Virus record (IMG/VR): IMGVR_UViG_3300034374_009547
Direction: 5' to 3' (one strand)
DNA length: 64,000 nt
DNA from: a virus
Taxonomy: Duplodnaviria > Caudoviricetes
Part shown: positions 1 through 64,000 of the stretch, in pieces
Numbering within the stretch: position 1 is the stretch's first letter
How the letters are laid out: each line of letters opens with the position of its first letter
The notes under the pieces: generated by a model
What the model was told of the DNA's origin: nothing
The model's input: the letters and a program-made list of their open reading frames with translations, nothing else
Databases searched by the model: none
Translations under genes and position numbers: made by a program

Positions 1-1
1 T

Positions 2-1327
2 AATAGCGGTCTTACAGGATTAAGCAGTTTGAGTGTAGTTGGCGCATTAAGTGGTGGTACACTTGCTAGTTCAGGAGATGCAAGTGTAGGCGGTAATTTT
101 ACGGTTACTGGTACAAGCACTTTTACTGGAAGCATCACAAGCGGCGCTATTTCAAGCACTGGTTCAATTATCACTACTGGCAATATAAGCAGTGGAACCT
201 TAACCGTAAACGGCGAAACCGTAGCAGCACAAGTTCAATCAGATTGGGCTATAGCAAACCAAAACGATGTAAGATTTATAAGAAATAAACCTGATTTAAA
301 CAATATTAACGAACTAAATGATATTGGCGATGTATTTGTTTCTGATGCATTACCAGGCGAAGTTCTAACATGGGACGGATTTAGTTGGCAATCTGAGCCA
401 GCGGCTGGCGGTATAGCACTGGCAGATCTAGAAGTAATATCAAATCCGCCATCAGGATCGGGTAGTCTTACATATAACGATGCAACTGGTACATTTACTT
501 TTACTCCTGCTGATCTTCCTACTACATTACAAGAATTGTCAAATGATCCCGGAGTTGATCCTGATTCATTCTATGTGAACGTTGGTTATCTAAATACAAA
601 TGAATATTTAAAACAATCTAGTGTTCTTGTGACCGCTGGTAGAATTAGTTTAGATAAAACCGTTGACGGAGTAATTACAATTAGTTTTGATGCAAGTGGT
701 TTACTTACTGCTGAAACAGACACACTTGCAAGTGTTGCTGCACGTGGAGCCGATGCAGAAACTGCTATTGTTGCAACAGCATTTAATGTTTCAGGCACAA
801 GTGTTTTAACAAGTACATTAAAAGATGTAGTTGTTGATAGTTTAGATAATGTTGGAAATTATACAACAACAAATGGTAATATCACAACAACAAACGGAGC
901 TATCACTGCTGGCGGCACTATACAAGGTAATACACTAACTGCTACGTCCGAAGGTAATATTCCAATCATCAATGGTGTAACACGAGTGCAAAACAGCGGT
1001 GGTAATGTTTTACTTAATGGTACACGAATAGATATTGACAACGGCTTACTTACATTACGTTCTAGTGCAATTGGCGGCCCTGCTTCACCAACTATTGGCG
1101 ATATATATTCAGATGGTGTTACAATATACTTTTATGCGCAGGACAACGGTAGCGGAAGCAATGGGTGGGTACAAATGCCAGGTCAATTTGGTACACTTGG
1201 TTTAAATTTACCTGTATTTGATAATGCAACTCCAGCAGGTGCAGTTAGAGGTGCAATGATATACGACGAAAATGATTTTAAAGTAAAAGTCTTTAATGGT
1301 ACCAGTTGGGAAACCGTAGGTCCGTAA
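2..1327 (+). CDS. Tail fibre / virion structural protein, 5'-truncated by the window edge
   Basis: Frame is open from position 2 (NSGLTGLSSLSVVG...). G/T/S-rich beta-repeats, a DVxxxxxxxGEVLTWDGxxW motif and a C-terminal GAMIYD...VFNGTSW module, all typical of phage fibres. Confidence 0.7.
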   Translation, partial: NSGLTGLSSLSVVGALSGGTLASSGDASVGGNFTVTGTSTFTGSITSGAISSTGSIITTGNISSGTLTVNGETVAAQVQSDWAIANQNDVRFIRNKPDLNNINELNDIGDVFVSDALPGEVLTWDGFSWQSEPAAGGIALADLEVISNPPSGSGSLTYNDATGTFTFTPADLPTTLQELSNDPGVDPDSFYVNVGYLNTNEYLKQSSVLVTAGRISLDKTVDGVITISFDASGLLTAETDTLASVAARGADAETAIVATAFNVSGTSVLTSTLKDVVVDSLDNVGNYTTTNGNITTTNGAITAGGTIQGNTLTATSEGNIPIINGVTRVQNSGGNVLLNGTRIDIDNGLLTLRSSAIGGPASPTIGDIYSDGVTIYFYAQDNGSGSNGWVQMPGQFGTLGLNLPVFDNATPAGAVRGAMIYDENDFKVKVFNGTSWETVGP

Positions 1328-1344
1328 TCATTAATACTTTCCGT

Positions 1345-1352
1345 GATAAATA
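1345..1352 (+). promoter_or_regulatory. T4-late-like promoter GATAAATA
   Basis: Intergenic, 18 nt upstream of the ATG at 1371; the same motif recurs before many structural genes. Confidence 0.6.
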
Positions 1353-1370
1353 TATAAAACGGAGATTAAT

Positions 1371-2048
1371 ATGGCAGTCCAAACTATTAACGTAGGTGCT
1401 CTTGCTAATGACGGCACAGGCGATGACCTAAGAGAAGCATTTATAAAAGCAAATGCTAATTTTGAAAACCTTGATATACGTCTAAGTAATGCTACAGATA
1501 TTGTAGGTGCAAGTGTTGGCGAAGGTCAAGCAGTTTTCAAAGAACAAGTAGGTACAACATTAAATTTTAGAAAACTTAGTGTAGACCCACTATTTCCAGA
1601 AACAATGGCAATACGTGTAAGCGATGACGGAAATACACTTTATTTTTCAAGCACACAAGCATATTACAGATTCACAGACGGCACTTACACATTAACTTCT
1701 CCTGTAGAAAGTGTAATTAATTTAACAGGTACTCAAGGAGCACAAGTAAGTGTAGATAACTCAACAAAGACAATCACTTTTGATAGTCAAATTGTTAGAG
1801 AAACAGCACCTCAATTAAATGCAGATCTGAATGCTGATAATAACGCATTGGTTAATGTATCTAGGTTGAATGATATATTACGTGAAGAATTGGATCGTGC
1901 ATTTAGTTGGGATTTTGGAGAGCTAGGATCAAATCGCACAAGTTTAATTGACTGGTTTATTAATGAAATTGATGTTGACTTTGGAACATTTATCTTAGGT
2001 AAAGATGTAAGTGTTGATTTAGGTTTGTTACCAGCAGTTTCGCCGTAA
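1371..2048 (+). CDS. Baseplate/tail-fibre attachment protein with T4 gp9/gp10-like N-terminus
   Basis: N-terminal INVGALANDGTGDDLREAFIKANANF motif characteristic of T4-like baseplate wedge proteins; GGAG RBS. Confidence 0.7.
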   Translation: MAVQTINVGALANDGTGDDLREAFIKANANFENLDIRLSNATDIVGASVGEGQAVFKEQVGTTLNFRKLSVDPLFPETMAIRVSDDGNTLYFSSTQAYYRFTDGTYTLTSPVESVINLTGTQGAQVSVDNSTKTITFDSQIVRETAPQLNADLNADNNALVNVSRLNDILREELDRAFSWDFGELGSNRTSLIDWFINEIDVDFGTFILGKDVSVDLGLLPAVSP

Positions 2049-2058
2049 GGAGGGTTAA

Positions 2059-5000
2059 ATGGCATTACCACAATGGACGGTTGCAACAGGTGCAGAATTA
2101 GCAACTTTTCAAGAACGCACAAATGTAGATATTGCTTTACCTTTAGATAGTACTGAAGGTATTACAATAAGTCATATTGCTGGTACTATACCTCCAGGCT
2201 TGAGAATAGAAAATTATAATTTAAAAGGAGTGCCTTTTGAAGTAGGAAAAACTACAGAATTTGAGTTTGTTGTAAGAGCAAGCAATGATGAAGGTATTGC
2301 TGATAGAACTTTACGTGTAAGAATTGAAGGCGAAGATGCACCACGTTGGATTACTCCTGCAGGTGATCTAGCAATTAGCACAACTCTAAGAAACAAGTAT
2401 TGGATTGACACAGAAAATACCAATTGGGGAATATTTGCAACAGGCGACACTAGTGTTTTTACTGCACAAACAATCACAATTTACAAAGGTATTCCAAGTA
2501 GAGACACAGGAGAAAATGGAGATTTTGCTTTTGTTACCGATGTACAACAATTTTGGTATAAAACAAATGATCGTTGGTATAGAGTTAACGAAACACAAAT
2601 GAAAGGAGCTCTTGGAACTGATACCGTATTAAAAGTTGATGCTACAACTCCTAATGCAAACTTAACAGACTTTTGGTTTAATTTAAACAAAACTACAAAC
2701 GGACTTAATTTAAGATTTAGATTTTATGACGAATCTGGCAACTCGCCTGTTTGGAAAAATGTTGATTATACCGTAAGTAAAACAGCACCAATTGATCCTA
2801 TAAACGATCAACTTTGGGTGCAAGTTTTTGATAACACATTTGATTTTATAATAAAAATATATGACTCTTTAGAAAAGAACTGGGAAGTTCTTAATGTAAT
2901 ATTTGACAACACACCTCCAGACAGAGTAAACCAAGCATATTTTGTTTTAGATAGTAGTGTTGTAGATTTCCAATTGCAAGCTATAGACAGCGATTTAGCA
3001 GCAGGAGAAAAGTTAAGATTTTTCATAGGTGACGATGATGGCGAGTTGCCTCCTGGTTTGAGTCTATCAGAAGATGGTAGAATTACCGGTATTGTAGATC
3101 CTATATTAGCACTTGACATCGATGCAGAACCAGGGTATGATAGCGGAACATATGATAATAATCCATTAGACTTTGGCAATATAGCAGACGACGATGGGTT
3201 TGATAGTTATTTTTATGACACAACTTTTTATGGATTTAGTACTCCTACTAGAGCTCCAAAAAAATTAAACAGATATTATAATTTTAGAGTTACGGTGGAA
3301 GATGATGTAAGTTCAGTAAAACGTGAGTTTAGAATGTATGTTGTAGGAGATGATTTTTTAAGAGCTGATAATACTATTATGAAATCCGGTACTGGTTTGT
3401 TTACAGCAGACAGCACATACTTACGTAAACCTATTTGGTTGACACCTGGAAATCTAGGATTCAAACGTGCTGATAATTATGTTACACTATTTTTAGATGT
3501 GTTTGATCCAAATTCACTTTTAGGCACAATTAGTTATAGTATAATGCCATTTAATGATGACGGCACACCAAGTGTCATTCCTCCAGGTTTAAAATTAGAT
3601 GGACTAACAGGTGAGCTTGCAGGTATTATACCATATCAACCATCAGTTACAAAAGAATATCGTTTTACTATTGAAGCACTAAGACAAGAAAGTGATAGCA
3701 ATGATATAGTAGAAATTAACACAAGTATCATAGAAGACACATTATCTGGTAAATCAAATATTAAAATTAGGAAATTACCAACGACCAGAGATGATGGTAT
3801 AAGTGACTTAGATAGTTTATTAGGTCAGACAATTAACATTGATAATAACATGTATGATGTTGAATCTGTTAGTGATATGAACGAGGATTATGATGTCTTA
3901 GAACTATCAAGACCATTAGAACCTACATATAAAGCAAGTAAACCATTAGAAATCTATAGAGATGCAATTAATGGTGATGGATTTTTATATGTTAAAGAAT
4001 TAAGTCAAGCAGATTTAGATTTTTATAAAAACAAAACATTAAATTACTCTTCGACAGAATCGTACAAATTAGTGGATGATTATTTAACTACAACATTATG
4101 GAAAGAATATGTTGAATATGAAATACAATCGGATGATAGTAGCGGAGATTTACAATTTAACTACACTTTAGCTGGAATTGAACCAGTTCCGGGTGAAACA
4201 TTTAGAGAAGCATTTGAAAGATATTTGCTTACATTTGATGTTACAACAAGTGAATACAGAATTATCACATTTAGCGATAGATATATAAATTTTGAAATAT
4301 TAAGCACTGATAAAACAAGAACAAGAAATAAATTTGTTAGTGTAATTAGCAGTGACGATAGCAGTGTTGTAAACACCACACGTAGCGATCCTTTTTACAA
4401 AGTTCCTTTGAGTGCAAATTTAACAAGATCAATTTCAAAAAATACACAAATTACTTTTGGTGCTTTAGCTCAAACATTAATTGTACAAAGAATAAGCACA
4501 ACTAATATAGAGGTTGTATCTACACAGAAAACATTTACAATAAATGTTTTAGGAGATGTATCAAGTGAAATTAACTGGATAACTGGTAACGATTTAGGTA
4601 ATATACTTGCTAACAGAATCAGTACATTGAAAATAGAGGCAACTACAACATTGGAAGGGTCTTCATTACGATATGATTTGATTGGTGGTAAACTTCCATT
4701 TGGTTTAACATTAAAACGTGATGGTGAACTTGTTGGTAAAGCAAACCAATATAGTAATTCACAAGGGTTAGGTCTGACTACAATTGACTCACGTACTACG
4801 ACATTTGACGGTAGTACTACAACTATTGACAGGAAATATAGATTTAAGGTTTTGGCTAGAGATCGTTTTGGTTATAGTGCAAGTGTGCGTGAATTTACTC
4901 TTGTAGTCAATGATGTTGATTCTAAAGTATATTCAAATGTATTCATGCAACCATTTCCTAATATTACACAAAAAACTGCATTCGAATCATTTATAAATGA

Positions 5001-5946
5001 CTATAGAGTTTTCACTCCTGAATACATTTACAGACCATTTGATGAAAATTTTGGGGTACAAAAAAATCTTCGTACACTAGCCTATGCAGGAATAGAAGCT
5101 AAATCTATAAGTTACTTTGTAGCTGCTGCTACAAAAAATCATAAGAAAAAGCAGTTTAGATTTGGAGAATTAAAAACTGCCATAGCAAAAAAACCTGGTA
5201 CAAACGATGTTGTCTATGAAGTTGTATATGTTGAAATTGTTGATCCTATGCAACCAAATGTAGGAAACACAAATTTTACGGTAAGGTCTAAAACAGGAGA
5301 AGCATTAAAAGTCAATGATGTAAAATTAGAAACTAAAGATGATGTTACTGCTATAGATGAAGGTGCTGATGTTTATACTATTACGCCAAGAGACGGTGAA
5401 ATTATACGTATTCCAACTAGTCAAGGAACTATTTCTATTACTACAAGAGAAGGAGTAGTAGAGGTACCAGCACAAGCACAATTAGAAATTGTTGCACAAG
5501 ATGGTACAATAATTGTATTTAGATCAACAGGTACAACTGCTGCTAATGATACAGCTACAAATAGACTGAGACCAAAATATGATGTAATTACTATTGATAA
5601 TAACAGCATACTTGTAAGTCAAAATGCAAATGTACTACGTTATATTAGTAACATAGGAAATATGCGAAAACGAATAGAAGAAATAGGAGCAAATGAAAGA
5701 GAATATTTGCCTCTTTGGATGCGTAGTAGTCAAACCACTACAGGACAAGAACTTGATTATGTTACAGCAATGCCATTATGTTTCTGTAAACCAGGAACAG
5801 GTGAGTTGGTAAAAGAAAATATTATCAATAATGGATTTGAGTTTAATCAAATTAAATACGAAATTGACAGATATATTGTAAGTAATACAGCTAATAACGA
5901 AAATGAACAATTTGTTGTATTTGGAAATTATAAGTATAATGTTTAA
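2059..5946 (+). CDS. Large baseplate wedge-like structural protein with putative Ig (He_PIG-like) repeats, 1295 aa
   Basis: Repeated LPPGL-x-L-xx-xG-x-(I/L)-xG motifs (four copies) and W-x-T-xx-G-x-L motifs; lies among structural genes. Confidence 0.65.
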   Translation: MALPQWTVATGAELATFQERTNVDIALPLDSTEGITISHIAGTIPPGLRIENYNLKGVPFEVGKTTEFEFVVRASNDEGIADRTLRVRIEGEDAPRWITPAGDLAISTTLRNKYWIDTENTNWGIFATGDTSVFTAQTITIYKGIPSRDTGENGDFAFVTDVQQFWYKTNDRWYRVNETQMKGALGTDTVLKVDATTPNANLTDFWFNLNKTTNGLNLRFRFYDESGNSPVWKNVDYTVSKTAPIDPINDQLWVQVFDNTFDFIIKIYDSLEKNWEVLNVIFDNTPPDRVNQAYFVLDSSVVDFQLQAIDSDLAAGEKLRFFIGDDDGELPPGLSLSEDGRITGIVDPILALDIDAEPGYDSGTYDNNPLDFGNIADDDGFDSYFYDTTFYGFSTPTRAPKKLNRYYNFRVTVEDDVSSVKREFRMYVVGDDFLRADNTIMKSGTGLFTADSTYLRKPIWLTPGNLGFKRADNYVTLFLDVFDPNSLLGTISYSIMPFNDDGTPSVIPPGLKLDGLTGELAGIIPYQPSVTKEYRFTIEALRQESDSNDIVEINTSIIEDTLSGKSNIKIRKLPTTRDDGISDLDSLLGQTINIDNNMYDVESVSDMNEDYDVLELSRPLEPTYKASKPLEIYRDAINGDGFLYVKELSQADLDFYKNKTLNYSSTESYKLVDDYLTTTLWKEYVEYEIQSDDSSGDLQFNYTLAGIEPVPGETFREAFERYLLTFDVTTSEYRIITFSDRYINFEILSTDKTRTRNKFVSVISSDDSSVVNTTRSDPFYKVPLSANLTRSISKNTQITFGALAQTLIVQRISTTNIEVVSTQKTFTINVLGDVSSEINWITGNDLGNILANRISTLKIEATTTLEGSSLRYDLIGGKLPFGLTLKRDGELVGKANQYSNSQGLGLTTIDSRTTTFDGSTTTIDRKYRFKVLARDRFGYSASVREFTLVVNDVDSKVYSNVFMQPFPNITQKTAFESFINDYRVFTPEYIYRPFDENFGVQKNLRTLAYAGIEAKSISYFVAAATKNHKKKQFRFGELKTAIAKKPGTNDVVYEVVYVEIVDPMQPNVGNTNFTVRSKTGEALKVNDVKLETKDDVTAIDEGADVYTITPRDGEIIRIPTSQGTISITTREGVVEVPAQAQLEIVAQDGTIIVFRSTGTTAANDTATNRLRPKYDVITIDNNSILVSQNANVLRYISNIGNMRKRIEEIGANEREYLPLWMRSSQTTTGQELDYVTAMPLCFCKPGTGELVKENIINNGFEFNQIKYEIDRYIVSNTANNENEQFVVFGNYKYNV

Positions 5947-5949
5947 GGT

Positions 5950-5957
5950 GATAAATA
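5950..5957 (+). promoter_or_regulatory. T4-late-like promoter GATAAATA
   Basis: Intergenic, upstream of the GAGGA RBS and the ATG at 5980. Confidence 0.6.
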
Positions 5958-5979
5958 TATTTGTTAGAGAGGAATAATA

Positions 5980-6591
5980 ATGGCCAGTAATATTAGTGTT
6001 GAGCAAATTGATGTAAATTTTCCAATTGCAGGACAAGATAATGATTCACAAGGATTTAGAGATAATTTTAATATTATCGAAAATAATTTTGTAGAAGCAA
6101 GGGGTGAAATTAATGCTTTGCAAGCAAATACTATTTTAAAAGGTCCTTTGGCATCAGGGGATGTTATTGATAACAATTTTAATAACGAAACAATCTATAG
6201 ATATGTTGCGAAAGAGCAATCATTAACACATACTAACAGACTCTCTGGTATTTCTGCCGATGCTGAATTAAGTTTTCAGTCTGGTCACTATTTTACAATT
6301 ACCGCACAAGCCAATATTACATTAACAATAAACGGATGGCCTACTAATGACGAATATTCAGAATTGTATATTCATGTTTATGGTGACGGTGGTGCAACAA
6401 GGACGGTAACATTTGCAAGTGAGTATGGTGCAAGTCAAAGTAGTTTAATGCAAGTTGATGCATCTTTTGGTGGTAGTCCACAAATTACCACAACACTAGC
6501 AAGCAACGACAGCACTTTAATTAAAGCATTTACTTATAACAATGGTGGTAAAGTGTTTTTGCAAAACTTAGGTGCATATTCTCAAGTATGA
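5980..6591 (+). CDS. Probable virion structural protein
   Basis: 203-aa ORF with RBS and late promoter; N-terminal FPIAGQDNDSQGFRDNF motif followed by a beta-rich region. Confidence 0.5.
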   Translation: MASNISVEQIDVNFPIAGQDNDSQGFRDNFNIIENNFVEARGEINALQANTILKGPLASGDVIDNNFNNETIYRYVAKEQSLTHTNRLSGISADAELSFQSGHYFTITAQANITLTINGWPTNDEYSELYIHVYGDGGATRTVTFASEYGASQSSLMQVDASFGGSPQITTTLASNDSTLIKAFTYNNGGKVFLQNLGAYSQV

Positions 6592-6824
6592 TGCATCCTT
6601 TACAAGAAAATCTTGCAGAATATTCTGACGCAGTTTTAGAACAAAAACTTCTAAAATTAAATCATATGTATTTTGTTACGGATAATCCAGATGTAAGACA
6701 TCAAATGATATTGTTAATGGATGGATATAAATTAGAATTAGAAGCAAGAAGAACTGCTGCTAAGTTAAAACAACAACAAGAAAATGGTGATAATTCTCTT
6801 GACGATTTAATAAACGTGTCATAA
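6588..6824 (+). CDS. Hypothetical coiled-coil protein
   Basis: ATGA overlap with upstream stop; normal codon use. Confidence 0.6.
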   Translation: MMHPLQENLAEYSDAVLEQKLLKLNHMYFVTDNPDVRHQMILLMDGYKLELEARRTAAKLKQQQENGDNSLDDLINVS

Positions 6825-6827
6825 AAT
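6799..6827 (+). promoter_or_regulatory. Sigma70-like early promoter TTGACG-N17-TAAAAT
   Basis: Exact 17-nt spacing; immediately upstream of the DnaE fragment. Confidence 0.55.
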
Positions 6828-6833
6828 ACATAT

Positions 6834-7367
6834 ATGCTTATGAGAACTGATGATTTAGGTATCCCACGATTTAGTAATCGCGATTTAATCGATATGATTT
6901 ATAGTGGTCAATCGGATAAAGTTCATGTGGTATTGTGTAATCCAAGTGATGACGTAGACAAATTTAATGCGGCAATGGAAGAACAAGGGTTTAACAAACT
7001 ACAGAAGTATATTCCACTAGATGTAGATCAAAAGACTTTTGACGGTGTATGTCAAAGTGAATGGTTTATGCCTGATGAATATAAAGCGATTAGCGTATAT
7101 GAATATGTTCTAGGTAAAGCAGAAACACCTTGTCCACAACACGTACAAGATCGCATTTGGGAAGAACTAGATGCTTTTAAAGAACGTAATATGCATAACT
7201 TACTACGCTATATGATCTATCTTGTAGATTTTATGCGTGAGAACGATATTGTATGGGGTGTAGGACGTGGATCTAGTGTAGCAAGTTATGTATTGTATTT
7301 GATTGGTGTACACAGAATTGATAGCATAAAATACAATTTAGACTGGCGTGAATTTTTACGTGACTAA
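6834..7367 (+). CDS. dnaE: DNA polymerase III alpha subunit (family C) fragment, 177 aa
   Basis: VWGVGRGSSVASYVLYLIGVHRIDSIKYNL matches the DnaE GRGSxxGSLVAYxLGITxxDP signature; the protein ends before the catalytic PDxDxD motif. Confidence 0.8.
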   Translation: MLMRTDDLGIPRFSNRDLIDMIYSGQSDKVHVVLCNPSDDVDKFNAAMEEQGFNKLQKYIPLDVDQKTFDGVCQSEWFMPDEYKAISVYEYVLGKAETPCPQHVQDRIWEELDAFKERNMHNLLRYMIYLVDFMRENDIVWGVGRGSSVASYVLYLIGVHRIDSIKYNLDWREFLRD

Positions 7368-7370
7368 ATA
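7364..7370 (+). promoter_or_regulatory. Late-like promoter CTAAATA
   Basis: Directly after the dnaE stop and before the AGGAG RBS. Confidence 0.45.
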
Positions 7371-7387
7371 TGTGTATATTTTAGGAG

Positions 7388-7825
7388 ATGCCAATGGCAA
7401 TGAAACAAAAAGGTCGTAAGACATATAGGAGTATGAAAGGTAAGGTTGTTGATTTAGACTTGCTGATCAAACGCAATGAACTCACACCTGCTGTCGGTAA
7501 TGCTCGTGTAAATGCTCGTGGCGACGAATTAGGTCCTGGCGGTAAAATTATTCGTAAAAGAGAAGAAGTGATGCAGGACTACTATAAAGGATCGGCACCT
7601 GTTGTTCACGAAAGTGCAGAAGTAGATGCACCTGTTGAAACAAAATTAACATCAGCAGAAGTTCAAAAACTTGCTGAATTTGACGAAGAACCTGTTCCGC
7701 CAAAACCACAAGCACAAGCACAAGCACAACCAAAAAAAGCATCAGCAACTACAAGCAAAAATACTTCTTCTACGCCTGAATGGGTGGAAGATGAAGATGG
7801 AAATTTTGTAAAAAAAGGTGAATAA
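7388..7825 (+). CDS. Hypothetical protein with QA repeats and acidic C-terminus
   Basis: RBS AGGAG; tandem CAAGCA repeats encode QAQAQAQ. Confidence 0.65.
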   Translation: MPMAMKQKGRKTYRSMKGKVVDLDLLIKRNELTPAVGNARVNARGDELGPGGKIIRKREEVMQDYYKGSAPVVHESAEVDAPVETKLTSAEVQKLAEFDEEPVPPKPQAQAQAQPKKASATTSKNTSSTPEWVEDEDGNFVKKGE

Positions 7826-8223
7826 TGGCAATTAACACAAATATTATTAATGGTAAATTATCTCCAATTGGTAACAGAGTGATAGTAAGTAATATGTATT
7901 TTGGAGAACAAAAAACCAAAGGTGGATTAATCATTAGAGATGATGATGGTACTACAAGAGGTATTTATCCACGTTGGGGTCAAGTCCATTCTAAAGGCCC
8001 TGATAACATTGACGATTATCAAGTAGGCGATTGGGTTTTAGTTGAACACGGACGTTGGACAAGAAGTGTAAAAATCGATGAAGGCAAAGGTGAGACTGAA
8101 CTACGTATGGTAGAAGCAGAAAGTATTTTAGGATTTAGTAAAGAAAAACCAAATGATGTGCAGTTTGGTGCAGAATATTCTGACGGTCCTGCAGAAATCA
8201 AACCTGAATCATTTGTAAACTAA
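7825..8223 (+). CDS. groES: Co-chaperonin GroES-like protein
   Basis: LSPIGNRVIV...EQKTKGGLII...GQVHSKGP...VGDWVL follows the Cpn10 pattern (PLxDRVLV, TxGGI, VGD-x-V). Confidence 0.8.
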   Translation: MAINTNIINGKLSPIGNRVIVSNMYFGEQKTKGGLIIRDDDGTTRGIYPRWGQVHSKGPDNIDDYQVGDWVLVEHGRWTRSVKIDEGKGETELRMVEAESILGFSKEKPNDVQFGAEYSDGPAEIKPESFVN

Positions 8224-8232
8224 GAGGTTGTA

Positions 8233-8592
8233 ATGACAAATCCATTTGAAGATATTGAACGCTTTGGCTCAGCGTGTGATCAAGAGCCATCAGAAGCAAA
8301 CTATGATATGTATCTCAGCCTTATTGCAGAAGAATACAACGAACTTGCAGATGCTATTGCAGCAGATGATCGTGTAGAACAACTAGATGCACTAATCGAT
8401 ATTCTTGTTGTTACTATGGGTGCTATACGTGCCGGTGGCTACGATGGTGAAGGTGCTTGGCGTGAAGTAATGGATACTAACTTTGCAAAGATTGACCCAG
8501 ACACAGGTAAAGTTCGCAAACGTGAAGATGGCAAGGTACTAAAGCCAGAAGGTTGGGAACCACCACAACTTGCTAAATTTATAGGAGATTGA
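8233..8592 (+). CDS. MazG-like / phosphoribosyl-ATP pyrophosphohydrolase-like all-alpha NTP pyrophosphatase
   Basis: EEYNEL...EQLDALID metal-binding helices and an NFAK...DGKVLKPEGW tail. Confidence 0.75.
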   Translation: MTNPFEDIERFGSACDQEPSEANYDMYLSLIAEEYNELADAIAADDRVEQLDALIDILVVTMGAIRAGGYDGEGAWREVMDTNFAKIDPDTGKVRKREDGKVLKPEGWEPPQLAKFIGD

Positions 8593-8593
8593 T

Positions 8594-9277
8594 ATGAATA
8601 CTAGAACAATGACCAGTGCTTACTATGACGAAGCACTGAGAACTTTTATGCTTGCACTATATAACTACACTGCAATTGGTTTGGCAATTACAGGTTTAGT
8701 TGCATATCTAACTTATGCAAGTGGATTAATGTACGCAATGGGTCCACTAATGTGGGTAGCAGTGTTTGCTCCACTTGGTATGATCCTATACTATAGTTTT
8801 GCTGGACAAAACTGGAGTTTTGAAACTACAAGAACTTTCTACTATGTGTTTACAGCAGTAATGGGCATTAGTATGAGCACAATCTTTGCTGTATATACAG
8901 CAATCAGTATTGCTCAAGTGTTCTTTATTACAGCAGCAACATTTGCTAGTGCTAGTTTGTATGGTTATACTACCAAAAAAGACCTAAGCGGTTGGGGTAG
9001 TTTTTTACTAGTTGGATTGATTGGTATTATCATTGCAAGCATTGTTAATATCTTTTTGCAAAGCAGTGCTCTTGAATTTGCAGTAAGTGTGATTGGGGTG
9101 TTGATTTTTACAGGTCTTACAGCATACGATACACAACATGCTAAAAGTATGTTTGTAAGTGGACGTATGAACGCAAAAGAAACAGCCAAATTTGCTATTC
9201 AAATGGCACTGAGCTTGTATCTAAACTTTATCAATCTATTCCAAATGTTGCTGAGTTTACTCGGCAATAGAGAATGA
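8594..9277 (+). CDS. Bax inhibitor-1 / YccA family membrane protein
   Basis: About 7 hydrophobic segments; YGYTTKKDLSGWG, GLTAYDTQ and ALSLYLNFINLF motifs of the BI-1/YccA family. Confidence 0.85.
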   Translation: MNTRTMTSAYYDEALRTFMLALYNYTAIGLAITGLVAYLTYASGLMYAMGPLMWVAVFAPLGMILYYSFAGQNWSFETTRTFYYVFTAVMGISMSTIFAVYTAISIAQVFFITAATFASASLYGYTTKKDLSGWGSFLLVGLIGIIIASIVNIFLQSSALEFAVSVIGVLIFTGLTAYDTQHAKSMFVSGRMNAKETAKFAIQMALSLYLNFINLFQMLLSLLGNRE

Positions 9278-9888
9278 TTCTTTGTGACGTAGAATTTGAA
9301 CTACCAAAAGGCCCTGTCGGTGTGTTGTGCAGCGGCGGGGCTGATAGTTCATTAATCCTTTATTTGTTAATGAAACATAGTAATCAACCATTACATGTCC
9401 TTACAATGGCAAATAGAAAAAAACATTTTACTAATGCTATAGTTGTAAGTAAAGTAATAGATTGGTGTATGAAAAAAACAAACAATAATAATATTGTACA
9501 TACCGTAAAATACGTCGATGAGCAAACAGACGAGCAATTACAACAACTAACAATTCAACATCTAAAAGTATTCCGTACAATTTACATTGGTGATACTTGT
9601 TATCCACCAGAAGATATACATGATGAATTTGTACAAAATACAGGCGATAGTTTTAATAAACTAGAAGATAGAAAACCAAATAAAAATCGTGCAACAAAAG
9701 CAGGGCCAATATATGTTCCATTTACAAATTATAACAAAAGAAAAATAGCCGAAATATACGAACATCTTGATATTATGGAACTTGCAGATATTACTCGCAG
9801 TTGCGAAACATTTGAAGATATTGGTACAAAACATTGTGGTAACTGCTGGTGGTGCAAAGAAAGAGAATGGGCTTTTGATAAACGGTAA
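9274..9888 (+). CDS. queC: QueC-like PP-loop ATPase (7-cyano-7-deazaguanine synthase-like)
   Basis: VLCSGGADSS PP-loop and TRSCE...HCGNCWWCKER zinc motif; short and divergent. Confidence 0.6.
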   Translation: MILCDVEFELPKGPVGVLCSGGADSSLILYLLMKHSNQPLHVLTMANRKKHFTNAIVVSKVIDWCMKKTNNNNIVHTVKYVDEQTDEQLQQLTIQHLKVFRTIYIGDTCYPPEDIHDEFVQNTGDSFNKLEDRKPNKNRATKAGPIYVPFTNYNKRKIAEIYEHLDIMELADITRSCETFEDIGTKHCGNCWWCKEREWAFDKR

Positions 9889-10732
9889 AATTATTAATGA
9901 CAAAATTCTAGTGCATACAGCTCAATGGTATATTACTCATACATGTAATATATCATGTAATCATTGTTTGAGTTACAATAACTATAATATTAAAGGACAT
10001 GACAATTTTAAAGAAAATTTAATTTATGCTAAAGAATGGGCTAAAAAAATTATAATCAAAGACTTTACAATTGTAGGAGGCGAAGTTTTTACACACAATA
10101 ACCTTAATCAATGGGTTTTTGGCTTACGAGAAATTTTTCCTGACATAGAAAATTTTAAAGTTCTTACCAACGGTACCGTACTATCAAAGTATGCAGATAG
10201 CTTTGATAAATGGTTTGAAAAAAATATAATTATTGAAATTAGTTTTAAAAGAGAAGAAGATTATAATGATCTTTACGAAATTTTAAAAAGATATAAAAAT
10301 GTTGAACGTAAAATTCACTTTATGTATGATGAGGCAATCTATATAAACGGTAAACTTTGTTTCTTAGTTGAATATTGTGACTCGCATATGCAATGGGGAA
10401 TAAAAGAATACAAAGAAGGATTTTATGAATTTTATAATAGTAATAGCGAAGAAGCTCATAAATCATGCTGGCAAAAAGATTGTCACTATTTTTACAAAGG
10501 CAATTTATACAAATGCGGAACTATTGTTGGTGCTCAAGAATTTGTAAAAAACTTTCCTGTAAAAGAGCATATTAAAAGTAGAATAAATGGATATGCACCT
10601 TTGAAATATGATCATCCTGAGTTACTTGAACAAATTAAATCTTTAAATAATCATATTCCACAATGCTCATTGTGTCCATCTATTGCTTTAGATGATAAAT
10701 TAGTTGTTGACAATAAGAAAATATTGCCGTAA
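9875..10732 (+). CDS. Radical SAM protein with C-terminal Cys-rich (twitch/SPASM-like) region
   Basis: CNISCNHC (CxxxCxxC), GGE motif, later C-x4-C...KC...CxxC. Start uncertain (track gives 9767; TTG at 9875 removes most of the overlap). Confidence 0.75.
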   Translation: MINGKIINDKILVHTAQWYITHTCNISCNHCLSYNNYNIKGHDNFKENLIYAKEWAKKIIIKDFTIVGGEVFTHNNLNQWVFGLREIFPDIENFKVLTNGTVLSKYADSFDKWFEKNIIIEISFKREEDYNDLYEILKRYKNVERKIHFMYDEAIYINGKLCFLVEYCDSHMQWGIKEYKEGFYEFYNSNSEEAHKSCWQKDCHYFYKGNLYKCGTIVGAQEFVKNFPVKEHIKSRINGYAPLKYDHPELLEQIKSLNNHIPQCSLCPSIALDDKLVVDNKKILP

Positions 10733-10735
10733 TAT
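10707..10735 (+). promoter_or_regulatory. Sigma70-like promoter TTGACA-N17-TAATAT
   Basis: Exact spacing; upstream of GGAG RBS and ATG 10761. Confidence 0.65.
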
Positions 10736-10760
10736 GTATTAGTAAAAATACGGAGTATAT

Positions 10761-11300
10761 ATGTCTATTCATGCAATGATTGATCTAGAAACACTAGATG
10801 TTACGCCAAGTGCAGCAGTTCTTACCGTTGGTGGAGTTAAGTTTGATCCTAATAGTGATGCAGAACCACACAGCGAATTTTACTTCAAGTTAGATTTAGA
10901 TGCACAAAGTAGTCGCAAGGTCAATGATAGTACTATTGCGTGGTGGGGACAACAAGATTCTAAGGTGCAGGAAGAAGCGTTCAGCGAAGATGGTAGAACA
11001 CATCCACAAGTGTTTCTAGATCATTTGCCTAAATGGATGGTAGGAGTAGATGTATTATGGGGACATGGCTACGGTTTTGACATTACAATTATCGAAGACA
11101 TGCTAAGACAACTTGGTAAACCTATTCCTTGGCAATTTTGGCAAGTGCGTGATAGCCGTACATTGTTTGCTTGTTGTAAAACGGATCCACGTAAATCCAT
11201 GCAAAGCGACTTGCATAATGCACTAGCAGACGCATACTTTCAAGCAAAAGGTGTTCAAATGGCATACAAGGAACTAGGGTTATGCGAATCGAAGGTCTAA
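10761..11300 (+). CDS. DEDDh 3'-5' exonuclease / exoribonuclease (Rv2179c-like)
   Basis: IDLET, GFDITII and HNALADA motifs. Confidence 0.8.
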   Translation: MSIHAMIDLETLDVTPSAAVLTVGGVKFDPNSDAEPHSEFYFKLDLDAQSSRKVNDSTIAWWGQQDSKVQEEAFSEDGRTHPQVFLDHLPKWMVGVDVLWGHGYGFDITIIEDMLRQLGKPIPWQFWQVRDSRTLFACCKTDPRKSMQSDLHNALADAYFQAKGVQMAYKELGLCESKV

Positions 11301-11509
11301 CACAAGCACAATGCGACATGCTAGATGCAATGTGGGCATTAGATACTGCTGAAGAATTGTATAATTACTTTCAAACTTTAAGTAATGAAGAATATCAAAT
11401 AGCTATTACATTACAAGAAATACTTATTCAAGAATGCGAAGAAGATGAAGTAAAAAATACTAATATGGCAAAACAAATGCTACAAAGCATTGGAGTAAAA
11501 CTTGCTTAG
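11282..11509 (+). CDS. Hypothetical protein
   Basis: Short acidic ORF in a tightly packed operon. Confidence 0.55.
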   Translation: MRIEGLTQAQCDMLDAMWALDTAEELYNYFQTLSNEEYQIAITLQEILIQECEEDEVKNTNMAKQMLQSIGVKLA

Positions 11510-11678
11510 ATGGTATGATTATCCTATAGCATTTTTAGCAGCAGATTTTATATGGGCTAGTGTTCAACTTGCTCTATTTCATGGCATGTGGTTGGGTGGC
11601 ATTGGTGCATATGCTGTTTATAAATATGGCTGGGATTTTTATTGTAACTGGAGGTATGAACAAGAATATGGAGAATAG
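11502..11678 (+). CDS. Small membrane protein (58 aa, below the ORF-track cut-off)
   Basis: GGAG RBS, TTG start; MLRWYDYPIAFLAADFIWASVQLALFHGMWLGGIGAYAVYKYGW...; fills the gap between its neighbours. Confidence 0.55.
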   Translation: MLRWYDYPIAFLAADFIWASVQLALFHGMWLGGIGAYAVYKYGWDFYCNWRYEQEYGE

Positions 11679-11946
11679 TCCTATAAACACACTACAGCAG
11701 TTGATGACAATCACAATGGAAGAGTGTGGTGAACTCGTACAACGTTGTAGTAAAATAATGCGCAAGTATGAAACTTTAGACTTGATTGAAGAAGAACAAC
11801 GTGTTAAACTAGTGGAAGAACTAGGGGATGTATTTTGTATGATGGAACTAATGGTTGGACACGGTATTACAGATTGGCGTGAATTGCATGATCGTGCAGA
11901 TGTAAAGAAAAACAAACTTAAAAAGTGGAGCACACTGATTAAATGA
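11668..11946 (+). CDS. MazG-like nucleotide pyrophosphohydrolase
   Basis: MEECGELVQ...EELGDV motif; start at 11656 or 11668 after GGAGG rather than 11560. Confidence 0.7.
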   Translation: MENSPINTLQQLMTITMEECGELVQRCSKIMRKYETLDLIEEEQRVKLVEELGDVFCMMELMVGHGITDWRELHDRADVKKNKLKKWSTLIK

Positions 11947-12413
11947 AAGTGTATATAGGATCATATCCTAATCATAGGTTTTATCACAACTGGTTATACA
12001 ACTGGTTTGGGTATTCACCTAAGCAACGAACAAGTATAAAGATCCACAAATACGATACGTGGAGTATGGATCATACTCTTGCTCCTATTATCCTGCCTAT
12101 GCTTGTACAGCTAAGAGCTACAAAGCACGGCGCTCCTATGGTAGACATGAAAGATGTTCCAAAAGAACTACGTGCTACCAAGAAGCAACTGGACGCATAC
12201 GGCAAGAACGGTGATGTTGATCCAAAGCACTTTGATCGTTGGGACTGGATCATGGATGAAATGATCTGGGCGTTCGAACAAAAGTGTCGTGACGATTGGA
12301 TGGAAGATTACTACTACAACAAGTGGGATCAAGAAGGTGTGAAAGCACATCAAGATCGTATGTCGAATGGTTTTAGACTTTTTGGCAAATATTATGAAAA
12401 TTTGTGGGATTAA
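11943..12413 (+). CDS. Conserved phage hypothetical protein
   Basis: ATGA overlap; DTWSMDHTLA...WDWIMDEMIWAF...GFRLFGKYYENLWD pattern. Confidence 0.65.
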   Translation: MKVYIGSYPNHRFYHNWLYNWFGYSPKQRTSIKIHKYDTWSMDHTLAPIILPMLVQLRATKHGAPMVDMKDVPKELRATKKQLDAYGKNGDVDPKHFDRWDWIMDEMIWAFEQKCRDDWMEDYYYNKWDQEGVKAHQDRMSNGFRLFGKYYENLWD

Positions 12414-12416
12414 AAA

Positions 12417-12593
12417 ATGACTAGACTTCGTAAGAAAAGGCTGCTATTGTTAGCAAGAGATGGTGGAGATCACAAACGCTGGTATAGTCAATACTGCAAA
12501 CTAATGAAAGAAGGCTTGATTACTTGGCAAATTGGCATTGCCTTTTTAACAGATGAAGGCGCTATAGAATTGTATGAAATGGAAAACAGATGA
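12417..12593 (+). CDS. Small hypothetical protein (58 aa, not in track)
   Basis: Open frame filling the gap; its stop overlaps the next ATG (ATGA). Confidence 0.5.
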   Translation: MTRLRKKRLLLLARDGGDHKRWYSQYCKLMKEGLITWQIGIAFLTDEGAIELYEMENR

Positions 12594-12775
12594 AAGTAAC
12601 AATGTGTGATCCGCCCAGCGGTTGGCGATATGGCTTTCCTAAACCGTTGCCAGCAGACTTAGGTGAAGATGAGAGTATTATTCCTTGGCTGTTGAGTGAG
12701 GGGTATCCGCAGAAAGAGATTGACAACTGCGGCAAACACTTTTATTGTAGATATTGGGAACAGGAAGAAGAATGA
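12590..12775 (+). CDS. Hypothetical protein
   Basis: ATGA overlaps at both ends; DPPSGWRYGFPK motif. Confidence 0.6.
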   Translation: MKVTMCDPPSGWRYGFPKPLPADLGEDESIIPWLLSEGYPQKEIDNCGKHFYCRYWEQEEE

Positions 12776-13686
12776 AAGAACTATGGGTAGAGAAGTATCG
12801 TCCAAAAACGGTGGACGGTTATGTATTTAGAGATGACGCACAAAGAAAACAAGTTAAGACATGGATCAAAGATAAAACTATTCCGCATTTGCTTTTTAGT
12901 GGCAATGCTGGGATTGGTAAAACTACTCTTGCTAAGTTACTTTTTAACGAGCTCGACATAAATCCATTAGACATATTAGAGATTAACGCAAGTCGCACAA
13001 ACTCAGTAGATGATGTGCGAGACAAGATTGTTGCGTTTGTGCAAATGATTCCATTTGGTGACTTTAAAGTTGTGTTGCTAGATGAGGCTGATTACTTGTC
13101 GCCAAACGCACAGGCAGCATTGCGTGGTGTTATGGAAGAATATCACAATACAGCAAGATTTATTTTAACGTGTAACTATCCAAACAGAATTATTCCAGCG
13201 ATCCACAGCAGATGCCAAGGCTTCCACATTGCTAAAATTGATCAAACAGAGTTTACTGCTAGAGTAGCAGAGATTCTTATCACAGAAGGTATTACTCCAG
13301 ATTTAGATACGCTTGATACATATGTAAAAGCAACTTATCCAGACTTGCGCAAGTGTATCAATATGGTACAAATGAATTCAGTTGACGGTAAACTTGTAAG
13401 CCCACAAGAAGGCGATAGTGGCGAAGCAGACTGGAAACTGGACATGGTTGAGCTGTTTAAAGCAGGTAAGATTCATGATGCAAGAAAGTTGTTGTGTGGT
13501 ACGGTACGTGCTGAAGAAATGGAAGAAATTTATCGTTGGTTGTATGACAATATTGAATTGTTTGGAACAGACGAACAACAAGACCAGGCCGTGCTAATTA
13601 TTAAGCAAGGATTGGTAGATCACACATTGGTTGTAGATCCAGAGATTAACTTAGCAGCTACATTAATTCGTTTAGGAGCATTATGA
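12772..13686 (+). CDS. Clamp loader small subunit (T4 gp44 / RFC-like AAA+)
   Basis: LWVEKYRP, GNAGIGKTT Walker A, LDEAD Walker B, SRC motif. Confidence 0.92.
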   Translation: MKELWVEKYRPKTVDGYVFRDDAQRKQVKTWIKDKTIPHLLFSGNAGIGKTTLAKLLFNELDINPLDILEINASRTNSVDDVRDKIVAFVQMIPFGDFKVVLLDEADYLSPNAQAALRGVMEEYHNTARFILTCNYPNRIIPAIHSRCQGFHIAKIDQTEFTARVAEILITEGITPDLDTLDTYVKATYPDLRKCINMVQMNSVDGKLVSPQEGDSGEADWKLDMVELFKAGKIHDARKLLCGTVRAEEMEEIYRWLYDNIELFGTDEQQDQAVLIIKQGLVDHTLVVDPEINLAATLIRLGAL

Positions 13687-14111
13687 AAATTCTAATATTT
13701 GGTTTGCCCGGATCGGGTAAAACCACATTGGCAAAACCTTTTGCTGAACTTATAGGCGGTGTGCATATTAATGCAGACAATGTGCGTAGTCATTATGCTG
13801 ATTGGGATTTTACACCAGAAGGACGTATGCGTCAAGCGGCACGTATGCGTTATCTAGCAGACGGTGTTGTAATGGCAGGCAAAGTAGCAGTTGCAGATTT
13901 TGTTGCGCCTACTGATCAAGCACGTATGGAGTTTAATCCAGATTTTACGGTATGGATGGATACTATTAAAGAAGGTAGATTTGCAGACACAAATAAAATG
14001 TTTGTGCCTCCTGCCCATTTTGATTATCATGTAAGTAAATGGTTTACGGATACACATGAACAACTTATGAAAATTGTTGCAACTTTTATGGATAGAAATA
14101 AAAATGTTTGA
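13683..14111 (+). CDS. Adenylylsulfate kinase-like P-loop kinase
   Basis: GLPGSGKTT, ADNVR, DFTPEGRMRQ and ADFVAP motifs resemble CysC. Confidence 0.7.
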   Translation: MKILIFGLPGSGKTTLAKPFAELIGGVHINADNVRSHYADWDFTPEGRMRQAARMRYLADGVVMAGKVAVADFVAPTDQARMEFNPDFTVWMDTIKEGRFADTNKMFVPPAHFDYHVSKWFTDTHEQLMKIVATFMDRNKNV

Positions 14112-14493
14112 TTGGAAAAAACCAACAGCACAAATGCTTGGGCGGTGGCAACCTTGGCATGATGGGCATACAGAATTATTCAAAAAAGCCTTGACAAATA
14201 CTGGTCAAGTTTGTATAATGATAAGAGATGTTTGCGGTGTTGATGCAGGCATGGGGAACAATGATAATCCTTTTAACTATAGAGTAGCAAGGAAAAATAT
14301 CATAGACGGGCTTGCTAAACACGGTTACACTTGCGGTGAAGAATATGAAATAATAAGTGTTCCTAATATTGTTGATATTAGTTACGGAAGAAGTGTTGGA
14401 TATACTTTTACACAACACAACTTAGGGGAAGAAATACACAATATTAGTGCCACAAAGATTAGAGCAAAAATGAGAGAGAAAGGCGAACTATGA
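14104..14493 (+). CDS. HxGH-class nucleotidyltransferase (cytidylyltransferase/NMNAT-like)
   Basis: [10 protein letters not shown] and ISATKIR motifs. Confidence 0.8.
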
Positions 14494-14831
14494 CATATAT
14501 TGTAAATGATCAATGCATTAAATGTAAACACATGGATTGTGTTGAAGTTTGTCCAGTAGATTGTTTCTACGAAGGTGAAAACATGTTGGTGATAAATCCG
14601 CAAGAATGTATTGATTGCGGAGTCTGTGAGCCAGAATGCCCTGCTGACGCCATTTGGCCTGATACAAAAGAAGGAGCAGACAAATGGGTAGAATTTAATC
14701 AAAAATATGCAGACTTATGGCCAGTTATTACTGAAATGCGTCCAGAGGATGTGCCAGAGGATGCAGATAAATGGCACGGGATGGAAGGCAAAATGGAATA
14801 CTTCAGTGAGGCACCAGGACGTGGCGACTGA
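14490..14831 (+). CDS. fdxA: 7Fe (3Fe-4S/4Fe-4S) ferredoxin, FdxA-type
   Basis: [47 protein letters not shown] closely follows alphaproteobacterial FdxA. Confidence 0.92.
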
Positions 14832-15006
14832 TAACAAAAGTTTGATAAATGATATTGTAAGAGTAAGTGTATTAGAAGAAGAAATAGAATATTACAAAAC
14901 ACTTTTACAGCCTAGTGACACTGGACATATCCACACAACAATAAATTTTTTAAGTCAAAGACTATCTAACATCAAAGGAGAATTAGCGGGATGGCCGTTC
15001 GATTAG
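14821..15006 (+). CDS. Hypothetical protein
   Basis: GTG start overlapping the fdxA stop; DTGHIHT motif. Confidence 0.55.
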
Positions 15007-15683
15007 TAAGTTACACAAAAGCAACAGAAGAATTTGTAAAAGAAGGCATCAACAACGATGATTTGTTGGATTTGGTTGCATTTTGTGCTAGGGTAAGTAA
15101 TCCTGCCAATCAAATGAATAGTGAAACAAGTGAAAAACTTGTAAAGTATTTGATCAAACACGCACACTGGTCACCACTGGAAATGGTAAACGTGTGTATG
15201 GAGATTGACACTACACGTGATATTGCACATCAGATTGTGCGTCACCGTAGTTTTGCTTTCCAAGAGTTTAGTCAGCGTTATGCAGAGCCTGGCGATATGG
15301 GCGAAGTATTTGTAACAAGTGAAGCAAGACTACAAGATACTAAAAATAGACAGAACAGCATTGAACTAGACTTAGGCGCAGAAGGCAATGCCGAACTTGT
15401 TTCACGTTGGGAGGAGCTTCAGCAAGATGTTTGCTTTACAGCAGGCAAAGCATATGACTGGGCAATCAATAACGGTATTGCTAAAGAAGTTGCACGTAAA
15501 GTACTGCCAGAAGGACTTACAAAAACAAGATTGTATATGAATGGTACACTGCGTAGTTGGGTGCATTATATTGAGTTGCGAGGTGCTAATGGAACACAAA
15601 AAGAACACATGGAGATCGCTTGGGAGTGTGCTAAGGTCATCGCAGAGATATTTCCTCTTGCAGCAGAACTCAATGCCTCCTAG
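14991..15683 (+). CDS. thyX: FAD-dependent thymidylate synthase
   Basis: HWSPLE and RHRSFAFQEFSQRY ThyX motifs. Confidence 0.95.
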   Translation: MAVRLVSYTKATEEFVKEGINNDDLLDLVAFCARVSNPANQMNSETSEKLVKYLIKHAHWSPLEMVNVCMEIDTTRDIAHQIVRHRSFAFQEFSQRYAEPGDMGEVFVTSEARLQDTKNRQNSIELDLGAEGNAELVSRWEELQQDVCFTAGKAYDWAINNGIAKEVARKVLPEGLTKTRLYMNGTLRSWVHYIELRGANGTQKEHMEIAWECAKVIAEIFPLAAELNAS

Positions 15684-15933
15684 TATTGAAATAGATGTAG
15701 AATGGAAAGAACACTATGCATGGTGGCCTGTGCGTAGTAGTTGGAGTAAAAAACTAATATGGTTTAAAAAATATTGGAAAGGAGAAATCTTCTATGATGC
15801 TATGGGAAGACCACCAATAAAGGAAAGTAGTTGGAAACTCGTCTACACGGAAAACGAGTATTTGCTGTATCTTTTAAAACAGGATGAAAAATACAATCAT
15901 CCTTTAGCATTCAAGAGTGTAAGGGCTATCTAG
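15673..15933 (+). CDS. Hypothetical protein
   Basis: ATG at 15673 overlapping the thyX end; FAWWP-like motif. Confidence 0.55.
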   Translation: MPPSIEIDVEWKEHYAWWPVRSSWSKKLIWFKKYWKGEIFYDAMGRPPIKESSWKLVYTENEYLLYLLKQDEKYNHPLAFKSVRAI

Positions 15934-15940
15934 CCCTTAC
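15919..15940. terminator. Perfect 10-bp inverted repeat at a convergent gene junction
   Basis: GTAAGGGCTA-TC-TAGCCCTTAC between converging stops; candidate bidirectional terminator. Confidence 0.55.
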
Positions 15941-15941
15941 T

Positions 15942-16673
15942 TTATGCGTCTCCGTAAATTTCTAAGACTTCTTTAACAGCTTCATGTCTTTCAATATCTC
16001 CTTTGTGGAAGTTTACCACACTAATTGTTTTAGTTTCTGTATTATTTAATTGATTAGTAAAATGTATTAGTCCATTATCTTTGAGCCTATCAGCTTGTGC
16101 TAGGTCTCCTGTAACAACCATTTTACTACCTTTCCCAATACGTGTAAGCAACATTTTCATTTGATTTGGTGTTGCATTTTGCATTTCGTCAGCAACTATA
16201 AAACTATTTTTAAATGTCCGTCCACGCATGTATGCTAGTGGTGATATTTCAATTACACCTTCTTGAATCATGGATTCAATTTCATTAGCATAAAAATATT
16301 CGCGAAATACATCAAAAATAGGTCTTGTCCATGGAGCCATTTTTTCTTCTAATGTACCAGGCAAGAATCCTAGATCTTCGTCTGCACTTACAGCCGGTCT
16401 AGTGACAACAATTTTTTCTACATCTGTATCTATAAATGCCTTCACTGCTGCCTGACAGGCTAGTAATGTTTTACCTGTACCTGCTGGACCAATTCCAAAT
16501 ACAATATTTTTCGATTCGTCTAAAAGTTCAATTACATAATCTTCTTGACTTCTATTTCTTGGAAGTAAAGATACTGATTGACTTTTTTTTGGAAGGAAAT
16601 TATTTAATCTAACAACATTATTACTATTGTTTGCTTTTACAAATGCTTGCCGTCTAGCTTGCTTTTTACCCAT
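15942..16673 (-). CDS. phoH: PhoH-family ATPase
   Basis: GPAGTGKT, LGFLPG, LAYMRGRTF, DEMQN and GDLAQ motifs; GGAGG RBS. Confidence 0.95.
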   Translation of the reverse strand: MGKKQARRQAFVKANNSNNVVRLNNFLPKKSQSVSLLPRNRSQEDYVIELLDESKNIVFGIGPAGTGKTLLACQAAVKAFIDTDVEKIVVTRPAVSADEDLGFLPGTLEEKMAPWTRPIFDVFREYFYANEIESMIQEGVIEISPLAYMRGRTFKNSFIVADEMQNATPNQMKMLLTRIGKGSKMVVTGDLAQADRLKDNGLIHFTNQLNNTETKTISVVNFHKGDIERHEAVKEVLEIYGDA

Positions 16674-16689
16674 TTACACCTCCTATGAG

Positions 16690-16731
16690 TTAGGCAGGGT
16701 CTTCCATTTGCAGGAAGTGGCTCCCTGCTAA
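16690..16731 (-). promoter_or_regulatory. Structured 5' leader of phoH (nested hairpin)
   Basis: Outer stem UUAGCAGGG/CCCUG(C)CUAA and inner stem CUUCC/GGAAG, between the late promoter and the SD. Confidence 0.55.
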
Positions 16732-16732
16732 T

Positions 16733-16740
16733 GTATTTAC
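16733..16740 (-). promoter_or_regulatory. Late-like promoter GTAAATAC for phoH
   Basis: Reverse complement of GTATTTAC; same TAAATA core as other late promoters. Confidence 0.5.
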
Positions 16741-16797
16741 ATTTGATTTGCTATCATAAAGTGCGTACTGAATTTAAACCTATATAGATCTTAAAGT

Positions 16798-16805
16798 GAT
16801 AAATA
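16798..16805 (+). promoter_or_regulatory. T4-late-like promoter GATAAATA
   Basis: Divergent from phoH, upstream of ATG 16827. Confidence 0.6.
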
Positions 16806-16826
16806 TTAAAAAGAGAAAGATTTATC

Positions 16827-17390
16827 ATGCCTAAAATACTTGACACACTTGACGTTATTAAAAACTTATCATCTATTTTCGAAAATGATAAGGCCTTTGG
16901 TATATTAAAGGATTTTGAACGTGTACTAGACGAACTAGGAATTTATGTTTACAAAAATTGGGACGAAGGTGAACTTGTTGAGGGTCCTGTAATTGACAGA
17001 CATTGGGTTAAATGTGTGTTTATGTGGCCTGAAAAAGAAATGCCAGATCCTGCTGGCGGTAAACGTTTAATTGATTATGATTGTAAAATTGGTTATGAAA
17101 AATCTACAATTATAAAACCACGTCAAATTAAAAAACCAGATGATATTCGTCCAGGTACAAAAAAAGGCAAACTTGATAAAATTCCTGTATGGTTAGTGCA
17201 TATTCAAATGCCAAAAAAATTAATTATTGATATTTACGGTGGGTCTATAGAAGATATTGATTTACCAGAAGTTCAAGGACAGCAACAACCTCCAGCACCA
17301 GCAGCAGGAGCAATGCCTCCGCCAATGCCAGGTGGCGACTTAGGTGGAGCACCAGCAGGTGAGGCACCAGTAGATACAGGAGCAGTGTAA
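16827..17390 (+). CDS. Conserved phage hypothetical protein with Pro/Ala-rich tail
   Basis: Late promoter; full-length ORF. Confidence 0.65.
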   Translation: MPKILDTLDVIKNLSSIFENDKAFGILKDFERVLDELGIYVYKNWDEGELVEGPVIDRHWVKCVFMWPEKEMPDPAGGKRLIDYDCKIGYEKSTIIKPRQIKKPDDIRPGTKKGKLDKIPVWLVHIQMPKKLIIDIYGGSIEDIDLPEVQGQQQPPAPAAGAMPPPMPGGDLGGAPAGEAPVDTGAV

Positions 17391-18100
17391 TGACTCTTAG
17401 AGCTAAAGATTTACATGACATGGTCAAACCTGTATTTGAAATTGACAACTTTCAAAGTAAAATGGGCGAAGATGAAAATATTGTAGTCGTAAGTTTTAAT
17501 GTAAACGAACAACAGGCAGCGAAAGATCTTGTAGATTTTATTGAAAAAGGTTATGGCTTTGTTTTAGACGCTGATGCAACTCCTGGCGAAATTGATAATA
17601 ACATGTATAAAGTCTTTGTTGAAATGGAGCGTAACGGAAAAGTTGGTCAAAACATTACAGAATTATTAGACGGGGTAGGCAAATTAGCAGACATAGATAC
17701 TTTTAGATTTAGATATCACAAAAGTTTTAGAAGTCGAATAGCAGATACAGCAACACTAGAAGAAATCGTACCGTTTTCTGCAGATGCTTATGCTGAAACT
17801 ATGTTAGAAATATCAGAAAATTATGATAGATTTTTTGAAAAAACAGCGGTTGAAAAAATAGAAATATTTGAAGATAATATATTAATTAAAAAAGCATTTG
17901 CTGATCCTATTGGATTTAAAATAAAAAACTATGGTCCAACATTAACAATGCTTGAAAATTTAGAAAAAATTAATGTGCAGGATTATCCAGAATTGCTATT
18001 TTTAACTAAATACCTTGGAGACTATAATGTTACCAAATACGGTGACAAAACGTTAACACTGGAAAACAATGGATACACACTCGTGGTCGAAAGACTATAA
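17390..18100 (+). CDS. Hypothetical protein
   Basis: TAATG coupling; acidic 236-aa ORF. Confidence 0.65.
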   Translation: MTLRAKDLHDMVKPVFEIDNFQSKMGEDENIVVVSFNVNEQQAAKDLVDFIEKGYGFVLDADATPGEIDNNMYKVFVEMERNGKVGQNITELLDGVGKLADIDTFRFRYHKSFRSRIADTATLEEIVPFSADAYAETMLEISENYDRFFEKTAVEKIEIFEDNILIKKAFADPIGFKIKNYGPTLTMLENLEKINVQDYPELLFLTKYLGDYNVTKYGDKTLTLENNGYTLVVERL

Positions 18101-18227
18101 CGGAACATATTGTAAAAACTGCGGGCACCCCGGACATTGTGGTGTACCTCTCTATAACTCACCAAATATAATAAAAATGTGTGATACTTGCAGATGTGAG
18201 TTCTGCGCCAAGGACAAAAAGGAATAA
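18069..18227 (+). CDS. Small Cys/His-rich putative metal-binding protein (52 aa, not in track)
   Basis: MDTHSWSKDYNGTYCKNCGHPGHCGVPLYNSPNIIKMCDTCRCEFCAKDKKE; ends 2 nt before the endolysin ATG. Confidence 0.5.
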   Translation: MDTHSWSKDYNGTYCKNCGHPGHCGVPLYNSPNIIKMCDTCRCEFCAKDKKE

Positions 18228-18229
18228 CT

Positions 18230-19093
18230 ATGGCCAAAGAAGATTTTGAATTTGATTTTGAACCGTGGATGGCAGAAGAATTAATCCACAGAGATGATTG
18301 GGAAGAATGGTATGAAGCAATGTGCGAGATTCTGCCATTATGGGATATTAACACTATTCCAAGAGTAGCAGGGTTTATTGCACAATGCGGACACGAAAGC
18401 GGCGGCTTTAGAGTCCTTACAGAAAACCTAAACTATAGTGCAAAAGCACTAAACACTATATTTCCAAAATATTTTAAACGTGCAGGGAGAGATGCAAATG
18501 AATATCATAGACAACCTGAAAAGATTGCTAACGTCATTTATGCAAACCGTATGGACAACGGAGACACAGAGAGCGGTGATGGGTGGCGTTTCCGCGGAGG
18601 CGGCCTTATTCAGCTTACTGGACGTTACAACTACACTGAATTCGCCGAAGACGTAGATATGTCAGTAGAAGAAGCAGTAGACTATGTGCGTACCAAAAAA
18701 GGTGCGTTGGATAGTGCTTGCTGGTTCTGGGATGAAAACAATCTAAATAAACTATGTGATGCACTTGACATCGTTAGAATGACAAAGCGTATTAACGGTG
18801 GTACTATTGGACTAGAAGATCGCAAAAAGCATTGGGAACATGCTATGGATGTACTAGGCGGCGATATGGAAATAGAACCAGAAGAAGAAAAAGAACTTAA
18901 CTTGAATCAAACAATCAAGCAAGGTTCTAGAGGTCCATTGGTCAAAGAAGTACAAGAGCATTTGGGCATTGAACCAGCAGATGGTATTTTTGGCCCAGGT
19001 ACTGCACGCCAAGTGAAAGAATGGCAAGCCGCAAACGGCCTAGTTGCAGATGGTATTGTTGGACCAAATACACTGGGAAAGTTATTAGGGTAG
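18230..19093 (+). CDS. Endolysin: glycoside hydrolase family 19 plus C-terminal peptidoglycan-binding domain
   Basis: FIAQCGHESGGF...ENLNYS, RGGGLIQLTGRYNY, TKRINGG; C-terminal DGIFGPGT...DGIVGPNT. Confidence 0.92.
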   Translation: MAKEDFEFDFEPWMAEELIHRDDWEEWYEAMCEILPLWDINTIPRVAGFIAQCGHESGGFRVLTENLNYSAKALNTIFPKYFKRAGRDANEYHRQPEKIANVIYANRMDNGDTESGDGWRFRGGGLIQLTGRYNYTEFAEDVDMSVEEAVDYVRTKKGALDSACWFWDENNLNKLCDALDIVRMTKRINGGTIGLEDRKKHWEHAMDVLGGDMEIEPEEEKELNLNQTIKQGSRGPLVKEVQEHLGIEPADGIFGPGTARQVKEWQAANGLVADGIVGPNTLGKLLG

Positions 19094-19104
19094 GTGGTTT
19101 AGGT

Positions 19105-19593
19105 ATGGGCATGAAACTTGCAGGAGTAATGTTTTTAATAATGTGTGCTATGGGCGGCATAGGTTATTGGTATTACAATGACACACAAGAACGCATGGCC
19201 ATACTACAAGAAAACAATGCTAAATTAGAAATAGCAGTAGCAACAAACGAACAAGCACTAGAAAGTTTGCAAGCAGATTATGCAAGTGCGCAAAATGAAA
19301 TAGCTAGTTTAAATGATGCATATACTGCTATTCGTAGACAAAATCAACAACTTGCAGACAAACTACAAGAAATAGATTTAACAGCAGCAGCAATAGCAAA
19401 CGCAGAAGGTATCGAACGTGCAGTAAATCGTGGTACAGAAAATGCTGGTAGATGTTTTGAACTTCTATCGGGGGCAGAACTAACTGAAAAAGAAAGGACA
19501 GCACAAAATGACATCGCTTTTAACAAAGAGTGTCCTTGGTTGTATGATGATTATAAGTCTCGCGGCCTGCTCGACGAAACCCCAGCAAATTGA
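19105..19593 (+). CDS. Inner-membrane spanin (Rz-like)
   Basis: N-terminal TM helix, long coiled coil and C-terminal Cys residues; follows the endolysin. Confidence 0.7.
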   Translation: MGMKLAGVMFLIMCAMGGIGYWYYNDTQERMAILQENNAKLEIAVATNEQALESLQADYASAQNEIASLNDAYTAIRRQNQQLADKLQEIDLTAAAIANAEGIERAVNRGTENAGRCFELLSGAELTEKERTAQNDIAFNKECPWLYDDYKSRGLLDETPAN

Positions 19594-19897
19594 AATCAGC
19601 GCTAAACCAATAGAAAAACCAACATTAACACTTCCACCTGTTGACGAACTCAACATGCGCAAAGTAGAGTGGATTGTTATCAACGAAGCAAATGTTGATG
19701 CTGTAATAGCAAGGCTTGCAGCAAGTGGAAAGCCGTTTGCTATATACGCATTAACCGGAGACGGTTATGGAAACTTAGGACTAAATTTTTCAGATATTAG
19801 AGCATTAGTTCAACAACAACAAGCAATCATAGCAGCTTATGAAGGATATTATCAAAAAGCCGAAGAGGCAATGGATAATGCTGTGACAAACGAATAA
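19508..19897 (+). CDS. Outer-membrane lipoprotein spanin (Rz1-like)
   Basis: Signal peptide with LAAC lipobox, Pro-rich linker; overlaps the i-spanin 3' end in another frame. Confidence 0.75.
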   Translation: MTSLLTKSVLGCMMIISLAACSTKPQQIEISAKPIEKPTLTLPPVDELNMRKVEWIVINEANVDAVIARLAASGKPFAIYALTGDGYGNLGLNFSDIRALVQQQQAIIAAYEGYYQKAEEAMDNAVTNE

Positions 19898-19900
19898 ATA
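19893..19900 (+). promoter_or_regulatory. Late-like promoter AATAAATA
   Basis: Upstream of GGAGG RBS and ATG 19924. Confidence 0.5.
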
Positions 19901-19923
19901 CACATATAACTAGGAGGGCTAAT

Positions 19924-20220
19924 ATGTGGGATATGATACAAAACATGGCGAGTGATCGCACATGGATTTACACAAGCATAGCAGGCAGTATTGCCGGTGC
20001 TATGGTATTAGCATATTTAAGCACAACAAGATTAGGATTATGGGGCTACGCTAAGTTTGACTTGGCTGTAGACTATCTTGTTGAGCGTTGGGGCCTAACA
20101 TGGCTCGAACAACCCGAGGATGCTTGGAGAAAGAAGTATCCTAAAATCACAGCGAAAATAGACGCTATTGAGGCACGTTTAGACAAATTGGAGGGTAACA
20201 ATGCCAAGAAAAAGTCCTGA
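19924..20220 (+). CDS. Single-pass membrane protein with C-terminal coiled coil (holin/antiholin candidate)
   Basis: One hydrophobic helix; adjacent to spanins. Confidence 0.5.
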   Translation: MWDMIQNMASDRTWIYTSIAGSIAGAMVLAYLSTTRLGLWGYAKFDLAVDYLVERWGLTWLEQPEDAWRKKYPKITAKIDAIEARLDKLEGNNAKKKS

Positions 20221-20659
20221 TCAACTAAAAAGTGGAGGGGGCGCACCGGAACCTAAGCCAGCAGCAACACCTGCACCAACACCGACACCAGCACCTGCTC
20301 CTGCGCCAGTTGCAGCAGCACCGGCACCGCAACCTGTAAGTGGATATCATCCTGCAGACCTAAACGGTGACGGACATGTAGATGCTGAAGAAAAAGCAAT
20401 GGAACTAGAGTTTCGTCGCAAGATGCTAGAAGACCAAGATGCAATGCGTGATGCACAGCGTAAAATGGCTTGGTTTGCACTAGGCGGAATGCTATTATAT
20501 CCATTTGCAGTTGTACTAGCAGTGTTCCTTGCATTAGATCAAGCAGCAGATGTACTTGGATCAATGGCTGCTACATATTTTGTGTCGGTGGCTGCTATTG
20601 TTGCTGCATTCTTTGGTGGACAAGCATACACTCAATCAAGTTCAGCTAAAAAACGGTAA
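20201..20659 (+). CDS. Two-TM membrane protein with Pro/Ala linker and EF-hand-like loop (holin candidate)
   Basis: DLNGDGHVDAEE loop followed by two hydrophobic helices. Confidence 0.55.
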   Translation: MPRKSPDQLKSGGGAPEPKPAATPAPTPTPAPAPAPVAAAPAPQPVSGYHPADLNGDGHVDAEEKAMELEFRRKMLEDQDAMRDAQRKMAWFALGGMLLYPFAVVLAVFLALDQAADVLGSMAATYFVSVAAIVAAFFGGQAYTQSSSAKKR

Positions 20660-20678
20660 CCACTAACTAAGTAATAGT

Positions 20679-21482
20679 ATGAACTATTACAGCAAGTTGG
20701 GCGTGGACAAATCAGCATCGCCAGAGGAAATAAAAAGAGCATACAAAAAACTGGCGATGCAACATCATCCAGACCGTGGTGGTGATCAAAAAACTTTCCA
20801 AGAAATAAATGAAGCATATGACACGCTGAAAGATCCTGCTAAAAGACAGCAGTATGACAATCCACAACCACGTGCGGATTTTAATATGAATTCGCAAAAT
20901 ATGAACGATATGTTCAATCAATTTTTTGGCAGAAGACAACCAAAAAATCAAAATTTGTTTATAACTATTAAAATGAGTTTGGAAGAAGTAGTAAGTGGAA
21001 AAGATGTTATTGGAAGGTATACATTAAGTAATGGAGAACCTCAAGTAGCAAACATAAGAATACCAGCCGGTGTTGAAAATAATCAGCAATTTAGGTTTAG
21101 AGATTTAGGTGATAATTCAATAAAAGGATTGCCTAGAGGAGATTTAATTGTCCAAGTTTTAATAAAAAATCATAAAACTTTTGTCAGAGACAGGTTGCAT
21201 TTAAGAACAAAATGTAGTATAAATGTATTACAACTAATTTTAGGCACAGATATTGTAATAGAAAAACTTGGCGGTGGTCCATTAATTGTTAAAATCCCGG
21301 CAGGAACTGATCCAGGCACAATTTTAAGTATTCCAGGTTATGGTTTGCCTGATTTAAACACAGGTAGGACAGGTAATTTATATTTAGAAATTAAAGGTAA
21401 AACTCCTAAGATAAATGATAACAACGTATTAGCAGAGGTAAAAAAATTAAATGATGGAATTAGTGTTAGCACCAGACGGTAG
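20679..21482 (+). CDS. dnaJ: DnaJ-family co-chaperone lacking the zinc finger
   Basis: J domain with HPD motif; C-terminal GDL and IPAG domains; no CxxCxGxG repeats. Confidence 0.9.
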   Translation: MNYYSKLGVDKSASPEEIKRAYKKLAMQHHPDRGGDQKTFQEINEAYDTLKDPAKRQQYDNPQPRADFNMNSQNMNDMFNQFFGRRQPKNQNLFITIKMSLEEVVSGKDVIGRYTLSNGEPQVANIRIPAGVENNQQFRFRDLGDNSIKGLPRGDLIVQVLIKNHKTFVRDRLHLRTKCSINVLQLILGTDIVIEKLGGGPLIVKIPAGTDPGTILSIPGYGLPDLNTGRTGNLYLEIKGKTPKINDNNVLAEVKKLNDGISVSTRR

Positions 21483-21978
21483 ATTAGAAACACAATTAGA
21501 AAAGTTTGATGTTGGAGCAATGCATCCTGCTCCGGTTGCATTAGATATGATAGACTTGATGAACAAACACAACGGACTAGGATTAAGTGCAAACCAAGTA
21601 GGATTTCCTTGGCAAATTTTTGTGATGAAAGCTGTAATTAACAAACAATTTGGTTCTCCTCTTGTTGTTATAAATCCAGTAATAAAAGGTTTAAGTCAAG
21701 AAATTGAGCCAGGTATCGAAGGTTGTTTAAGTCATCCTGATTTATTTTTAAAAGTTCGTAGACCAATTAGTTGTATGGCGGAATTTGATACATTGACAAG
21801 TGACTTTAAAAATGTTATACATGTAGAAGCTAAATTTGACGATATTGATGCTCGCATATTTTTGCATGAATATGATCATCTTTATGGTATTCAATATATT
21901 GATAGAGTTAGTAAATTAAAATTAGAAATGGCAGAAAAAAAACGTCAGAAAAAACAAAAAAGGAAAGTATATGGTTGA
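21451..21978 (+). CDS. def: Peptide deformylase
   Basis: GLGLSANQVG, EGCLS and HEYDH, the three PDF motifs. Confidence 0.93.
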   Translation: MMELVLAPDGRLETQLEKFDVGAMHPAPVALDMIDLMNKHNGLGLSANQVGFPWQIFVMKAVINKQFGSPLVVINPVIKGLSQEIEPGIEGCLSHPDLFLKVRRPISCMAEFDTLTSDFKNVIHVEAKFDDIDARIFLHEYDHLYGIQYIDRVSKLKLEMAEKKRQKKQKRKVYG

Positions 21979-24217
21979 ACCCAGCAAAGAACTACAGGCA
22001 GTTTTTGAAAAGGCTTTGAAAGACGCCATTAAGTTACAACACGAATATGTAACCTTAGAGCATTTGTTGTATGCAATGTTATGTGAAAAAACATTTGCAA
22101 CTCTTGTATCGGGCTATGGTTCTGATATCGACATGATGAAAAAAGAGCTTGAGAACTTTTTAAAAACAAAATTAGAAGATACTAAAATTGAAGAAAAGAA
22201 ATACAAGCCAAAGAAAACTACAACCGTAGAACGTGTTCTTAATCGTGCTTTTACTCAGGTGTTGTTTAATGGACGTAACGATATTGAAATACCAGATATT
22301 TTTGTAAGTATTTTACATGAAAAGAAAAGTTGGGCATTTTATATCACACAAAAAGCTGGTATTGAAAAAGATAAGTTTACAGATTATTTGGCTACAGAAA
22401 ATACATTCTTTGAAGAAGAGGAAGAAGTAGCAAATAAGGGTATTGCGCAAAAAGCTCTAAGAGATTTTGCAACAGACTTAAACCAACAAGTTAAATTAGA
22501 AAAAATTGACCCTGTTATTGGACGAAGTGAAGAAATTGAACAAGTAGCACTAGCTCTTGGACGCAGAAGTAAAAGTAATGTACTTATGGTAGGTGATCCA
22601 GGTGTTGGTAAAACTGCTATTGCTGAAGGTCTTGCATTTAAAATTGTTAATAATGATGTTCCTGAATTTTTAAAAGAATATAGTGTTTTTGCATTAGATA
22701 TAGGAAGTATGCTTGCAGGATCAAAGTATCGTGGAGACTTTGAAGAACGTTTTAAATTAGTATTGCAAGGACTTAAATCCAAAGGTAAAACTATTTTGTT
22801 CATAGACGAAGCACACATGATTTCAGGCGCAGGAGCAGGTGGAAGTAATAGTGCAAACGATTTAGCAAATATGTTAAAACCTGCACTAGCAAAAGGCAAT
22901 ATCAAAGTTGTTGCATCAACTACTTGGGAAGAATACAGAAAGTATTTTGAAAAAGACAGAGCATTGATGCGCCGTTTTCAACGTGTTACAATTGATGAAC
23001 CTAATAGAGAAAACACAATTAAAATTTTACAAGGTGTTAAAAAATATTACGAAGATTATCATTCAACACAAATTACTGAAGACGCAATAACATCAGCTGT
23101 TGATCTAAGCATCAAATATCAAACTGATAAAAAATTACCTGATAAAGCTATTGATTTAATTGACGTTGCATGTTCTAGATTCAAGGTAAACAATCAAACT
23201 GAAAATAAAGTTGTAAATCAAGAAAAAATTCAATTCGAACTTGCAAAAATGATTAAATTGCCTGAAGAACAAGTTAAAGAACGTGAAAGCGAAAACTTAG
23301 CAAATCTTGAAGCTAATTTGAAAAAAGTTGTGTACGGACAAGATAGTGCAATTGAAGAAATTGTAGATAAGATTCTTGTAGCACAGGCGGGACTAAAAAG
23401 TGAAAATAAACCAATTGGCTCGTTTGTGTTTATGGGTCCAACAGGTGTAGGTAAAACTGAACTTGCTAAACAACTTGCAAGTAACTTAGGTGTTCAATTG
23501 GTACGTTTTGATATGAGTGAATATCAAGAAAAGCATAGTGTAAGCAAACTTATTGGTTCACCTCCAGGCTATGTAGGATATGAAGATAATGCAGGCGGTA
23601 TCTTAATTGACAAAATACAAGAAAATCCTAATTGTGTTTTGCTTCTTGACGAGATTGAAAAAGCACACCCTGATGTAAGTAGTATCCTACTTCAAATTAT
23701 GGATAACGGAACAATTACCGGATCAAATGGCAAGGAAGCAGACGTAAGAAATTGTACACTTATTTTAACAACTAACTTGGGTGCTAAAGAAGCTGAAAAA
23801 AATACTATTGGCTTTGGAGACACAATGCAAAAAGATTATGAAGATAAAGAATTGAAGAAATTTTTTGCTCCAGAGTTTAGAAACAGACTAGATGGCGTGA
23901 TTACATTTGGAAAACTAAGCAAAGAAGTTATGTTGAAAATTGTTGGTAAGTTTTTATTAGAATTAAAAAAACAAGTGCAAGAAAAAGATATTGCAATTAC
24001 AATTACTGACGATGCATTAGACTACCTTGTTGATGAAGGATTTGATCCTAAGATGGGTGCAAGACCATTGCAACGTGTAATTGACAAAGATATCAAAAGA
24101 CCTCTTAGTAAAGAAATGCTATTTGGTGCACTAAAAGAAGGTGGCAGTGTAATTATTGATTACAGAGATAATGAAATCAAAGTTGACTGCGAAATTGAAG
24201 TACATGAAGTTACATGA
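21971..24217 (+). CDS. clpA: ATP-dependent Clp protease ATP-binding subunit ClpA
   Basis: Clp N domain, two AAA+ modules (GDPGVGKT, GPTGVGKT), IGF loop (TIGFG), no ClpB middle domain. Confidence 0.92.
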   Translation: MVEPSKELQAVFEKALKDAIKLQHEYVTLEHLLYAMLCEKTFATLVSGYGSDIDMMKKELENFLKTKLEDTKIEEKKYKPKKTTTVERVLNRAFTQVLFNGRNDIEIPDIFVSILHEKKSWAFYITQKAGIEKDKFTDYLATENTFFEEEEEVANKGIAQKALRDFATDLNQQVKLEKIDPVIGRSEEIEQVALALGRRSKSNVLMVGDPGVGKTAIAEGLAFKIVNNDVPEFLKEYSVFALDIGSMLAGSKYRGDFEERFKLVLQGLKSKGKTILFIDEAHMISGAGAGGSNSANDLANMLKPALAKGNIKVVASTTWEEYRKYFEKDRALMRRFQRVTIDEPNRENTIKILQGVKKYYEDYHSTQITEDAITSAVDLSIKYQTDKKLPDKAIDLIDVACSRFKVNNQTENKVVNQEKIQFELAKMIKLPEEQVKERESENLANLEANLKKVVYGQDSAIEEIVDKILVAQAGLKSENKPIGSFVFMGPTGVGKTELAKQLASNLGVQLVRFDMSEYQEKHSVSKLIGSPPGYVGYEDNAGGILIDKIQENPNCVLLLDEIEKAHPDVSSILLQIMDNGTITGSNGKEADVRNCTLILTTNLGAKEAEKNTIGFGDTMQKDYEDKELKKFFAPEFRNRLDGVITFGKLSKEVMLKIVGKFLLELKKQVQEKDIAITITDDALDYLVDEGFDPKMGARPLQRVIDKDIKRPLSKEMLFGALKEGGSVIIDYRDNEIKVDCEIEVHEVT

Positions 24218-24893
24218 AACCAAAAAACTTCATTACAATAAGTTTTTATACAAACTAGTTATGCATAATACCTGTTCGAGTTTTTTTCGCACAGAGTTTA
24301 ACAAACAAGATCTATCTTATGCTCGGCTAAAAATAGATAGCTTACATCATGCATTTAATCCTAAAAAACAATACATAGAATTAGAAGGGTATAGAGGAAC
24401 ATGGAAAGATTTATATCCAGTTAATGATTATTATGATGCAATAACAATATACAGGCATTTACGTGATAGAGAAGTTTGTGATTATATTGTAAGATGTGAA
24501 CGGAACACATTAACAATATATTCTAACGATAGGAAATGGTTAATAAAATTAGGCAATAATTTAAAAACAAAAATTTCTGAGTTTTGGGAGCCTGATCCAG
24601 AAAATGTTTCATTATTACAAACAAATAAAAATATTATTCTAGTGAATAAAGTACCCGATTATGAATATAAAATTACACTTGGTAAAAAGAAAGGTTTACC
24701 TAGTTTAGCTAAATGGATTGATAATAATCCTAAATTAGCAAAAATGGGAGATATTGCTCGCCAAGAGTGTTACAATAGTGGCTGGGTTAAAGGTTATTAT
24801 TTTCATGTTAGAGATGAGAAAGCATTATTCATTGTACAAATGTTAGTAGGCGATAATATTCAAAGAATAGATAAATTTGTTAACAATAGGTAA
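24204..24893 (+). CDS. Hypothetical protein
   Basis: ATG 24204 overlapping the clpA end; AT-rich. Confidence 0.6.
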   Translation: MKLHETKKLHYNKFLYKLVMHNTCSSFFRTEFNKQDLSYARLKIDSLHHAFNPKKQYIELEGYRGTWKDLYPVNDYYDAITIYRHLRDREVCDYIVRCERNTLTIYSNDRKWLIKLGNNLKTKISEFWEPDPENVSLLQTNKNIILVNKVPDYEYKITLGKKKGLPSLAKWIDNNPKLAKMGDIARQECYNSGWVKGYYFHVRDEKALFIVQMLVGDNIQRIDKFVNNR

Positions 24894-24896
24894 TTA

Positions 24897-24904
24897 GATA
24901 AATA
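24897..24904 (+). promoter_or_regulatory. T4-late-like promoter GATAAATA
   Basis: Upstream of GGAG RBS and ATG 24926. Confidence 0.6.
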
Positions 24905-24925
24905 CGTAATAACGGAGAGCCTGCC

Positions 24926-27214
24926 ATGCATTTTATCAGTGTAATTTTTAACGAAGATATTACAGAAAGCAAACATAGTATTATAGATTCAGTCATTAAT
25001 TCAGCAAATGTTGGATTACTTGAATCTGAATTTGAATATGAATTATTTGAAACTGCTAATAACCAACGTGGTATTGAAATTCCTTTAAACAAAAATTTAA
25101 ATGAACAAGAACAAGAACTATTTGCATATAGATTAGCAAAAAGACTATTTGCAAAAGGATATAATAACTTTGATATAGATATCAGTTTAACTGAAGATGA
25201 AACAATTGCACGTACATTGAGACGTGGTATGCGTGGTGACGATGTAAAACGCATCCAAAGAGAAATTGGTATGCCAGCAGCAGACCAAGATGGTATTTTT
25301 GGTCCAAAAACAGAACGTGCTGTAAGAGCATTCCAACAAAAAGCAGGTATCCAAGTTGACGGTATTGTTGGACAACAAACACAGAGTGCAATCTTAAAAA
25401 CAAGAATGCCAAATTCAAACATTGCAATCCAACAACCAGGTGCTGCATATATTGATGCACCATATCCACAACAAGATAACCCTGCGGATAAACGTATACC
25501 TGATGATGAGTTTGATGATGTAAGACTGCCACCTGGCACAGGTGGATTACCAAGAGGAGGTAATCTGCCTCGTTATGGAGCAGGCCCGGGTGATATAGAA
25601 GATCCACAAAAAAGCAAAGAATTGCCATCGGGTGTAGGAGGAGATCAAGCGTTACCTAAAACAGGTCAAACTCCGTCAGCCGGTACAAGTATGTTTGCAA
25701 CAGATGTAGAAGATAAAACAGCTGAAGGTGTTTGGAGAGTTGCAGATAACGGTGACGGAACATTCTCGTTAGTAGGCCCAGACGGTGTAGTTGATCGCTC
25801 TAAAGGTTCAGGCGGCAGATTCAGCGCACAGAAAAGAGATGATTGGGAAGATTATGCAGCGCAGCTAAACCGAGAGCAAGGATTACCTAACGATAACGCA
25901 CCAGTTGAAAAACCAGCAATAGATACAAATTTACAACCAAAAAGTGTTGATGATGTTGCAGCATTTGACAAAGAGTTAGATCAATATCAAGGATTAGGTA
26001 AAGGTGAACTTCAACAAGTAATTAGAGATTTTGTTGAAGATGACAACCCTATTTACGCAAAAATGGTGCTAGATAAATACAGCAAACTAGCACAAGTTCC
26101 AGAAGGCGAAGCACTTGATATTTGGAGATATGCATACAGACGAGGACAAGAAATTGGTTTGACTAGCATGCCTGTGCCACCTGGATTAGACGATTTAGAA
26201 AGTGGATCGGATAATAACCCAGAAATAGATACATCAGACCTACCGCAACCTGAAATAGGAGGAGGACAGGAATTAGGAACACCTGATGGAGAAAATTATT
26301 CCGAGTTACCTGTATCACAAACAGATACCACACAACCAACTGGAACAGCACCAAGTTTTACTGCTCCAACAATAGACGAACCGTTATCATCCATAGATGA
26401 TGTAAACGATAGAACACAAAGACAAATGACCGCTCAAAGGCAATGGGAACAAAAATACGGTAATGTTAAAGATGTAAGTGCCGGATTACCTGCTGAATTT
26501 ACAACACAATATTTAAATCCAGCACTGGAAGATTTAACAAGAGATGCAGCAGAAGCTCTTGCTAAAGAACTAAATGGAGCACCAGTTCCAGTTGCAGTGC
26601 TTACTATGGAAAGAATGCGTCAAATGCTAGGTGTAGAAAACGGTGCAGAAATACTTGACATGGCAAGAGAAGTTGAACAAGAAGAACCTGATCAAGCAAG
26701 TGCGCTATCTACACTAGCAAACATTTATAATAAATTAGAGGATACAGCCATGCCAAAAGAGGAAAGCGTAGCACCACGTCCAAAAGGTGCATTTATGTTC
26801 CGTGAGCGTAACGAATGGGATTCTCTATATGGTAGAACACACAATAGAGACGGTTCAAAGAAACAATTAAGTGTATTATCTGAAAATAAAAATTTAAGTG
26901 AAGTTACATATGATTGTGATGATAAGTTCTTTGAAGATTACGGAGTCATGTGGTTTAACACAGATTATATAGACGAAGCAGAATATCAAGGACGTAAAGT
27001 TCCGCTAGGCAAGCCTATGAAAGGCGATGTTAAGAAATTTAAAGTTTATGTAAAAAATCCAAAAGGCAATGTTGTAAAAGTAAACTTTGGACAAAAAGGC
27101 GTAAAGATTAAAAAGTCTAATCCTGCAAGACGCAGAAGTTTCCGTGCAAGACACAACTGCGACAACCCGGGTCCAAGACATAAGGCAAGATATTGGAGTT
27201 GTAGAAAATGGTAA
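24926..27214 (+). CDS. Mosaic 762-aa probable virion protein: peptidoglycan-binding domain, long acidic linker, basic C-terminal module
   Basis: LRRGMRGDDVKRIQ...DGIFGPKTERAV...FQ...DGIVG (PG_binding_1); C-terminal EAEYQGRKV...RARHNC...ARYWSC. Confidence 0.7.
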   Translation: MHFISVIFNEDITESKHSIIDSVINSANVGLLESEFEYELFETANNQRGIEIPLNKNLNEQEQELFAYRLAKRLFAKGYNNFDIDISLTEDETIARTLRRGMRGDDVKRIQREIGMPAADQDGIFGPKTERAVRAFQQKAGIQVDGIVGQQTQSAILKTRMPNSNIAIQQPGAAYIDAPYPQQDNPADKRIPDDEFDDVRLPPGTGGLPRGGNLPRYGAGPGDIEDPQKSKELPSGVGGDQALPKTGQTPSAGTSMFATDVEDKTAEGVWRVADNGDGTFSLVGPDGVVDRSKGSGGRFSAQKRDDWEDYAAQLNREQGLPNDNAPVEKPAIDTNLQPKSVDDVAAFDKELDQYQGLGKGELQQVIRDFVEDDNPIYAKMVLDKYSKLAQVPEGEALDIWRYAYRRGQEIGLTSMPVPPGLDDLESGSDNNPEIDTSDLPQPEIGGGQELGTPDGENYSELPVSQTDTTQPTGTAPSFTAPTIDEPLSSIDDVNDRTQRQMTAQRQWEQKYGNVKDVSAGLPAEFTTQYLNPALEDLTRDAAEALAKELNGAPVPVAVLTMERMRQMLGVENGAEILDMAREVEQEEPDQASALSTLANIYNKLEDTAMPKEESVAPRPKGAFMFRERNEWDSLYGRTHNRDGSKKQLSVLSENKNLSEVTYDCDDKFFEDYGVMWFNTDYIDEAEYQGRKVPLGKPMKGDVKKFKVYVKNPKGNVVKVNFGQKGVKIKKSNPARRRSFRARHNCDNPGPRHKARYWSCRKW

Positions 27215-27534
27215 AAATAAACGAATTCCACGATATGGATATTCCAAATGAAATAATCCCTAAACCTGATTTTGATGTACCTAGCGACTTGTTGATTTTT
27301 ATGCGTAACGATCCAATGTTTTATCGCAAGAACTTTTTTCCAGCTGTTGAAGAATACAAAGAAACAGAAGATACTACTCCATTAGAAAATATGGTTAAAC
27401 GTGGATTAGGCAGTTATTGTCAAAAATTTAAAATTCAAAATCCAACCGAAGATTTAATGAACGACGGTGATGTTATTGATTTAGTAAAACAAATAATTGC
27501 CGATGAAATGGAAGACCAAGAGCGTGGATATTAA
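27208..27534 (+). CDS. Hypothetical (probable head-associated) protein
   Basis: Coupled ORF; MVKINEF leader. Confidence 0.6.
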   Translation: MVKINEFHDMDIPNEIIPKPDFDVPSDLLIFMRNDPMFYRKNFFPAVEEYKETEDTTPLENMVKRGLGSYCQKFKIQNPTEDLMNDGDVIDLVKQIIADEMEDQERGY

Positions 27535-27730
27535 AGAACTACAACACCTTGCAGGTATTCGTAACAAGTTTACAGGGTATACACCTTATGTGCCAGAAAA
27601 CATGAGTATAACTGGTACAGAAAAAGCCCGTATACAACGTAAAAAGAAAATACAACCAGGTACTGAGGAATGGTTTAAACTATGGTTTAGTCAACCGCAC
27701 TTAACAGGAGAAAAACCAGTTGAGGATTGA
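27524..27730 (+). CDS. Hypothetical protein
   Basis: GTG start; ELQHLAGI and QPGTEEWFKLWF motifs. Confidence 0.6.
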   Translation: MDIKELQHLAGIRNKFTGYTPYVPENMSITGTEKARIQRKKKIQPGTEEWFKLWFSQPHLTGEKPVED

Positions 27731-28733
27731 ACACTTAGATGAAGGCGTAGGACGTATTGTAAAAGGTGTAAACACAACGCCAGATGTCGGAGTGGATCAA
27801 ACACGTATTGAAGCAGCAAAGTTCGGCAACAAAGTAGACAAAGACGGACGTCCGCCTACACTAAGCAGCAAAGTAAAAGGAAAGAGCACAAATGTTCTTT
27901 TTAATCTAGGCCTTACAGAAGGTATTAAATTGCGCCTAGAGCGTGATAAACATATGGATGTATTACACATACAGGATACAAAAGAAAAACATCGTGTAGA
28001 GGTGCGTGGTAAAAAAGACTACGAAAGCGGCGGCTACGATCCAAAGGATAAACTTCATCAAGTTTTAGATCGTGTGGGCAAAGCAGCAAACATCAGTGAT
28101 TTAATGAACGGAGAAGTTGTTCATATTAATCCTGGTCATCCGCAAGGTAGTAGAGCAATACGTACTGCTAGAGATGTGCTAAAAACAGAAGGTGCTCCAC
28201 GTTATACAGCAGCGGAATGGGCTATTATAGAAGGTGGACATAGTTTAGAAGATGTTAAACCGCAACCTAAAAAACCAGGTAGAATATTTTCGGCGCTTGT
28301 AGAAGACGTAGAAATAGATAACAAAGATGGTTGGGGTGCTGTACCTTGGAACCAAGAAATAGACTACAGAGGTTTGCGTGTTAAAATGAAGCCAAGTGTA
28401 TTCATTAATCTAGCAGCAAGTCGCAACGGTGAACCACCTGTGCCTAAAGTAGTAGATTATGTAAAAGGCGGCGGGGCTATAGGTGCTCCATTCTTACAAA
28501 TATTTGTAGACGAAGATGACAGCCAAATACCAGAAGTGCGTGGACACGAAGGACGCAGTAGAATGGCTGCTATATTAGAAGTACACGGCGATGTACCAGT
28601 AGAAACACATTTGTTCTTCCAAGGCAAAGTAAATCGCAACAGACACATCACACCAGAGTTTGTAGAAAAGATTCAAAGATACTTAATCAGCGAAAATGAC
28701 AAAATGGTAAGGGGGCCTTTGTTTGAGATTTAG
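27720..28733 (+). CDS. Multi-module probable internal head protein with a ParB/Srx-like C-terminal module
   Basis: Modules separated by L-x-E sites; C-terminal PFL...VRGHEGRSR motif. Confidence 0.5.
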   Translation: MRIEHLDEGVGRIVKGVNTTPDVGVDQTRIEAAKFGNKVDKDGRPPTLSSKVKGKSTNVLFNLGLTEGIKLRLERDKHMDVLHIQDTKEKHRVEVRGKKDYESGGYDPKDKLHQVLDRVGKAANISDLMNGEVVHINPGHPQGSRAIRTARDVLKTEGAPRYTAAEWAIIEGGHSLEDVKPQPKKPGRIFSALVEDVEIDNKDGWGAVPWNQEIDYRGLRVKMKPSVFINLAASRNGEPPVPKVVDYVKGGGAIGAPFLQIFVDEDDSQIPEVRGHEGRSRMAAILEVHGDVPVETHLFFQGKVNRNRHITPEFVEKIQRYLISENDKMVRGPLFEI

Positions 28734-28926
28734 AGAGATAATAGAAAACTTTGCTGACGGTAAAAAAAAAGGTAAAAGCAGACCAGGGCGTGTAAAACGC
28801 TCAGGTGCTAGTTGCAAAGGATCAGTAACTGATTTGCGCAAACGTGCAAAGAAGTATTCAGGTGAACGTGGGAGGATGTATCATTGGTGCGCAAACATGA
28901 AGGGCGGAAAGAAGAAGAAAAAATAG
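28723..28926 (+). CDS. Small basic probable internal head protein
   Basis: MRFREIIE leader followed by a K/R-rich body. Confidence 0.6.
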   Translation: MRFREIIENFADGKKKGKSRPGRVKRSGASCKGSVTDLRKRAKKYSGERGRMYHWCANMKGGKKKKK

Positions 28927-29102
28927 TAGAACTATATCCAGATGGTTATAGTACGGAGTGGAGAAAACACGAAGATATGAGTATTGACGACATAGAATGG
29001 TCACACTATATTGCTAAATACAAAGAACACGAAGCTAATAGAACAAGCACCAACGATAGAAACAAGTATTGGCAGGATTGGGCAAAAAGGAACAACATAT
29101 GA
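28884..29102 (+). CDS. Hypothetical protein
   Basis: GGAGG plus TTG start; stop overlaps the next ATG. Confidence 0.45.
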   Translation: MVRKHEGRKEEEKIVELYPDGYSTEWRKHEDMSIDDIEWSHYIAKYKEHEANRTSTNDRNKYWQDWAKRNNI

Positions 29103-29596
29103 AAATATCAGATATACTAAAAGAAGGCGATAACTTCGACTTATCGCCACAACAAAGAAAAATAGCAAATCTAGGTCGTGTTCTAATGGACCAAGCAACT
29201 ACAACTAAAAACGACGAACTATCAAATGTAATGGCAAAAGTTGGAAACGAACTTACCAACTTTGGTGCTAACTTTGGTCCAAAAAATCTTAAAGATTTAG
29301 TTTCAAAAACAGATGTTCCTGCACCAGTTATTCAAAAACTATTAGCATATGCTGACAAGATTCTTACTGCACAAACCAACTTACAAAAAGATCAAAAAGA
29401 TGGTGGATTAAATGACTCAATGTATGAAACTACAACTGCTGGTGCAGTAGCAAGTGTAGCAACTCCAGTAGGCGGCCTTGTCAGTAGACAAATGAAAAAC
29501 CCAGATGGCACTGCTAAAAACGGTTTGGATAGCGATAATGTCCTAAGTAACAGCAAGCCTAAGAAGAAGAACACTAAACGCTCTAAAGATAAATAG
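29099..29596 (+). CDS. Probable internal head protein
   Basis: MKISDILKE leader; ETTTAGAVA module; basic tail. Confidence 0.6.
   Translation: MKISDILKEGDNFDLSPQQRKIANLGRVLMDQATTTKNDELSNVMAKVGNELTNFGANFGPKNLKDLVSKTDVPAPVIQKLLAYADKILTAQTNLQKDQKDGGLNDSMYETTTAGAVASVATPVGGLVSRQMKNPDGTAKNGLDSDNVLSNSKPKKKNTKRSKDK
29588..29595 (+). promoter_or_regulatory. T4-late-like promoter GATAAATA
   Basis: Upstream of GGAG RBS and ATG 29625. Confidence 0.6.
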
Positions 29597-29624
29597 TATA
29601 GTAATTACTATTTGGAGCATTTAA

Positions 29625-30134
29625 ATGACAAAACAAATCAAAGAAGGTTTAGCAGATCTCGCCGACCGTGCTGAACGTGATCACGAAGTGCAAATGGCAC
29701 GTAGCGATCTTTACAAAATAGCCAAATATGCAATCAAACTACATGAGATGATGAAGGGTATTAGTGAAGCAGAAGGTATCGAAGGTTGGCAACAGGCAAA
29801 AATCACAAAAGCAGCAGATTATTTAGGTTCAGTATATCATGCACTGGATTATGACACAAAGTTTGAAAGTGTAGAGATTCCGACTAAATCTGTGAGTACT
29901 AAAGCATACAAACCTAAACTTACTGATAGCGAAGTAAAATCATACAAAGGTAGTTTAGCAAGTAAACTAGCAGAAGCAAAAGGTGTTTGCCCAGACTGCG
30001 GCAAGACTAGTTACACAACCTTACCAGAAGAAAAGCAAAAAGGCGTAGACGGCAAAGTATGCTGGAAAGGCTACAAGCGTATGGGCACCAAAATGAAAGG
30101 TGGCAAACGTGTGGATAACTGCGTAAAAACGTAA
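29625..30134 (+). CDS. Probable head-associated protein with DHEVQMARS and CWKGY modules
   Basis: Modules seen in T4-like phage late regions; CPDC and CWKGYKR...NCV. Confidence 0.6.
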   Translation: MTKQIKEGLADLADRAERDHEVQMARSDLYKIAKYAIKLHEMMKGISEAEGIEGWQQAKITKAADYLGSVYHALDYDTKFESVEIPTKSVSTKAYKPKLTDSEVKSYKGSLASKLAEAKGVCPDCGKTSYTTLPEEKQKGVDGKVCWKGYKRMGTKMKGGKRVDNCVKT

Positions 30135-30144
30135 GGAGAAAATC

Positions 30145-30210
30145 ATGGCGTGTAATAAACCAAATTGTAAATGTGAAAACTGCAACTGCGGTAGCGACTG
30201 CAACTGCTAA
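30145..30210 (+). CDS. Metallothionein-like 21-aa peptide (not in track)
   Basis: AAGGAG RBS; MACNKPNCKCENCNCGSDCNC has 7 Cys including three CxC pairs; TAATG-coupled to the next ORF. Confidence 0.6.
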   Translation: MACNKPNCKCENCNCGSDCNC

Positions 30211-30335
30211 TGAAAATTAGAGAAATCATATCGGAAAAATGGAGTGAAAAATACAAAAAAAGTATTAATTGCTCTAATCCAAAAGGCTTCTCACAAAAGG
30301 CACATTGCGCAGGTAGGAAAAAAAGGAAAAAGTAA
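30210..30335 (+). CDS. Small basic protein (41 aa, not in track)
   Basis: MKIREIISE leader plus KWSEKYKKSINCSNPKGFSQKAHCAGRKK; TAATG coupling on both sides. Confidence 0.7.
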   Translation: MKIREIISEKWSEKYKKSINCSNPKGFSQKAHCAGRKKRKK

Positions 30336-31024
30336 TGGACTTTCATGCACTACAACAAAAATTGTTTGAACTGGATCCAACAGATCCAAGAGAAGATTTA
30401 GCAAAACTCCAAGCACAAGCAGGTGGCAACGCTCCAGCACCTGCACCACAAGTAGACTATATTGCAGAAAGTGCAAGTGTGCCAGAAGGTTCATTAAAAA
30501 TGGATAGAAATTATAGTGTAAGCGACTTTGCTGCACTTGCTGGTGTACGTTTAGATGAAAAACAGAAAATGGGTAGTGCAGGACAAGCAAAAGGCAAAGA
30601 TCCAATGCCTAAAGCACAACCAGGACGTACTAAGCATCCTTTAAAAGATAAACTTGTAGGTGAAGCAACCCCAGACGAAGAAGATAAATTTCACACAGAC
30701 TTGGATGATCTAGTACATAAGACATTTGGTCACAGCAGTGATGAAGAAAAATCAGACAAAGATCGTATTGCCGAATTAGAAAAGCGTGTCGAAGCGTTAG
30801 AAGCACAATTAAGTGAACGCACTCTTACCAAAGGTGAAGAAAAAGAAAAAGAACGTATTGTTAAAGGTATGAAGAAAAACAAGAGCGATTTTAAAGATCG
30901 TTATGGCGACGATGCAGAAGCAGTTATGTATGCTACTGCTACAAAACGTGCAAAAAATGAATCAAGTGTTGACAGCATAAAAGATACATTGTATGCTGCA
31001 CTTAACAAAAAAATGGGATTATAA
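30335..31024 (+). CDS. Multi-module probable head/scaffold-like protein
   Basis: Several I/L-x-E sites; KERIVKGMKK...YATATK module. Confidence 0.55.
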   Translation: MDFHALQQKLFELDPTDPREDLAKLQAQAGGNAPAPAPQVDYIAESASVPEGSLKMDRNYSVSDFAALAGVRLDEKQKMGSAGQAKGKDPMPKAQPGRTKHPLKDKLVGEATPDEEDKFHTDLDDLVHKTFGHSSDEEKSDKDRIAELEKRVEALEAQLSERTLTKGEEKEKERIVKGMKKNKSDFKDRYGDDAEAVMYATATKRAKNESSVDSIKDTLYAALNKKMGL

Positions 31025-33637
31025 ATGAAACTCACAGAGCTGTTAACAGAAGGTCCTTTAGATGCATTTCTTGGTAATAGAGCTGCTCCAAGGCTAAATG
31101 CACAAAGTGGCACTGAAGCACAAATTATTGCATTAAAAGATGCATTACGTAAACATACAATTGTGACAGGTCAACTAGCAAACGGACAATTCCAAACAGC
31201 AGGCCCTGCTTGGGCAGGAGATAGCACAGGTGAATGGAGTCAAGCACTAGGTGACGCAATAATTGCATGGAAACGTAGTATAAATTTACAACTTGGCGAG
31301 AACCGTTTAGATAATACAGGCGAAGTTGGTCATCAAGATTTACAAATATTAGTGTATAGCAAATTGTATGACACTGGTAGTAAACGTGGTTTACTTAGAT
31401 TAGGTAGAGACAGAGAAGAAGAACAGCAAGGTGAGCGTGGATTACCTTGGTCAGGTGAAAGATTTAGTTATGATGCAATACCTGATACTCCTGTTACAGA
31501 AATTACAGATACTAAATCTTTTGTAAATGCTATAGGATTTAGTGGTTGGGTTGCAATTGTTACAGAATTAGCAAGAGTACGCAATCTAGAAGGCACAACT
31601 ATGGCAGATTTTATCAGTAGATCATTGCGTTACATTAATAGTGCATTTCAAGAATATCCTGATCGTTGGTTAACACAATATAGAACACTTGTTGTTACAC
31701 AAGCATTTGCAAACGAGTCGGCTACATTAGACAATGGTAAAACTATGAAATTTCTTCCTAATGTAGGAGGTGTAAATAGTGCTAATGGTGCAAAAGAATT
31801 ATATAGATATTTCAGAGATATGGCAGCAGGTCTTTTACGTAAAGGTCGTGCGGAAGAAGATGAAAAAGCTAGAGCAAATCCAGGGTCTGATGATCAAGTA
31901 AACACTGCGATTACATTATCTGAAGATAGTATCACACGTTGGGTTGTGCGTATGCATAACGCACTTGAATTTGACTTTATTGCATTTTTGCCGTTTGGGA
32001 GAGCACCAGACGATGATGTAGAAGCAATTAGTAGTCTTATGGGTCAAATCAATAGTGCAGGTGATTGGGATAGAGTTGTTGCTAAGTTTAATGACGAGTA
32101 CCAACAAAATTTAAATTTTAGACTTGCTGATGAATTAAACGATGAAGACTATGATAGATTTGTACGTAGAAACCTATTTAGAATTCGCAGAATTATGCCA
32201 ACTATTTTACATTCAGCAATAAATTGGGGTAATGACCAAGAAAGTTTAGATGTATCCGTAGATAGTGAAACATATCAAGTTAAGAAAAAATTAGAATCTG
32301 GTAAGGTAGTAGTTGTCGGTGGACGTAATAGAAACGTAAAAGATGCAATATTAGAAGATACTATTTTAAAAACAGCAATTACACAAACAGGCGGCAACAT
32401 TCCAGACATGAATGTAGAAGTCACAAGTGAAAATTTACGTGATGCTGGATTTGTTGTTATAGCCGGTATAGAACAAGCAGCACCAGAAATGGTCGCATGG
32501 TACACAGCACAAAATCCTTTTGACGAATCAAGAGCAGCACAATTAGGACCAAGACGACTTGCAGGCATTAGAGAAGAAATGGCTAGATTGCTTGCTAACG
32601 GTATGTCAAATACATCAGCTATGTCATGGGTAGCAAACGAAGTTAACAGAGATAGAGAATGGTTAATTGGTGATGGCACTGATGAAAATCCAGGTGCAGC
32701 AAATGTTCATTTTGATAGACGCTATTTAGAAGAAGGAGATCCAACTAGAAATGGTGAGTTTGGATCTAATGACGCAGATGAACATGAAATTACAGATGAA
32801 GAACAAGAGCTAATTGATCGTTTAACTGGCACTGAAGAAGAACAGCAAGGTGTTATTGCAGAAATTGCAAATGAACCTAATCATATAGAAGTATGGTCAA
32901 GTACATATAGAGGCTTTGAAAAAAGTGAACGTGAAACTTGGGATACTACAATCGGCGATGTTGATGAGTTTATAAAAATTGCAAAAGAAGGTGCAGATAG
33001 AAACGGATCCTTGCTTGAACAAGCAATTGGTAATTTTGGTTTGGTGTATGGTGCGCCAAATCTTATGGCACAAGCATTTGAAAAAAGTATGGAAAATAGC
33101 ATTCTTGCACTTATTCCTGGCGGTAGAGGACCAGGAGGTGATAACGAAACATTAGATATACTTGTGGCTGCTATTGATAACAAAACAGAATATGATTTAG
33201 TAAACGAATACTTCCGTCAAATTAGTGGTGTAACAGATGATTTGATTGATGAACTAGCAGGCGAAGAATTATTTAATTCAATGTATAATAACTTGGCAGA
33301 AAAAATTGGTGGAGAAAGTGCGGTTGACTTACGAACATCTGGTTTAACATCTAGTGTTGTACGAAGATTAGAACGTGCAGCAGAAGATCCATCACCAGAA
33401 AACTTAAATGCAATTTTGAGAGCTTTAAGCAGTAAAGAAATTTTAGATAAGGAAAGTATTACAGCAATTGTTGATGCATTAGATAACATTGTACAAGAAT
33501 TTGGTGCAACTTTTGATGATGAACAACGTGAAGAAATTGCATCAATTCAAGAACGCTTAGAAGAAATCAAAGATATAATTGATGACGAAGGCTGGTGGGA
33601 TTATATTTGGCGTAAAGCAGGAGGTTGGTTTGATTAA
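31025..33637 (+). CDS. Large acidic 870-aa probable virion (ejected/internal) protein
   Basis: MKLTELLTE leader; helical and acidic; no catalytic motif recognised. Confidence 0.55.
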   Translation: MKLTELLTEGPLDAFLGNRAAPRLNAQSGTEAQIIALKDALRKHTIVTGQLANGQFQTAGPAWAGDSTGEWSQALGDAIIAWKRSINLQLGENRLDNTGEVGHQDLQILVYSKLYDTGSKRGLLRLGRDREEEQQGERGLPWSGERFSYDAIPDTPVTEITDTKSFVNAIGFSGWVAIVTELARVRNLEGTTMADFISRSLRYINSAFQEYPDRWLTQYRTLVVTQAFANESATLDNGKTMKFLPNVGGVNSANGAKELYRYFRDMAAGLLRKGRAEEDEKARANPGSDDQVNTAITLSEDSITRWVVRMHNALEFDFIAFLPFGRAPDDDVEAISSLMGQINSAGDWDRVVAKFNDEYQQNLNFRLADELNDEDYDRFVRRNLFRIRRIMPTILHSAINWGNDQESLDVSVDSETYQVKKKLESGKVVVVGGRNRNVKDAILEDTILKTAITQTGGNIPDMNVEVTSENLRDAGFVVIAGIEQAAPEMVAWYTAQNPFDESRAAQLGPRRLAGIREEMARLLANGMSNTSAMSWVANEVNRDREWLIGDGTDENPGAANVHFDRRYLEEGDPTRNGEFGSNDADEHEITDEEQELIDRLTGTEEEQQGVIAEIANEPNHIEVWSSTYRGFEKSERETWDTTIGDVDEFIKIAKEGADRNGSLLEQAIGNFGLVYGAPNLMAQAFEKSMENSILALIPGGRGPGGDNETLDILVAAIDNKTEYDLVNEYFRQISGVTDDLIDELAGEELFNSMYNNLAEKIGGESAVDLRTSGLTSSVVRRLERAAEDPSPENLNAILRALSSKEILDKESITAIVDALDNIVQEFGATFDDEQREEIASIQERLEEIKDIIDDEGWWDYIWRKAGGWFD

Positions 33638-34281
33638 TGGCTTTTTTAGTCCATCCATTACCACCTATTTCAGTTTATGTACGAAAAGAATACTTGTATG
33701 ATTTAGAGAAGGGGCACGGTGAATATACTCCAGGAATCTGGATTAGTGTTAAAAGCACACAATACAAAGCATTGTATTTTGAAACACTATTAACAGACTA
33801 CGGAGCATTATATGACAAACTTCCTATATCGGCATTTGTTTGGAAAATACCGCACGGCGAGATTCTTCCGCTTGATGTGCTACAGCTTTGGGATTGTTTT
33901 GATTACGACATTACCGTTGTCCAAAAACCCATCTTGTCTAGATGTGAATTTTTTGGAAAGGACAAACGTATGCATGCCGGTGAGTATGAGTTCACCATCG
34001 ATAATTGTCACCGCGATCATTCCGTCCTTGACACCAACTTCTCAGAACACGATCCTGAGCACAAATCATTTAATGTTATTAGACTTGACAACGGTCAATT
34101 CGCTGCTCAGCCTAATAACAGGGTTATCTGGAGAGATAGCTCCTTAACACCTGAGAAACTATTAACACCAGATTTTAAAGTGTGTACACAAAACTATGCT
34201 GTAGAAACAGAACCAAAATGGAGTGTTGGTCATACTGACGAATGGCAGTATAAAACACTTGACGAAGAATCGAAAACATAG
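33637..34281 (+). CDS. Conserved hypothetical protein
   Basis: TAATG coupling; VRKEYLYD...AAQPNNR motifs. Confidence 0.7.
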   Translation: MAFLVHPLPPISVYVRKEYLYDLEKGHGEYTPGIWISVKSTQYKALYFETLLTDYGALYDKLPISAFVWKIPHGEILPLDVLQLWDCFDYDITVVQKPILSRCEFFGKDKRMHAGEYEFTIDNCHRDHSVLDTNFSEHDPEHKSFNVIRLDNGQFAAQPNNRVIWRDSSLTPEKLLTPDFKVCTQNYAVETEPKWSVGHTDEWQYKTLDEESKT

Positions 34282-34287
34282 TATATT
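34259..34287 (+). promoter_or_regulatory. Sigma70-like promoter TTGACG-N17-TATATT
   Basis: Exact spacing; upstream of the replication genes. Confidence 0.6.
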
Positions 34288-34311
34288 AAAACAATAACCA
34301 AGGAGTATTAT

Positions 34312-34578
34312 ATGAGCGATCGTGTCTATGGCCCTGAAGAAAAGGCCAAACTAGAACGTTTAGTCAAAGAAGGCGTAACCGTTTTACAAGAAATTGAAGA
34401 TTTGCAAGGCGGATTAAAAGAAACAATTAAAGCAGTAGCAGAAGAATTAAATGTAAAACCAAGTTTAATTAACAAAGCAATAAAAGTTGCACAGAAACGT
34501 GATTGGTCACGTGTACAAGACGAGTTTGAAGACTTAGAAACTATCGTAGCTACAACTGGTTACGATAAAGATGCATAA
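34312..34578 (+). CDS. Small dsDNA-binding protein (T4 DsbA / GapR-like)
   Basis: 88-aa helical protein, LKETIKAVAEELNVKPSLINKAIK pattern; AAGGAG RBS. Confidence 0.6.
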   Translation: MSDRVYGPEEKAKLERLVKEGVTVLQEIEDLQGGLKETIKAVAEELNVKPSLINKAIKVAQKRDWSRVQDEFEDLETIVATTGYDKDA

Positions 34579-34587
34579 GGACTATAT

Positions 34588-37251
34588 ATGCCATACGTAG
34601 ACGCATTTTTTGACAGAGACGCAGACATTATTCGTGCAGTAGAACGCAAAGATGGTAAACGTCACTATCAAGAATATCAAGCAAAGTACACATTTTACTA
34701 TGAAGATCCAAGAGGCAAATACAAAAGTATTTTTGGTGATCAATTGCAACGAGTAGTATGCAAAAACACAAAAGATTTTAGAAAAGAACTTGCTATAAAC
34801 AAAGGCAAGAAAATGTTTGAGTCGGATGTAAACCCAATCTTTCAGTGTTTGAGTGAAAACTATCTTAACCAAGATGCACCTAAACTGAATGTTGCGTTTT
34901 TCGATATTGAGACAGACTTTGATCCAGAACGTGGCTTTGCGGATCCTAGTGATCCATTTATGCCAATTACTGCAATCACGGTACACTTACAATGGCTTGA
35001 TGCACTTGTAACTTTTGCACTTCCACCAAAGACACTTACTATAGAACAAGCACAGGCAGAAGTTGCAGATTTTGATAATACTTATTTGTATGCTAACGAA
35101 GGAGACATGCTAGAAGCATTTCTCGATGTTATTGAAGATGCAGATATTTTGTCTGGTTGGAACTCAGAAGGTTATGATATTCCTTATACGGTAAATCGTG
35201 TTAGTCGTATACTAAGTAAAGATGATACAAGACGCTTTTGTTTGTGGCAGCAATTGCCTAAACGTAGAGAATTTGAAAAGTTTGGTAAGACTGCTGAAAC
35301 ATTTGATACCATCGGAAGAGTCCACATGGATTATCTCGAATTGTATCGCAAGTATACATATGAAGAACGTCATACATATAGACTAGATGCTATCGGTGAG
35401 ATGGAAGTTGGTGAAAATAAAACGGTATATGAAGGCACACTTGATCAACTTTATAACAACGACTTCCGCAAGTTTATTGAATACAACAGGCAAGACGTTG
35501 CACTACTAGATAAAATTGACAAAAAACTACGTTTTATTGATCTTGCTAACGAAATTGCACACGATAATACGGTGCTTCTACAAACTACTATGGGTGCTGT
35601 GGCTGTAACAGAACAGGCTATTATTAACGAAGCACATAATAGAGGTATGCAAGTCCCTAATAGACGTGAACACGAAGGCAACACAGCAGCAGCAGGTGCA
35701 TATGTTGCATTTCCAAAAAAAGGTGTGCATGAGTGGATTGGTTCAATGGATTTGAATTCACTTTATCCAAGTATTATTCGTGCTATGAATATGGCTCCAG
35801 AAACTATTATTGGTCAAATACGTTTAGATTTAACAGATGAATTTTTACACAATGCAACAACACTAGAAAAGAAAAGTTTTGCAGGTGCTTGGGAAGGCAA
35901 GTTTGCTGTATTAGAATATGATGCAGTAATGGAACAGCGTAAAGATGTTGCACTTACACTAGATTTAGAAGACGGTACTAGTCATGTACTAAGTGGTGCA
36001 GAAATATATAAATTAATTTTTGATAGTCAACAGCCGTGGATGTTGAGTGCAAATGGTACTATATTTACTTGGGAAATCGAAGGTGTTGTTCCAGGTTTAT
36101 TAAAACGTTGGTATGCTGAACGTAAAGAACTACAAGCAAAAATGCGCAAAGCAATTGCAGCAGGAAATGATACAGAAATTGCGTTTTGGGATAAAAGACA
36201 GCTGGTTAAAAAGATTAACTTGAATAGTTTGTATGGTGCTATTCTTAATCCAGGTTGTAGATTTTTTGATAAACGTATCGGACAATCAACTACACTTACC
36301 GGCAGACAAATTGCAAAACACATGGCTAGTGAAGTCAATAAAATTATCACAGGCGAATATGATCATGTAGGCAAAGCAATTATATATGGTGATACAGACT
36401 CAGTTTACTTCAGTGCATATCCTGTACTCAAAGATGAAATTGCAGCAGGAGATATTCCTTGGGGCAAAGATAATGTTATTACATTGTATGATCAACTATG
36501 TGAACAAGCAAACACAACATTTCCAGACTTTATGCGTACAGCATTTCATTGTCCACGTCCACGCAGTGAAGTTATTGCAGCAGGTCGTGAAGTTGTTGCA
36601 GACACAGGGTTGTTTATTACTAAAAAACGCTATGCAGTGCGTGTGTATGACTTGGAAGGTAACCGCACTGATAAAGACGGCAAACTAGGTAAAGTTAAAG
36701 CAATGGGTTTAGACTTGAAACGTAGTGATACGCCAGTGTTTATGCAAGACTATTTAAAAACATTGCTAGACATGGTGTTGGATCTAAAGGATGAAAAAGA
36801 TCTACTAGATAGTATTACTGAATTTAGACGTGAATTTAAAGAACGCCCAGGATTTGAAAAAGGTTCGCCTAAACGTGCTAACAAGATTGGACACTATCAA
36901 CGACTTGAAGAAAAGCAAGGCAAAGCAAACATGCCTGGACACGTTAGAGCAAGTATCAACTGGAACACACTCAAGCGTATGAATGGTGACAAGTATTCGC
37001 AAGAGATTGTAGATGGTATGAAAGTTATTGTTTGCAAATTAAAGCAAAATCCGTTACAATATACTAGTGTTGCATATCCAACAGATGAATTGCGTTTGCC
37101 TGATTGGTTTAAAGAACTGCCGTTCGATGGGGATGCTATGGAAGAAGTTATTATTGACAACAAACTTGATAACTTGATTGGTGTACTCAACTACGATTTA
37201 GAAAGTACAAAACAAAATAATACATTTAATAGTTTATTTGAGTGGGGTTGA
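34588..37251 (+). CDS. Family B DNA polymerase with 3'-5' exonuclease
   Basis: FDIETD, SGWNSEGYD, DLNSLYPS, KINLNSLYG and YGDTDS motifs; uninterrupted, no intein or intron seen. Confidence 0.97.
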   Translation: MPYVDAFFDRDADIIRAVERKDGKRHYQEYQAKYTFYYEDPRGKYKSIFGDQLQRVVCKNTKDFRKELAINKGKKMFESDVNPIFQCLSENYLNQDAPKLNVAFFDIETDFDPERGFADPSDPFMPITAITVHLQWLDALVTFALPPKTLTIEQAQAEVADFDNTYLYANEGDMLEAFLDVIEDADILSGWNSEGYDIPYTVNRVSRILSKDDTRRFCLWQQLPKRREFEKFGKTAETFDTIGRVHMDYLELYRKYTYEERHTYRLDAIGEMEVGENKTVYEGTLDQLYNNDFRKFIEYNRQDVALLDKIDKKLRFIDLANEIAHDNTVLLQTTMGAVAVTEQAIINEAHNRGMQVPNRREHEGNTAAAGAYVAFPKKGVHEWIGSMDLNSLYPSIIRAMNMAPETIIGQIRLDLTDEFLHNATTLEKKSFAGAWEGKFAVLEYDAVMEQRKDVALTLDLEDGTSHVLSGAEIYKLIFDSQQPWMLSANGTIFTWEIEGVVPGLLKRWYAERKELQAKMRKAIAAGNDTEIAFWDKRQLVKKINLNSLYGAILNPGCRFFDKRIGQSTTLTGRQIAKHMASEVNKIITGEYDHVGKAIIYGDTDSVYFSAYPVLKDEIAAGDIPWGKDNVITLYDQLCEQANTTFPDFMRTAFHCPRPRSEVIAAGREVVADTGLFITKKRYAVRVYDLEGNRTDKDGKLGKVKAMGLDLKRSDTPVFMQDYLKTLLDMVLDLKDEKDLLDSITEFRREFKERPGFEKGSPKRANKIGHYQRLEEKQGKANMPGHVRASINWNTLKRMNGDKYSQEIVDGMKVIVCKLKQNPLQYTSVAYPTDELRLPDWFKELPFDGDAMEEVIIDNKLDNLIGVLNYDLESTKQNNTFNSLFEWG

Positions 37252-37781
37252 TGTTTGAATTATTTAAAACAGAACACAAAGGTTTAGGAAGTGTTGTTGA
37301 AGTAAGTATTGATTATTCTGCACAACAAATTAAAAGGCAGTACAAAGAAAACGGAATAACTTGTAACGGAAATGAAACACAGGTAAAAAAACAAGATATA
37401 GATAATTTTTTTCAAAATGAAGTATATTGGCTTAATAAACTTCAAGGGGAATGGATACCAAAAACTCTAAATATAGATATGCATACACAAACAATAATAC
37501 AAGAATATACAGGACCAAACTTATTATACCAAAAAAACAACTTGCCTGAAAATATTGTTGAGCAAGTTATAGAAATGTATAAATTTTTTAAAGATAAAAA
37601 TGTTTTTAAAAGAAATGGAAGCATGAGTAATTTAACTTTAAAAGGAAATAAACTAATTGCTTTTGATTTTAAATGGGCAAAAAAAAGACCTGAAGGATTA
37701 GATATGGAAATTAAAAGTTATAATGATTGGCTTAGTAAAATAGACAAAAATTTAACAAACACTCTTAAGGAAATGTTATGA
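37242..37781 (+). CDS. Kinase-like fold protein (RIO/Kdo/APH-like)
   Basis: NEVYWL (helix C Glu), IQEYTG hinge, NGSMSN catalytic-loop-like, AFDF (DFG-like); very AT-rich. Confidence 0.5.
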   Translation: MGLMFELFKTEHKGLGSVVEVSIDYSAQQIKRQYKENGITCNGNETQVKKQDIDNFFQNEVYWLNKLQGEWIPKTLNIDMHTQTIIQEYTGPNLLYQKNNLPENIVEQVIEMYKFFKDKNVFKRNGSMSNLTLKGNKLIAFDFKWAKKRPEGLDMEIKSYNDWLSKIDKNLTNTLKEML

Positions 37782-38215
37782 AAGTAGGATTTACATGTAG
37801 TACATTTGATTTACTACACGCAGGACATATACAAATGTTACGTGAAGCAAAAGAACAATGTGATTATTTGTTAGTAGGATTACAAATTGACCCAAGTGTA
37901 GATAGAGCTGAAAAAAATGCACCAATACAAAGTATTGTAGAACGTTATACTCAACTAAAAGCAGTATCGTATGTAGACGAAATAGTTCCATATGCTACCG
38001 AAACTGACCTAAATGATATCTTGACAATGTATCATATAGATGTTAGAATATTAGGAGAAGAGTATCGTGAAAAGGATTTTACGGGCAAGGATATTTGCAA
38101 GAAGCGGGGTATCCAGCTATATTTCAACAAAAGAGATCACCGCTTCTCATCAAGCGATTTAAGAAAACGAGTATGCGAAAGGGAAAACAATGTGGACACT
38201 TTGGATCATAAGTAG
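37778..38215 (+). CDS. tagD: Glycerol-3-phosphate cytidylyltransferase-like (TagD)
   Basis: STFDLLHAGH, VGLQIDP, ER...V.YVDE and FSSSDLR motifs. Confidence 0.85.
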   Translation: MKVGFTCSTFDLLHAGHIQMLREAKEQCDYLLVGLQIDPSVDRAEKNAPIQSIVERYTQLKAVSYVDEIVPYATETDLNDILTMYHIDVRILGEEYREKDFTGKDICKKRGIQLYFNKRDHRFSSSDLRKRVCERENNVDTLDHK

Positions 38216-38354
38216 CGTGATTGACAGCGCAGAACCTAAACTCACTCAATATGAAACTTTTGAAACTGCTATGAGTTGTCATATTGAACAGGCTGTACTC
38301 GAAGCAGACTTTACACAAGAAGAAATAGCGTTCTGCGAGGACCCGAATGAATAA
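38190..38354 (+). CDS. Small hypothetical protein (54 aa, not in track)
   Basis: MWTLWIISSVIDSAEPK...SCH...FCE; fills the gap between neighbours. Confidence 0.5.
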   Translation: MWTLWIISSVIDSAEPKLTQYETFETAMSCHIEQAVLEADFTQEEIAFCEDPNE

Positions 38355-39060
38355 ATTTATTTTTGATGTGGACGGAACACTAACTCCGAGTAGACAAACT
38401 ATTGATCCAGAGTTTAAAGAGTTTTTCAAACACTTTATCCAAGATAACAAGGTTTGGCTTGTAACTGGTAGTGATTATGCTAAAACCGTAGAACAACTTG
38501 GAGAGGATATTTGTGAAAGTGTTGTAACCGTGTATAATTGTTCAGGAAACGATACATGGTTCAAAGGCAAACGTGTAAACAGCAAACCATTTGAAGCACC
38601 TAAAGAACTATATGATCTAATGAATGGCTGGTTGCAAGGTAGTCCATTTTCACTACGTACGGGTAATCATATTGAAGAACGCACAGGAACAATCAACTTT
38701 TCAATTGTAGGACGTAATTGTACGTTAGGAGAACGTAAATTATATATTAAGCATGATCTTGAAAATAGAGAACGTGAAAGTATTGCTTTTCAAATTAATA
38801 GTGAGTTTCCTAATATTACAGCAGCAGTTGGTGGCGAAACAGGTATTGACATATATCGCAAAGGTGGCGACAAAAGTCAAATACTAGAAGACTTTAATAA
38901 AAATGATAAGATTTATTTCTTTGGCGATCGTATGGAGCCAGGTGGCAATGATTGGCCATTAGCAGCAAAACTAAACAAACAAAGATGTTACAATGTAAAA
39001 GATTGGCGTGATACTATGGAACGGTTACAATACTTTCAAGAGGCGAAAATAGCAGCATGA
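38347..39060 (+). CDS. HAD-IIB phosphomannomutase-like (PMM2-type) enzyme
   Basis: FDVDGTL, TGSD, IEERTG.INFSIVGRN, GG...ID, FFGD...GGND. Confidence 0.85.
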   Translation: MNKFIFDVDGTLTPSRQTIDPEFKEFFKHFIQDNKVWLVTGSDYAKTVEQLGEDICESVVTVYNCSGNDTWFKGKRVNSKPFEAPKELYDLMNGWLQGSPFSLRTGNHIEERTGTINFSIVGRNCTLGERKLYIKHDLENRERESIAFQINSEFPNITAAVGGETGIDIYRKGGDKSQILEDFNKNDKIYFFGDRMEPGGNDWPLAAKLNKQRCYNVKDWRDTMERLQYFQEAKIAA

Positions 39061-39803
39061 TTATAGCAGGTCACGGATTTGTAGGTAAAGCATATGAATG
39101 GTTGTTTGCTAACTATAGAAGAAAAATAGAAATACATGATCCTGCAAAAGGGTTTACAGCTGACTTTGATAATACAAGTGCAGTAATTATTTGTGTACCA
39201 ACACCGCAAGCAGATGACGGCTCTTGTGATATGAGTGCAGTTTATGATGTAGTAGGCAAGTGTAGACCAGATACACCAATAATGATCAAAAGTACAATTA
39301 GTTTGCAAGGATGGTATGAACTTAAAGACCGCTTTCCAAATCATAAATTTTGTTTTAGCCCAGAGTTTTTAAGAGCAGCAAATCACATGATTGATATTAA
39401 AAATATGGATACCTTTATTATTAGTGGTGATACAGAATACTGGCGTGATCAAATTAGTTACAACTGGCCACATATGCGTATACGCACCGTAAAACCTGAA
39501 GAAGCTATAGCAATAAAATATTTTAGAAATGCTTTTTTAGCAACTAAAGTTAGTTTTTTCAATGAAATATATGACTTTTGTTCAGCATACGATATCAGCT
39601 TTGATCAAGTTCAAGGCGGTATTATAGCAGATAAAAGAATAGGAGAAAGTCATAGTTACGTATGGCCAGATGAAGGGGTAAGAGGTTGGGGAGGATATTG
39701 TTTTCCAAAAGACACCAGTGCTCTATTAAAAATGGCAGCAGAAAAAAATATTAATCTAAATACACTAGAAGCAGCAGTTGAATACAATAAAAAAATACGT
39801 TGA
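39057..39803 (+). CDS. UDP-glucose/GDP-mannose 6-dehydrogenase-like protein lacking the C-terminal domain
   Basis: GHGFVG, CVPTP, IKST, SPEFLR, K...NAFLA.KVSF.NE and GGYCFPKD motifs. Confidence 0.85.
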   Translation: MIIAGHGFVGKAYEWLFANYRRKIEIHDPAKGFTADFDNTSAVIICVPTPQADDGSCDMSAVYDVVGKCRPDTPIMIKSTISLQGWYELKDRFPNHKFCFSPEFLRAANHMIDIKNMDTFIISGDTEYWRDQISYNWPHMRIRTVKPEEAIAIKYFRNAFLATKVSFFNEIYDFCSAYDISFDQVQGGIIADKRIGESHSYVWPDEGVRGWGGYCFPKDTSALLKMAAEKNINLNTLEAAVEYNKKIR

Positions 39804-39828
39804 CAATCAACAACTTAGGCAGTATAAT
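39800..39828 (+). promoter_or_regulatory. Consensus sigma70 promoter TTGACA-N17-TATAAT
   Basis: Perfect consensus; heads the clamp-dpdA block. Confidence 0.8.
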
Positions 39829-39848
39829 AAGAAACATAGGAGAAACAT

Positions 39849-40580
39849 ATGAAAGACATTCTACAAGACATTGTAAGCCATACACATTCGTTAGGCATTA
39901 TTTCAACACTTAAAATTACAACAGAAAATGATATCACAACTATTGAAAGTATGGCAGACGATAGAAGTGTTATTATGACAGCAACAACACATTCACCAGT
40001 AGGCGAATTTGTAGGTACATTTGGTATGCCTGATTTAGGTAAACTAGCTTATCATTTAAAAAATCCAATGTACAGAGAAAATGCTAAAATTGAAGTAATA
40101 AGTGCAGAACGCAACGGTGAAGTTGTTCCAACACATATTCACTTTGAAAACGATACAGGTGACTTTAAAAACGATTATCGTTTTATGATTAAAGAAATTA
40201 TCGAAGAAAAAATTAAAAAGTTTAGTTTTAAAGTTAATACATATGATGTAGAAATCCAGCCAAGAATTGGTAAAATTGAACAAATGAAATACATGCAAGG
40301 CGGACACACAGAAGAAACGGTGTTCCAAGTTAAAACTGAAAATGATAACTTGGTATTTTATTTTGGTGATGATGTAACACACGCAGGTAACTTTGTATTT
40401 GAGCAAGGTATTACTGGAAAACTAACACATACATGGGCATGGCCTGTTTCACAAACTATTGCTATTTTGAACTTGGATGGTGATAAAACTATGAGCATCA
40501 CAGACCAAGGTGCTATGAAGATTAGTGTAGACAGCGGCATGGCAAAATACGATTACATTCTACCGGCTCAACAAAAATAA
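39849..40580 (+). CDS. Putative sliding clamp (gp45/PCNA-like)
   Basis: 243 aa, alternating beta/alpha, C-terminal YDYILPA resembling the PCNA terminus; PolB and clamp loader are in the window. Confidence 0.55.
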   Translation: MKDILQDIVSHTHSLGIISTLKITTENDITTIESMADDRSVIMTATTHSPVGEFVGTFGMPDLGKLAYHLKNPMYRENAKIEVISAERNGEVVPTHIHFENDTGDFKNDYRFMIKEIIEEKIKKFSFKVNTYDVEIQPRIGKIEQMKYMQGGHTEETVFQVKTENDNLVFYFGDDVTHAGNFVFEQGITGKLTHTWAWPVSQTIAILNLDGDKTMSITDQGAMKISVDSGMAKYDYILPAQQK

Positions 40581-42136
40581 TGAAAACAAACCTAACTGAA
40601 ACACAAAAAGATTATGCAGTATTTTTACCTAGTATTAGCGGCTTTTATGGCACGTTTGTAGGTAAACAAAGATATGAAGATTATGTTGATCCTTCTCGTG
40701 TTCCAGCAGGTTTAGGCAATGTAGAAAGTCTTAATTTTTTAAATCCTAAAGACGGAGCATTCCATTACAAGTGGGCGCTCTATTCTGCTGGTCACGCAGA
40801 TTTAGATACGACTAAATTTGTTGATAAAGAAGATATGGTGCGTAACCGTGATAGAGATAATTCATGGTTGCTAGGCGACTCAGGTGGTTTCCAAATTGCT
40901 AAAGGGTTGTGGCCCGGTGACTGGACTAGCGAAACTTGTCCACATGCAAATAAAAAACGTGAGCTTGTTGTAAACTGGATGGAAGAATACATGGACTACG
41001 GAATGATGCTTGATATTCCTACATGGACCTTCCAAAGTGCAAAAGCAAGTAAAGCAACTAACATAAAAAGTTATGATGATGCTGTAAAAGCTACTCATAT
41101 TAATGCACGTTATTACATGAAACATAGACGTGGTAACTTTAAGGTATTAAACGTACTACAAGGCAGTAATCATACTAATGCCGATAGTTGGTATGAAGAA
41201 TTCAAAGGTTATTGTGATCCAAAACAATATCCAGATACACACTTTAATGGCTGGGCAATGGGTGGTCAAAACATGTGTGATGTTCATTTGATTTTACGCA
41301 GACTTGTACACATGATACACGATGGATTACTTGAACAAGGGCTGCATGATGTAATGCACTTCTTGGGCACAAGTAAACTAGAATGGGCTGTGTTACTTAC
41401 TGACATACAACGAGCTGTTCGCAAATATCATAATCCTAACTTTATGATTACATATGATTGTGCATCTCCTTTTCTTGCAACAGCAAACGGTCAAATTTAT
41501 CATAACATTAGATTAGATCACAAAGGCAAATGGAGTTATATTATGAGTCCAGGTGCTGACGCTTTGAAATATGCTAGTGATACTAGAAGTTTTATAGACG
41601 CAGTACTACAAGATGGCTTATTACCTACATTTGAAGAATCTCCTGTTAGTCAACACTGCAAAATGAATGATATTTGCATTTATGCTCCAGGCGATAAAAA
41701 CAAAGTTGGTACTATTAAAGTTGAAAAAGGTAAGCCAGAACTTGATAAACAAGGTAATCCTTTACTAGACGATAACGGAAATCCAATTATTATGCGTAAA
41801 GATAGCACAAGTTGGGATTCATTTAGTTATGCGCTACAAATGGGTCATAATGTTTGGATGCATATTGAAAGTACACAACGTGCAAACGAGCGTTATGATG
41901 CAGGAGAATATCCTTACATGATGGTATACGAACCAAGTATTAGACATGTGTTTAGAGATATTGTCAATGAAATCTTTGCACAAAAAGATCGTGAAAAAAG
42001 TCTTGCAGTTATTAACAAATATGGTGACGATAAATCGCTAAGTATTTGGACACACATTATTGGTACTAGATTGAAAGTTGGTAAGAAAACAATAACACCG
42101 GAAGCAAAAGCAGACGAATTATTTGATTGGGGTTGA
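40580..42136 (+). CDS. dpdA: TGT-fold guanine transglycosylase (DpdA-like, DNA 7-deazaguanine insertion)
   Basis: LGDSGGFQ, MMLDIP, VLQG, GWAMGG, MHFLG and YDCASP motifs of the TGT superfamily; linked to folE/queE/queD-like genes. Confidence 0.75.
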   Translation: MKTNLTETQKDYAVFLPSISGFYGTFVGKQRYEDYVDPSRVPAGLGNVESLNFLNPKDGAFHYKWALYSAGHADLDTTKFVDKEDMVRNRDRDNSWLLGDSGGFQIAKGLWPGDWTSETCPHANKKRELVVNWMEEYMDYGMMLDIPTWTFQSAKASKATNIKSYDDAVKATHINARYYMKHRRGNFKVLNVLQGSNHTNADSWYEEFKGYCDPKQYPDTHFNGWAMGGQNMCDVHLILRRLVHMIHDGLLEQGLHDVMHFLGTSKLEWAVLLTDIQRAVRKYHNPNFMITYDCASPFLATANGQIYHNIRLDHKGKWSYIMSPGADALKYASDTRSFIDAVLQDGLLPTFEESPVSQHCKMNDICIYAPGDKNKVGTIKVEKGKPELDKQGNPLLDDNGNPIIMRKDSTSWDSFSYALQMGHNVWMHIESTQRANERYDAGEYPYMMVYEPSIRHVFRDIVNEIFAQKDREKSLAVINKYGDDKSLSIWTHIIGTRLKVGKKTITPEAKADELFDWG

Positions 42137-42137
42137 T

Positions 42138-42359
42138 ATGAGTAACTTTACAGATGAAAAAGATAAACTAAAAAGCTACTTAGAAGAATTAAAACGAAAA
42201 CACAAAAAATTACATGAACAAATTGATCAATATCACGGTATTGAAGTCACTCCAGAAATAAGAAAACTTAAAACACATAAACTTTTTATAAAAGATGAAA
42301 TGCATAGAATTCAAACAAAACTTGAAAACTTAGGACATTACAAAAATGGACGAGCATGA
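42138..42359 (+). CDS. Small coiled-coil protein (DUF465/YdcH-like)
   Basis: LKRKHKKLHEQID...LKTHKL.IKDE. Confidence 0.55.
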   Translation: MSNFTDEKDKLKSYLEELKRKHKKLHEQIDQYHGIEVTPEIRKLKTHKLFIKDEMHRIQTKLENLGHYKNGRA

Positions 42360-42516
42360 AAAGAAAGTTAGATTAGAACATATTGATATGGCTTTAGAAG
42401 AACTTGATAAAATCATTGACACAATGAATAAAAAAGGCTATAGTAATGAAAAAATAAACGAGTTTAACAAACAACGTTGGAATCTTTGGAATGAAAGGTA
42501 TAGGCTTAAACAATGA
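42346..42516 (+). CDS. Small hypothetical protein (56 aa, not in track)
   Basis: Open frame; ATGA overlap with the next gene. Confidence 0.5.
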   Translation: MDEHEKKVRLEHIDMALEELDKIIDTMNKKGYSNEKINEFNKQRWNLWNERYRLKQ

Positions 42517-43019
42517 AACGAGATTATGATAGTGGTGTAACATCAGAAGGTGTAAACTTTTTTGTTGGTACTGAAGTAGAACACACACCGCAGTTTGGTA
42601 AGAAAACACTTTTTGTTGTAGGTGTACAAAACTTTGAAGAAATTGTAGAACACGCAGATAAAGCGGGTGTAGATCATATTTACTTGGGTGCTAATATGAG
42701 TTGGAGCAAGGACGAGTCTTGGGACGAAATGGTATTTCCATTGTTGAAAGACGGTTACTGGGTAACACTAGATTTTCCTGTGCAAGACATTGAATGGGTG
42801 CTAGAGTGCGGCTATACAGAATACAATCGCTTTATTCCAATGATTAGCGTAAAAATGCCTTACATTGATCTACTAGGTTACAATGCTTGTTTAAAAGTAG
42901 ATGACAAGGATTTTGATGCTACTAATCCAGGTGTATGGGTACATCGTGTACATGATTTAAAAGATAAATCAAAGTTTACAGATTGGTCTAAATACACCAC
43001 AGATGAAATTATCGCTTGA
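42513..43019 (+). CDS. Conserved hypothetical protein in the dpdA locus
   Basis: G.EVEHTP.FG..TLFV and NPGVWVH motifs. Confidence 0.65.
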   Translation: MKRDYDSGVTSEGVNFFVGTEVEHTPQFGKKTLFVVGVQNFEEIVEHADKAGVDHIYLGANMSWSKDESWDEMVFPLLKDGYWVTLDFPVQDIEWVLECGYTEYNRFIPMISVKMPYIDLLGYNACLKVDDKDFDATNPGVWVHRVHDLKDKSKFTDWSKYTTDEIIA

Positions 43020-43044
43020 CAATATGCAACAAGAACGTTATTAT
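43016..43044 (+). promoter_or_regulatory. Sigma70-like promoter TTGACA-N17-TATTAT
   Basis: Exact spacing; overlaps the annotated start of the QueD-like ORF, so the true start may lie downstream. Confidence 0.55.
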
Positions 43045-43473
43045 GAATATATGAAACGGCGCAACAGAGAAGAGGACGCTAAATTGAACGCATTAGAAAA
43101 TGCAAAACGCAGTATTTGGGTAACTTTTACAAAAGAAGGTATCCACAAGTATCCAGCAGCACTGGAAGATCCAGCACTGGCAACAGGTGATGAATATGAT
43201 GTAAGTTTCTTAGGTTATCCACATCGTCATATGTTCCATTTTAAAGTGCAAATTCAAGTTACACACAATGACCGTGACATTGAATTTATCCAGTTCAAAC
43301 GATGGCTGGAATCATTGTATGCAGGAGACATCTTGCAACTAGATTACAAGAGCTGTGAAATGATTGCAGACGACTTGTACACACAAATTAACAGCAAATA
43401 TCCCGGCCGGTTTGTTGTTATTGATGTCGCCGAAGATGGCGAAAACGGCTGTCAAATTGTATACCCAGCATAA
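43024..43473 (+). CDS. queD: QueD/PTPS-like T-fold protein (putative 6-carboxytetrahydropterin synthase)
   Basis: H...HRHMFHFKV zinc-His pattern and SCE(M) motif; location in the folE/queE/dpdA locus; divergent. Confidence 0.55.
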   Translation: MQQERYYEYMKRRNREEDAKLNALENAKRSIWVTFTKEGIHKYPAALEDPALATGDEYDVSFLGYPHRHMFHFKVQIQVTHNDRDIEFIQFKRWLESLYAGDILQLDYKSCEMIADDLYTQINSKYPGRFVVIDVAEDGENGCQIVYPA

Positions 43474-43487
43474 AGGAAAAAGGTATA

Positions 43488-43676
43488 ATGACTATCTCTA
43501 ATCCGGTAGTAAATAAAATTTTTAACGATCTTGAGGAACTGCACGACTTCTGCAGAACTGAAGGTTATCCATTTAACCAAGCAGATTTGTATAAGAAAGA
43601 TGCTCGTGTATGGCAGGCATTTCAAAAATACAAAAATTGGGTCCGTGCTAGAAATCGCACCAAAGGACGCAAATAA
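43488..43676 (+). CDS. Hypothetical protein
   Basis: AAGGA RBS; TAATG coupling. Confidence 0.6.
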   Translation: MTISNPVVNKIFNDLEELHDFCRTEGYPFNQADLYKKDARVWQAFQKYKNWVRARNRTKGRK

Positions 43677-44851
43677 TGCGTAAGCTGTTTTACATGGGCT
43701 TAGAGCCCTATGAAGGCAGGTACACATTACAACTTGAAGAATGGAGTAGGCGTGCGTTTCAACGCCGCTCCATTGATTGGGTTAATGTACCTGGTACAAC
43801 TATTGACAATACAAAAGCAATTCAAGTAGGCCAAGTGTTAGATGCACATGGCCGTTCCTACTTTGCAATGTCGCAAATGATGAACTTGGTGCAAATGATG
43901 CGTAACGGTGAAGTTACAGGCGAAGATGTAGTTTTCTTTGAAGATATGTTCCAGCCTGGTATGGAATCGCTTCCGTATATTATGGATCAGATTCCCACTG
44001 AGCAACGTCCACAGGTTTGGATTCGTTGTTTAGCACAAGCAGTTGATCCAGATGACTTTGTGCATGTTTGGGGCATGGGCAAGTGGATGAGTTTGTATGA
44101 AGAAATGTGCAACGAGTTTGTTACTGGCGTACTAGCAAGTAATGAAGAAATGGTTGCACACATGAAGATTGCAAACTGGAAGGCTCCTATCTACAATGTT
44201 TCAGGTCTTGCATTTGATAAAACAGAAGTTGCTCTACGTGTTGGCGAGATCAACACTTGGGAAAAGCGTGACAATCGTGTGGTATTTGCAGCACGTTTTG
44301 ATCAAGAAAAACAACCAGACTTTTATATGGATTTGATTGAAGAATGGTATGGTACACCAGGTACAGCAGACGTGGAGTTTTGCATTGTGCAAGGTGGCCC
44401 GCTACGCAGTAACAATCAAAAGTATATTGATCGTGCCCGCAAAATGGAAGAGCGTGGACAACTGGTAATTTATGAAAACTTGAAAAAGAATCATTACTAT
44501 GATATTGTAAATCGTAGTAAAGTTTTGTTCAATTGTGCTTTGCAGGATTGGACAAGCAATACGGTAAGCGAAGCAGATGCATTAGGATGCAATGTGTTGT
44601 TTCCAGCGTATCGCAGTTTTCCAGAAATCTTTGCTAATGATCATACACGCATGTATGTGCCTTGGAGTGTTGAAGATGCAATGAACAAGTTAACGCCATT
44701 ACTAAAAAGCGCACATAAAGACTTAGGTAAGATAAGCGATTGGACTAGTGCAACTATTGATCGTTATATTGATATTATGCAAGGTAACGGTGAACAATGG
44801 CGTAGAGATAGCAATCGTTATCGTGATTATGTTGCGGAGACAAAATATTGA
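43676..44851 (+). CDS. GT-B fold glycosyltransferase
   Basis: FAARFDQEKQP, NCALQDWTSNTVSEADALGCNVLFP (E-x7-E-like region replaced by D-x7-E). Confidence 0.75.
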   Translation: MRKLFYMGLEPYEGRYTLQLEEWSRRAFQRRSIDWVNVPGTTIDNTKAIQVGQVLDAHGRSYFAMSQMMNLVQMMRNGEVTGEDVVFFEDMFQPGMESLPYIMDQIPTEQRPQVWIRCLAQAVDPDDFVHVWGMGKWMSLYEEMCNEFVTGVLASNEEMVAHMKIANWKAPIYNVSGLAFDKTEVALRVGEINTWEKRDNRVVFAARFDQEKQPDFYMDLIEEWYGTPGTADVEFCIVQGGPLRSNNQKYIDRARKMEERGQLVIYENLKKNHYYDIVNRSKVLFNCALQDWTSNTVSEADALGCNVLFPAYRSFPEIFANDHTRMYVPWSVEDAMNKLTPLLKSAHKDLGKISDWTSATIDRYIDIMQGNGEQWRRDSNRYRDYVAETKY

Positions 44852-45714
44852 GAGTATTGGTCACAGGTGCTACAGGTTATATTGGCAGTCATGTTTGTAA
44901 ACTACTAAAAGAGCATGGACATCACGTTACTGCTTGGGATATAAATATTCATGGTGAATACAATGACATCATGGCATATTGTGACCATTATTCTTCTTAT
45001 GATATAACTAAGTTTGTACATGGTGGCTTTGACGCCGTTGTACACTTAGCAGGACGCAGTGTAGTACCTGATAGTTTACGTGAACCTACAGAATATTATC
45101 GTGTAAACGTGATGGGTACTGCAAACTTGTTAGATCGTGTCGAAACACCACACATACTATTTGCAAGCACTAGTAGTGCTTGGGAAATGGCATCACCATA
45201 TGCACGTAGCAAAGTGGCAGCAGAAGATGTAATTAAGGAGAAAGCCAATGGATACACTATCTTTAGATTTTTTAACGTATCTGGTACTGACGGGCATAAT
45301 CGTCAACTGGGCGTTCCTACCCATCTTATTCGTGTTGCTGCTATGGTGGCTGCTGAAAAACTACCCAACATTAAGATCTTTGGTACGGACTATGATACTA
45401 GGGATGGTACTTGTATTCGTGATTATATTCATGTTGTTGATTTGGCTCGTGCCATTGTCAACGGAGTGGAACGAGGTCCAGCCAATACGGACTATGAGTG
45501 CCTTGGTAGCAACGTAGGTTATAGTGTACGAGAAGTAATCAGTACTATGGAGCAAGTTACTGGTAAAAAGTTAAATATCATTGAAGCAGAACGCAGAGAA
45601 GGCGATGCTGTTGCCAGTGTTGTAGACAACCTAAGTGATCTAGTTACACTGGAAAAAAGCATCGAAGATATGTGTTTGGATCAATACAAATTGGAAGTTG
45701 GTAAAAATGGATGA
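44848..45714 (+). CDS. galE: UDP-glucose 4-epimerase (extended SDR)
   Basis: TGATGYIG, YARSK, FRFFNV, GTCIRDYIHVVDLA. Confidence 0.9.
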   Translation: MRVLVTGATGYIGSHVCKLLKEHGHHVTAWDINIHGEYNDIMAYCDHYSSYDITKFVHGGFDAVVHLAGRSVVPDSLREPTEYYRVNVMGTANLLDRVETPHILFASTSSAWEMASPYARSKVAAEDVIKEKANGYTIFRFFNVSGTDGHNRQLGVPTHLIRVAAMVAAEKLPNIKIFGTDYDTRDGTCIRDYIHVVDLARAIVNGVERGPANTDYECLGSNVGYSVREVISTMEQVTGKKLNIIEAERREGDAVASVVDNLSDLVTLEKSIEDMCLDQYKLEVGKNG

Positions 45715-45937
45715 ATTAGTAGCACAAAGTAAAGTTATTATTGAACATTTAGATAATGGCGACTTGATGAGTTGTTATAGTGTTTTTGAAGCTAATATTA
45801 GAAATATTCTAGATGACTTAGATCAAGATACAAAACTGGTACAACTTTGGCAAACTCAAAGAGGATATGTCGATGATGAAGACTGGGCCTCAGTTATGGA
45901 AAATATTGAAAACATTCGAGCAGTTGTAAATGCGTGA
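45707..45937 (+). CDS. Hypothetical protein
   Basis: Coupled acidic ORF. Confidence 0.55.
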   Translation: MDELVAQSKVIIEHLDNGDLMSCYSVFEANIRNILDDLDQDTKLVQLWQTQRGYVDDEDWASVMENIENIRAVVNA

Positions 45938-46277
45938 TCACAACAACGATACTATTACAATTACAACTGATGATTTGGATAAATCAGGCGTAACAATTCA
46001 AGGTCATTATTATGGAAATACTATTGATATAGGCACTATATCAACAAGCACACTTGAATACAATGGAATTGATGATTTAGTTTCGCTTGATGATTTTTCG
46101 ATTACACTAAATGATCCTGTTGAGTTTGAAGATCGTATGCCCGATGTTGCCAAGATAGAAGACATGTGCAATGATTATCCAGCACTAGCAAAAGCATATG
46201 AAAATTTTAAAACTATGTATGCTATGGTGCATCAAGACTGGAAAGGTCGACAAGAGGATGACCCACTTCCATTTTAA
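45930..46277 (+). CDS. Hypothetical protein
   Basis: GTG start; YPAL.KAYE.FK..Y motif. Confidence 0.6.
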   Translation: MRDHNNDTITITTDDLDKSGVTIQGHYYGNTIDIGTISTSTLEYNGIDDLVSLDDFSITLNDPVEFEDRMPDVAKIEDMCNDYPALAKAYENFKTMYAMVHQDWKGRQEDDPLPF

Positions 46278-46758
46278 CATAGAACCTGTATGGAATATGG
46301 AACGCTATCGTGCGTTAGACTATAAACTAGACCATCATAAAGATACAAATTTAATACAAAAATATTTAGATGCAGGGCATAGTGCAGAGGCTATGACCCT
46401 GTATAACTATTTTGAACCAAATCCTATGCCACCAAGTATAGAATATATTTGCAGTTATTTTCCTACACTTAAAAACATTTCAATTGCAGTCAACCTATTT
46501 AAGCCAGGACAATATTTGCCTGTACATACAGATCTATATGGTGCATATAAAAAATATCATGGTTTGACAAACGAAACAATTTATAGATATATTGTTATGC
46601 TAGAAGATGGTGTAGAAGGACAAATGTCTGTAATTGGAAACAGAGTTTACACCATGTGGAAAGCAGGACAAATATACGGCTGGCAAGATGATGAAAAACA
46701 CACATTTTATAACTTGAGTACAAAGGATAGATATGCAGTCCAAATTACAGGCACATAA
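46258..46758 (+). CDS. 2OG-Fe(II) oxygenase / cupin-like protein
   Basis: PGQYLPVHTD (HxD), R.IVML, G...W...H distal His; GAGG RBS before ATG 46258. Confidence 0.65.
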   Translation: MTHFHFNIEPVWNMERYRALDYKLDHHKDTNLIQKYLDAGHSAEAMTLYNYFEPNPMPPSIEYICSYFPTLKNISIAVNLFKPGQYLPVHTDLYGAYKKYHGLTNETIYRYIVMLEDGVEGQMSVIGNRVYTMWKAGQIYGWQDDEKHTFYNLSTKDRYAVQITGT

Positions 46759-48022
46759 CCGATACGACCAAGTTTTAGAAAAACTTTTCATTATATCAAT
46801 TAACAACAATACCAAGTTTGTAGATAAAGAATACAACTTATTACAAAGTATTGACCATGCTGTAGGTATACATCAAGTTTATACTCACGGATATTTAAAA
46901 ACTTTTAAAAAAAATTATATTGTAATACACGATATGGGAACTATAGACTATATTGAAAATTATTTTTTGAATAGTTATGAACGCAAATCATGTAACAATA
47001 AAGGTTTGTACATTTTTTTAACGGAACAAATATTACACACACATATTCCAGAACAAAAAATAATGTTAGATGGTGATAGCAATTTACCTAATATTTCTAT
47101 AGATTGGCAACAATCACAACACGATAAAATTTGGTCTCCTGAATTATCAAGTATTAATGAATTTGTAAAAAATAATCAATTAACAAATGTTTTTGTTTGT
47201 ATTAGTGCAGAAGATAAACATGGAATTTATGCGGGCAAATATAATTTTAACATACTTCGTAATGACGCTTATGTAAACGCAATAGCAACTTTTTTAGACA
47301 AAAATAAATCTCCAACCCAATTTTTTTCTAGTGATAAAATAGATACACATTTTTGGTGTGGTAATTGGGGATATAGACCGCACAGACACATTGTTACTGC
47401 TTTTGCTAGTAGCTTAGACACCTTGTATAGTTGGGGATATACAGATAGTAAACTTAATTTAGCAAATCATCTATGGTTTGATCCTAAAAAATTTAAGTAC
47501 AAAAAAGAATTACTACAATCGCTAAAACAATTACAACCAAACTCAATTGACATAGATACAGGGCAAACTGAAATCACAGGCACATTATTTGATGTAATGC
47601 TTAGACCCGAGTCTGAATACGAAGGTCCTGATTTAAAAAATTATTCAAGTAAAGAATTATTTTCAAATACATTTTGCAGTATTATTAACAGCAGTACATT
47701 TGGTGAACCATTTGCAGTATATGACGAAAAACCTTTAAATGCTATTATAAATTTTAGACCATTTATACTAGTTGGTCCAGCAGGCAGTTTAGAATTAATG
47801 AAAAAGGACGGTTTTAAAACATTTAGTGATTTTTGGAACGAAAGTTACGACAACGAATATAACCATCAAACAAGATTAGAAAAAATATTTGATTTGCTAT
47901 TAGAAATTGACTCTTGGAGTATTGAAAAATGTAAGCAAATGCACAAAGATATGTATAATATATTAATTCATAATTACAACAGAATAGGTAAAGATTTACA
48001 TGAAATGCGCAGCACTTTATAA
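46733..48022 (+). CDS. Glycosyltransferase-like protein (GT-B, GT10/exostosin-like C-terminal motif)
   Basis: DEKP..AI...RPFILVG...L..DGFKTF..FW.ESYD...R motif; very AT-rich. Confidence 0.5.
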   Translation: MQSKLQAHNRYDQVLEKLFIISINNNTKFVDKEYNLLQSIDHAVGIHQVYTHGYLKTFKKNYIVIHDMGTIDYIENYFLNSYERKSCNNKGLYIFLTEQILHTHIPEQKIMLDGDSNLPNISIDWQQSQHDKIWSPELSSINEFVKNNQLTNVFVCISAEDKHGIYAGKYNFNILRNDAYVNAIATFLDKNKSPTQFFSSDKIDTHFWCGNWGYRPHRHIVTAFASSLDTLYSWGYTDSKLNLANHLWFDPKKFKYKKELLQSLKQLQPNSIDIDTGQTEITGTLFDVMLRPESEYEGPDLKNYSSKELFSNTFCSIINSSTFGEPFAVYDEKPLNAIINFRPFILVGPAGSLELMKKDGFKTFSDFWNESYDNEYNHQTRLEKIFDLLLEIDSWSIEKCKQMHKDMYNILIHNYNRIGKDLHEMRSTL

Positions 48023-48926
48023 TCATACAAATATACGTGGTGGTAATCGTGTGTATCCTTGTTGTCGTTACAAGGAAAGTGTAATGCACTTTGATGGCAA
48101 TGTTGGTAAAATTATGCATAGTTATATGTATAATAAATTACGTGCAGATATGGAAGATGATTGGTTGCCGGGCTGTGGTAAATGCAAACACGAAGAAGAA
48201 CTAGGGGTAGAAAGTTTAAGACAACGGTTTAATTCTCGTTATCAAATGAGCAAACCTACACTGGATTATTTGGAAGTAGGGTTTGATAACATATGTGATT
48301 TAACTTGTGATGGTTGCTGGGAGGAATGGAGCAGCAGCTGGTGGGCTAAAAAGAATCCCGACCTGCCACACAAACAGGGAATTACCAGCACAGAAGAATT
48401 TACACATATACCCAACACTATAAATCGTGTGGTGTTTTTAGGTGGCGAACCACTTATGACAAATAGACACAGACGTTTTTTACAAACATTTGACAATTTA
48501 GAAAATCTATCTGTGGAATATTTTACAAATGGTATGCACAAATTACAAGAAGAAGATTACCAAGTTTTAAGCAAATGCAAACATGTACACTTTACAATCA
48601 GCATAGACGGTATAGGTGTTTTGAATGAACAGGTGCGTAGCGGTAGTGTTTGGAGCAGAGTGGTCAAAACATTAGATGAAATAGCAGATGTATTTGATTA
48701 TACAATACACAGCGTAGTGCATAAAAATAATTGGCACGGTTTACCAGAACTTGCAGAGTTTGCAAAAAAATATAAAAAATGGACAACAAATGTCTTGACA
48801 TTTCCTAAAGAACTGGATATAATAACACTAGAGCAGTGTGACAAAGCAAAACTAGAAAAAATATTGGATACATATGATATACCAAACAGGCAATATATTA
48901 AGGCACACTTACAAGGAGAAGCATGA
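48000..48926 (+). CDS. Radical SAM protein with N-terminal twitch/SPASM-like Cys cluster
   Basis: C...PCC...CGKC N-terminus; NICDLTCDGC; GGEPL; TNG; SIDG. Confidence 0.85.
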   Translation: MKCAALYNHTNIRGGNRVYPCCRYKESVMHFDGNVGKIMHSYMYNKLRADMEDDWLPGCGKCKHEEELGVESLRQRFNSRYQMSKPTLDYLEVGFDNICDLTCDGCWEEWSSSWWAKKNPDLPHKQGITSTEEFTHIPNTINRVVFLGGEPLMTNRHRRFLQTFDNLENLSVEYFTNGMHKLQEEDYQVLSKCKHVHFTISIDGIGVLNEQVRSGSVWSRVVKTLDEIADVFDYTIHSVVHKNNWHGLPELAEFAKKYKKWTTNVLTFPKELDIITLEQCDKAKLEKILDTYDIPNRQYIKAHLQGEA

Positions 48927-49537
48927 TGGACATGCGCAGTTATGAAAATTGGAGAGAACACGGTGCTGATGAAAGTAGTGTAGAAGAAGTAACTTGGAAT
49001 AATAACGATTTGCTTACACTACCTTGGGAAGCAACATATATGACAGACGAGATTCCAGAAGATAGTTCATGGGATACGTTTGCTACAAAAAATAAAAAAG
49101 CACTAGAAGCCATGTACAAACAATGGGGAGTACCTAAAGAAGGTAGTCTACATTATATGAGTATACGTCCAGAACTAACAAAAGGACTTGCTACACTTAT
49201 TGCTCCGTATGCACATATGAAGTTCAATTACAACTTCCTAAAACTAACACCAGGGTGTAGTTTAATGTGGCACTTTGATACATATGCTACATTTGTAAAG
49301 TTCAATAATATCGATGAAGCAGATGCACATCATGTTTGTAGGACCGTTGTGATGATGGATGACTGGGATAGAGGTCAAGTACTACAAGTAGGTGACGAAG
49401 TTTACACAGGCTGGAGTGCAGGAGATACATATACTTGGAAGGGTGATACTTGGCACGGTATGGCTAATTTTGGTCCTACTAATATTGTTATTGCTCAAAT
49501 AACATTCCTGGATGAAGATGACAAATATTCCCAATGA
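48923..49537 (+). CDS. 2OG-Fe(II) oxygenase / cupin-like protein
   Basis: PGCSLMWHFD (HxD), GQV...W..G..Y.W....WHG distal His. Confidence 0.65.
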   Translation: MMDMRSYENWREHGADESSVEEVTWNNNDLLTLPWEATYMTDEIPEDSSWDTFATKNKKALEAMYKQWGVPKEGSLHYMSIRPELTKGLATLIAPYAHMKFNYNFLKLTPGCSLMWHFDTYATFVKFNNIDEADAHHVCRTVVMMDDWDRGQVLQVGDEVYTGWSAGDTYTWKGDTWHGMANFGPTNIVIAQITFLDEDDKYSQ

Positions 49538-50420
49538 TAAGCGTGATATGGATTTTGGCAGTGCTTTTGCTATACAAGATCCAGAAACAATGCGTTTATT
49601 AAGAAAACATTATAACTTTATTGATCTCAATAATGACAGCATTATTGATGAATTTCTGCATGAATACGATACTTGGATTAAATCAGGTACACTAAATGTG
49701 TTTACTGGATTAGAAGATTTTGGTTACAAATGTTATAGTAATGGTACTACAGAAGCATTTGATAAATTTTATATGCGCAATGCTAAACGTAGATTCCGAT
49801 GCTATAAAGGCGAATATATGTATCATAGATTAGCGTGGAGAGACAAGTTTGTTTGGGCATATATTGAAGACGAACCGCTTCACAATGCAGATGCAGTAGT
49901 TATTAGTTTACCATTTGCGGATACAGGTGACAAACACGACAAGTATCACGATCTAATGCGTGAATGTAGTGAACTAGGAATACCAGTATTAGTAGATTGT
50001 GCATATTACGGTGCTTGTAGGCATATACACATAGACTTAGCGTATCCTTGTATTACAGACGTTACGTTTAGTTTGAGCAAAACATTTCCAGTTGCTTACG
50101 CCCGTATAGGTATGCGATATACTAAAGTAGATGACGACGATACAATGTTTGTGTATCACAAAATAAACTACAATAACAAAATAGGTGCATTACTTGGTTT
50201 AGAATATTTTGACAACTTTTCACCCGATTACATACCAAACAAATATATTGACAAACAAGCAGATTTCTGTAATACTATAGGAGTTAGTATTAGTAAAACC
50301 GTGCTATTTGGTATTGATTACAATAATAAGTTTCCGCAATACAACAGAGGCGGACGTACAAATAGACTGAGTTTTCATAAACAATATATTAAAGGATTAG
50401 ATATTGCCGGTACAAAGTAA
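49512..50420 (+). CDS. PLP-dependent fold-type-I enzyme (aminotransferase class I/II-like)
   Basis: NGTTEAF, VLVDCAY (Asp contacting PLP), FSLSKTF (Schiff-base Lys), RIG. Confidence 0.75.
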   Translation: MKMTNIPNDKRDMDFGSAFAIQDPETMRLLRKHYNFIDLNNDSIIDEFLHEYDTWIKSGTLNVFTGLEDFGYKCYSNGTTEAFDKFYMRNAKRRFRCYKGEYMYHRLAWRDKFVWAYIEDEPLHNADAVVISLPFADTGDKHDKYHDLMRECSELGIPVLVDCAYYGACRHIHIDLAYPCITDVTFSLSKTFPVAYARIGMRYTKVDDDDTMFVYHKINYNNKIGALLGLEYFDNFSPDYIPNKYIDKQADFCNTIGVSISKTVLFGIDYNNKFPQYNRGGRTNRLSFHKQYIKGLDIAGTK

Positions 50421-51462
50421 TAACGATTGGGATCCATTAGAAGAGATTATTATCGGCACAGCAGACAATTGTGTGCATCCTACTATGAATATTAGTACAC
50501 ATAGTTTTATATATGGTGGTGAACAATATGAAGATATCAAACACTTTAACGGGCAACCTATTGAACAATGGATTGTCGATGAAGCAAACGAAGATTTAGA
50601 TGGGTTAGAAAAGTGCTTAAAAGATTTAGGTGTTAAAACTAGACGTCCAAAAAGCATCGATCATAACCAAAAGTTTAGCACACCAGAATGGACTACTACA
50701 GGATGGTATACTTTCTGTCCAAGAGATTTGTTGTTGCCTTTAGACAATATGATTGTAGAATGTCCTAGCCCAATGCGAGCAAGATATTTTGAAACTAGAG
50801 CATACTATGACCATTTATATGAATGGATGAAAGAAGGTACACAATGGATTTGTGCGCCTAAACCTATTTTAACTGATGATAACTATCAATTGGAGGACCG
50901 TAGTGAAGCAACCCTTGTTAACAAAGAAATTATTTTTGATGCTCCTAATATCGTTCGTCTTGGTAGGGATCTTCTCTGCCAAGTTAGCAATAGTGGCAAC
51001 CAACTTGGTTTTGAATGGTTACGTACTATTTTAGAGCCAAAAGGCTATCGTATCCACGTAGCAGAAAAATATTATAGTTTTGCACACTTTGATAGCACCG
51101 TATTGCCACTGCGGCCTGGACTAGTGTTGTTTAATGCAGGACGCCTAAGCGAGGATTGGTATCCACCTATTTTTAAAGACTGGGACAAGATTTGGGTAGG
51201 TGAAGAAGATCTACACGTTCCGCCAGCAAACACAGGTGTTGCTCCTTGCTCACCTTATATTGGATTAAACTTTTTGAGTGTTAATCCAGAACTTGTTATT
51301 GTTGATGAAAAGCAAGAAGCACTTAGACGTATACTAGGCAAACATGGTATTGATACAATAGGCCTTCCAATGCGTCAAGCACGTAGCATGAGCGGAGGGT
51401 TTCATTGTGCTACACTAGACACTAAGCGCAAAGGCAGTTTGGAGGATTATTTTGCAACATAG
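50404..51462 (+). CDS. L-arginine:amine amidinotransferase (AGAT / StrB1-like)
   Basis: NDWDPLEEIIIG, CPRD, R.FE, FDA, HFDST, N.LS and GGFHCAT with catalytic Cys. Confidence 0.9.
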   Translation: MPVQSNNDWDPLEEIIIGTADNCVHPTMNISTHSFIYGGEQYEDIKHFNGQPIEQWIVDEANEDLDGLEKCLKDLGVKTRRPKSIDHNQKFSTPEWTTTGWYTFCPRDLLLPLDNMIVECPSPMRARYFETRAYYDHLYEWMKEGTQWICAPKPILTDDNYQLEDRSEATLVNKEIIFDAPNIVRLGRDLLCQVSNSGNQLGFEWLRTILEPKGYRIHVAEKYYSFAHFDSTVLPLRPGLVLFNAGRLSEDWYPPIFKDWDKIWVGEEDLHVPPANTGVAPCSPYIGLNFLSVNPELVIVDEKQEALRRILGKHGIDTIGLPMRQARSMSGGFHCATLDTKRKGSLEDYFAT

Positions 51463-51673
51463 TATAGAACAATGGATTGAACGTATAAATGCAATGAAAG
51501 ATATGTGTATTCAAGCACATAGATTGCGTAATCAATACAGCGAACAAGTTGAAGAAACATACAACTATGCACAAGTAAAAGATATACTAGAGCAAGTGCA
51601 ATCAATGGCCGCCGGTATTGCAAATGAAAAAATAACCGAAATTAAAACAGAAATGGATGAATGGAAAAAATGA
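51452..51673 (+). CDS. Hypothetical protein
   Basis: GGAGG RBS plus TTG start. Confidence 0.55.
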   Translation: MQHSIEQWIERINAMKDMCIQAHRLRNQYSEQVEETYNYAQVKDILEQVQSMAAGIANEKITEIKTEMDEWKK

Positions 51674-52224
51674 AACGCAAACATTATACTTGGGACGATG
51701 TACATAAATGTGCTCACAAACTAGCACTGGAAATGTACAAAACTGGATTCAAACCAGATTATATTGTAGGACTCAACAGAGGCGGTCTGCCTATCAGTGT
51801 TGTGTTAAGCCATTTATTAGACTGCGACCATTATGCGCTAGATGTACGGTTACGTGATAACAAAGGAGAAACTGGACCTGAATCTAACTGCTGGATGGCA
51901 GAAGATGCGTTTGGGTATGTATCTCAAATTGATAGAGATGATGTTTGGAGTAAATCTACTAGCGATACTGCTAAGAAAAAGAAAATTTTAATTGTAGATG
52001 ATATCAACGATACTGGTGCTACATTTAAATGGATTAAAGAAGATTGGCAAGCAGGTTGTTTACCAGATAGTCCAAACTGGGATACCATTTGGAATCAAAA
52101 TGTTCGCTTTGCTGTAATGTGTGAAAAAACACATACCGAGTTTGATGGGGTTGACTATGTATGGCAAACCATAGATACAGGTGAAGAAGATACATGGATT
52201 GTGTTTCCATGGGAATATGATTAA
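51661..52224 (+). CDS. Type I phosphoribosyltransferase (xanthine/guanine PRT-like)
   Basis: VGLNRGG, ILIVDDINDTGAT PRPP-binding loop, WIVFPWE. Confidence 0.88.
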   Translation: MEKMKRKHYTWDDVHKCAHKLALEMYKTGFKPDYIVGLNRGGLPISVVLSHLLDCDHYALDVRLRDNKGETGPESNCWMAEDAFGYVSQIDRDDVWSKSTSDTAKKKKILIVDDINDTGATFKWIKEDWQAGCLPDSPNWDTIWNQNVRFAVMCEKTHTEFDGVDYVWQTIDTGEEDTWIVFPWEYD

Positions 52225-52233
52225 GGAGATAAC

Positions 52234-52362
52234 ATGAGTTGTACATGTGGAAGATCGCCAACAGGACGTTGTGTAGGTTGGCATAGTTTAACAGAGGAGC
52301 AATACCTTGAGAAAAAAGCCGAATATGAAAAAAGACAAGCACTAAAGGAGAAAAAGGAATGA
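52234..52362 (+). CDS. Small CDGSH-like Fe-S/Zn-binding protein (42 aa, not in track)
   Basis: AAGGAG RBS; MSCTCGRSPTGRCVGWH (3Cys-1His) followed by a charged helix; ATGA overlap with next gene. Confidence 0.6.
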   Translation: MSCTCGRSPTGRCVGWHSLTEEQYLEKKAEYEKRQALKEKKE

Positions 52363-52562
52363 AAGAACAACTAGTAAAAGCAGCACGTATGCACGCCGAA
52401 GGTGAGCTCGAAAGAGCAAAAACAAATATTATGGTTTACATGAACCAAAGTGTAGGTATTGGCGAACACAGCGATATCGTCGAAGCAATTCAAGAAGAAC
52501 TTGATAAAATGGCAGCGGCAGAAGATCGTATCGAAATGCTGAGAAAATATTTTGAGGGTTAA
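52359..52562 (+). CDS. Conserved phage hypothetical protein
   Basis: VGIGEHSD motif; AAGGAG RBS. Confidence 0.65.
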   Translation: MKEQLVKAARMHAEGELERAKTNIMVYMNQSVGIGEHSDIVEAIQEELDKMAAAEDRIEMLRKYFEG

Positions 52563-52579
52563 AAACCATAGTTAACCTA

Positions 52580-52608
52580 TTGACAAATAATCTAAATAAT
52601 GTTACTAT
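52580..52608 (+). promoter_or_regulatory. Sigma70-like promoter TTGACA-N17-TACTAT
   Basis: Exact spacing; upstream of folE. Confidence 0.7.
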
Positions 52609-52613
52609 AAACA

Positions 52614-52640
52614 ATAGACATCCTCGTCTATAACTCGGAG
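52614..52640 (+). promoter_or_regulatory. folE leader hairpin adjacent to the SD
   Basis: ATAGAC-ATCCTC-GTCTAT starts at about the predicted +1, followed by AACTCGGAG. Confidence 0.5.
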
Positions 52641-52646
52641 AATAAA

Positions 52647-53378
52647 ATGACAGAAGAAGTAAAAGGACTTAATACTGACAATGTTGAGCCTGTAAAGATT
52701 AGTCAAGTAGTACGTGAAAGACTACAAAAAAACGGTGTTCGTTTTTATGCAAATGACAATATTAGTGAACATATTAGTGAATTTGAATTACAAGAGATTC
52801 AAAACGAATTAAAATACAAGTTCCAAGATGTACTAGATACACTTATTATTGATACAGAAAACGATCCAAACAGCATGGATACTGCAAATCGTTTGGCGAA
52901 GATGTATATTCATGAATTGATGCGTGGAAGGTATTATCCGCAGCCTAATGCAACTGCATTTCCTAATCATACAGATGATGCGTATGATGGTATGCTTGTT
53001 GTGCGTAGCGAACTTAAAAGTGTTTGTTCGCATCACCATCAACCAGTTACAGGTGTAGCATATATTGGTATTCTTGCTGCTGATAAACTTATTGGATTAA
53101 GCAAGTATACACGTATTGCACAATGGTGTGCTAGACGTGGCACACTACAAGAAGAACTTGCAATGGATATCTGTAAAGAAATAATGAAAGTTACAGGTGC
53201 TAAAGATTGTGGTGTTTATATTCAAGCAACACACGGTTGCTGTGAAAATAGAGGCATTATGGCACATAGTAGTTTAACACAAACAAGTGTACTAAAAGGT
53301 GCGTTTAAAACTGATCCTGGTACAAAGAAAGAATTTTTTGATAACATTAAATTACAACAGGAGTTTGCACCGCGATGA
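52647..53378 (+). CDS. folE: GTP cyclohydrolase I
   Basis: SVCSHHHQP, IGLSKY.R, QEEL, ATHGCCENRG. Confidence 0.95.
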   Translation: MTEEVKGLNTDNVEPVKISQVVRERLQKNGVRFYANDNISEHISEFELQEIQNELKYKFQDVLDTLIIDTENDPNSMDTANRLAKMYIHELMRGRYYPQPNATAFPNHTDDAYDGMLVVRSELKSVCSHHHQPVTGVAYIGILAADKLIGLSKYTRIAQWCARRGTLQEELAMDICKEIMKVTGAKDCGVYIQATHGCCENRGIMAHSSLTQTSVLKGAFKTDPGTKKEFFDNIKLQQEFAPR

Positions 53379-54271
53379 AACTAAGATATAGTGAAGCATT
53401 TTATAGTGTGCAAGGCGAAGGCAAATTTGTAGGAGTACCTAGTGTATTCCTACGCACCTTTGGTTGTAACTTTCGTTGTATGAATTTTGGTGTGGATAAA
53501 AGTGTTGGCAGTCGTTGGGAGCAACACGCAAAAGGTCAACGCTACAACGCAGAAGTAAAACAACTGCTAGATGACGGTGTTCATGAAACTACAAAAGAGT
53601 TTAATGATTTGCCTATTGTGCATACAGGCTGCGATACATATGCAAGTATCTATCCAGAATTTAAACACTTCAATATGCTTAAAAGCGTAGATGAAGTTGT
53701 AGAACACTTGTTGAGTTTGTTGCCGGAAGGCAAATGGACTATGGATAATGGACAAGATGTTCATCTTATCCTTACAGGCGGCGAGCCATTACTTGCTTGG
53801 CAACGGTTGTATGTCGAGCTGTTTGAACACCCAGGTATGCAGGATCTAAAAAATGTCACAATCGAAACCAACACTACACAGCATCTACACGATGACTTCT
53901 ACAACTATCTCAATGGTCACGAAAGAATTCAGCTCACTTTTAGCTGTTCTCCCAAACTATCCGTATCGGGCGAGTCTTGGGATGATGCTATTAAGCCTGA
54001 TGTTGCTCGTGAGTATTCCCTTGTTGATGGCAGCAATATGTATTTTAAGTTTGTTGTTGCTGATCAGAGTGATGTTGACGAAGTTGGTAGAGCAGTTGAT
54101 ACCTATCGTAAAGCGGGCGTGGATGTTCCTGTATATCTCATGCCGCTTGGGGGTAGGTCGGAAGAATACACTCTCAACGTACAAGAGGTGGCGAACCTCT
54201 GTATGGAACGAGGGTGGAGGTTCTCGCCAAGACTCCACATTAGCCTATTCGGAAATGCCTGGGGCACTTAA
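53375..54271 (+). CDS. queE: 7-carboxy-7-deazaguanine synthase (radical SAM)
   Basis: EAFYSVQGEG...VFLRTFGCNFRC...CDT, LTGGEP, IETN, SPK, PRLH. Confidence 0.92.
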   Translation: MKLRYSEAFYSVQGEGKFVGVPSVFLRTFGCNFRCMNFGVDKSVGSRWEQHAKGQRYNAEVKQLLDDGVHETTKEFNDLPIVHTGCDTYASIYPEFKHFNMLKSVDEVVEHLLSLLPEGKWTMDNGQDVHLILTGGEPLLAWQRLYVELFEHPGMQDLKNVTIETNTTQHLHDDFYNYLNGHERIQLTFSCSPKLSVSGESWDDAIKPDVAREYSLVDGSNMYFKFVVADQSDVDEVGRAVDTYRKAGVDVPVYLMPLGGRSEEYTLNVQEVANLCMERGWRFSPRLHISLFGNAWGT

Positions 54272-54340
54272 AGAAAACCTAGATAGTATTCCAAAAGGCA
54301 TAAAAAGCGAAGAAGAATACGAACGCATAAGGAAACAACT

Positions 54341-54934
54341 TTGAGATTAATTACATTTGGTTGCAGTCTTACTTTAGGAAGCGGTTTAGAGGATGTAGGC
54401 ATTCGACCTGAGCATCCTAGTAAATTTGCGTGGCCAAATGTACTTTCTACTTTATTAGGATGCACTTTAGAAAATAAAGCTGCTGCTGGTGCTAGTAACA
54501 AACAAATACAAAAGTTAGTTCAAGAATACAATTTTGTAAGTAACGATGTAGTGGTAATTTTATGGAGTCATAAAGACAGATGGTGTGTTTTTGACGGTGA
54601 TTTTACAAATCAAATTAATGCATGGGATAGTGACATAAAAAGTAAAATGTTTTTTAAATTTTTGCACAATGACACAGATATGTCTATGGATCTACATAAC
54701 AGAATACATTATGTAAATATGTATCTAAACAATAAAAAAATTAAAAACTTTCATTTATATGCAGATATTATGTATAAAAATACATATAAATGGTTTGATG
54801 TTGATATGCTCCATACAAACATGGCAGAACTAAGACATGCAAATCCACCAGCAAAATATGACCATCATCCGGGTATTGAAGCACATAGTATATTTGCTAA
54901 TCAAGTGTATAAAGAAATAAAGGAAAAAATATGA
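54341..54934 (+). CDS. SGNH/GDSL-like hydrolase or acyltransferase
   Basis: FGCSLT.G, N.A..GASN, DHHPG..AH; AT-rich. Confidence 0.6.
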   Translation: MRLITFGCSLTLGSGLEDVGIRPEHPSKFAWPNVLSTLLGCTLENKAAAGASNKQIQKLVQEYNFVSNDVVVILWSHKDRWCVFDGDFTNQINAWDSDIKSKMFFKFLHNDTDMSMDLHNRIHYVNMYLNNKKIKNFHLYADIMYKNTYKWFDVDMLHTNMAELRHANPPAKYDHHPGIEAHSIFANQVYKEIKEKI

Positions 54935-55314
54935 AACAATGGTTAAAACGTGTAACTGGCATTGAAGCACGAGAAAAAGAACTAGAAGCCAAAGAACTAG
55001 CAGTACTAGATAAAACTGATCCTAAGGCTGCTGCTACAAAACGCAAAGAGCCTTGGGTAAATGTGCTAGACATGCAAGTAAATGAAGAAAATATTCGCAA
55101 CGGTTTTTTTGAGTTAGATTGGAACAAATACTTTATCCAAGAACTACTAGCAGCAGGATATGGTAGTGAAGGTGACGAAGAAGAACAAATTGTCGACCGT
55201 TGGTTCAAAGATATTATTTTTAACATGTTGCAAGAAGAAGGACTTGACACAAGTCGCGGAGCCGGTTATATTAATGTAGTACCAATAGACAAAGGCAAAA
55301 GCGAGGTATCATGA
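54931..55314 (+). CDS. Conserved phage hypothetical protein
   Basis: G.FELDWN.YF...L...GY motif. Confidence 0.65.
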   Translation: MKQWLKRVTGIEAREKELEAKELAVLDKTDPKAAATKRKEPWVNVLDMQVNEENIRNGFFELDWNKYFIQELLAAGYGSEGDEEEQIVDRWFKDIIFNMLQEEGLDTSRGAGYINVVPIDKGKSEVS

Positions 55315-55505
55315 AAGTTGCAAAAAATATGATTCTGATAAAGGGCAATCATAGTATGGCGTTTAGTGTAAGACGCCGCAAGGAGTTGGTTGAAATTGAC
55401 TTTTACAAAGACACTTACAAATATCTTACACAAAAATTATCTCTTGACGAAGGCTCTGTTGTATACTATAATGCTATTGAACTAGGCTACAAAGAGGCAT
55501 TCTAA
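55311..55505 (+). CDS. Hypothetical protein
   Basis: Coupled at both ends. Confidence 0.5.
   Translation: MKVAKNMILIKGNHSMAFSVRRRKELVEIDFYKDTYKYLTQKLSLDEGSVVYYNAIELGYKEAF
55444..55472 (+). promoter_or_regulatory. Sigma70-like promoter TTGACG-N17-TATAAT
   Basis: Exact spacing; upstream of RNase H. Confidence 0.65.
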
Positions 55506-56482
55506 TGACATACATTCTTATTGACACTGCTAACACATTTTTCCGTGCTCGACACGTTGTACGTGGAGACATTGATACTAAAGTTGGCATGGCAATGCAC
55601 ATCACCCTTAACAGCATTAAGAAAGCATGGCAGGACTTCAACGGTTCGCACGTTGTTTTCTGCTTAGAAGGACGCAGTTGGCGTAAGGACTTTTATGAGC
55701 CTTACAAGCGCAATCGCAAAGAAGCACGTGATGCACTTACTCCACGTGAAGCAGAAGAAGATAAAGTGTTTTGGGAAATCTTTGATGAGTTTAAAGAGTT
55801 TGTTACAGACAAGACTAACTGCACCGTTTTGCATAATCCTGTACTAGAAGCAGATGATTTGATTGCAGGTTGGATACAAAATCATCCTAACGATGACCAT
55901 GTTATTATTAGTACAGATGGCGACTTTGCACAATTAATTGCACCCAATGTACGTCAATACAACGGTGTTAGTAATACTACTATTACACATGAAGGTTACT
56001 TTGATGACAAAGGTTCACCTGTATTAGATAAGAAAACTAAAGAACCTAAAGAAGCACCTAATCCAGCATTTATGTTGTTTGAGAAGTGTATGCGTGGTGA
56101 CACTAGTGACAATGTGTTTAGTGCATATCCTGGTGTTCGTAAAAAAGGCACAAAGAACAAAGTAGGATTGCAAGAAGCATTTGCAGATAAACAAACAAAA
56201 GGTTATAACTGGAACAATATGATGCTACAGCGTTGGGTAGATCACAAAGGTGTAGAACATCGTGTGCTGGATGATTATACACGCAATGTTACCTTGTGTG
56301 ACTTGACTGCACAGCCCGAACACATTAGACAAGAAATAAATAACACTATCCAATCAGCAGATAGCAAGAATGTATCACAAGTTGGTATGAGACTAATGAA
56401 GTTTTGTGCCCGTTGGGATCTTCAGCGTATTGCAGATAATGCTGCACAATATGCAGAACCATTACAAGCGAGGTATGAATGA
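55505..56482 (+). CDS. rnh: T4-type RNase H / 5'-3' flap exonuclease
   Basis: LIDTAN, WRKDFY..YK.NR, EADD, STDGD, GDTSDNV. Confidence 0.9.
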   Translation: MTYILIDTANTFFRARHVVRGDIDTKVGMAMHITLNSIKKAWQDFNGSHVVFCLEGRSWRKDFYEPYKRNRKEARDALTPREAEEDKVFWEIFDEFKEFVTDKTNCTVLHNPVLEADDLIAGWIQNHPNDDHVIISTDGDFAQLIAPNVRQYNGVSNTTITHEGYFDDKGSPVLDKKTKEPKEAPNPAFMLFEKCMRGDTSDNVFSAYPGVRKKGTKNKVGLQEAFADKQTKGYNWNNMMLQRWVDHKGVEHRVLDDYTRNVTLCDLTAQPEHIRQEINNTIQSADSKNVSQVGMRLMKFCARWDLQRIADNAAQYAEPLQARYE

Positions 56483-56952
56483 CAATAAAAGCAAAACCAG
56501 TTTTAGCAAATAAATTTTGGATTGTTGAAGAAGAAGGTGTGCGAATTGGTACACTTAGTAAAGAGGACGACGGCTTTGTTATTTCTAGCAAAGGTAAAGT
56601 AGATGTTTACAAATCAGAACACCAATTAAAAAAACAATTTGGTAAAAATTTCCTAATTGCTAACATTACAAATACCAACTCAAAACAAGAAAAAGAAGTT
56701 CACGGGTATCCTACTAGAAGTATTCCATATAATAGTATGTTTGACATTCAAAGAAAACTACCTCTTTTTACTAAAAGTGAAAAATCTAAGTCGGTATATT
56801 GTGCCGGTTATTATCTAGTAAAGTTTAATGTAAACTGGCTGAAAAGTTTTTGTCCTAAATTAATTACTATCGAACGTAATGACTTTATGGGTCCTTTTAA
56901 AACTGAATTAGAAATGAAAGTAGCATTAGCTAATGCCAACCGATCCAATTAA
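56479..56952 (+). CDS. Conserved phage hypothetical protein
   Basis: KS.YCAGYY...W..SFCPKLIT...GPFKT. Confidence 0.65.
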   Translation: MTIKAKPVLANKFWIVEEEGVRIGTLSKEDDGFVISSKGKVDVYKSEHQLKKQFGKNFLIANITNTNSKQEKEVHGYPTRSIPYNSMFDIQRKLPLFTKSEKSKSVYCAGYYLVKFNVNWLKSFCPKLITIERNDFMGPFKTELEMKVALANANRSN

Positions 56953-57178
56953 TACTAGCAGTATTCAGCAATTTTTTCAGCAGGTCAAGCAAGCAGAAGC
57001 AAGCAGAGCTAGAGAAGTTAAGTTAGATATTGTACAAGCTAAAAATCTTGCCTTTACTTTAGGAGAGGTAATGGCAAGATTAAATGGTGATTTAGAAAAA
57101 ATTATATCAGAACAAATAGAAAAACTTAATCAAGATCAAATAATAGAAATTAGTATGGACTCTGGGGAGTGGAAATAA
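56933..57178 (+). CDS. Hypothetical coiled-coil protein
   Basis: Short helical ORF ending DSGEWK. Confidence 0.6.
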   Translation: MPTDPINTSSIQQFFQQVKQAEASRAREVKLDIVQAKNLAFTLGEVMARLNGDLEKIISEQIEKLNQDQIIEISMDSGEWK

Positions 57179-57199
57179 ACTCCCTGTTAACTAAAAAGA

Positions 57200-57207
57200 G
57201 ATAAATA
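57200..57207 (+). promoter_or_regulatory. T4-late-like promoter GATAAATA
   Basis: Upstream of AAGGA RBS and ATG 57238. Confidence 0.55.
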
Positions 57208-57237
57208 TATGCGTAGTTTATATTAAAGGATACGCAT

Positions 57238-57519
57238 ATGAGCAGACCAAAGCCTACTATTAAATTAGAATATACTAACCCTGCAACTTACAAATGTGAG
57301 CAAGTTTTAGATGCTGAAGCAATTTGGGCAGTTTTCTACCAAGATAAACCTTTTAATCTAAAAAGCTCAAATTCTTTAACAAACTATCCTGGTCCTAAGT
57401 ATAAGAAAACAAGTTTTTCTAATCCTGGACATGCACATAATCTTGCAAAAAAACTTAATAGCATGTTTAAAACAGAAGATTTTAGTGTTTATAAACTAAC
57501 TTCTGGTGAAAAAATCTAA
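57238..57519 (+). CDS. Conserved phage hypothetical protein
   Basis: MSRPKP...YKKTSFSNPGHA.NLAKKLN. Confidence 0.65.
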   Translation: MSRPKPTIKLEYTNPATYKCEQVLDAEAIWAVFYQDKPFNLKSSNSLTNYPGPKYKKTSFSNPGHAHNLAKKLNSMFKTEDFSVYKLTSGEKI

Positions 57520-57905
57520 TGTCAAACAAACTAGTTTTTACAAAGTTGTTTTTACGTGAATTAGGACAAAGCACTAACGAACAAAATGTAAAAGCAATGA
57601 TGCCTTTATGGTGGTATAATACTAGAGACAAAAAAGTGGGTGGACTTAGACTTACACAAGAAGGCTTTGATGTAGTGCAAAAAATAGGATTAGCAACTTA
57701 TGATATACCATATCCTAGAGAAATGCCATTAACTACACAAGTAATTATTTTTTTAGATCAATTTATTGATTGTCCATATTACCTAACAAATAGAAGTATT
57801 ACGGTTACAAACGAACGTAAAGCAGTTGAACTTGGTTTGTTTAGTGGAGATTTGCGCAAATATGGATTAACAAAAGCAATGTCAAGATCAAAGGTTGACA
57901 AATAA
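57519..57905 (+). CDS. Conserved phage hypothetical protein
   Basis: TAATG coupling; GGLRLT.EG motif. Confidence 0.65.
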   Translation: MSNKLVFTKLFLRELGQSTNEQNVKAMMPLWWYNTRDKKVGGLRLTQEGFDVVQKIGLATYDIPYPREMPLTTQVIIFLDQFIDCPYYLTNRSITVTNERKAVELGLFSGDLRKYGLTKAMSRSKVDK

Positions 57906-57923
57906 ATTATTTCACGTTAATAT
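57895..57923 (+). promoter_or_regulatory. Sigma70-like promoter TTGACA-N17-TAATAT
   Basis: Exact spacing; -35 preceded by AAGG. Confidence 0.7.
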
Positions 57924-57954
57924 AATTTTATAGGGTAACAAAAAGGGCATCACT

Positions 57955-58488
57955 ATGCAAATCGATTATATAACTACAATGACTAAAGTAGGTCAACTTG
58001 TACGTAGAGAAGGGCATGATAAAAAACTTGCTTTAATTCCTGATGCAAACATTTCAAAAGAACTTCTTAAAGACAATCGAGGCAGAGTATACGCTATTGT
58101 AGTTGATGGGGAAATACACAAGCTAGGTGGATCACAAGCAAAAGGTGGTATTAAATCAACGTTTGATGCCTATTGTGGTGGTTATGCATTTGGTATGAGT
58201 GCAAGAACATATGCTGTATGGAATTATCTCACACAAAAAATAAATCAAGGTAAGTGTGTTGAAATTTATTGTGTATGGGCAGACGTTGTTACGGTTCCAG
58301 TACCCACAATGACAGGTACAGAAATGCAAACTATTCCTGTTGATTTTCATGCAATTGAGAAAAACTTTGTTGATGAGTATGTCGCAAAAGAAGGAAAGTA
58401 CCCTGAATTAAATATGCAAGAATCTGGTCGTAAATGGGAAGATACAGGCTTATTAGAAGGCTGGCCCGGTATGGGAAAAAAGTTTTAA
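57955..58488 (+). CDS. GIY-YIG-like endonuclease resembling T4 endonuclease II (DenA)
   Basis: RVYAIVVDGEIHKLG, G..VEIY, IEKNF...YPELNMQE parallel the EndoII motifs VIYAI..NDELVYIG, GSKVEFY, EE..F...PPWNIQH. Confidence 0.55.
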   Translation: MQIDYITTMTKVGQLVRREGHDKKLALIPDANISKELLKDNRGRVYAIVVDGEIHKLGGSQAKGGIKSTFDAYCGGYAFGMSARTYAVWNYLTQKINQGKCVEIYCVWADVVTVPVPTMTGTEMQTIPVDFHAIEKNFVDEYVAKEGKYPELNMQESGRKWEDTGLLEGWPGMGKKF

Positions 58489-58495
58489 AAAAAGG

Positions 58496-58524
58496 TTGAC
58501 AATCGATAAAACATATATTATATT
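58496..58524 (+). promoter_or_regulatory. Sigma70-like promoter TTGACA-N17-TATATT
   Basis: Exact spacing; preceded by an A-tract and AAGG. Confidence 0.7.
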
Positions 58525-58560
58525 ATATATATAGGGCAACAAGACAAAGAGGGTTACAAA

Positions 58561-58947
58561 ATGTCTTACACTTATGAAGATAACATTATTTCAGATCTAC
58601 ACAAAGATGCATATGGGTTCCGTCCTACACAGCGTTTCTTTGACGACTGGGCAGAGTACACACCTGCTGAGAAGCAAGAGTGCTGGGACATGCTTTGCGA
58701 GGAGATGGATCGCTCTATGAAAGAGCAAGCGGCTGCTGAAGCTGCTGCACTGGTAGAGTTCCGCAAGCAAGTTGCAGCAACTATGAAGTTCTGCGATTGT
58801 AACTGGAAAAAGGCAGTAGAGTTTCTTGCAGACGCAGAAGACGACGATATTGATTGTGATCAGTATTTTGACTACTTTCTTTGGAAACAAGGCATCGGTT
58901 ACAGCGACCGTGCTAAAATCCGTAAACTTTATAAAGAGGTTGACTAA
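58561..58947 (+). CDS. Conserved phage early hypothetical protein
   Basis: ISDLHKDAYGFRP motif; own promoter; visibly higher GC than neighbours. Confidence 0.65.
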   Translation: MSYTYEDNIISDLHKDAYGFRPTQRFFDDWAEYTPAEKQECWDMLCEEMDRSMKEQAAAEAAALVEFRKQVAATMKFCDCNWKKAVEFLADAEDDDIDCDQYFDYFLWKQGIGYSDRAKIRKLYKEVD

Positions 58948-58968
58948 CTTACAAATTGTTGCTAATAT
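58940..58968 (+). promoter_or_regulatory. Sigma70-like promoter TTGACT-N17-TAATAT
   Basis: Exact spacing; upstream of the AAA ATPase. Confidence 0.6.
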
Positions 58969-59002
58969 AAGATATAGCACTGATTAGAAAAGGAATACAA
59001 AA

Positions 59003-60085
59003 ATGGAAGTAACACGTACTCTAAGTCCAAACAAAGCGAAAATTGCAATTAAACATGCAATGAGTAAAAAACGTCCAATCTTTTTATGGGGTCCTCCTGG
59101 TATTGGTAAGTCTGATATTATTGCTCAAATTACAGATAGTTTGCCTAACTCACATTTGATCGATATTCGACTATCTCTTTGGGAGCCAACTGATATTAAA
59201 GGCATTCCATATTTTGATGCTAACCTGGGTAAAATGGTTTGGGGGTCTCCTAGTGAACTGCCAGACGAAGAATTTGCTGCACAATACGACAATATTGTTG
59301 TTTTCTTTGACGAAATGAACTCAGCTGCTCCTGCTGTACAAGCGGCAGCATATCAGTTAATTTTGAATCGTCGTGTAGGACAATATAAACTGCCAGACAA
59401 TGTTATCATTGTTGCTGCGGGTAACCGCGAATCAGACAAAGGCGTTACATATCGTATGCCTGCTCCGTTAGCAAACCGTTTTGTACACATTGAAATGGAA
59501 GTTAGCTTCGATGATTGGTTCCAATGGGCTGTTGATAACAATCAGCATAAAGACGTTGTTGGCTACATTACTTTTGCTAAAAAAGACTTGTATGATTTTG
59601 ATCCTCGTTCTCCAAGCCGTTCATTTGCAACTCCACGTAGTTGGGCATTTGTAAGTGAATTGCTAGATGATGAATTAGACGAATCAACTACAACAGATCT
59701 TGTTTCAGGTTCAGTTGGCGAAGGTACAGGTGTCAAGTTTATGGCTCACCGTAAAATTGCATCTAGCATGCCTAACCCAACAGATATTCTATCTGGTAAA
59801 GTAAAAGAGTTGAAAACTAAAGAAATCAGTGCTATGTATTCCTTAACCGTTTCACTCTGCTACGAACTTAAAGAATCATCAGATAGAAATGATTCCAAAT
59901 TTGACAAAAAAGTAAATAATTTCCTTCGTTTTGCGATGGATAATTTTGACACTGAACTTGTTGTAATGGGAATCAAACTTGCACTAACACAATATGCATT
60001 ACCTATTGATCCAGACGAAGTAGAATGCTTCGACGAATTCCATGATAGATATGGAAAGTATATCAAGGCTGCACAGGCTGCATAA
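59003..60085 (+). CDS. MoxR-like AAA+ ATPase
   Basis: GPPGIGKS, FFDEMN, AAGNR, PLANRF, TPRSW. Confidence 0.9.
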   Translation: MEVTRTLSPNKAKIAIKHAMSKKRPIFLWGPPGIGKSDIIAQITDSLPNSHLIDIRLSLWEPTDIKGIPYFDANLGKMVWGSPSELPDEEFAAQYDNIVVFFDEMNSAAPAVQAAAYQLILNRRVGQYKLPDNVIIVAAGNRESDKGVTYRMPAPLANRFVHIEMEVSFDDWFQWAVDNNQHKDVVGYITFAKKDLYDFDPRSPSRSFATPRSWAFVSELLDDELDESTTTDLVSGSVGEGTGVKFMAHRKIASSMPNPTDILSGKVKELKTKEISAMYSLTVSLCYELKESSDRNDSKFDKKVNNFLRFAMDNFDTELVVMGIKLALTQYALPIDPDEVECFDEFHDRYGKYIKAAQAA

Positions 60086-60092
60086 GGTGCAT

Positions 60093-60123
60093 AATGGGCA
60101 GTTTCGACTGCCCATTTTTTTTT
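60093..60123 (+). terminator. Rho-independent terminator with UUCG tetraloop
   Basis: AATGGGCAGT-TTCG-ACTGCCCATT followed by a T tract. Confidence 0.9.
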
Positions 60124-60130
60124 GAAAAGG

Positions 60131-60159
60131 TTGACATATTGTTTAAATATGTTATATTA
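60131..60159 (+). promoter_or_regulatory. Sigma70-like promoter TTGACA-N17-TATATT
   Basis: Exact spacing; preceded by AAAGG. Confidence 0.7.
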
Positions 60160-60185
60160 ATACTGAAACAACAAATGAGGATAAC

Positions 60186-61448
60186 ATGTCTGTAAAACAA
60201 ACGTCTAGTAAGCCAAAGAAAAATTGGCAACCTAATCCAGATATTACAGAAAATGAACTTGCTACAATGCGTGAAGAAGTACTTGATCGTATTATCATTG
60301 CACGAGTAGGTTTGTTACTTCGTCATCCGTTTTTTGGTAATATGGCAACTCGTTTGCGTATTATTGCAGCAGATGAATGGTGTCCTACTGCCGCAGTAGA
60401 CGGACGCAATCTTTATTTTAACACTCAGTTCTTTAATGCAATGGACAATAAAGAAATTGAGTTTGTTATTGCACATGAAATTCTGCATTGTGTTTACGGA
60501 CACTTAGACCGTCGTGAAGACAGAGATCCGCATTTGTATAATATTTCAGCTGATTATAAAGTCAACAATCTGCTAGTACGTGATCGCATTGGAACAAAAC
60601 CCAAACTTGTTGATTGTTTTCAAGACTTTCAATATGATGCAGATACATCAGAAGAAATTTATGATAAATTGTACGAGAAATATGACGAACAACAGCTAGA
60701 AGCACTAGGCGAATTGTTGGATGAACATATTGATTGGGAAGATAAAGGAGAGGACGACGGAAAAGGTCCTTCTAAATATAGTAAAGACGAACTTCGTAAA
60801 ATTAGAGACGAAATAAAAGATAGTATGCTTCAAGCAGCTCAATCTGCAGGTGCTGGCAATGTTCCAGGCGAAATTCAGCGCATGATTAAAGAGCTAACAG
60901 AACCTAAAATGAATTGGCGTGAGCTTATACGTTCACAAATTCAAAGCACTATCCGTAACGATTTTACATTCCAACGTCCTAACCGCAAAAGCTGGCATAC
61001 TGGTGCTATTCTGCCAGGTATGAACTTTCAAGAAACTATTGATATTTGTATTAGTTTAGATATGAGTGGTTCAATTGGCGATCCACAAGCACAAGACTTT
61101 TTAGGAGAAGTCAAAGGTATTATGGACGAGTTCAAAGACTACAAAATTAAAATCTGGTGTTTTGATACTAAAGTTTACAATGAACAAGACTTTAGTGCAG
61201 ATGGTGGTGATGAACTAACAGATTATGAAATTTTAGGCGGCGGTGGTACCGACTTTATGGTTAATTGGGAATATATGAAAGAAAATGACATCCAGCCTAA
61301 AAAGTTCATTATGTTTACAGACGGCTATGCTTGGGATAGTTGGGGTGACCCAGATTATTGCGATACTATTTTTATTATTCATAGTAACCACAATAAAAAT
61401 TTAGAAGGACCTTTTGGTATCACTGCACATTATGAGGAAGCTGCGTGA
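60186..61448 (+). CDS. DUF2201-type protein: HExxH metallopeptidase-like domain plus VWA domain
   Basis: TAAVDG, AHEILH, DMSGS (MIDAS), FDT, GGGGTDF. Confidence 0.85.
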   Translation: MSVKQTSSKPKKNWQPNPDITENELATMREEVLDRIIIARVGLLLRHPFFGNMATRLRIIAADEWCPTAAVDGRNLYFNTQFFNAMDNKEIEFVIAHEILHCVYGHLDRREDRDPHLYNISADYKVNNLLVRDRIGTKPKLVDCFQDFQYDADTSEEIYDKLYEKYDEQQLEALGELLDEHIDWEDKGEDDGKGPSKYSKDELRKIRDEIKDSMLQAAQSAGAGNVPGEIQRMIKELTEPKMNWRELIRSQIQSTIRNDFTFQRPNRKSWHTGAILPGMNFQETIDICISLDMSGSIGDPQAQDFLGEVKGIMDEFKDYKIKIWCFDTKVYNEQDFSADGGDELTDYEILGGGGTDFMVNWEYMKENDIQPKKFIMFTDGYAWDSWGDPDYCDTIFIIHSNHNKNLEGPFGITAHYEEAA

Positions 61449-61714
61449 AACTAAATGTTCTAGACATACTTGAAAAAAGGCGGGTAGATTTTTGTCCGCC
61501 TCATTTTTCAACTCATAGTATTAAAAGAGTTTACAACTTAGAAAAAGTTATTTGTCAGTGGATTAATGACCATTTAAGTGGTAGATACTACTTAGGCAAA
61601 AATATAAAACTAGATGGTAACAATGGAATTGAAGGCATCTACACAATAGGATTTGAGAATCCTAAAGAATTAAGTTTCTTTATGTTGGCTTGTCCACATT
61701 TGAAATATAATTAA
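61445..61714 (+). CDS. Hypothetical protein
   Basis: GTGA overlap; IGFE.PKELSFF.L motif. Confidence 0.6.
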   Translation: MKLNVLDILEKRRVDFCPPHFSTHSIKRVYNLEKVICQWINDHLSGRYYLGKNIKLDGNNGIEGIYTIGFENPKELSFFMLACPHLKYN

Positions 61715-61753
61715 AAAAATCAGTATATATATAATATAGGAGTTAATTAAAAT

Positions 61754-62017
61754 ATGGCTGAACAAACACAATCTAATCCAAACGAACTAAACATTCAAGA
61801 TTTGGTTTTGGCAAGAGCAGTAATTGAGCTTGCTACTGAACGCGGCACATTTAAAGCAAATGAACTTGCAAGTGTTGGAGCATTATATAATAAACTTGAT
61901 GCTTTCTTAAAAGAAGTTGAAGCACAAGCAAAAGCAGCACAAGAAGGTGCAGCAGCAGCGGCGGCACAACCGCCAGAAACCCCAGAGCCAGCTACAGAGG
62001 CTGCAGAAGGAGCATAA
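61754..62017 (+). CDS. Hypothetical protein
   Basis: AGGAG RBS; RGTFKANE...VG.LYNKL motif. Confidence 0.65.
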   Translation: MAEQTQSNPNELNIQDLVLARAVIELATERGTFKANELASVGALYNKLDAFLKEVEAQAKAAQEGAAAAAAQPPETPEPATEAAEGA

Positions 62018-62018
62018 A

Positions 62019-62648
62019 ATGGCATTAAAACATGTAGGTAGGGTAAAAAATAACCGCCGAAAAGTTGTAGTAGCATATAGAGTAGTTCCAGGTGATCCTG
62101 ATCACTGCCTAGTTGTACAAACTGAAAATTTATCTGCAGACGAGCACGATGCTCTTATTCGTGTAGTGGAATCAGCAGCAGGACAAGAGGCATATGAATT
62201 TGGCGAAGCAATGTCAAGATCATACTTGCCTGATGGCCGCAATATGTTAGCAGGATTTCATACAACTGGTAAATTAAACAAATTACCAACAAACGTTATC
62301 GAAATGGTACCTAATAATAATACTATTATTAGTCTTGACGAACTTAACAAGACTATTGCAGAACAAAAAGGTGTAACCGTTGCCGATTTAGCACTTAAAG
62401 GACCAACAGGAGAAACTACTCAACCTCCTGAAAATGTTACCGAAGCACCTGTTAATCCGCAAGAACTTTATACTGAACCAACTTCCACAACAGATGGAGT
62501 TTTGACAAATGAAGAACTAGCAGCACAATACAGATCGCAAGCAGATGCTTTATTTAAAGAAGCAAAAGCGTTGAGAGAACAAGCTGAATCTCTTGTTCCC
62601 ACAAAAAAGAAGGTAACAAAAAAGAGTGTCGAATCAGCTGAAACCTGA
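62019..62648 (+). CDS. Conserved phage hypothetical protein
   Basis: AAGGAG RBS; MALKHVGR start at 62019. Confidence 0.65.
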   Translation: MALKHVGRVKNNRRKVVVAYRVVPGDPDHCLVVQTENLSADEHDALIRVVESAAGQEAYEFGEAMSRSYLPDGRNMLAGFHTTGKLNKLPTNVIEMVPNNNTIISLDELNKTIAEQKGVTVADLALKGPTGETTQPPENVTEAPVNPQELYTEPTSTTDGVLTNEELAAQYRSQADALFKEAKALREQAESLVPTKKKVTKKSVESAET

Positions 62649-62931
62649 ACAAACCGACGAATATTGGGAGGAAATATTTAACTCCGTAACTATGGATTAC
62701 CTCCCTTTAGAATATATTAAATGTATTATTGTTAAATTTGAAGATGGCAAGATTTGGGAAATTGATATTAAGCAATCTAAAAAAGAGTCGGTAGATATTG
62801 AAAAGACATTGGACGATTTTTTTCAAGAATTTGAACAAAAAATAACCGATGTAGATTTTAGACTTAACACTGAAGCACTAAAAAAAGACATTGGTCGTCG
62901 AACAAAACGTTTTTTAAAATTAAATAAATGA
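62626..62931 (+). CDS. Hypothetical protein
   Basis: GTG start; acidic. Confidence 0.6.
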   Translation: MSNQLKPEQTDEYWEEIFNSVTMDYLPLEYIKCIIVKFEDGKIWEIDIKQSKKESVDIEKTLDDFFQEFEQKITDVDFRLNTEALKKDIGRRTKRFLKLNK

Positions 62932-63497
62932 TGTTAAAAACTTTAGATATAGATATTGATTACGGCTTAATTACCCAAGAATACAAAAAGCTAGAAGTTG
63001 ATAGACTTCTAAATGAAGCTAATCATTTAAAACAAATAGCAATACAATGTAGAAAAGAAACTTCCGCAACAGATCAATTGTATGAAAGTTGCGGAAGTTT
63101 ATTTTTTGATTGGACCAAATACGATGGCAACGGTGAAGTACCGTTAAGAGAAGACAGAATCGACGAAACGGATATTACTGAAACTTGTGACTATTTTGTT
63201 GGTTCATACTTTGAAGATATAATTGAAAAAATAAAATTAAAATACGGTTATCAATTATATAGAGGACGTTTTTTAAAAAGTTTACATAAAACTTGTCTAA
63301 CATATCACACAGATCCAAGTCCAAGATTACATATTCCAATATACACCAATGAAAATTGCATGATGATTGTTAATGACAATGTAATAAGACTACCTTTTGG
63401 AAATACTTATGTAGTAGATACAACACTTCCACATACAGCATTAAACGCTAGTAAATATACTCGTGTACACTTGGTATTCTGTCTCGACAAGTTTTAA
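62928..63497 (+). CDS. Aspartyl/asparaginyl beta-hydroxylase-like 2OG-Fe(II) oxygenase
   Basis: CLTYHTD...RLHIPI.TN...DT..PHTA.N....R.HLV. Confidence 0.75.
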   Translation: MMLKTLDIDIDYGLITQEYKKLEVDRLLNEANHLKQIAIQCRKETSATDQLYESCGSLFFDWTKYDGNGEVPLREDRIDETDITETCDYFVGSYFEDIIEKIKLKYGYQLYRGRFLKSLHKTCLTYHTDPSPRLHIPIYTNENCMMIVNDNVIRLPFGNTYVVDTTLPHTALNASKYTRVHLVFCLDKF

Positions 63498-63513
63498 TGT
63501 TTTATCATAAAGT

Positions 63514-63521
63514 GATAAATA
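63514..63521 (+). promoter_or_regulatory. T4-late-like promoter GATAAATA
   Basis: Upstream of AGGAG RBS and ATG 63549. Confidence 0.6.
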
Positions 63522-63548
63522 TATAAAACATTACCTAGGAGAGAATAA

Positions 63549-64000
63549 ATGGCATTGCGATTAAGACGCGGAACCAATTTACAAAGACTTGATTTCACCC
63601 CAGAGCAAGGTGAACTTATTTACGTTACAGATTATGATACAGCAAGCGTTTCACCCTTATGGATTGGTGACGGTACTACCGTAGGTGGTGTTGAAGTATC
63701 ATCAAGCGGGGGCGGTGGAATAACAGATGTTTCAAGCGACACAACTCCAGAACTAGGTGGTAATTTATCTTTAGCAGGCTTTGAAATTAATGGTACAGGT
63801 GATATTGATATTACAGGTGATATCACAGCAGTAGGTAATGTTTATGCTAATAACATAGTCGGCGACTTAACAGGCGCTGTAACAGGCAATGTGTCAGGTA
63901 ATGTAACAGGTAACTTAACAGGTAATGCAGCAGGTAACCATACTGGTTTTTTCACAGGTGAAATAAATGCCACAGGTGCTTTTGATGGAGATATAACAGG
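63549..64000 (+). CDS. Tail fibre protein, 3'-truncated (not in track)
   Basis: MALRLRRGT...TPEQGELIYVTD...LWIGDG.T.GG N-terminus, DTTPELGGNL motif, then G(N/D)(L/V)TG repeats; no stop before the window end. Confidence 0.75.
   Translation, partial: MALRLRRGTNLQRLDFTPEQGELIYVTDYDTASVSPLWIGDGTTVGGVEVSSSGGGGITDVSSDTTPELGGNLSLAGFEINGTGDIDITGDITAVGNVYANNIVGDLTGAVTGNVSGNVTGNLTGNAAGNHTGFFTGEINATGAFDGDIT

Follow-up and report, generated by a model that had tools for sequence, protein, structure and literature searches.

The locus analysed here is best explained as a guanine-replacement system embedded in the replication module of a marine jumbo phage lineage, kin of Pseudomonas phage PA5oct. It was examined in a window of 64,000 nucleotides, the whole stretch of DNA analysed, from a 113.7-kb record. 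The base placed in the DNA is most likely 7-deazaguanine, as in phage phiST, and it is possibly further glycosylated there. The guanine-swapping enzymes are always paired with a sugar transferase, so that the phage DNA may bear an undescribed, sugar-decorated guanine substitute. This transferase, GT391, has not previously been tied to the deazaguanine pathway, and no paper linking it to deazaguanine DNA was found in the literature. An earlier note on this DNA had described a deazaguanine locus with an enlarged tailoring set, and the genes it named (a TGT-fold gene, QueD-like, FolE and QueE genes, and extra enzymes between them) are present, all on the plus strand and at about the places given. 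Its interpretation finds only partial support, because the "tailoring set" falls into two parts, a core (the DpdA2-like enzyme, p168, DpdL, GT391 and SDR) and a variable cassette. The complete reading, which combines deazaguanine exchange, clamp riding, base glycosylation by GT391, recycling by a phosphoribosyltransferase (PRTase) and an exchangeable cassette, is judged rather probable.

The exchange enzyme and its replication neighbours are encoded as follows:
34588..37251, plus strand: DNA polymerase of family B (context), sharing 51% identity with the PA5oct "DNA polymerase" and ending in ...SLFEWG
39849..40580, plus strand: putative sliding clamp (P0002, 243 aa), from gene order and predicted binding of the DpdA tail
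40580..42136, plus strand: DpdA2-like DNA guanine transglycosylase (P0001, 518 aa), from TGT fold, invariant residues and hhalign to DpdA2

The ATG of the transglycosylase gene overlaps the stop codon of the 243-aa gene at base 40580. The AlphaFold2 model of its product has a pLDDT of 89.9, and the best 50 Foldseek matches in PDB were all tRNA-guanine transglycosylases (top E-value, 6.5e-7). Residues D100, S101, G103, Q105, D145, H260, G263 and D293, including the DSGGFQ motif, are invariant among 45 family members. The hhalign comparison matched the enzyme to DpdA2 of ACP17 (96.6%; E-value, 5.5e-10) and to DpdA2 of nt-1 (93.5%), the latter of which inserted preQ0 into DNA (Cui 2023, PMC10516641). 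The transglycosylase was undetected by any Pfam, NCBIfam or PADLOC model, and its own family profile had no matches in phiST, CP220 or 9g. The gene is universal in the lineage (all 80 relatives; mean identity, 73%), and its orthologue in Vibrio phage 2.275.O lies beside QueF, YhhQ, QueC, Gat and FolE. Based on the fold, the catalytic residues and the homology to DpdA2, it is likely that the 518-aa enzyme removes guanine from the phage DNA and puts a deazaguanine base in its place. The fold itself, being that of tRNA-guanine transglycosylases, would suit a system that acts on tRNA, boosts or alters the queuosine-type modification of the host and leaves the DNA untouched. Such a role is highly improbable: the Pfam TGT model has zero matches across the 113.7-kb record and reaches a single one of the 45 family members (E-value, 0.088), DpdA2 proteins are the closest profile-detectable relatives, the gene lies between the clamp and RNaseH genes and encodes a polymerase-like tail, and the DNA of PA5oct is restriction-resistant. 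Placing the enzyme among DpdA subfamilies or tRNA TGTs had been proposed as a check in the earlier note, and the profile alignments with DpdA2 of ACP17 and nt-1, the lack of a tRNA-TGT Pfam match and the replication-module site bear out its view that this is a DNA rather than a tRNA system.

The following genes were considered for synthesis of the base:
9274..9888, plus strand: QueC-like PP-loop ATPase (Pfam QueC, 37.7 bits), 31 kb upstream, of uncertain pathway role
43003..43473, plus strand: DpdL-type QueD paralogue, predicted 7-carboxy-7-deazaguanine decarboxylase, from DpdL signature and alignment
52647..53378, plus strand: GTP cyclohydrolase I, FolE (Pfam PF01227, 1.1e-38)
53375..54271, plus strand: 7-carboxy-7-deazaguanine synthase, QueE (phrog_2076, 6.5e-52)
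54341..54934, plus strand: 197-aa protein, SGNH-hydrolase-like by eye

In the established pathway, GTP is converted to 7-carboxy-7-deazaguanine by FolE, QueD and QueE. The same conversion would be performed here by FolE, a QueD whose gene lies at another genomic site, and QueE, which shares 31–38% identity with the annotated QueE of PA5oct and BUCT-ZZ01. The last ORF of the locus was rejected as QueE; it has no family match, and no counterpart turned up within reach in the relatives. The QueD-like gene said to bracket the locus is indeed there and carries the DpdL signature, whereas QueD proper is encoded beyond the window (genome 34759-35208). The motif L-GYP-HRH-M-F of the paralogue corresponds to LxxxHRHxF, the signature of DpdL (PMC10516641), and the protein aligns with DpdL of phiST (gp040; 36% identity; E-value, 3e-11), ACP17, X1 and BUCT-ZZ01. 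In phiST DNA, dDG was found by mass spectrometry (Cui et al. 2023, PMC10516641). By analogy with phiST, the paralogue may convert 7-carboxy-7-deazaguanine to 7-deazaguanine, and the transglycosylase would then swap guanine in DNA for the deazaguanine base behind the replication fork. The earlier note had overlooked DpdL, the predicted maker of plain 7-deazaguanine, which is a known end product and the default base. Two observations count against this base: E. coli carrying ACP17 DpdL and DpdA produced no dDG (PMC10516641), and the QueC-like gene, which adjoins a radical SAM gene, could extend the pathway as far as preQ0. QueC had weak matches only in a 93%-complete relative and none in PA5oct, and QueF had no match anywhere in the 113.7-kb record.

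The putative clamp gene is found between the polymerase and DpdA genes in PA5oct, Vibrio phage 2.275.O and 80/80 relatives. The C-terminal tail of the transglycosylase (...ELFDWG) resembles that of the polymerase, and the tail TFNxLF[ED][WF] is kept in the relatives in polymerase and transglycosylase alike; in Vibrio phage 2.275.O, the two enzymes end in DLFDW and DLFGW, respectively. The predicted complex of tail and clamp scored 0.71, versus 0.30 for the best control; among solved complexes, 51 of 78 attained the mark used for this score, as did 2 of 108 mismatched pairs. At least 84% of the contacts agreed between runs (partner pLDDT, 62), and those of the tail fall on clamp residues 123-129 and the clamp C-terminus. 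Counting against this model, the 243-aa protein shows no sequence match to solved clamps, and the PA5oct transglycosylase has no such tail. Nevertheless, the shared tail and the passed complex prediction suggest that the transglycosylase may ride the sliding clamp via its C-terminus; base exchange is thus proposed to follow the replication fork.

Upstream of FolE lies one further gene of purine metabolism type:
51661..52224, plus strand: purine-type phosphoribosyltransferase (Pfam PF00156, 2.2e-12)

The nearest solved structures of the PRTase are purine/6-oxopurine PRTs, and it may recycle the released guanine towards GTP. Alternatively, it could turn the deazaguanine base into a ribonucleotide that, after reduction and phosphorylation, would reach the polymerase as a dNTP; the TGT-fold protein would then proofread or play a secondary part. 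In toyocamycin/tubercidin biosynthesis, preQ0 or CDG serves as a PRTase substrate, the gene is conserved beside FolE in the lineage and beside QueE in BUCT-ZZ01, and the ADG nucleoside was detected in CP220-infected cells, as cited by Cui 2023 (PMC10516641). This pre-replicative route is nonetheless improbable, given a transglycosylase that retains every catalytic residue throughout the lineage, the PRTase-free clusters of ACP17 and X1, and a locus with neither a dedicated kinase nor a dGTP-clearing enzyme in evidence; moreover, Cui 2023 (PMC10516641) argue that every deazaguanine mark known in DNA arises after replication.

The sugar-related genes, the partner p168 and a further small ORF are as follows:
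37778..38215, plus strand: NT, cytidylyltransferase-like sugar-phosphate nucleotidyltransferase (Pfam PF01467, 1.2e-15; phrog_7878, 5.8e-35), in 71/80 related loci
38347..39060, plus strand: phosphomannomutase, PMM (Pfam PF03332, 2.2e-27), in 63/80 related loci
39057..39803, plus strand: short (248 aa) UDP-glucose/GDP-mannose dehydrogenase-like protein (Pfam PF00984, 2.3e-23; PF03721, 3.3e-8), C-terminal domain undetected, in 60/80 related loci
42123..42359, plus strand: 78-aa protein, weak Pfam matches below cut-offs only, kept in 61/80 relatives
42513..43019, plus strand: p168, conserved partner with a small alpha/beta domain, in 76/80 relatives
43676..44851, plus strand: GT391, GT-B (GT4-like) glycosyltransferase (Pfam Glycos_transf_1, 8.9e-5, below cut-off; PDB profile search)
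44848..45714, plus strand: SDR NDP-sugar epimerase/dehydratase (Pfam Epimerase, 4.8e-37; GDP_Man_Dehyd, 1e-25), following GT391 in relatives as well

In the PDB profile search, 11 of the 13 GT391 matches were glycosyltransferases or GT-B sugar enzymes, nine of them of group-1/GT4 type. Of all genes in the module, GT391 is conserved best (54/54 assessable relatives; mean identity of 83% versus 73% for DpdA). It adjoins DpdA2 and DpdL in ACP17, X1/BUDD and BUCT-ZZ01, three unrelated groups of cultured phages that have neither the sugar-nucleotide genes nor the cassette. All five cultured-phage records with GT391 also carry DpdL, and among 50,697 phage records GT391 was found only in DpdL-bearing ones. 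The p168 protein, represented by 5836 clusters in metagenomes, shares 33% identity over its full length with the ACP17 ORF between FolE and DpdA2. The conserved gene linkage suggests an action of GT391 and p168 on the deazaguanine base: GT391 would most likely add a sugar to the base in DNA, and the donor may come from the nucleotidyltransferase, phosphomannomutase, dehydrogenase-like protein and SDR of the phage itself. In favour of this step, no ThyA-type hydroxymethylase was found in the 93%-complete relative, ACP17 or BUCT-ZZ01. Against it, GT391 scores below the Pfam cut-off, 7-deazaguanine offers no obvious hydroxyl for sugar attachment, and p168 gave no clear fold match.

The remaining enzymes form the cassette:
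46198-46758, plus strand: OXa, oxygenase-like, 44% identical to the annotated S-SCSM2R 2OG-Fe(II) oxygenase
46733-48022, plus strand: p429 (429 aa)
48000-48926, plus strand: radical SAM protein (Pfam, 2e-9)
48923-49537, plus strand: OXb, oxygenase-like paralogue of OXa
49512-50420, plus strand: aminotransferase-like (PLP) protein, 302 aa, near viral Aminotran_1_2 clusters
50404-51462, plus strand: amidinotransferase (PDB StrB1, 1.5e-86)

This string (46198..51462) occurs in 13 of the 44 assessable close relatives, and the proposed use of its radical SAM, oxygenase, PLP and amidinotransferase genes to tailor guanine was not upheld. Annotation of the 429-aa protein as GT-like found no family support. 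A homologous cassette is present amid glycosyltransferases in the cyanophage Synechococcus phage S-SCSM2R, from which QueE is absent; hence its link to guanine is unproven, and the caveat that such genes may serve another glycan is the better reading for this part. It is an exchangeable add-on that probably tailors an amino or guanidino sugar. The same material allows a broader alternative, namely that FolE, QueD, QueE, DpdL and DpdA yield only plain dDG as in phiST, while a glycan for virion proteins, the host envelope or a small molecule is the product of GT391, p168, the NDP-sugar genes and the cassette, which merely share the early/middle gene string. The GT2/GT25 setting of the cassette homologues in S-SCSM2R, those of CP220 close to baseplate genes and amid radical SAM, GT-A and PAP2 genes, a second amidinotransferase and oxygenase pair in the same genome (14668-16336), and the production of dDG by phiST without GT391 all fit it. 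It is still considered unlikely in view of the constancy of GT391 in the relatives, its confinement to DpdL-bearing records, and its adjacency to DpdA2 and DpdL in phages devoid of the sugar-nucleotide genes and the cassette. The undescribed hypermodified guanine of the earlier note is thus plausible for one part of its tailoring set, since GT391 and p168 accompany DpdA2 and DpdL across unrelated phages, and not for the rest.

Among known systems, the dDG cluster of phiST (FolE, QueD, QueE, DpdL and DpdA3; Cui et al. 2023, PMC10516641) likewise combines FolE/QueD/QueE with an LxxxHRHxF DpdL, has no clear QueC and no QueF, and encodes a TGT-superfamily transglycosylase next to the polymerase. 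Its transglycosylase is a DpdA3 of 259 aa, missed by the family profile, versus 518 aa and the DpdA2 kind here, and the cluster includes MazG but no homologues of GT391, p168 or PRTase. The DpdA2 clusters of ACP17 and nt-1 (Hutinet 2019; Cui 2023) encode a homologous transglycosylase, and in ACP17 a single string comprises all seven shared parts (QueD, FolE, p168, DpdA2, GT391, DpdL and QueE). Identity in the catalytic core is, however, only about 20%, the C-terminal region here is 130 aa longer with a clamp-type tail, and sugar-nucleotide genes, PRTase and the variable cassette are additional; nt-1 uses QueC and ArcS-type chemistry (preQ0, G+) instead of DpdL.

PA5oct (Wroclawvirus), for which Iyer 2021 (PMC7824862) noted a deazaguanine system, has the same order of polymerase, clamp-like protein, transglycosylase (35% identical), DpdL (64%), QueE and RNaseH. 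The resistance of its DNA to five G-containing restriction enzymes led to the inference of a modified G (PMC12191111). In contrast to the present locus, that of PA5oct has no GT391, SDR, NT, PMM, UGDH-like gene, PRTase or cassette, its transglycosylase is tailless, and 27 kb separate its p168 homologue from the locus. The S-SCSM2R and Campylobacter phage CP220 clusters share the amidinotransferase (36% and 30% identity, respectively), an adjacent oxygenase (44%) and neighbouring radical SAM and PLP-type genes; unlike here, these lie amid GT2, GT25 and GT-A transferases, away from any transglycosylase. Finally, GT391 can be likened, by description and not by sequence, to the T4 DNA glucosyltransferases and to HuiG, GT-B enzymes encoded with base-modification genes. 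The T4 enzymes require a hydroxymethyl acceptor, which the GT391 phages appear unable to make. HuiG, whose substrate is a free base in secondary metabolism, glycosylates the 7-deazapurine of huimycin biosynthesis directly, with UDP-GlcNAc (bioRxiv 10.64898/2026.04.15.718813), and thereby sets a precedent for enzymatic sugar transfer to such a base.

From sequence comparison, the locus appears to encode a genuine deazaguanine DNA system of the DpdA2/DpdL type, a kind described in part already. The parent IMG/VR viral contig, of which the window covers positions 47183-111182, is 113.7 kb long, with nearly all of its predicted genes on the + strand, and its CheckV completeness of 32% implies a jumbo phage with a genome of roughly 350 kb; one relative contig is 330 kb long and 93% complete. 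The locus had no megablast match among 50,697 phage records, i.e., no near-identical cultured phage was found. By protein comparison, the nearest phages are Pseudomonas phage PA5oct and Vibrio phage 2.275.O, and a gene order of family B polymerase, 243-aa protein and 518-aa protein, followed by QueE and RNaseH, is common to the window and both of these phages. Relatives of the 518-aa protein are encoded in 269 IMG/VR stretches, and the window proteins were mapped onto the best 80 of these loci (65-81% identical). The main genes in window coordinates are as follows:

34588-37251: family B polymerase, a single unbroken frame of 887 aa
37778-38215: NT, sugar-nucleotide-type gene
38347-39060: PMM, sugar-nucleotide-type gene
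39057-39803: UGDH-like, sugar-nucleotide-type gene
39849-40580: 243-aa clamp-like protein
40580-42136, + strand: 518-aa TGT-fold transglycosylase (DpdA)
42123-42359: s78, 78-aa protein
42513-43019: p168
43003-43473: DpdL, 156-aa QueD paralogue
43676-44851: GT391, GT-B-like transferase
44848-45714: SDR, sugar-nucleotide-type gene
46198-51462: cassette of OXa, p429, radical SAM, OXb, aminotransferase-like protein and amidinotransferase (the last at 50404-51462)

All of these genes up to and including SDR form the 5' part of the lineage core, the 3' part of which (PRTase, s67, FolE, QueE, p127 and RNaseH) lies past a variable slot. The polymerase of PA5oct, unlike that of the window, is interrupted by a homing endonuclease (L004:8605-13831, in the PA5oct locus). 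Between the polymerase and NT there is an ORF of 179 aa (37242-37781) that has no family match and is absent from the 80 related loci. The UGDH-like protein is just 248 aa long and comprises the central domain and a portion of the NAD domain, with no C-terminal domain detected; it is kept in 60 of the 80 relatives at 43-77% identity.

The transglycosylase had no match in Pfam, NCBIfam, PADLOC or PDB sequence searches, and the best hit in a family-profile search of the PDB was QTRT1, at an E-value of just 2.2. Its AlphaFold2 model (pLDDT, 89.9; pTM, 0.89) has a TIM-barrel fold of the TGT type: all of the 50 best Foldseek matches in the PDB are tRNA-guanine transglycosylases (best E-value, 6.5e-7; TM by target, about 0.53). 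An alignment of 45 family members revealed invariant D100, S101, G103 and Q105 (DSGGFQ motif), D145, P147, H260, G263 and D293. That the enzyme acts on tRNA is nevertheless very unlikely, given that the tRNA-TGT model PF01702 is silent and the closest profile relatives are DpdA2 proteins. PF01702 produced no match at E ≤ 1 across the 113.7-kb record, while all of the 14 control genomes were positive, and among the 45 family members a single one reached an E-value of 0.088. In a search of viral structure models (BFVD), DpdA2 of phage nt-1 (R9TGF0; E-value, 5.4e-9) ranked ahead of DpdA3 of phiST (M4SLA5; 3.5e-3). When the family profile was run against the phiST, nt-1, 9g and CP220 genomes, nt-1 DpdA2 was matched (E-value, 5.7e-6), and no match was found in the other three. 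Hhalign gave 93.5% for nt-1 DpdA2, 96.6% for ACP17 ASD50403 (E-value, 5.5e-10) and 93.4% for a 416-aa protein of BUCT-ZZ01, with the catalytic motifs in register in all three cases. The 447-aa protein of BUCT-ZZ01 was also considered as its transglycosylase and rejected in favor of the 416-aa protein. Based on the BFVD ranking, the nt-1-only profile match and the alignments to three DpdA2-type proteins, the enzyme is best assigned to the DpdA2 branch, as a divergent member with a predicted role in DNA base exchange. This supports the view of the earlier note, which had proposed a DNA-modifying TGT and asked for its placement among DpdA subfamilies and tRNA TGTs. A role in DNA agrees with the literature, in which Vibrio phage 2.275.O is listed with deazaguanine genes and without DpdA (Hutinet 2019), and a deazaguanine synthesis and incorporation system is noted in PA5oct (Iyer 2021, PMC7824862). 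According to an exhaustive HMMER search, the family comprises 900 clusters at 50% identity (E ≤ 0.001), or 562 at E ≤ 1e-10.

Genes for synthesis of the base accompany the transglycosylase. FolE (Pfam E-value, 1.1e-38) and QueE (phrog_2076; 6.5e-52) form the end of the locus. The gene at 43003-43473, taken in the earlier note for QueD-like, does belong to the QueD family, but its product reads L-GYP-HRH-M-F, i.e., the DpdL signature LxxxHRHxF, which has been contrasted with the CxxxHGH of QueD (Cui 2023, PMC10516641); the true QueD, with the motif C-RFL-HGY kept, lies outside the window, at genome 34759-35208. The motif of the 156-aa protein aligns with those of phiST gp040 and of the ACP17, X1 and BUCT-ZZ01 proteins, and the identity is 36% to phiST gp040 (E-value, 3e-11), 54% to ACP17 ASD50405 and 64% to PA5oct EST35_0318. 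By tblastn, this 36% match was obtained in phiST, phi13:1 and phi19:2 alike, in each case where gp040 lies. Thus, DpdL is a predicted decarboxylase of 7-carboxy-7-deazaguanine, and in the genome it is accompanied by DpdA, FolE, QueD and QueE. In the DNA of phiST, every G is replaced by 2'-deoxy-7-deazaguanosine (dDG). By analogy, and given the DpdL homology and signature, 7-deazaguanine is the default prediction for the base.

A continuation to preQ0 is possible, as a QueC-like PP-loop ATPase (Pfam, 37.7 bits) is encoded 31 kb upstream of the locus, beside a radical SAM gene. It is not favored, because QueC matches are just weak in the 93%-complete relative and none was found in PA5oct. QueF was not found in the 113.7-kb record. 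The QueC-like gene overlaps the radical SAM gene (9767-10732; the pair spans 9274-10732), the product of which resembles an SkfB/PqqE-type maturase of Synechococcus phage S-SCSM2R (24% identity; E-value, 2e-16), and it may belong to radical SAM chemistry encoded elsewhere in the genome rather than to preQ0 synthesis. Directly 5' of the QueC-like gene is a gene for a Bax inhibitor-1/YccA-type membrane protein (8594-9277; Pfam Bax1-I, 5.4e-57), an unusual phage cargo.

GT391 is present in all of the 54 loci with enough sequence reach, and its mean identity in the relatives (83%) exceeds that of DpdA (73%) and of the clamp-like protein (71%). Among the 50,697 phage records, homologues were found in just five, namely BUCT-ZZ01 (69% identical), ACP17 (two records), X1 and BUDD, and DpdL is present in all five. 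The phages that carry these homologues (members of Busanvirus, an unclassified Xanthomonas group and Kyanoviridae) are all unrelated to the jumbo lineage. In ACP17, the genes are arranged as QueD, FolE, a p168 homologue (33%, full length), DpdA2, the GT391 homologue, DpdL and QueE; in X1, as FolE, three genes, the GT391 homologue, a "queuine tRNA-ribosyltransferase", DpdL and QueE; and in BUCT-ZZ01, as QueE, xanthine-guanine PRTase, QueD, FolE, the 447-aa protein, the DpdA2-like protein, DpdL and GT391. Judging by this gene neighborhood, GT391 is a member of the deazaguanine module. It shares 69% identity with the protein of BUCT-ZZ01, a T4-like cyanophage (L099:12001-13167), whereas the adjacent DpdA and DpdL have diverged much further (38% for DpdL), which suggests a recent transfer of GT391 between unrelated phage lineages.

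The Glycos_transf_1 model scored GT391 at 22.5 bits (E-value, 8.9e-5), under the cut-off of 26.4. A profile of 14 GT391 homologues matched CapJ (E-value, 0.0017), group-1 transferases, WbaZ, WaaG and PimA over positions 143-387, and an E-x7-E-type pair in the C-terminal nucleotide-sugar domain (E299 A300 ... E317) is invariant. Therefore, GT391 is predicted to be a GT-B-like glycosyltransferase of the group 1/GT4-like type. A queuosine mannosyltransferase identity, raised by Atlas clusters, was rejected, with the QTMAN_N and GT4-conflict models silent in the genome. A hydroxymethyl-pyrimidine is an unlikely acceptor for GT391, because no ThyA-type hydroxymethylase was found in the 93%-complete relative, ACP17 or BUCT-ZZ01 in a search for the ThyA family, although such an acceptor might still arise by TET/JBP-type routes. 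For direct glycosylation of a 7-deazapurine there is a precedent in HuiG of huimycin biosynthesis (bioRxiv 10.64898/2026.04.15.718813). The literature search revealed no paper in which a glycosyltransferase is linked to a DpdA system. When DpdL and DpdA of ACP17 were expressed in E. coli, no dDG was obtained, and it was suggested that other enzymes are possibly needed (Cui 2023, PMC10516641).

The tailoring set of the earlier note, read there as a candidate pathway to an undescribed hypermodified guanine, falls into two parts: GT391 and SDR are in the lineage core, while the larger part is an optional cassette with an uncertain target. In 44 assessable loci, the SDR-PRTase slot is shorter than 1.5 kb in 29, holds other DNA in two and the cassette in 13. 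The cassette of these 13 loci consists of radical SAM, OXb, aminotransferase and amidinotransferase genes, with OXa and p429 present or absent. In relatives in which DpdA identity is 69-81%, that of the amidinotransferase is 85-95%, a pattern as expected of an exchanged cassette that moves or sweeps independently of its flanks. The amidinotransferase is genuine, as it matches StrB1 (1bwd) at an E-value of 1.5e-86 over residues 4-349, and HsvA, SxtG and AGAT at 1e-55 to 1e-64. The DegT model did not match the 302-aa aminotransferase-like protein, the sole match to the 2OG-FeII_Oxy_3 model was a gene outside the window, and the 429-aa protein had no family match in any search. The nearest cultured homologue of the amidinotransferase (36%) is that of S-SCSM2R, where it adjoins a 2OG oxygenase (44% to OXa), a radical SAM, a PLP-type enzyme and five glycosyltransferases; no QueE was found in this phage. 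The CP220 homologue is surrounded by five radical SAM genes, two GT-A genes and a gene for a PAP2 phosphatase. Outside the window, at genome 14668-16336 (- strand), a second amidinotransferase paralogue and an adjacent 2OG-Fe(II) oxygenase (PF13640, 22 bits) mirror the oxygenase and amidinotransferase pair of the cassette. Because of the S-SCSM2R homologues without QueE, the CP220 setting and this second pair upstream, the cassette does not seem tied to guanine. Its most likely role is the tailoring of an amino or guanidino sugar, which may or may not be attached to DNA.

The polymerase and the transglycosylase of the record end in SLFEWG and ELFDWG, respectively, and no other protein ends so. 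Among the relatives, TFNxLF[ED][WF] is retained in the polymerase and F[GN]ELFEE or LW[DE] in the transglycosylase; in Vibrio phage 2.275.O the two proteins end in DLFDW and DLFGW, whereas the PA5oct transglycosylase lacks the tail. Complex prediction for the 243-aa protein and transglycosylase residues 479-518 scored 0.71, compared with 0.30 for the best control; 51 of 78 solved complexes attained that mark, as did 2 of 108 mismatched pairs. At least 84% of the contacts agree between runs (partner pLDDT, 62). The predicted contacts on the 243-aa protein (residues 36-42, 123-129, 197-199, 220-222 and 237-243) sit under the mid-chain, interdomain linker (123-129) and at the C-terminus (237-243). 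As a prediction, the model supports binding of the tail by the 243-aa protein. Clamp identity, as putatively assigned in the earlier note, was not borne out by sequence: no match to known clamps was found, Pfam gave none, a profile of 19 homologues found no clamp in the PDB, and the protein matches phrog_12062, a family of no assigned function.

The p168 family, unannotated and very large (5836 clusters at 90% identity, with Tara Oceans samples among the sources), lacks both a Pfam model and a recognizable fold. With its AF2 model (pLDDT, 75.9), Foldseek E-values against PDB and AFDB were above 0.02 save for its own family, and VIA-align Z-scores of at most 6.7 (STAS-like, partial barrels, QueE 6.2) were under the level that the tool calls meaningful; an Atlas search gave no usable match. 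In ACP17, p168 homology begins 87 bases 5' of the annotated ASD50402 start, overlapping the annotated FolE end (L098:7239-7718), and this gene is probably longer than annotated. The nearest solved relatives of the PRTase are purine and 6-oxopurine PRTs. The enzyme may recycle excised guanine to GTP for FolE; a rival role would be nucleotide-level synthesis of the modified base.

We could not find descriptions of two features of this system, the obligatory GT-B partner and the clamp-type tail. It is conceivable, though we consider it rather doubtful, that phages with DpdA2, DpdL and GT391 carry glycosylated 7-deazaguanine in DNA, installed behind the fork by a clamp-tethered transglycosylase. 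In the marine jumbo lineage, the phage would then make the sugar itself, and the exchangeable aminotransferase/amidinotransferase/oxygenase/radical SAM cassette would vary it from one close relative to the next, so that guanine positions bear amino or guanidino sugars. With a tail that binds the clamp, a DNA transglycosylase would have a simple means of replacing bases almost completely and in step with replication. If a sugar step exists, it would also explain why DpdL and DpdA of ACP17 failed to give dDG in E. coli, since two conserved cluster genes were omitted. Cultured members are available in three of the four groups (ACP17, X1/BUDD and BUCT-ZZ01). Pfam, NCBIfam and PADLOC models all miss the transglycosylase family despite its size (900 clusters, 269 IMG/VR loci), so that counts of deazaguanine genomes in marine viromes are probably too low. 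To our knowledge, eight deazaguanine DNA marks are known, none of them sugar-bearing. That a glycosyltransferase invariably accompanies DpdA2 and DpdL in four phage groups with no relation to one another points to a ninth kind of mark, and glycosylated 7-deazaguanine, if truly present, would be the first purine of any genome to bear a sugar.

Follow-up and report, generated by a model that had tools for sequence, protein, structure and literature searches.

A GT4-like glycosyltransferase and a GalE-type epimerase linked to the 7-deazaguanine DNA-modification genes of phages

Why would a phage keep a glycosyltransferase (GT) and a sugar epimerase among its genes for 7-deazaguanine? This question was raised by a 64,000-nucleotide stretch of DNA (the window) from a virus of the Caudoviricetes, IMG/VR record IMGVR_UViG_3300034374_009547. 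The initial annotation had described a queD-like gene, a small ORF, a GT-B enzyme and galE running together, and had proposed that galactose or GalNAc is added to a deazaguanine, or to its hydroxylated derivative, in DNA. We confirmed the coupled run: four + strand genes at 43003-45714 encode a QueD paralogue, a 62-aa ORF, the GT and GalE, with a TAATG overlap of the ORF stop and the GT start at 43674-43678 and a TTGA overlap of the GT stop and the GalE start at 44848-44851. In the 64-kb window, the GT is flanked by DpdA and DpdL on one side and by FolE and QueE on the other (Table 1). The core order among 78 close relatives is pol-clamp-DpdA-p168-DpdL-(p62)-GT-GalE-FolE-PRTase-QueE, and other sugar and oxygenase cassettes are variable in presence. 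When the locus was used in a nucleotide search of GenBank phages, no match was found.

Table 1. Features of the locus, with positions counted from the first letter of the window
Feature	Position	Strand	Remarks
DpdA-type DNA guanine transglycosylase	40580..42136	+	518 aa; TGT signature DSGGFQ at residue 100
p168, conserved partner	42513..43019	+	homologous to ACP17 ASD50402
DpdL (QueD paralogue, proposed CDG decarboxylase)	43003..43473	+	156 aa; LGYPHRHMF fits LxxxHRHxF (PMC10516641)
Sigma-70-like promoter match	43016..43044	+	TTGACA-17-TATTAT, 11/12; consensus match only
62-aa ORF	43488..43676	+	kept between DpdL and GT in 55/80 close loci
GT4-like retaining-type GT-B glycosyltransferase	43676..44851	+	391 aa; Pfam, model, family alignment
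Compact GalE-type UDP-hexose 4-epimerase	44848..45714	+	288 aa, TTG start; Pfam, TIGR01179, PDB
Purine phosphoribosyltransferase-like protein	51661..52224	+	NCBIfam xanthine PRTase 1.3e-10, below cut-off
FolE (GTP cyclohydrolase I)	52647..53378	+	homologous to annotated FolE of BUCT-ZZ01, BUDD, ACP17
QueE (CDG synthase)	53375..54271	+	38% identity BUCT-ZZ01 QueE, 31% BUDD QueE

The first gene of the run is a QueD paralogue, as the label queD-like implied, but it is not QueD itself; its LxxxHRHxF signature is that of a protein already named DpdL. It has a QueD-like T-fold in which LxxxHRHxF replaces CxxxHGH; in the alignment, its LGYPHRHMF falls on the HRH of phiST, ACP17 and 16 others, the true QueDs there showing C..xHGY. 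By tblastn, the protein is 54% identical to ACP17 ASD50405 (1e-34) and 36% identical to phiST gp040 (CGPG_00067; 3e-11). The ORF matches phrog_17812 at 6.5e-35, has no Pfam PTPS match and could also begin, in frame, at 43024 or 43051. If the promoter match is real, it would head the DpdL-p62-GT-GalE unit and favour the start at 43051. The only relevant paper on DpdL that we found is Cui et al. 2023, where its role as a CDG decarboxylase is a proposal (PMC10516641).

The 518-aa DpdA gave no match in Pfam (TGT included), PHROGs or NCBIfam. It is 35% identical to PA5oct QCG76197, and a BUDD/ACP17 DpdA-type profile, whose BUDD member is annotated as a queuine tRNA-ribosyltransferase, matches it at 5e-19; 72 of the 78 close GT loci contain DpdA. 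The source genome, ~32% complete, contains DpdA, FolE, QueE and QueD, the true QueD lying ~55 kb upstream and outside the window. The phosphoribosyltransferase-like gene neighbours FolE in 51 of the 80 close loci, and the homologous position in BUCT-ZZ01 is annotated XGPRT. No QueC was found above the cut-off in the five complete GT-bearing genomes. A divergent PP-loop protein encoded at 9274-9888 passes Pfam QueC (37.7 bits) and fails TIGR00364 (22.9 against 150); we rejected it as a member of the module, its 67 relatives having no GT, DpdL, DpdA or FolE nearby.

We then turn to the GT. Its structure model (pLDDT 92, pTM 0.90) shows the two Rossmann domains of the GT-B fold and matched the retaining GT4 enzymes MshA, BshA, SPS, PimA and glycogen synthase at Z 23-27 over 300-348 aligned residues. 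The initial annotation had read D-x7-E where many retaining GT-B enzymes have E-x7-E, and D291-x7-E299 is indeed present. Judged from the alignment, D291 is a conservative variant confined to the clade of the window GT, because position 291 is E in 35 of the 41 family representatives and D in six, and E299 is invariant; we therefore counted the E-x7-E motif of Pfam Glycos_transf_1 (PF00534) as present with a D291 variant. The invariant residues of the family are E10, R15-Y16-T17, Q67, D90, D127, E142, R207, E211-K212 and E299, and the enzyme looks active, since R207, E211-K212 and E299 are unchanged in all 41 representatives. The window GT missed the Pfam gathering cut-off (22.5 against 26.4 bits), which its BUDD homologue exceeded (45.7 bits). 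The family is a divergent branch of GT4-like retaining GT-B enzymes; it comprises 962 protein clusters at 50% identity, is almost confined to phages and is acidic (median pI 5.5), and the acceptors of its structural neighbours are small molecules, lipids or glycans.

GalE was recognized by Pfam Epimerase (4.8e-37) and by PDB GalE structures (3e-37); its TIGR01179 galE score is below the equivalog cut-off (202.5 against 262.3 bits). At 288 aa it is shorter than the typical ~335 aa, with internal deletions, and it retains the SDR features GATGYIG (GxxGxxG), an STSS segment with the catalytic Ser, and YARSK (YxxxK). A Ser stands at the position of human C307 and E. coli Y299, the gate for N-acetylated substrates, and the galactose or GalNAc donor proposed earlier is compatible with this residue. 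GalE adjoins the GT in 67 of 78 close loci, directly downstream in most; GalE-like SDR genes also recur elsewhere in diverse modules, and PA5oct has a GalE-like fragment. DpdL carries a fused LmbE/PIG-L-like domain in five loci of the BUDD-like GT subgroup; the domain is assigned at the level of motifs (Pfam E 0.002 over 20 residues, PDB 1uan E 0.047 and two zinc-site motifs). The genome fragment of the window has no LmbE/PIG-L-like gene.

The locus also encodes two small proteins. p168 is found at 65 of the 78 close GT loci and at 37 of the 79 diverse ones. It had no match in Pfam, PHROGs or NCBIfam, no credible PDB profile match and no usable protein-atlas match, and its model (pLDDT 90) had no clear fold match, the best being QueE (VIA, three QueE structures, Z 6.2). 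We considered p168 as a QueE paralogue, but hhalign against the QueE alignment gave a probability of 0.9%, and we set this aside as a weak lead. The 62-aa ORF matched no family in Pfam, PHROGs or NCBIfam.

The initial annotation had asked whether this GT family always occurs with dpdA. The co-occurrence with dpdA and other deazaguanine genes proved strongly positive across unrelated phage lineages: FolE, QueD, QueE, DpdL or DpdA lies within 10 kb of the GT in 73 of 79 diverse IMG/VR loci, and DpdL is present in 65 of the 79. Four of the six exceptional loci have the order polA-p150-GT-298aa(IDSGAFS)-Vut_1/YhhQ, in which p168 is directly upstream of the GT and Vut_1/YhhQ (5e-44) is the queuosine-precursor transporter family; the 298-aa protein had no PDB or NCBIfam match, and its IDSGAFS motif alone hints at a TGT relative. 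At two GT loci, L102 and L119, the available sequence holds no deazaguanine gene. All 18 GenBank phage records matched by the BUDD GT fall among the 28 records with DpdL. In ~185,000 prokaryote genomes, scanned with two patterns taken from BUDD-like GT sequences, the GT was found in only two, both short MAG contigs with DpdL and QueE. A survey seeded with DpdL found the GT in 63 of 80 loci, most of the remaining loci being incomplete. In cultured phages, GT homologues of 20-25% identity have DpdL, DpdA, FolE or QueE as neighbours in Synechococcus phage BUCT-ZZ01, Xanthomonas phages BUDD and X1, Acidovorax phage ACP17, Burkholderia phage BCSR5, Sinorhizobium phage Phosso and PA5oct-like phages of Pseudomonas, and PhiXhv-12-like phages have distant GT relatives 110 kb from FolE and QueE. 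In all, the module was counted in at least 385 IMG/VR loci. Taken together, sequence and synteny place the GT and GalE, as tailoring genes, in a phage module for 7-deazaguanine modification of DNA. The link of the GT to the module is strong, and the acceptor and the chemistry are what we infer.

The explanation that we favour, by guilt by association and with somewhat better than even confidence, is a module for glycosylated 7-deazaguanine in which the GT acts on a deazaguanine-derived base and GalE supplies the donor. FolE, QueD and QueE would convert GTP to 7-carboxy-7-deazaguanine, which DpdL, and perhaps p168 too, would process. DpdA, of the TGT superfamily, would exchange guanine in phage DNA for the modified base, and the GT4-like enzyme would transfer a hexose from a UDP-sugar to the deazaguanine-derived base, with GalE providing UDP-Gal or UDP-GalNAc as the 4-epimer donor. 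Virion DNA would then contain a glycosylated 7-deazaguanine, a further safeguard against the nucleases of the host. Whether the sugar is transferred on DNA after insertion of the base or on the free base before it, we hold about equally probable, leaning slightly to the free base, which is favoured by the acidic pI, the small-molecule GT4 neighbours and the LmbE-like::DpdL fusion. The sugar might be attached as a carboxyl ester on CDG, as a C7 C-glycoside formed together with decarboxylation, or at N2. Several points speak against the pathway. At C7, 7-deazaguanine, the proposed DpdL product, lacks an obvious O- or N-acceptor. The GT family is acidic, there is no DNA glucosyltransferase among the best 50 structural matches, and the window GT misses the Pfam cut-off. 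Sugar genes are common in this phage, the GT relatives of PhiXhv-12-like phages lie far from FolE and QueE, and L102 and L119 show no deazaguanine gene. The hydroxylated derivative suggested by the initial annotation did not find support, as no hydroxylase is conserved alongside the GT and the downstream oxygenase island is a variable insert; its interpretation is, overall, partly supported.

Could the GT and GalE instead modify something other than nucleic acid, be it a virion protein, the clamp, DpdA itself or an envelope precursor of the host, and owe their place in the module solely to shared early expression? The phage has further glycan gene islands, variable sugar cassettes adjoin the locus, and the acidic GT has nearest folds that are not DNA enzymes. 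However, co-regulation alone leaves unexplained why the linkage is near-exclusive in lineages with little else in common, why the GT is absent from the prokaryote genomes except beside DpdL, and why a sugar-deacetylase-like domain is fused to DpdL. We consider such a target unlikely. We think it very improbable that the GT glycosylates a pterin, with FolE and the QueD/PTPS-type DpdL making the pterin and a BGluT/PgtA-like GT4 enzyme making the glycoside, as in cyanobacteria. Tetrahydrobiopterin glucosyltransferases (5zes, 5zer and 9v0l) are among the structural matches of the GT at Z 24-25, the activity of DpdL, a QueD paralogue with a T-fold, is a proposal only, and the closest cultured relative infects Synechococcus. 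Yet BGluT is tied with or below dozens of unrelated GT4 enzymes at 10-12% identity and is not a standout neighbour; in Pseudomonas, Xanthomonas, Acidovorax, Burkholderia and Sinorhizobium phages the GT always occurs with QueE and DpdA, neither of which has a part in pterin glycosides, and the YhhQ-type loci hold the GT without FolE or DpdL.

The GT might also glycosylate another DNA base, 5-hydroxymethyl-cytosine or -uracil, and merely adjoin the deazaguanine genes. The DNA glucosyltransferases of T-even phages are likewise GT-B enzymes, and both Phosso and PA5oct encode a thymidylate-synthase-family protein; but such a gene is absent from three of the five complete GT-bearing genomes (BUCT-ZZ01, BUDD and ACP17), the GT tracks DpdL and DpdA and no pyrimidine-modifying gene, and T4 AGT and BGT are not among the best 50 Foldseek or VIA matches to the GT model. 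We consider this reading highly improbable. We give equally little credence to a GT-like protein that transfers no sugar and is a DpdA accessory or scaffold, or only binds or hydrolyses UDP-sugar: phage DpdA proteins are not known to have the DpdB partner that the bacterial system uses, and the window GT is below the Pfam cut-off, but the donor-site and E-x7-E residues are (the D291 variant apart) invariant across 41 diverse representatives and a donor-supplying GalE is linked to the GT.

A glycosylated 7-deazaguanine module can be compared with several known systems. Like the window, the dDG system of Cellulophaga phage phiST has FolE, QueD, QueE, a DpdL with LxxxHRHxF and a DpdA of the TGT superfamily (PMC10516641), and in both the module is beside the DNA polymerase; no canonical QueC was found in phiST or in the ~32% complete source genome of the window. 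Unlike the window, phiST has no GT, p168 or GalE, and its DpdA3 is 259 aa against 518 aa here. The T4 alpha- and beta-glucosyltransferases serve as a working analogy, GT-B enzymes that use a UDP-sugar as the last step of DNA base modification, although they have no detectable sequence relation to the window GT and their acceptor is hmC, against a purine analogue here. MshA and BshA, the GT4 GlcNAc transferases of mycothiol and bacillithiol synthesis, belong to the closest matches in fold (Z 26, 8-12% identity), and the LmbE/PIG-L deacetylases MshB and BshB are paralleled in the BUDD-like subgroup by an LmbE-like protein that adjoins the GT or is fused to DpdL, whereas in the window GalE occupies the neighbouring place. 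In animal tRNA, QTMAN (GTDC1) and QTGAL add mannose or galactose to a 7-deazaguanine derivative, and QTMAN is a GT4-type enzyme. These enzymes use the cyclopentenediol hydroxyl of queuosine, to which the GT phages have no route, and Pfam scans of seven GT family members showed no specific similarity to QTMAN or QTGAL.

To our knowledge, the only DNA bases described as glycosylated are hydroxylated or hydroxymethylated pyrimidines, and we found no report of a glycosylated 7-deazaguanine in the literature. Cui et al. 2023 list eight 7-deazaguanine derivatives in phage DNA, none of them sugar-bearing (PMC10516641). A glycosyltransferase is unmentioned in the two main 7-deazaguanine papers, "glycosyl" occurring 0 times in the main text of PMC10516641. 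PA5oct DNA was reported to be resistant at G-containing restriction sites (PMC12191111), and expression of ACP17 dpdA and dpdL in E. coli gave no dDG, the authors suggesting that further enzymes may be needed (PMC10516641). We tentatively propose, at a little under even confidence, that a glycosylated 7-deazaguanine is present in the virion DNA of a very abundant aquatic clade and of PA5oct-, ACP17-, BUDD-, BCSR5- and Phosso-like phages, and that the new GT4 family makes it with DpdL and p168, possibly as a C7-linked glycoside that arises as DpdL decarboxylates CDG.

If true, this would be, as far as we know, the first sugar-bearing purine analogue in natural DNA. A GT that is conserved within the DpdL-type module suggests a new class of hypermodified purines, and the omission of the GT and p168 may be the reason why dDG was not reconstituted in E. 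coli by dpdA and dpdL. The modification would bear on how therapeutic-candidate phages, PA5oct among them, resist restriction and CRISPR and on sequencing artefacts in aquatic viromes, and the GT may offer a new DNA-tagging enzyme.

The source record is 113.7 kb long (IMG/VR; completeness estimated at about 32%), and the window is coded on the plus strand nearly throughout. ORF reading bore out the layout given in the initial annotation, in which a queD-like gene, a small ORF, a GT-B glycosyltransferase (GT) and galE are coupled through TAATG and TTGA: the stop of the 62-aa ORF (p62) overlaps the GT start in TAATG, and the GT stop overlaps the GalE start in TTGA. A near-consensus sigma-70-like promoter match lies within the overlap of DpdL, the product of the queD-like gene, and its upstream neighbor p168, and suggests that DpdL could be shorter, starting at 43051; the next match of equal quality is that at 46564, and such matches are spread through the module.

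Positions of the features (window numbering; L-numbers are extracted loci with their own numbering)
Feature	Position	Strand	Remark
PP-loop ATPase	9274-9888		
PP-loop ATPase and radical SAM pair	9274-10732		
Promoter match	39800-39828		11-12/12, consensus match only
Promoter match	42416-42444		11-12/12, consensus match only
p168	42513-43019		
DpdL	43003-43473	+	156 aa
Four ORFs in order	43003-45714	+	156, 62, 391, 288 aa
Promoter match	43016-43044		11/12, consensus match only
GT	43676-44851	+	391 aa
GalE	44848-45714	+	288 aa, TTG start
Promoter match	46564-46593		11-12/12, consensus match only
Purine phosphoribosyltransferase-like gene	51661-52224		
Glyco_transf_8-like protein	L005:7162-7965 (G000:C1:35162-35965)		267 aa, upstream of window
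BUCT-ZZ01 second GT4-like protein	L001:9010-10353		UTS52035, 447 aa
PA5oct GalE-like fragment	L009:7645-8163		QCG76201, 172 aa
Bakedbeans gp176	L011:6221-7372		
LmbE/PIG-L-like::DpdL fusion	L096:8648-9559		
LmbE/PIG-L-like::DpdL fusion	L098:4415-5161		
LmbE/PIG-L-like::DpdL fusion	L099:7544-8287		
LmbE/PIG-L-like::DpdL fusion	L100:7776-8516		
LmbE/PIG-L-like::DpdL fusion	L103:4449-5207		
YhhQ-type locus (example)	L110:9543-13758		
PhiXhv-12 GT trio	L258:5618-8852		also L259

The queD-like ORF matched phrog_17812 (PHROGs) and gave no hit to Pfam PTPS. The true QueD lies upstream of the window, outside its bounds; a protein with a weak Glyco_transf_8 match was seen directly 3' of it. DpdL, a paralogue of QueD, carries LxxxHRHxF in place of the signature CxxxHGH, and its decarboxylation of 7-carboxy-7-deazaguanine (CDG) to 7-deazaguanine is proposed but unproven; phages bearing it have DpdA, FolE, QueD and QueE and lack QueC (Cui, Hutinet et al. 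2023, PMC10516641). When aligned with gp040 of Cellulophaga phage phiST, ASD50405 of Acidovorax phage ACP17 and true QueDs, the window protein showed the motif LGYPHRHMF and its whole core aligned with the two phage proteins, while the true QueDs retained C..xHGY. By this alignment, the queD-like ORF is DpdL. In gp176 of Vibrio phage Bakedbeans, DpdL forms the C-terminal part of a longer protein, behind an uncharacterised domain of ~260 aa, and GT is not nearby.

DpdL is preceded, in order, by a DNA polymerase gene, a variable cassette (cytidylyltransferase-like gene, phosphomannomutase and UDP-glucose dehydrogenase), a clamp gene, a 518-aa DpdA-type protein and p168. The 518-aa protein was taken as DpdA from its TGT signature, DSGGFQ. 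p168 belongs to a conserved acidic family of 150-190 aa (motifs G.E.E, TLFVVG, HIYFGAN.S, K.DD and NPGVW) for which a search found no family or clear fold match, the best match of its confident model being a weak one to QueE (Z 6.2). GalE is followed by a variable six-gene island, the purine phosphoribosyltransferase-like gene (PRTase), FolE and QueE. PRTase, which adjoins FolE and is kept in the window's clade and in Synechococcus phage BUCT-ZZ01, may recycle the guanine freed by DpdA to GTP, the precursor of the pathway. A divergent PP-loop ATPase, coupled with a radical SAM protein, passed Pfam QueC (37.7 bits) and fell far under the QueC equivalog cut-off. It was rejected as a member of the deazaguanine module because none of the 67 relatives that it has in IMG/VR lies close to deazaguanine genes, and the pair looks like a separate two-gene module.

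The window GT scored slightly under the Pfam Glycos_transf_1 cut-off, which its homologue in Xanthomonas phage BUDD passed. An AlphaFold model built with 41 diverse relatives (pLDDT 92) has a GT-B fold, with Z 23-27 to retaining GT4-type enzymes; the structural matches included sucrose-phosphate synthase, MshA, BshA, PimA and glycogen synthase. The family comprises 962 clusters at 50% identity (E < 1e-30); a LEPxExRYT motif in the N-terminal part, R207, E211-K212 and E299 are among its invariant features. The D-x7-E noted initially in place of the E-x7-E of many retaining GT-B enzymes proved to be restricted to the window's clade, position 291 being E in 35 of 41 representatives. The BUCT-ZZ01 module holds two GTs, the second with a weak Glyco_trans_1_4 match and directly 5' of DpdA, and GalE is not adjacent.

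The initial annotation had raised the question of whether this GT always co-occurs with dpdA. A tblastn search of GenBank phages with the GT as query picked out BUCT-ZZ01 (69% identity), Xanthomonas phages BUDD and X1, and ACP17, and profile-level comparison added Burkholderia phage BCSR5, Sinorhizobium phage Phosso and the Pseudomonas phage PA5oct group; in all of them GT lies a few genes from DpdL and adjoins DpdA, FolE or QueE. The BUDD GT matched 18 records, all within the 28 that bear DpdL. A family-specific motif search of IMG/VR confirmed 385 GT loci. The 78 nearest the window have one gene order in common, pol-clamp-DpdA-p168-DpdL-(p62)-GT-GalE-FolE-PRTase-QueE, with the remaining sugar and oxygenase cassettes variably present. 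In a diverse sample of 79 loci (22-55% identity to the BUDD GT), a recognised deazaguanine gene lay within 10 kb of GT in 73, and DpdL in 65. Four of the six exceptions (L106, L107, L110 and L111) share the layout polA-p150-GT-298aa-Vut_1/YhhQ, with a family A DNA polymerase and a beta clamp; p150 is a relative of p168, and the 298-aa protein carries IDSGAFS, which resembles the TGT motif DSGGF. No FolE, QueD, QueE or DpdL was seen there within up to 10 kb of flank. YhhQ is the preQ0/preQ1/queuine transporter family, and these loci resemble a salvage form of the deazaguanine system. The other two exceptions, truncated or ambiguous loci, had no recognised deazaguanine gene in the sequence covered. 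The p168 family accompanies DpdL and GT, and GT alone in the YhhQ-type loci.

When IMG/VR loci were seeded with DpdL, GT was present in 63 of 80, and most of the others stop shortly past DpdL; DpdL occurs without GT in phiST, RHph_I1_18, Ahp1 and D479. A scan of prokaryotes (one genome per species, ~185,000 species, two patterns from the BUDD-like GT subgroup) found GT at two loci only, both short MAG contigs with DpdL and QueE. Thus GT accompanies the deazaguanine module, and the module can do without GT, a distribution that would be expected of an optional tailoring step, by analogy with the glucosylation of hmC. The initial observation was real, and the link of GT to dpdA is strong at the level of gene co-occurrence.

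The 288-aa ORF is a compact GalE by its Pfam and PDB matches, its NCBIfam galE score lying below the cut-off, and directly follows GT in 67 of the 78 close loci. Diverse modules also have GalE-like SDR genes elsewhere in the gene order. It has Ser at the position of human GALE C307 and E. coli Y299, where a small residue lets in UDP-GlcNAc and UDP-GalNAc. PA5oct carries a GalE-like N-terminal fragment two genes from DpdL, perhaps an epimerase that has been cut short or split. In a BUDD/BCSR5-like subgroup, GT is adjoined by an LmbE/PIG-L-like protein with the motifs APH[LVI]DDE..IGC and D.HP.H, both of them weak matches to the zinc site in TT1542, an LmbE/PIG-L protein. Stand-alone copies adjoin GT in L095, L101, L102, L105, BUDD (USV40853) and BCSR5 (QRE00065), and in five loci the domain precedes DpdL within a single fused protein; the gene is absent from the window's genome fragment, BUCT-ZZ01, ACP17, Phosso and PA5oct. 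If the assignment holds, the subgroup would follow MshA/MshB logic, GlcNAc transfer and then deacetylation, and the fusion would physically couple sugar processing to a deazapurine-binding enzyme. A distant relative of the GT, without the N-terminal motif, forms a trio with GlmS and a PIG-L-like deacetylase in Xanthomonas phage PhiXhv-12; FolE and QueE (annotated 'GTP 3',8-cyclase') of that genome lie beside its polymerase genes, 110 kb away.

Sequence comparison establishes the gene identities at family level, the operon-like coupling and the linkage across lineages. In the proposed chemistry, GT would transfer a hexose from a UDP-sugar onto a 7-deazaguanine-derived base, and the glycosylated base would end up in DNA. 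Because GalE is present, the donor here is probably UDP-Gal or UDP-GalNAc. Transfer might take place on DNA, which likeness to T4 would favour, or on the free base. The two are about equally likely, with a slight lean towards the free base, before insertion by DpdA: the GT family is acidic (median pI 5.5), its fold neighbors have small acceptors, DpdL acts on the free base in its discoverers' model (PMC10516641), and DpdL occurs fused to a domain that resembles sugar-processing enzymes. The proposed mechanism is weakest at the acceptor atom, since 7-deazaguanine has none at C7; a CDG carboxyl ester, a C-glycoside formed with decarboxylation, or N2 can be offered as speculation. QueC was over the cut-off in none of five complete GT-bearing genomes, and three of the five have no thymidylate-synthase-family gene, which makes a hydroxymethyl-pyrimidine acceptor unlikely in those three.

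The two main papers on phage 7-deazaguanines, including PMC10516641, mention no glycosyltransferase or sugar, and a literature search for glycosylated deazaguanine found nothing relevant. The 7-deazaguanine deoxynucleoside (dDG) is proven in phiST DNA (PMC10516641). When dpdA and dpdL of ACP17 were expressed in E. coli, no dDG was formed, and the authors considered that further enzymes may be needed (PMC10516641); in ACP17, the two genes are flanked by GT and p168. PA5oct DNA is resistant to enzymes whose recognition sites contain G (PMC12191111). The gene set is a variation on the known phage Dpd systems. Its predicted product would be a glycosylated 7-deazaguanine, of which no report is known; six cultured phages carry such modules.

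Follow-up and report, generated by a model that had tools for sequence, protein, structure and literature searches.

Which product could be made by six closely packed enzyme genes lodged among the 7-deazaguanine genes of a virus, and do these genes form a single unit? The question is raised by a stretch of 64,000 nucleotides (here called the window) from an uncultured freshwater jumbo phage, in which four of the six genes, C-D-E-F, most likely serve to equip a sugar-type molecule with a guanidino group like that of arginine.

Layout of the locus and its deazaguanine frame

ORF calling delimited six tightly packed genes, A to F, extending from 46198 or 46258 to 51462 on the plus strand, as do all genes described below, and overlapping by 4–26 nt at every junction. 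The run of overlapping, gap-free ORFs reported in the initial annotation was thus confirmed, and the unbroken chain proved to be longer still, reaching from a GT1-family glycosyltransferase gene (starting at 43676) to a PRTase gene (ending at 52224). The start previously chosen for gene A, 46258, was also upheld, since the N-termini of the homologs agree with it and AAGAGG lies ahead of the ATG; gene F starts with TTG. All six are genuine genes, with homologs at 25–100% identity and invariant catalytic residues. The island had been described as partly much more AT-rich than its flanks, and this holds mainly for gene B (28.5% GC), the other five genes showing 33.7–38.9% against 36.1% for the window. 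Contigs from freshwater metatranscriptome libraries map onto D, E and F and, given that RNA-library contigs can contain DNA, transcription of these genes is possible. Transmembrane segments are absent from all 24 proteins of the 38–55 kb region; the products of A–F are soluble, so that their product would be made and used in the cytoplasm.

The placement of the island inside a deazaguanine locus was borne out as well. FolE (52647–53378; PF01227, 1.1e-38) and QueE (53375–54271; PHROG 2076 QueE, 6.5e-52) are found 1.2 kb downstream of the block, and 2.8 kb upstream lies a DpdL-type QueD paralog, a proposed CDG decarboxylase (43003–43473), whose LGYPHRHMF motif fits the LxxxHRHxF signature (PMC10516641) and to which proteins of Acidovorax phage ACP17 and Cellulophaga phage phiST are homologous. 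Far from the block lie QueD and a gene with weak similarity to QueC. The 518-residue product of o518 (40580–42136) has no sequence match in Pfam, PHROG or PDB, and is by synteny a candidate DpdA-type transglycosylase, its homolog preceding DpdL/QueE in PA5oct, Phosso and Vibrio phage 2.275.O. The conserved frame reads DNA polymerase-o518-DpdL-o115...PRTase-FolE-QueE-exonuclease, and the block is part of an 8.9-kb insertion (GT1 to o67) within it, which is absent from cultured relatives sharing the frame, such as PA5oct.

Upstream of gene A, the insertion carries the GT1-family GT-B glycosyltransferase (43676–44851; weak match to Pfam Glycos_transf_1) and a GalE-like epimerase (44848–45714; Epimerase, 4.8e-37; TIGR01179 galE, 7e-60), both syntenic with C-D-E-F in the closest relatives, followed by the small ORFs o79 and o115 (45698–46277), the latter being kept ahead of C in relatives, with a weakly conserved counterpart in PA5oct. 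Downstream, the coiled-coil-like o73 and a divergent purine-type PRTase (51452–52224; PF00156, 2.2e-12; PDB 1vdm, 8e-8; weak match to an XPRT model) continue the chain, with overlaps of 11 nt (F/o73) and 13 nt (o73/PRTase).

This architecture speaks for DNA or nucleotide hypermodification, in which a base, a deazapurine nucleotide or a sugar linked to DNA would receive a guanidino group, the cassette acting with the DpdA candidate, DpdL, PRTase, FolE and QueE to yield cationic, restriction-resistant DNA. Indeed, the block is inserted exactly within the polymerase-to-exonuclease frame, where Vibrio phage 2.275.O holds QueF-YhhQ-QueC; the GT1-to-PRTase chain is free of gaps; and F is followed by PRTase and FolE/QueE in every relative of 60–95% identity with a contig extending far enough downstream. 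However, the endpoint of the DpdL route is 7-deazaguanine, with no amine or hydroxyl handle, and Campylobacter phage CP220, which carries a radical SAM/amidinotransferase module, is reported to have the dADG DNA modification (PMC10516641). Moreover, a ThyA-type hydroxymethylase was found neither in the 113.7-kb record nor in a 91%-complete relative bearing an AmT (only 39% identical, with no core found next to it), which leaves DNA glycosylation without its usual handle. A DNA target is possible but not supported, and we consider this reading unlikely.

Conserved core and exchangeable genes

The six genes had been taken as one conserved set. Instead, 29 of 43 related virus contigs retain the C-D-E-F order, while A-B occurs at this place only in L009 and L063 and diverges sharply even between near-identical strains, as in L063, whose B allele is only 48% identical. 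The island consists, then, of two modules, a C-D-E-F core and a swappable A-B pair, and is not one six-gene unit. Gene E is directly upstream of F in 37 of the 43 loci, an adjacency which, together with the shared gene order, agrees with an enzyme that makes an amine supplying one that uses it. The rapid exchange of A-B alleles suggests a role in an arms race or in specificity.

The core is an autonomous cassette, widespread in aquatic (jumbo) phages, since it is also found in radical SAM/glycosyltransferase islands beside T4-like gp13/gp15 genes and in a complete cyanophage genome that has neither FolE nor QueD; that other jumbo phages and this cyanophage carry it apart from deazaguanine genes further argues against a DNA target. 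Its neighbors everywhere are sugar enzymes (GT-A and GT-B glycosyltransferases, UGDH-like proteins, epimerases and DegT). The region is an insertion hot spot in which UGDH-like genes, B-type glycosyltransferases and A-B come and go, and A–F could accordingly be seen as unrelated cargo with no joint function. This is scarcely credible and, for C–F, largely refuted by synteny: the core order persists over 40–95% protein identity and differing genomic neighborhoods, start and stop codons overlap, and natural fusions join A-type and B-type genes.

Enzyme families encoded by the island

All six enzyme classes proposed in the initial annotation hold up. Gene C (48000–48926), the first of the core, encodes a radical SAM enzyme with an N-terminal auxiliary-cluster (Twitch) module, which scores 172.5 bits against NF033640 (cut-off 170) and E 2e-9 against PF04055, and presents the CX3CX2C motif at residues 99–106 and the invariant cysteines C3, C21, C59 and C62. 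Its profile matches structures of the SPASM/Twitch clade (SkfB, CteB, MoaA, anSME, YydG and BlsE), and profile comparison revealed no specific similarity to BtrN or to other known radical SAM dehydrogenases, so that a role as a carbinol-oxidizing dehydrogenase would be assigned only by analogy.

Genes D (48923–49537) and A (46258–46758, the first half of the variable module) encode paralogous cupins (BLASTP E 1e-13) of the 2OG/Fe(II)-oxygenase superfamily. In the core protein D, H117, D119 and H178 are invariant; profile comparison gives weak matches, at the distal His, to AtsK of the TauD family, its ESM-feature neighbor cluster carries PF05118, and the link to PhyH is transitive, through other family members. 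In the smaller A, the H-x-D...H motif is invariant in 18 of 18 family members, remote members of which match PhyH above the Pfam cut-off and, weakly, Asp_Arg_Hydrox and 2OG-FeII_Oxy_3. The AT-rich, swappable gene B (46733–48022) belongs to a virus-only family with no match in Pfam or PHROG. Its AF2 model (pLDDT 75.6) is that of a GT-B-fold, glycosyltransferase-like protein, with Z 10.9 in VIA-align to T4 beta-glucosyltransferase (1c3j), 10.0 to AGT (1y6f) and FucT (5zoi), and GT-B enzymes throughout the top rows; the presence of T4 DNA glucosyltransferases among its best neighbors would favor a DNA target, although they are tied with fucosyltransferases. A DegT-cupin fusion (P0263) and two natural fusions of a cupin with a B-type GT-B protein (P0321 and P0336; hhalign E 2.6e-57 and 1.3e-52) link the cupins with sugar chemistry.

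The core gene E (49512–50420) encodes a fold-type I PLP enzyme whose AF2 model (pLDDT 86.7, pTM 0.87) matches HisC/CobD in Foldseek (E 1e-10) and many class I/II aminotransferases in VIA (Z of about 22), with an invariant S189-K190 motif, D162 and C-terminal R279/R285. E is of this HisC/CobD-like class and not a DegT/StsC-type sugar aminotransferase; in other phages (L068, S-SCSM2R), a DegT-type sugar aminotransferase stands beside the amidinotransferase in place of E. Given the class of E and its C-terminal arginines, typical of carboxylate or phosphate binders, the enzyme may act not on a sugar but on a phosphate ester or an amino or keto acid. Gene F (50404–51462) encodes an L-arginine-dependent amidinotransferase, which matches inosamine-phosphate amidinotransferase (PDB 1bwd) over its full length (E 1.5e-86, 294 bits), with HsvA, SxtG and AGAT ranking below. 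H228, D230, H334-C335 and D108 are retained by all of 15 relatives, PHROG 25854 is matched, and 2384 protein clusters match F at E<=1e-20. StrB1, the closest characterized relative, works on an aminocyclitol phosphate.

These families might also be read as converting a side chain, for instance Ser or the beta-carbon of Asp/Asn into an aldehyde, an amine and finally a guanidine on a virion protein, with C acting like anSME and D like an Asp/Asn beta-hydroxylase. The profile of C fits enzymes modifying peptides or proteins (SkfB, CteB, YydG and anSME), the cupins are nearest to the PF05118 Asp/Asn beta-hydroxylase family and E resembles amino-acid aminotransferases. However, neither a precursor peptide nor an obvious gene for a substrate is present, the fusion partners are sugar enzymes (DegT, GT-B) and not peptide-binding domains, and no PLP aminotransferase or amidinotransferase is known to act on proteins; this reading is very improbable.

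Proposed pathway and its nearest counterparts

The results above on families, catalytic residues, gene order, fusions and the architecture of the insertion lead us to infer roles for C and D, an order of steps, a substrate and a target. The overall chemistry would lead from a hydroxyl or C-H group to a ketone, an amine and a guanidine. First, cupin D would hydroxylate or otherwise ready a carbon; the Twitch radical SAM enzyme C would then take the carbinol to a ketone or aldehyde, E would transaminate it to a primary amine, and the StrB1-like F would transfer the amidino group of L-arginine to that amine, releasing ornithine. The A-B cupin and GT-B pair would tailor and transfer a sugar. Most likely, the cassette works on a building block of the sugar or cyclitol type, probably nucleotide-activated, which could be made with the neighboring genes for the GalE-like epimerase, GT1 and the UGDH-like and PMM-like proteins. 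Annotation turned up neither an NDP-sugar pyrophosphorylase nor a kinase or acceptor protein, which speaks against this reading. A guanidino-installing core acting on a sugar-type substrate, with a variable tailoring and transfer pair, is the best explanation of the whole, and we favor it tentatively. A glycan on a phage-made macromolecule, such as a virion protein, is the most probable destination, put forward with more reserve.

In this lineage the cassette lies within a DNA-modification and replication frame and overlaps a chain with a purine-type PRTase, which goes against a sugar and favors a link to nucleotides or DNA. The product anticipated earlier, a guanidino-bearing unit for attachment to DNA or the virion, is still the most economical reading as far as the guanidino group is concerned; attachment to DNA lacks direct support, and attachment to the virion is possible.

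A diffusible, aminoglycoside-like or guanidino metabolite, produced in the course of infection and directed against competitors, host functions or rival phages, has been suggested in a 2025 cyanophage paper, under the label "antibiotic synthesis genes" (PMC12801897). The characterized enzymes nearest to F serve in natural-product synthesis (StrB1, SxtG and HsvA), the proteins of the locus are all soluble and no acceptor protein is evident. Nevertheless, the locus contains no scaffold synthase, exporter or self-resistance gene, the glycosyltransferases, including the cupin fusions, point to transfer to an acceptor, and a lytic jumbo phage would have little time to gain from a secreted antibiotic. 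We regard a diffusible product as improbable.

Among known systems, the streptidine branch (StsC and StrB1) likewise places an amine-forming PLP enzyme beside an L-arginine:amine amidinotransferase, F being most similar to StrB1 (1bwd). The analogy drawn initially with streptidine and capreomycidine stands as a resemblance and not as membership: E is of class I/II and not of the DegT/StsC type, oxidation would here be carried out by a radical SAM enzyme, the island, set in a phage, contains neither an inositol dehydrogenase nor a kinase or phosphatase, and capreomycidine is made without an amidinotransferase. In the butirosin/2-deoxystreptamine pathway, the Twitch radical SAM enzyme BtrN oxidizes a carbinol and a PLP enzyme then transaminates the product. 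The same logic is proposed for C and E, although the auxiliary-cluster cysteines of C are N-terminal (NF033640) and C shows no specific sequence match to BtrN.

In the thymidine hypermodifications of phages M6 and ViI, amino acids attached to phage DNA are indeed reshaped by radical SAM and PLP enzymes, a precedent for a DNA target. In contrast to the present families, however, those systems use an SPL-like radical SAM enzyme and a fold-type II PLP decarboxylase, and they require 5-hmdU, 5-HMUDK and aGPT-Pplase (PMC8989533), the record here yielding no ThyA-like hydroxymethylase. The dDG-type locus of Cellulophaga phage phiST comprises DpdA3, DpdL, FolE, QueD and QueE (PMC10516641). The flanking frame resembles it in its DpdL-motif protein, homologous to those of phiST and ACP17, its FolE and QueE, a QueD located elsewhere and the lack of a clear QueC; it differs in the added 8.9-kb sugar/guanidino block, the purine-type PRTase and an o518 that is only a candidate DpdA. 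This likeness concerns the context and not the island.

Finally, the statement that no phage system with this set had been described was too strong. A radical SAM and amidinotransferase module was noted, with no function assigned, in Campylobacter phages CP220 and CPt10 (Timms 2010, PMC2853527), and in 2025 a PLP/radical SAM/oxygenase/amidinotransferase/glycosyltransferase set, also with no function assigned, was noted in Synechococcus phage S-SCSM2R, where the run reads AHBA-synthase-like/radical SAM/GT/oxygenase/amidinotransferase/GT2 (PMC12801897). These modules differ in having several radical SAM genes, GT-A enzymes and a DegT-type PLP enzyme, and in lying outside a deazaguanine frame. 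Even so, the same enzyme classes are clustered in large phages, and the cupin and the amidinotransferase of S-SCSM2R are 44% and 36% identical to A and F, respectively.

Organization of the gene chain and assignment of its enzymes

The six genes lie on the + strand and are arranged as A (46258-46758, cupin), B (46733-48022, predicted GT-B fold protein), C (48000-48926, radical SAM), D (48923-49537, cupin), E (49512-50420, PLP enzyme) and F (50404-51462, amidinotransferase), each junction overlapping by 4-26 nt. The start of gene A at 46258, as initially placed, is backed by homologues and by an AAGAGG box, though the longest ORF begins at 46198. The gap-free chain extends further than was initially described, running from a GT1-family gene (43676) to the end of a phosphoribosyltransferase (PRTase) gene (52224). 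The view that the island is partly much more AT-rich than its flanks proved correct for B alone (28.5% GC versus 36.1% in the window) and did not hold as a strong bias of the other genes. Promoter and terminator scans of the region gave counts no higher than those of shuffled sequence, and megablast of the region against phage records returned no match. Seven sigma-70-like sites with at least 11/12 consensus matches were located on the + strand between 42416 and 55472; one of them, at 48795-48823, is a perfect TTGACA-17-TATAAT inside the 3' end of gene C and just upstream of D.

F aligned over its full length (residues 4-349) with the inosamine-phosphate amidinotransferase StrB1 (1bwd; E 1.5e-86), followed by other solved amidinotransferases: HsvA (2.8e-64), SxtG (2.1e-59) and AGAT (1e-55). 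Across 15 relatives the catalytic residues C335 and H334 (within a G-G-x-H-C motif), H228, D230 and D108 do not vary, and position 179 is D or E. F is thus predicted to be a bona fide amidinotransferase of the StrB1/AGAT type (pentein fold), which would transfer an amidino group onto an amine, with L-arginine as the donor and ornithine released. The radical SAM protein, C, falls barely above the cut-off of NCBIfam NF033640 (172.5 versus 170 bits), and its profile yielded general matches to the SPASM/Twitch clade and no specific one. It carries the cluster motif CX3CX2C (C99-C103-C106), and its N-terminal cysteines C3, C21, C59 and C62, invariant in 16 sequences, together with the nearly invariant C22, fit an auxiliary Fe-S cluster.

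Searches of A, B, D and E against Pfam, PHROGs and NCBIfam gave no hit of usable strength. For E and B, sequence profiles were insufficient and the family calls needed structure prediction. The sequence of E did not reach PF00155 in Pfam, and its profile gave no significant match among PDB sequences. However, the AlphaFold model of E (pLDDT 86.7) matched HisC/CobD by Foldseek at E 1e-10 and with a VIA Z of ~22, the top structural matches being HisC, CobD, DapL and AspAT-type enzymes; the Schiff-base lysine K190, in an S189-K190 motif, and the pyridine-N aspartate D162 are invariant. On the basis of the model, E is assigned as a fold-type I, class I/II aminotransferase-like PLP enzyme. Its identification as a sugar aminotransferase of the DegT/DnrJ/EryC1/StrS (StsC-type) family was discarded, as there is no PF01041 match and the nearest structures belong to other families.

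A and D are paralogues (E 1e-13), and the H-x-D...H facial triad (H117, D119 and H178 in D numbering) is invariant in 18 of 18 sequences, A included. Neither protein matched Pfam by itself, their direct family matches were marginal, and the cupin profile reached AtsK in the PDB search at a non-significant E of 0.057. The profile search recovered 970 relatives; one of them, P0339 (E 2.6e-20), passes the PhyH cut-off in Pfam (25.9 versus 22 bits), and other members of the family match PF05118 (Asp_Arg_Hydrox) and PF13640 (2OG-FeII_Oxy_3) weakly. Alignments of the cupin profile by hhalign with a PF05118-positive neighbour, and with a 173-aa protein of phage CP220 upstream of its amidinotransferase, were not significant. 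Because direct matches are marginal and remote relatives reach PhyH, the proposal that A and D belong to the 2OG/Fe(II)-dependent oxygenase superfamily (cupin clan) is supported transitively.

A conserved core and a variable module

Gene order was compared across 60 related IMG/VR loci, 43 of which had enough flank for the counts. In 37 of these 43, E immediately precedes F, and the order C-D-E-F is kept in 29, at 40-95% protein identity, while A-B occurs at this position only in the loci L009 and L063. Since the order of the core is conserved, and A-B is restricted, swapped and fused, the island consists of a conserved four-gene core (C-D-E-F) and a variable two-gene module (A-B). The swap is seen in the near-identical strain L063 (1876-3691, compared with 46258-48022 in the window), where D, E, F and FolE are 100% identical to those described here and A, B and the ORF o115 are only 77%, 48% and 57% identical, respectively. 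The A-B site is a sharply bounded allele-swap hot spot, and this matches the deviant GC of B.

B itself gave no match in Pfam, did not reach GT10, and its profile was not significant against PDB sequences. Its model (pLDDT 75.6) shows a two-Rossmann GT-B fold, and across residues 24-429 it aligns with dozens of GT-B enzymes at VIA Z 8-10.9. Heading that list, at Z 10-10.9, is a tie between the alpha- and beta-glucosyltransferases of T4 and alpha-1,3-fucosyltransferases; the best 50 Foldseek matches are all GT-B, though at E about 1e-3. B, whose family is virus-only, is therefore modelled as a GT-B-fold protein. Natural fusions were found among metagenomic proteins: P0321 (595 aa) joins an A-type cupin to a B-type GT-B protein (hhalign E 2.6e-57), P0336 (1018 aa) places an unknown 470-aa N-terminus before the same pair (hhalign E 1.3e-52), and P0263 (397 aa), a member of the cupin family, combines a DegT aminotransferase with a cupin. 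With its hypervariability, this cupin and glycosyltransferase pair beside the core looks like the part of the system engaged in an arms race.

At least 12 freshwater metagenome samples contain nearly all of the stretch (90% or more of the words sampled). Freshwater metatranscriptome contigs lie on GT1, the epimerase, D, E, F, the PRTase, FolE and QueE, and not on B, DNA carry-over being possible. In three such libraries most genes of the chain have contigs, but B and the 3' end of A have none (46456-47526); this same interval is spanned in a DNA run by an identical 3.5-kb contig. Low expression or differences between strains may account for the gap.

In other jumbo phages, the core is found in radical-SAM/glycosyltransferase islands adjoining T4-like gp13/gp15 genes, together with UGDH-like, epimerase and DegT genes and further amidinotransferases. 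Related gene sets are present in CP220 and in the complete genome of cyanophage S-SCSM2R, which lacks FolE and QueD. The core is an autonomous unit that adjoins deazaguanine genes in this lineage only. In aquatic metagenomes, StrB1-like amidinotransferases with PLP, radical SAM and oxygenase partners make up thousands of protein clusters, of which the nearest 120 are on phage-sized contigs (up to 340 kb). A search for related loci in genome contigs returned only four, two of them close matches, probably phage contigs in MAGs or drafts. Another phage type (L066, 5336-12877) carries a PLP enzyme-amidinotransferase-rSAM(SPASM) trio without a cupin, 4 kb from a QueD (PTPS) gene and adjoining an Fe-S assembly protein and a 3154-aa protein.

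The deazaguanine locus around the island

The source is an uncultured freshwater jumbo phage, represented by a 113.7-kb record that is 32% complete (CheckV), and the nearest relatives of its DNA polymerase are those of Sinorhizobium phage Phosso, Agrobacterium phage Atu_ph07 and Vibrio phage 2.275.O. Upstream of the island, the ORF o156 (43003-43473) contains LGYPHRHMF, which conforms to the DpdL signature LxxxHRHxF, and has homologues in ACP17 (54%), phiST (36%) and PA5oct (gp166, 64%). The ACP17 and phiST proteins have been named DpdL, a proposed 7-carboxy-7-deazaguanine decarboxylase (PMC10516641). FolE and QueE are encoded downstream of the island and QueD elsewhere in the record; the dDG-type set FolE, QueD, QueE and DpdL is present and QueC is absent save one weak partial match. 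The DpdL-type o156 and its homologues would imply a dDG-type modification in this jumbo-phage lineage, the cultured PA5oct and Phosso included. The sole QueC-like candidate in the 113.7-kb record is a 204-aa PP-loop ATPase (9274-9888) with partial, weak matches of the QueC/TilS/AsnB type. An aminomethyl tailoring of the preQ1 type was discarded, as QueF is missing here and the DpdL route leaves C7 unsubstituted.

The arrangement DNA polymerase-o243-o518-x-DpdL-o115...PRTase...QueE-x-o127-exonuclease (o-numbers denoting ORFs of the window) is shared with Pseudomonas phage PA5oct, which lacks the 8.9 kb spanning GT1 to o67, and Vibrio phage 2.275.O carries QueF-YhhQ-QueC-Gat in the same frame. 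Given this common frame and the absence of the 8.9 kb from PA5oct, the island is an insertion into a dDG-type deazaguanine locus. A search for DpdA with TGT (PF01702) and DUF6610 (PF20314) found nothing and is uninformative, as PF01702 also misses the DpdA3 of CP220. The 518-aa product of o518 (40580-42136), a gene whose place is always ahead of DpdL/QueE in PA5oct, Phosso and Vibrio phage 2.275.O, has no match in Pfam, PHROG or PDB sequences and is, by synteny, a candidate for a very divergent DpdA transglycosylase.

A divergent purine-type PRTase gene (51661-52224), matched weakly by PA5oct gp163, overlaps the chain between F and FolE; its product could convert free deazapurine bases to nucleotides, in a pre-replicative route. 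Immediately following the DNA polymerase region, a eukaryotic-type phosphomannomutase-like HAD protein (38347-39060) adjoins a 248-aa UDP-glucose/GDP-mannose dehydrogenase-family protein without the C-terminal domain (39057-39803). Similarly short UGDH-like genes are also found next to the core in other phages (L069, L020 and L042).

Proposed chemistry, target and known systems

E and F, the tightest pair, would act in succession, E forming an amine and F using it; a DegT enzyme stands in for E beside an amidinotransferase in some phages. By analogy, the 2OG-type oxygenase D would hydroxylate the substrate and the Twitch radical SAM protein C would perform a BtrN/anSME-type oxidation, so that four enzymes would suffice to proceed from C-H to C-OH, C=O, C-NH2 and, finally, the guanidine C-NH-C(=NH)NH2. 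Such a compact route from C-H or C-OH to guanidinium would be new to enzymology and of use as a biocatalytic module. Four lines favour sugar-type chemistry: the fusion proteins, the sugar enzymes that neighbour the core in every context, the local GalE-like, GT1, UGDH-like and PMM-like genes, and the cyclitol substrate of StrB1. As a caution, E is of the class I/II type and its C-terminal arginines are conserved, which would also suit a substrate bearing a carboxylate or a phosphate. Of the 24 proteins encoded from 38 to 55 kb, none has a transmembrane-like segment, and the chemistry is therefore cytoplasmic.

The initial annotation had envisaged attachment of the product to DNA or the virion. 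We tentatively consider that it ends in a glycan on a phage-made macromolecule. DNA or a nucleotide as the target, suggested by the position of the island and by the overlapping purine-type PRTase gene, is unlikely: the DpdL route yields unsubstituted 7-deazaguanine, a ThyA-like hydroxymethylase was found neither in this record nor in an amidinotransferase-bearing relative that is 91% complete, and CP220 DNA has been reported only with dADG (PMC10516641). The specific version in which the cassette between DpdL and PRTase/FolE/QueE makes a guanidino substituent ending on phage DNA or on a deazapurine nucleotide is rather less probable still; if true, it would represent the first arginine-like, permanently cationic DNA hypermodification, combined with 7-deazaguanine. 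That the product stays a free metabolite is doubtful, and that it decorates protein side chains slightly more so. Whether virion glycan, DNA adduct or metabolite, the product would in each case bring to light a further level of conflict between phage and host or among phages, and the existence of cultured carriers (CP220/CPt10 and S-SCSM2R) makes the question directly testable.

The gene association was remarked upon in Campylobacter phages CP220/CPt10 in 2010 (PMC2853527) and in Synechococcus phage S-SCSM2R in 2025 (PMC12801897), with no function assigned in either case. A thymidine hypermodification system was discarded as a reading, since it involves different families and no hydroxymethylase was found in this record. 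The two natural-product analogies initially drawn did not stand. For streptidine, the gap-free chain contains no DegT-type aminotransferase, kinase, phosphatase or inositol dehydrogenase; for capreomycidine, the full enzyme complement of the pathway was not found, and capreomycidine synthesis is not known to use an amidinotransferase. The cassette is, instead, a variant of known aminotransferase/amidinotransferase logic, in which the proposed roles of E and F follow the same order of amine maker and amine consumer as StsC and StrB1.
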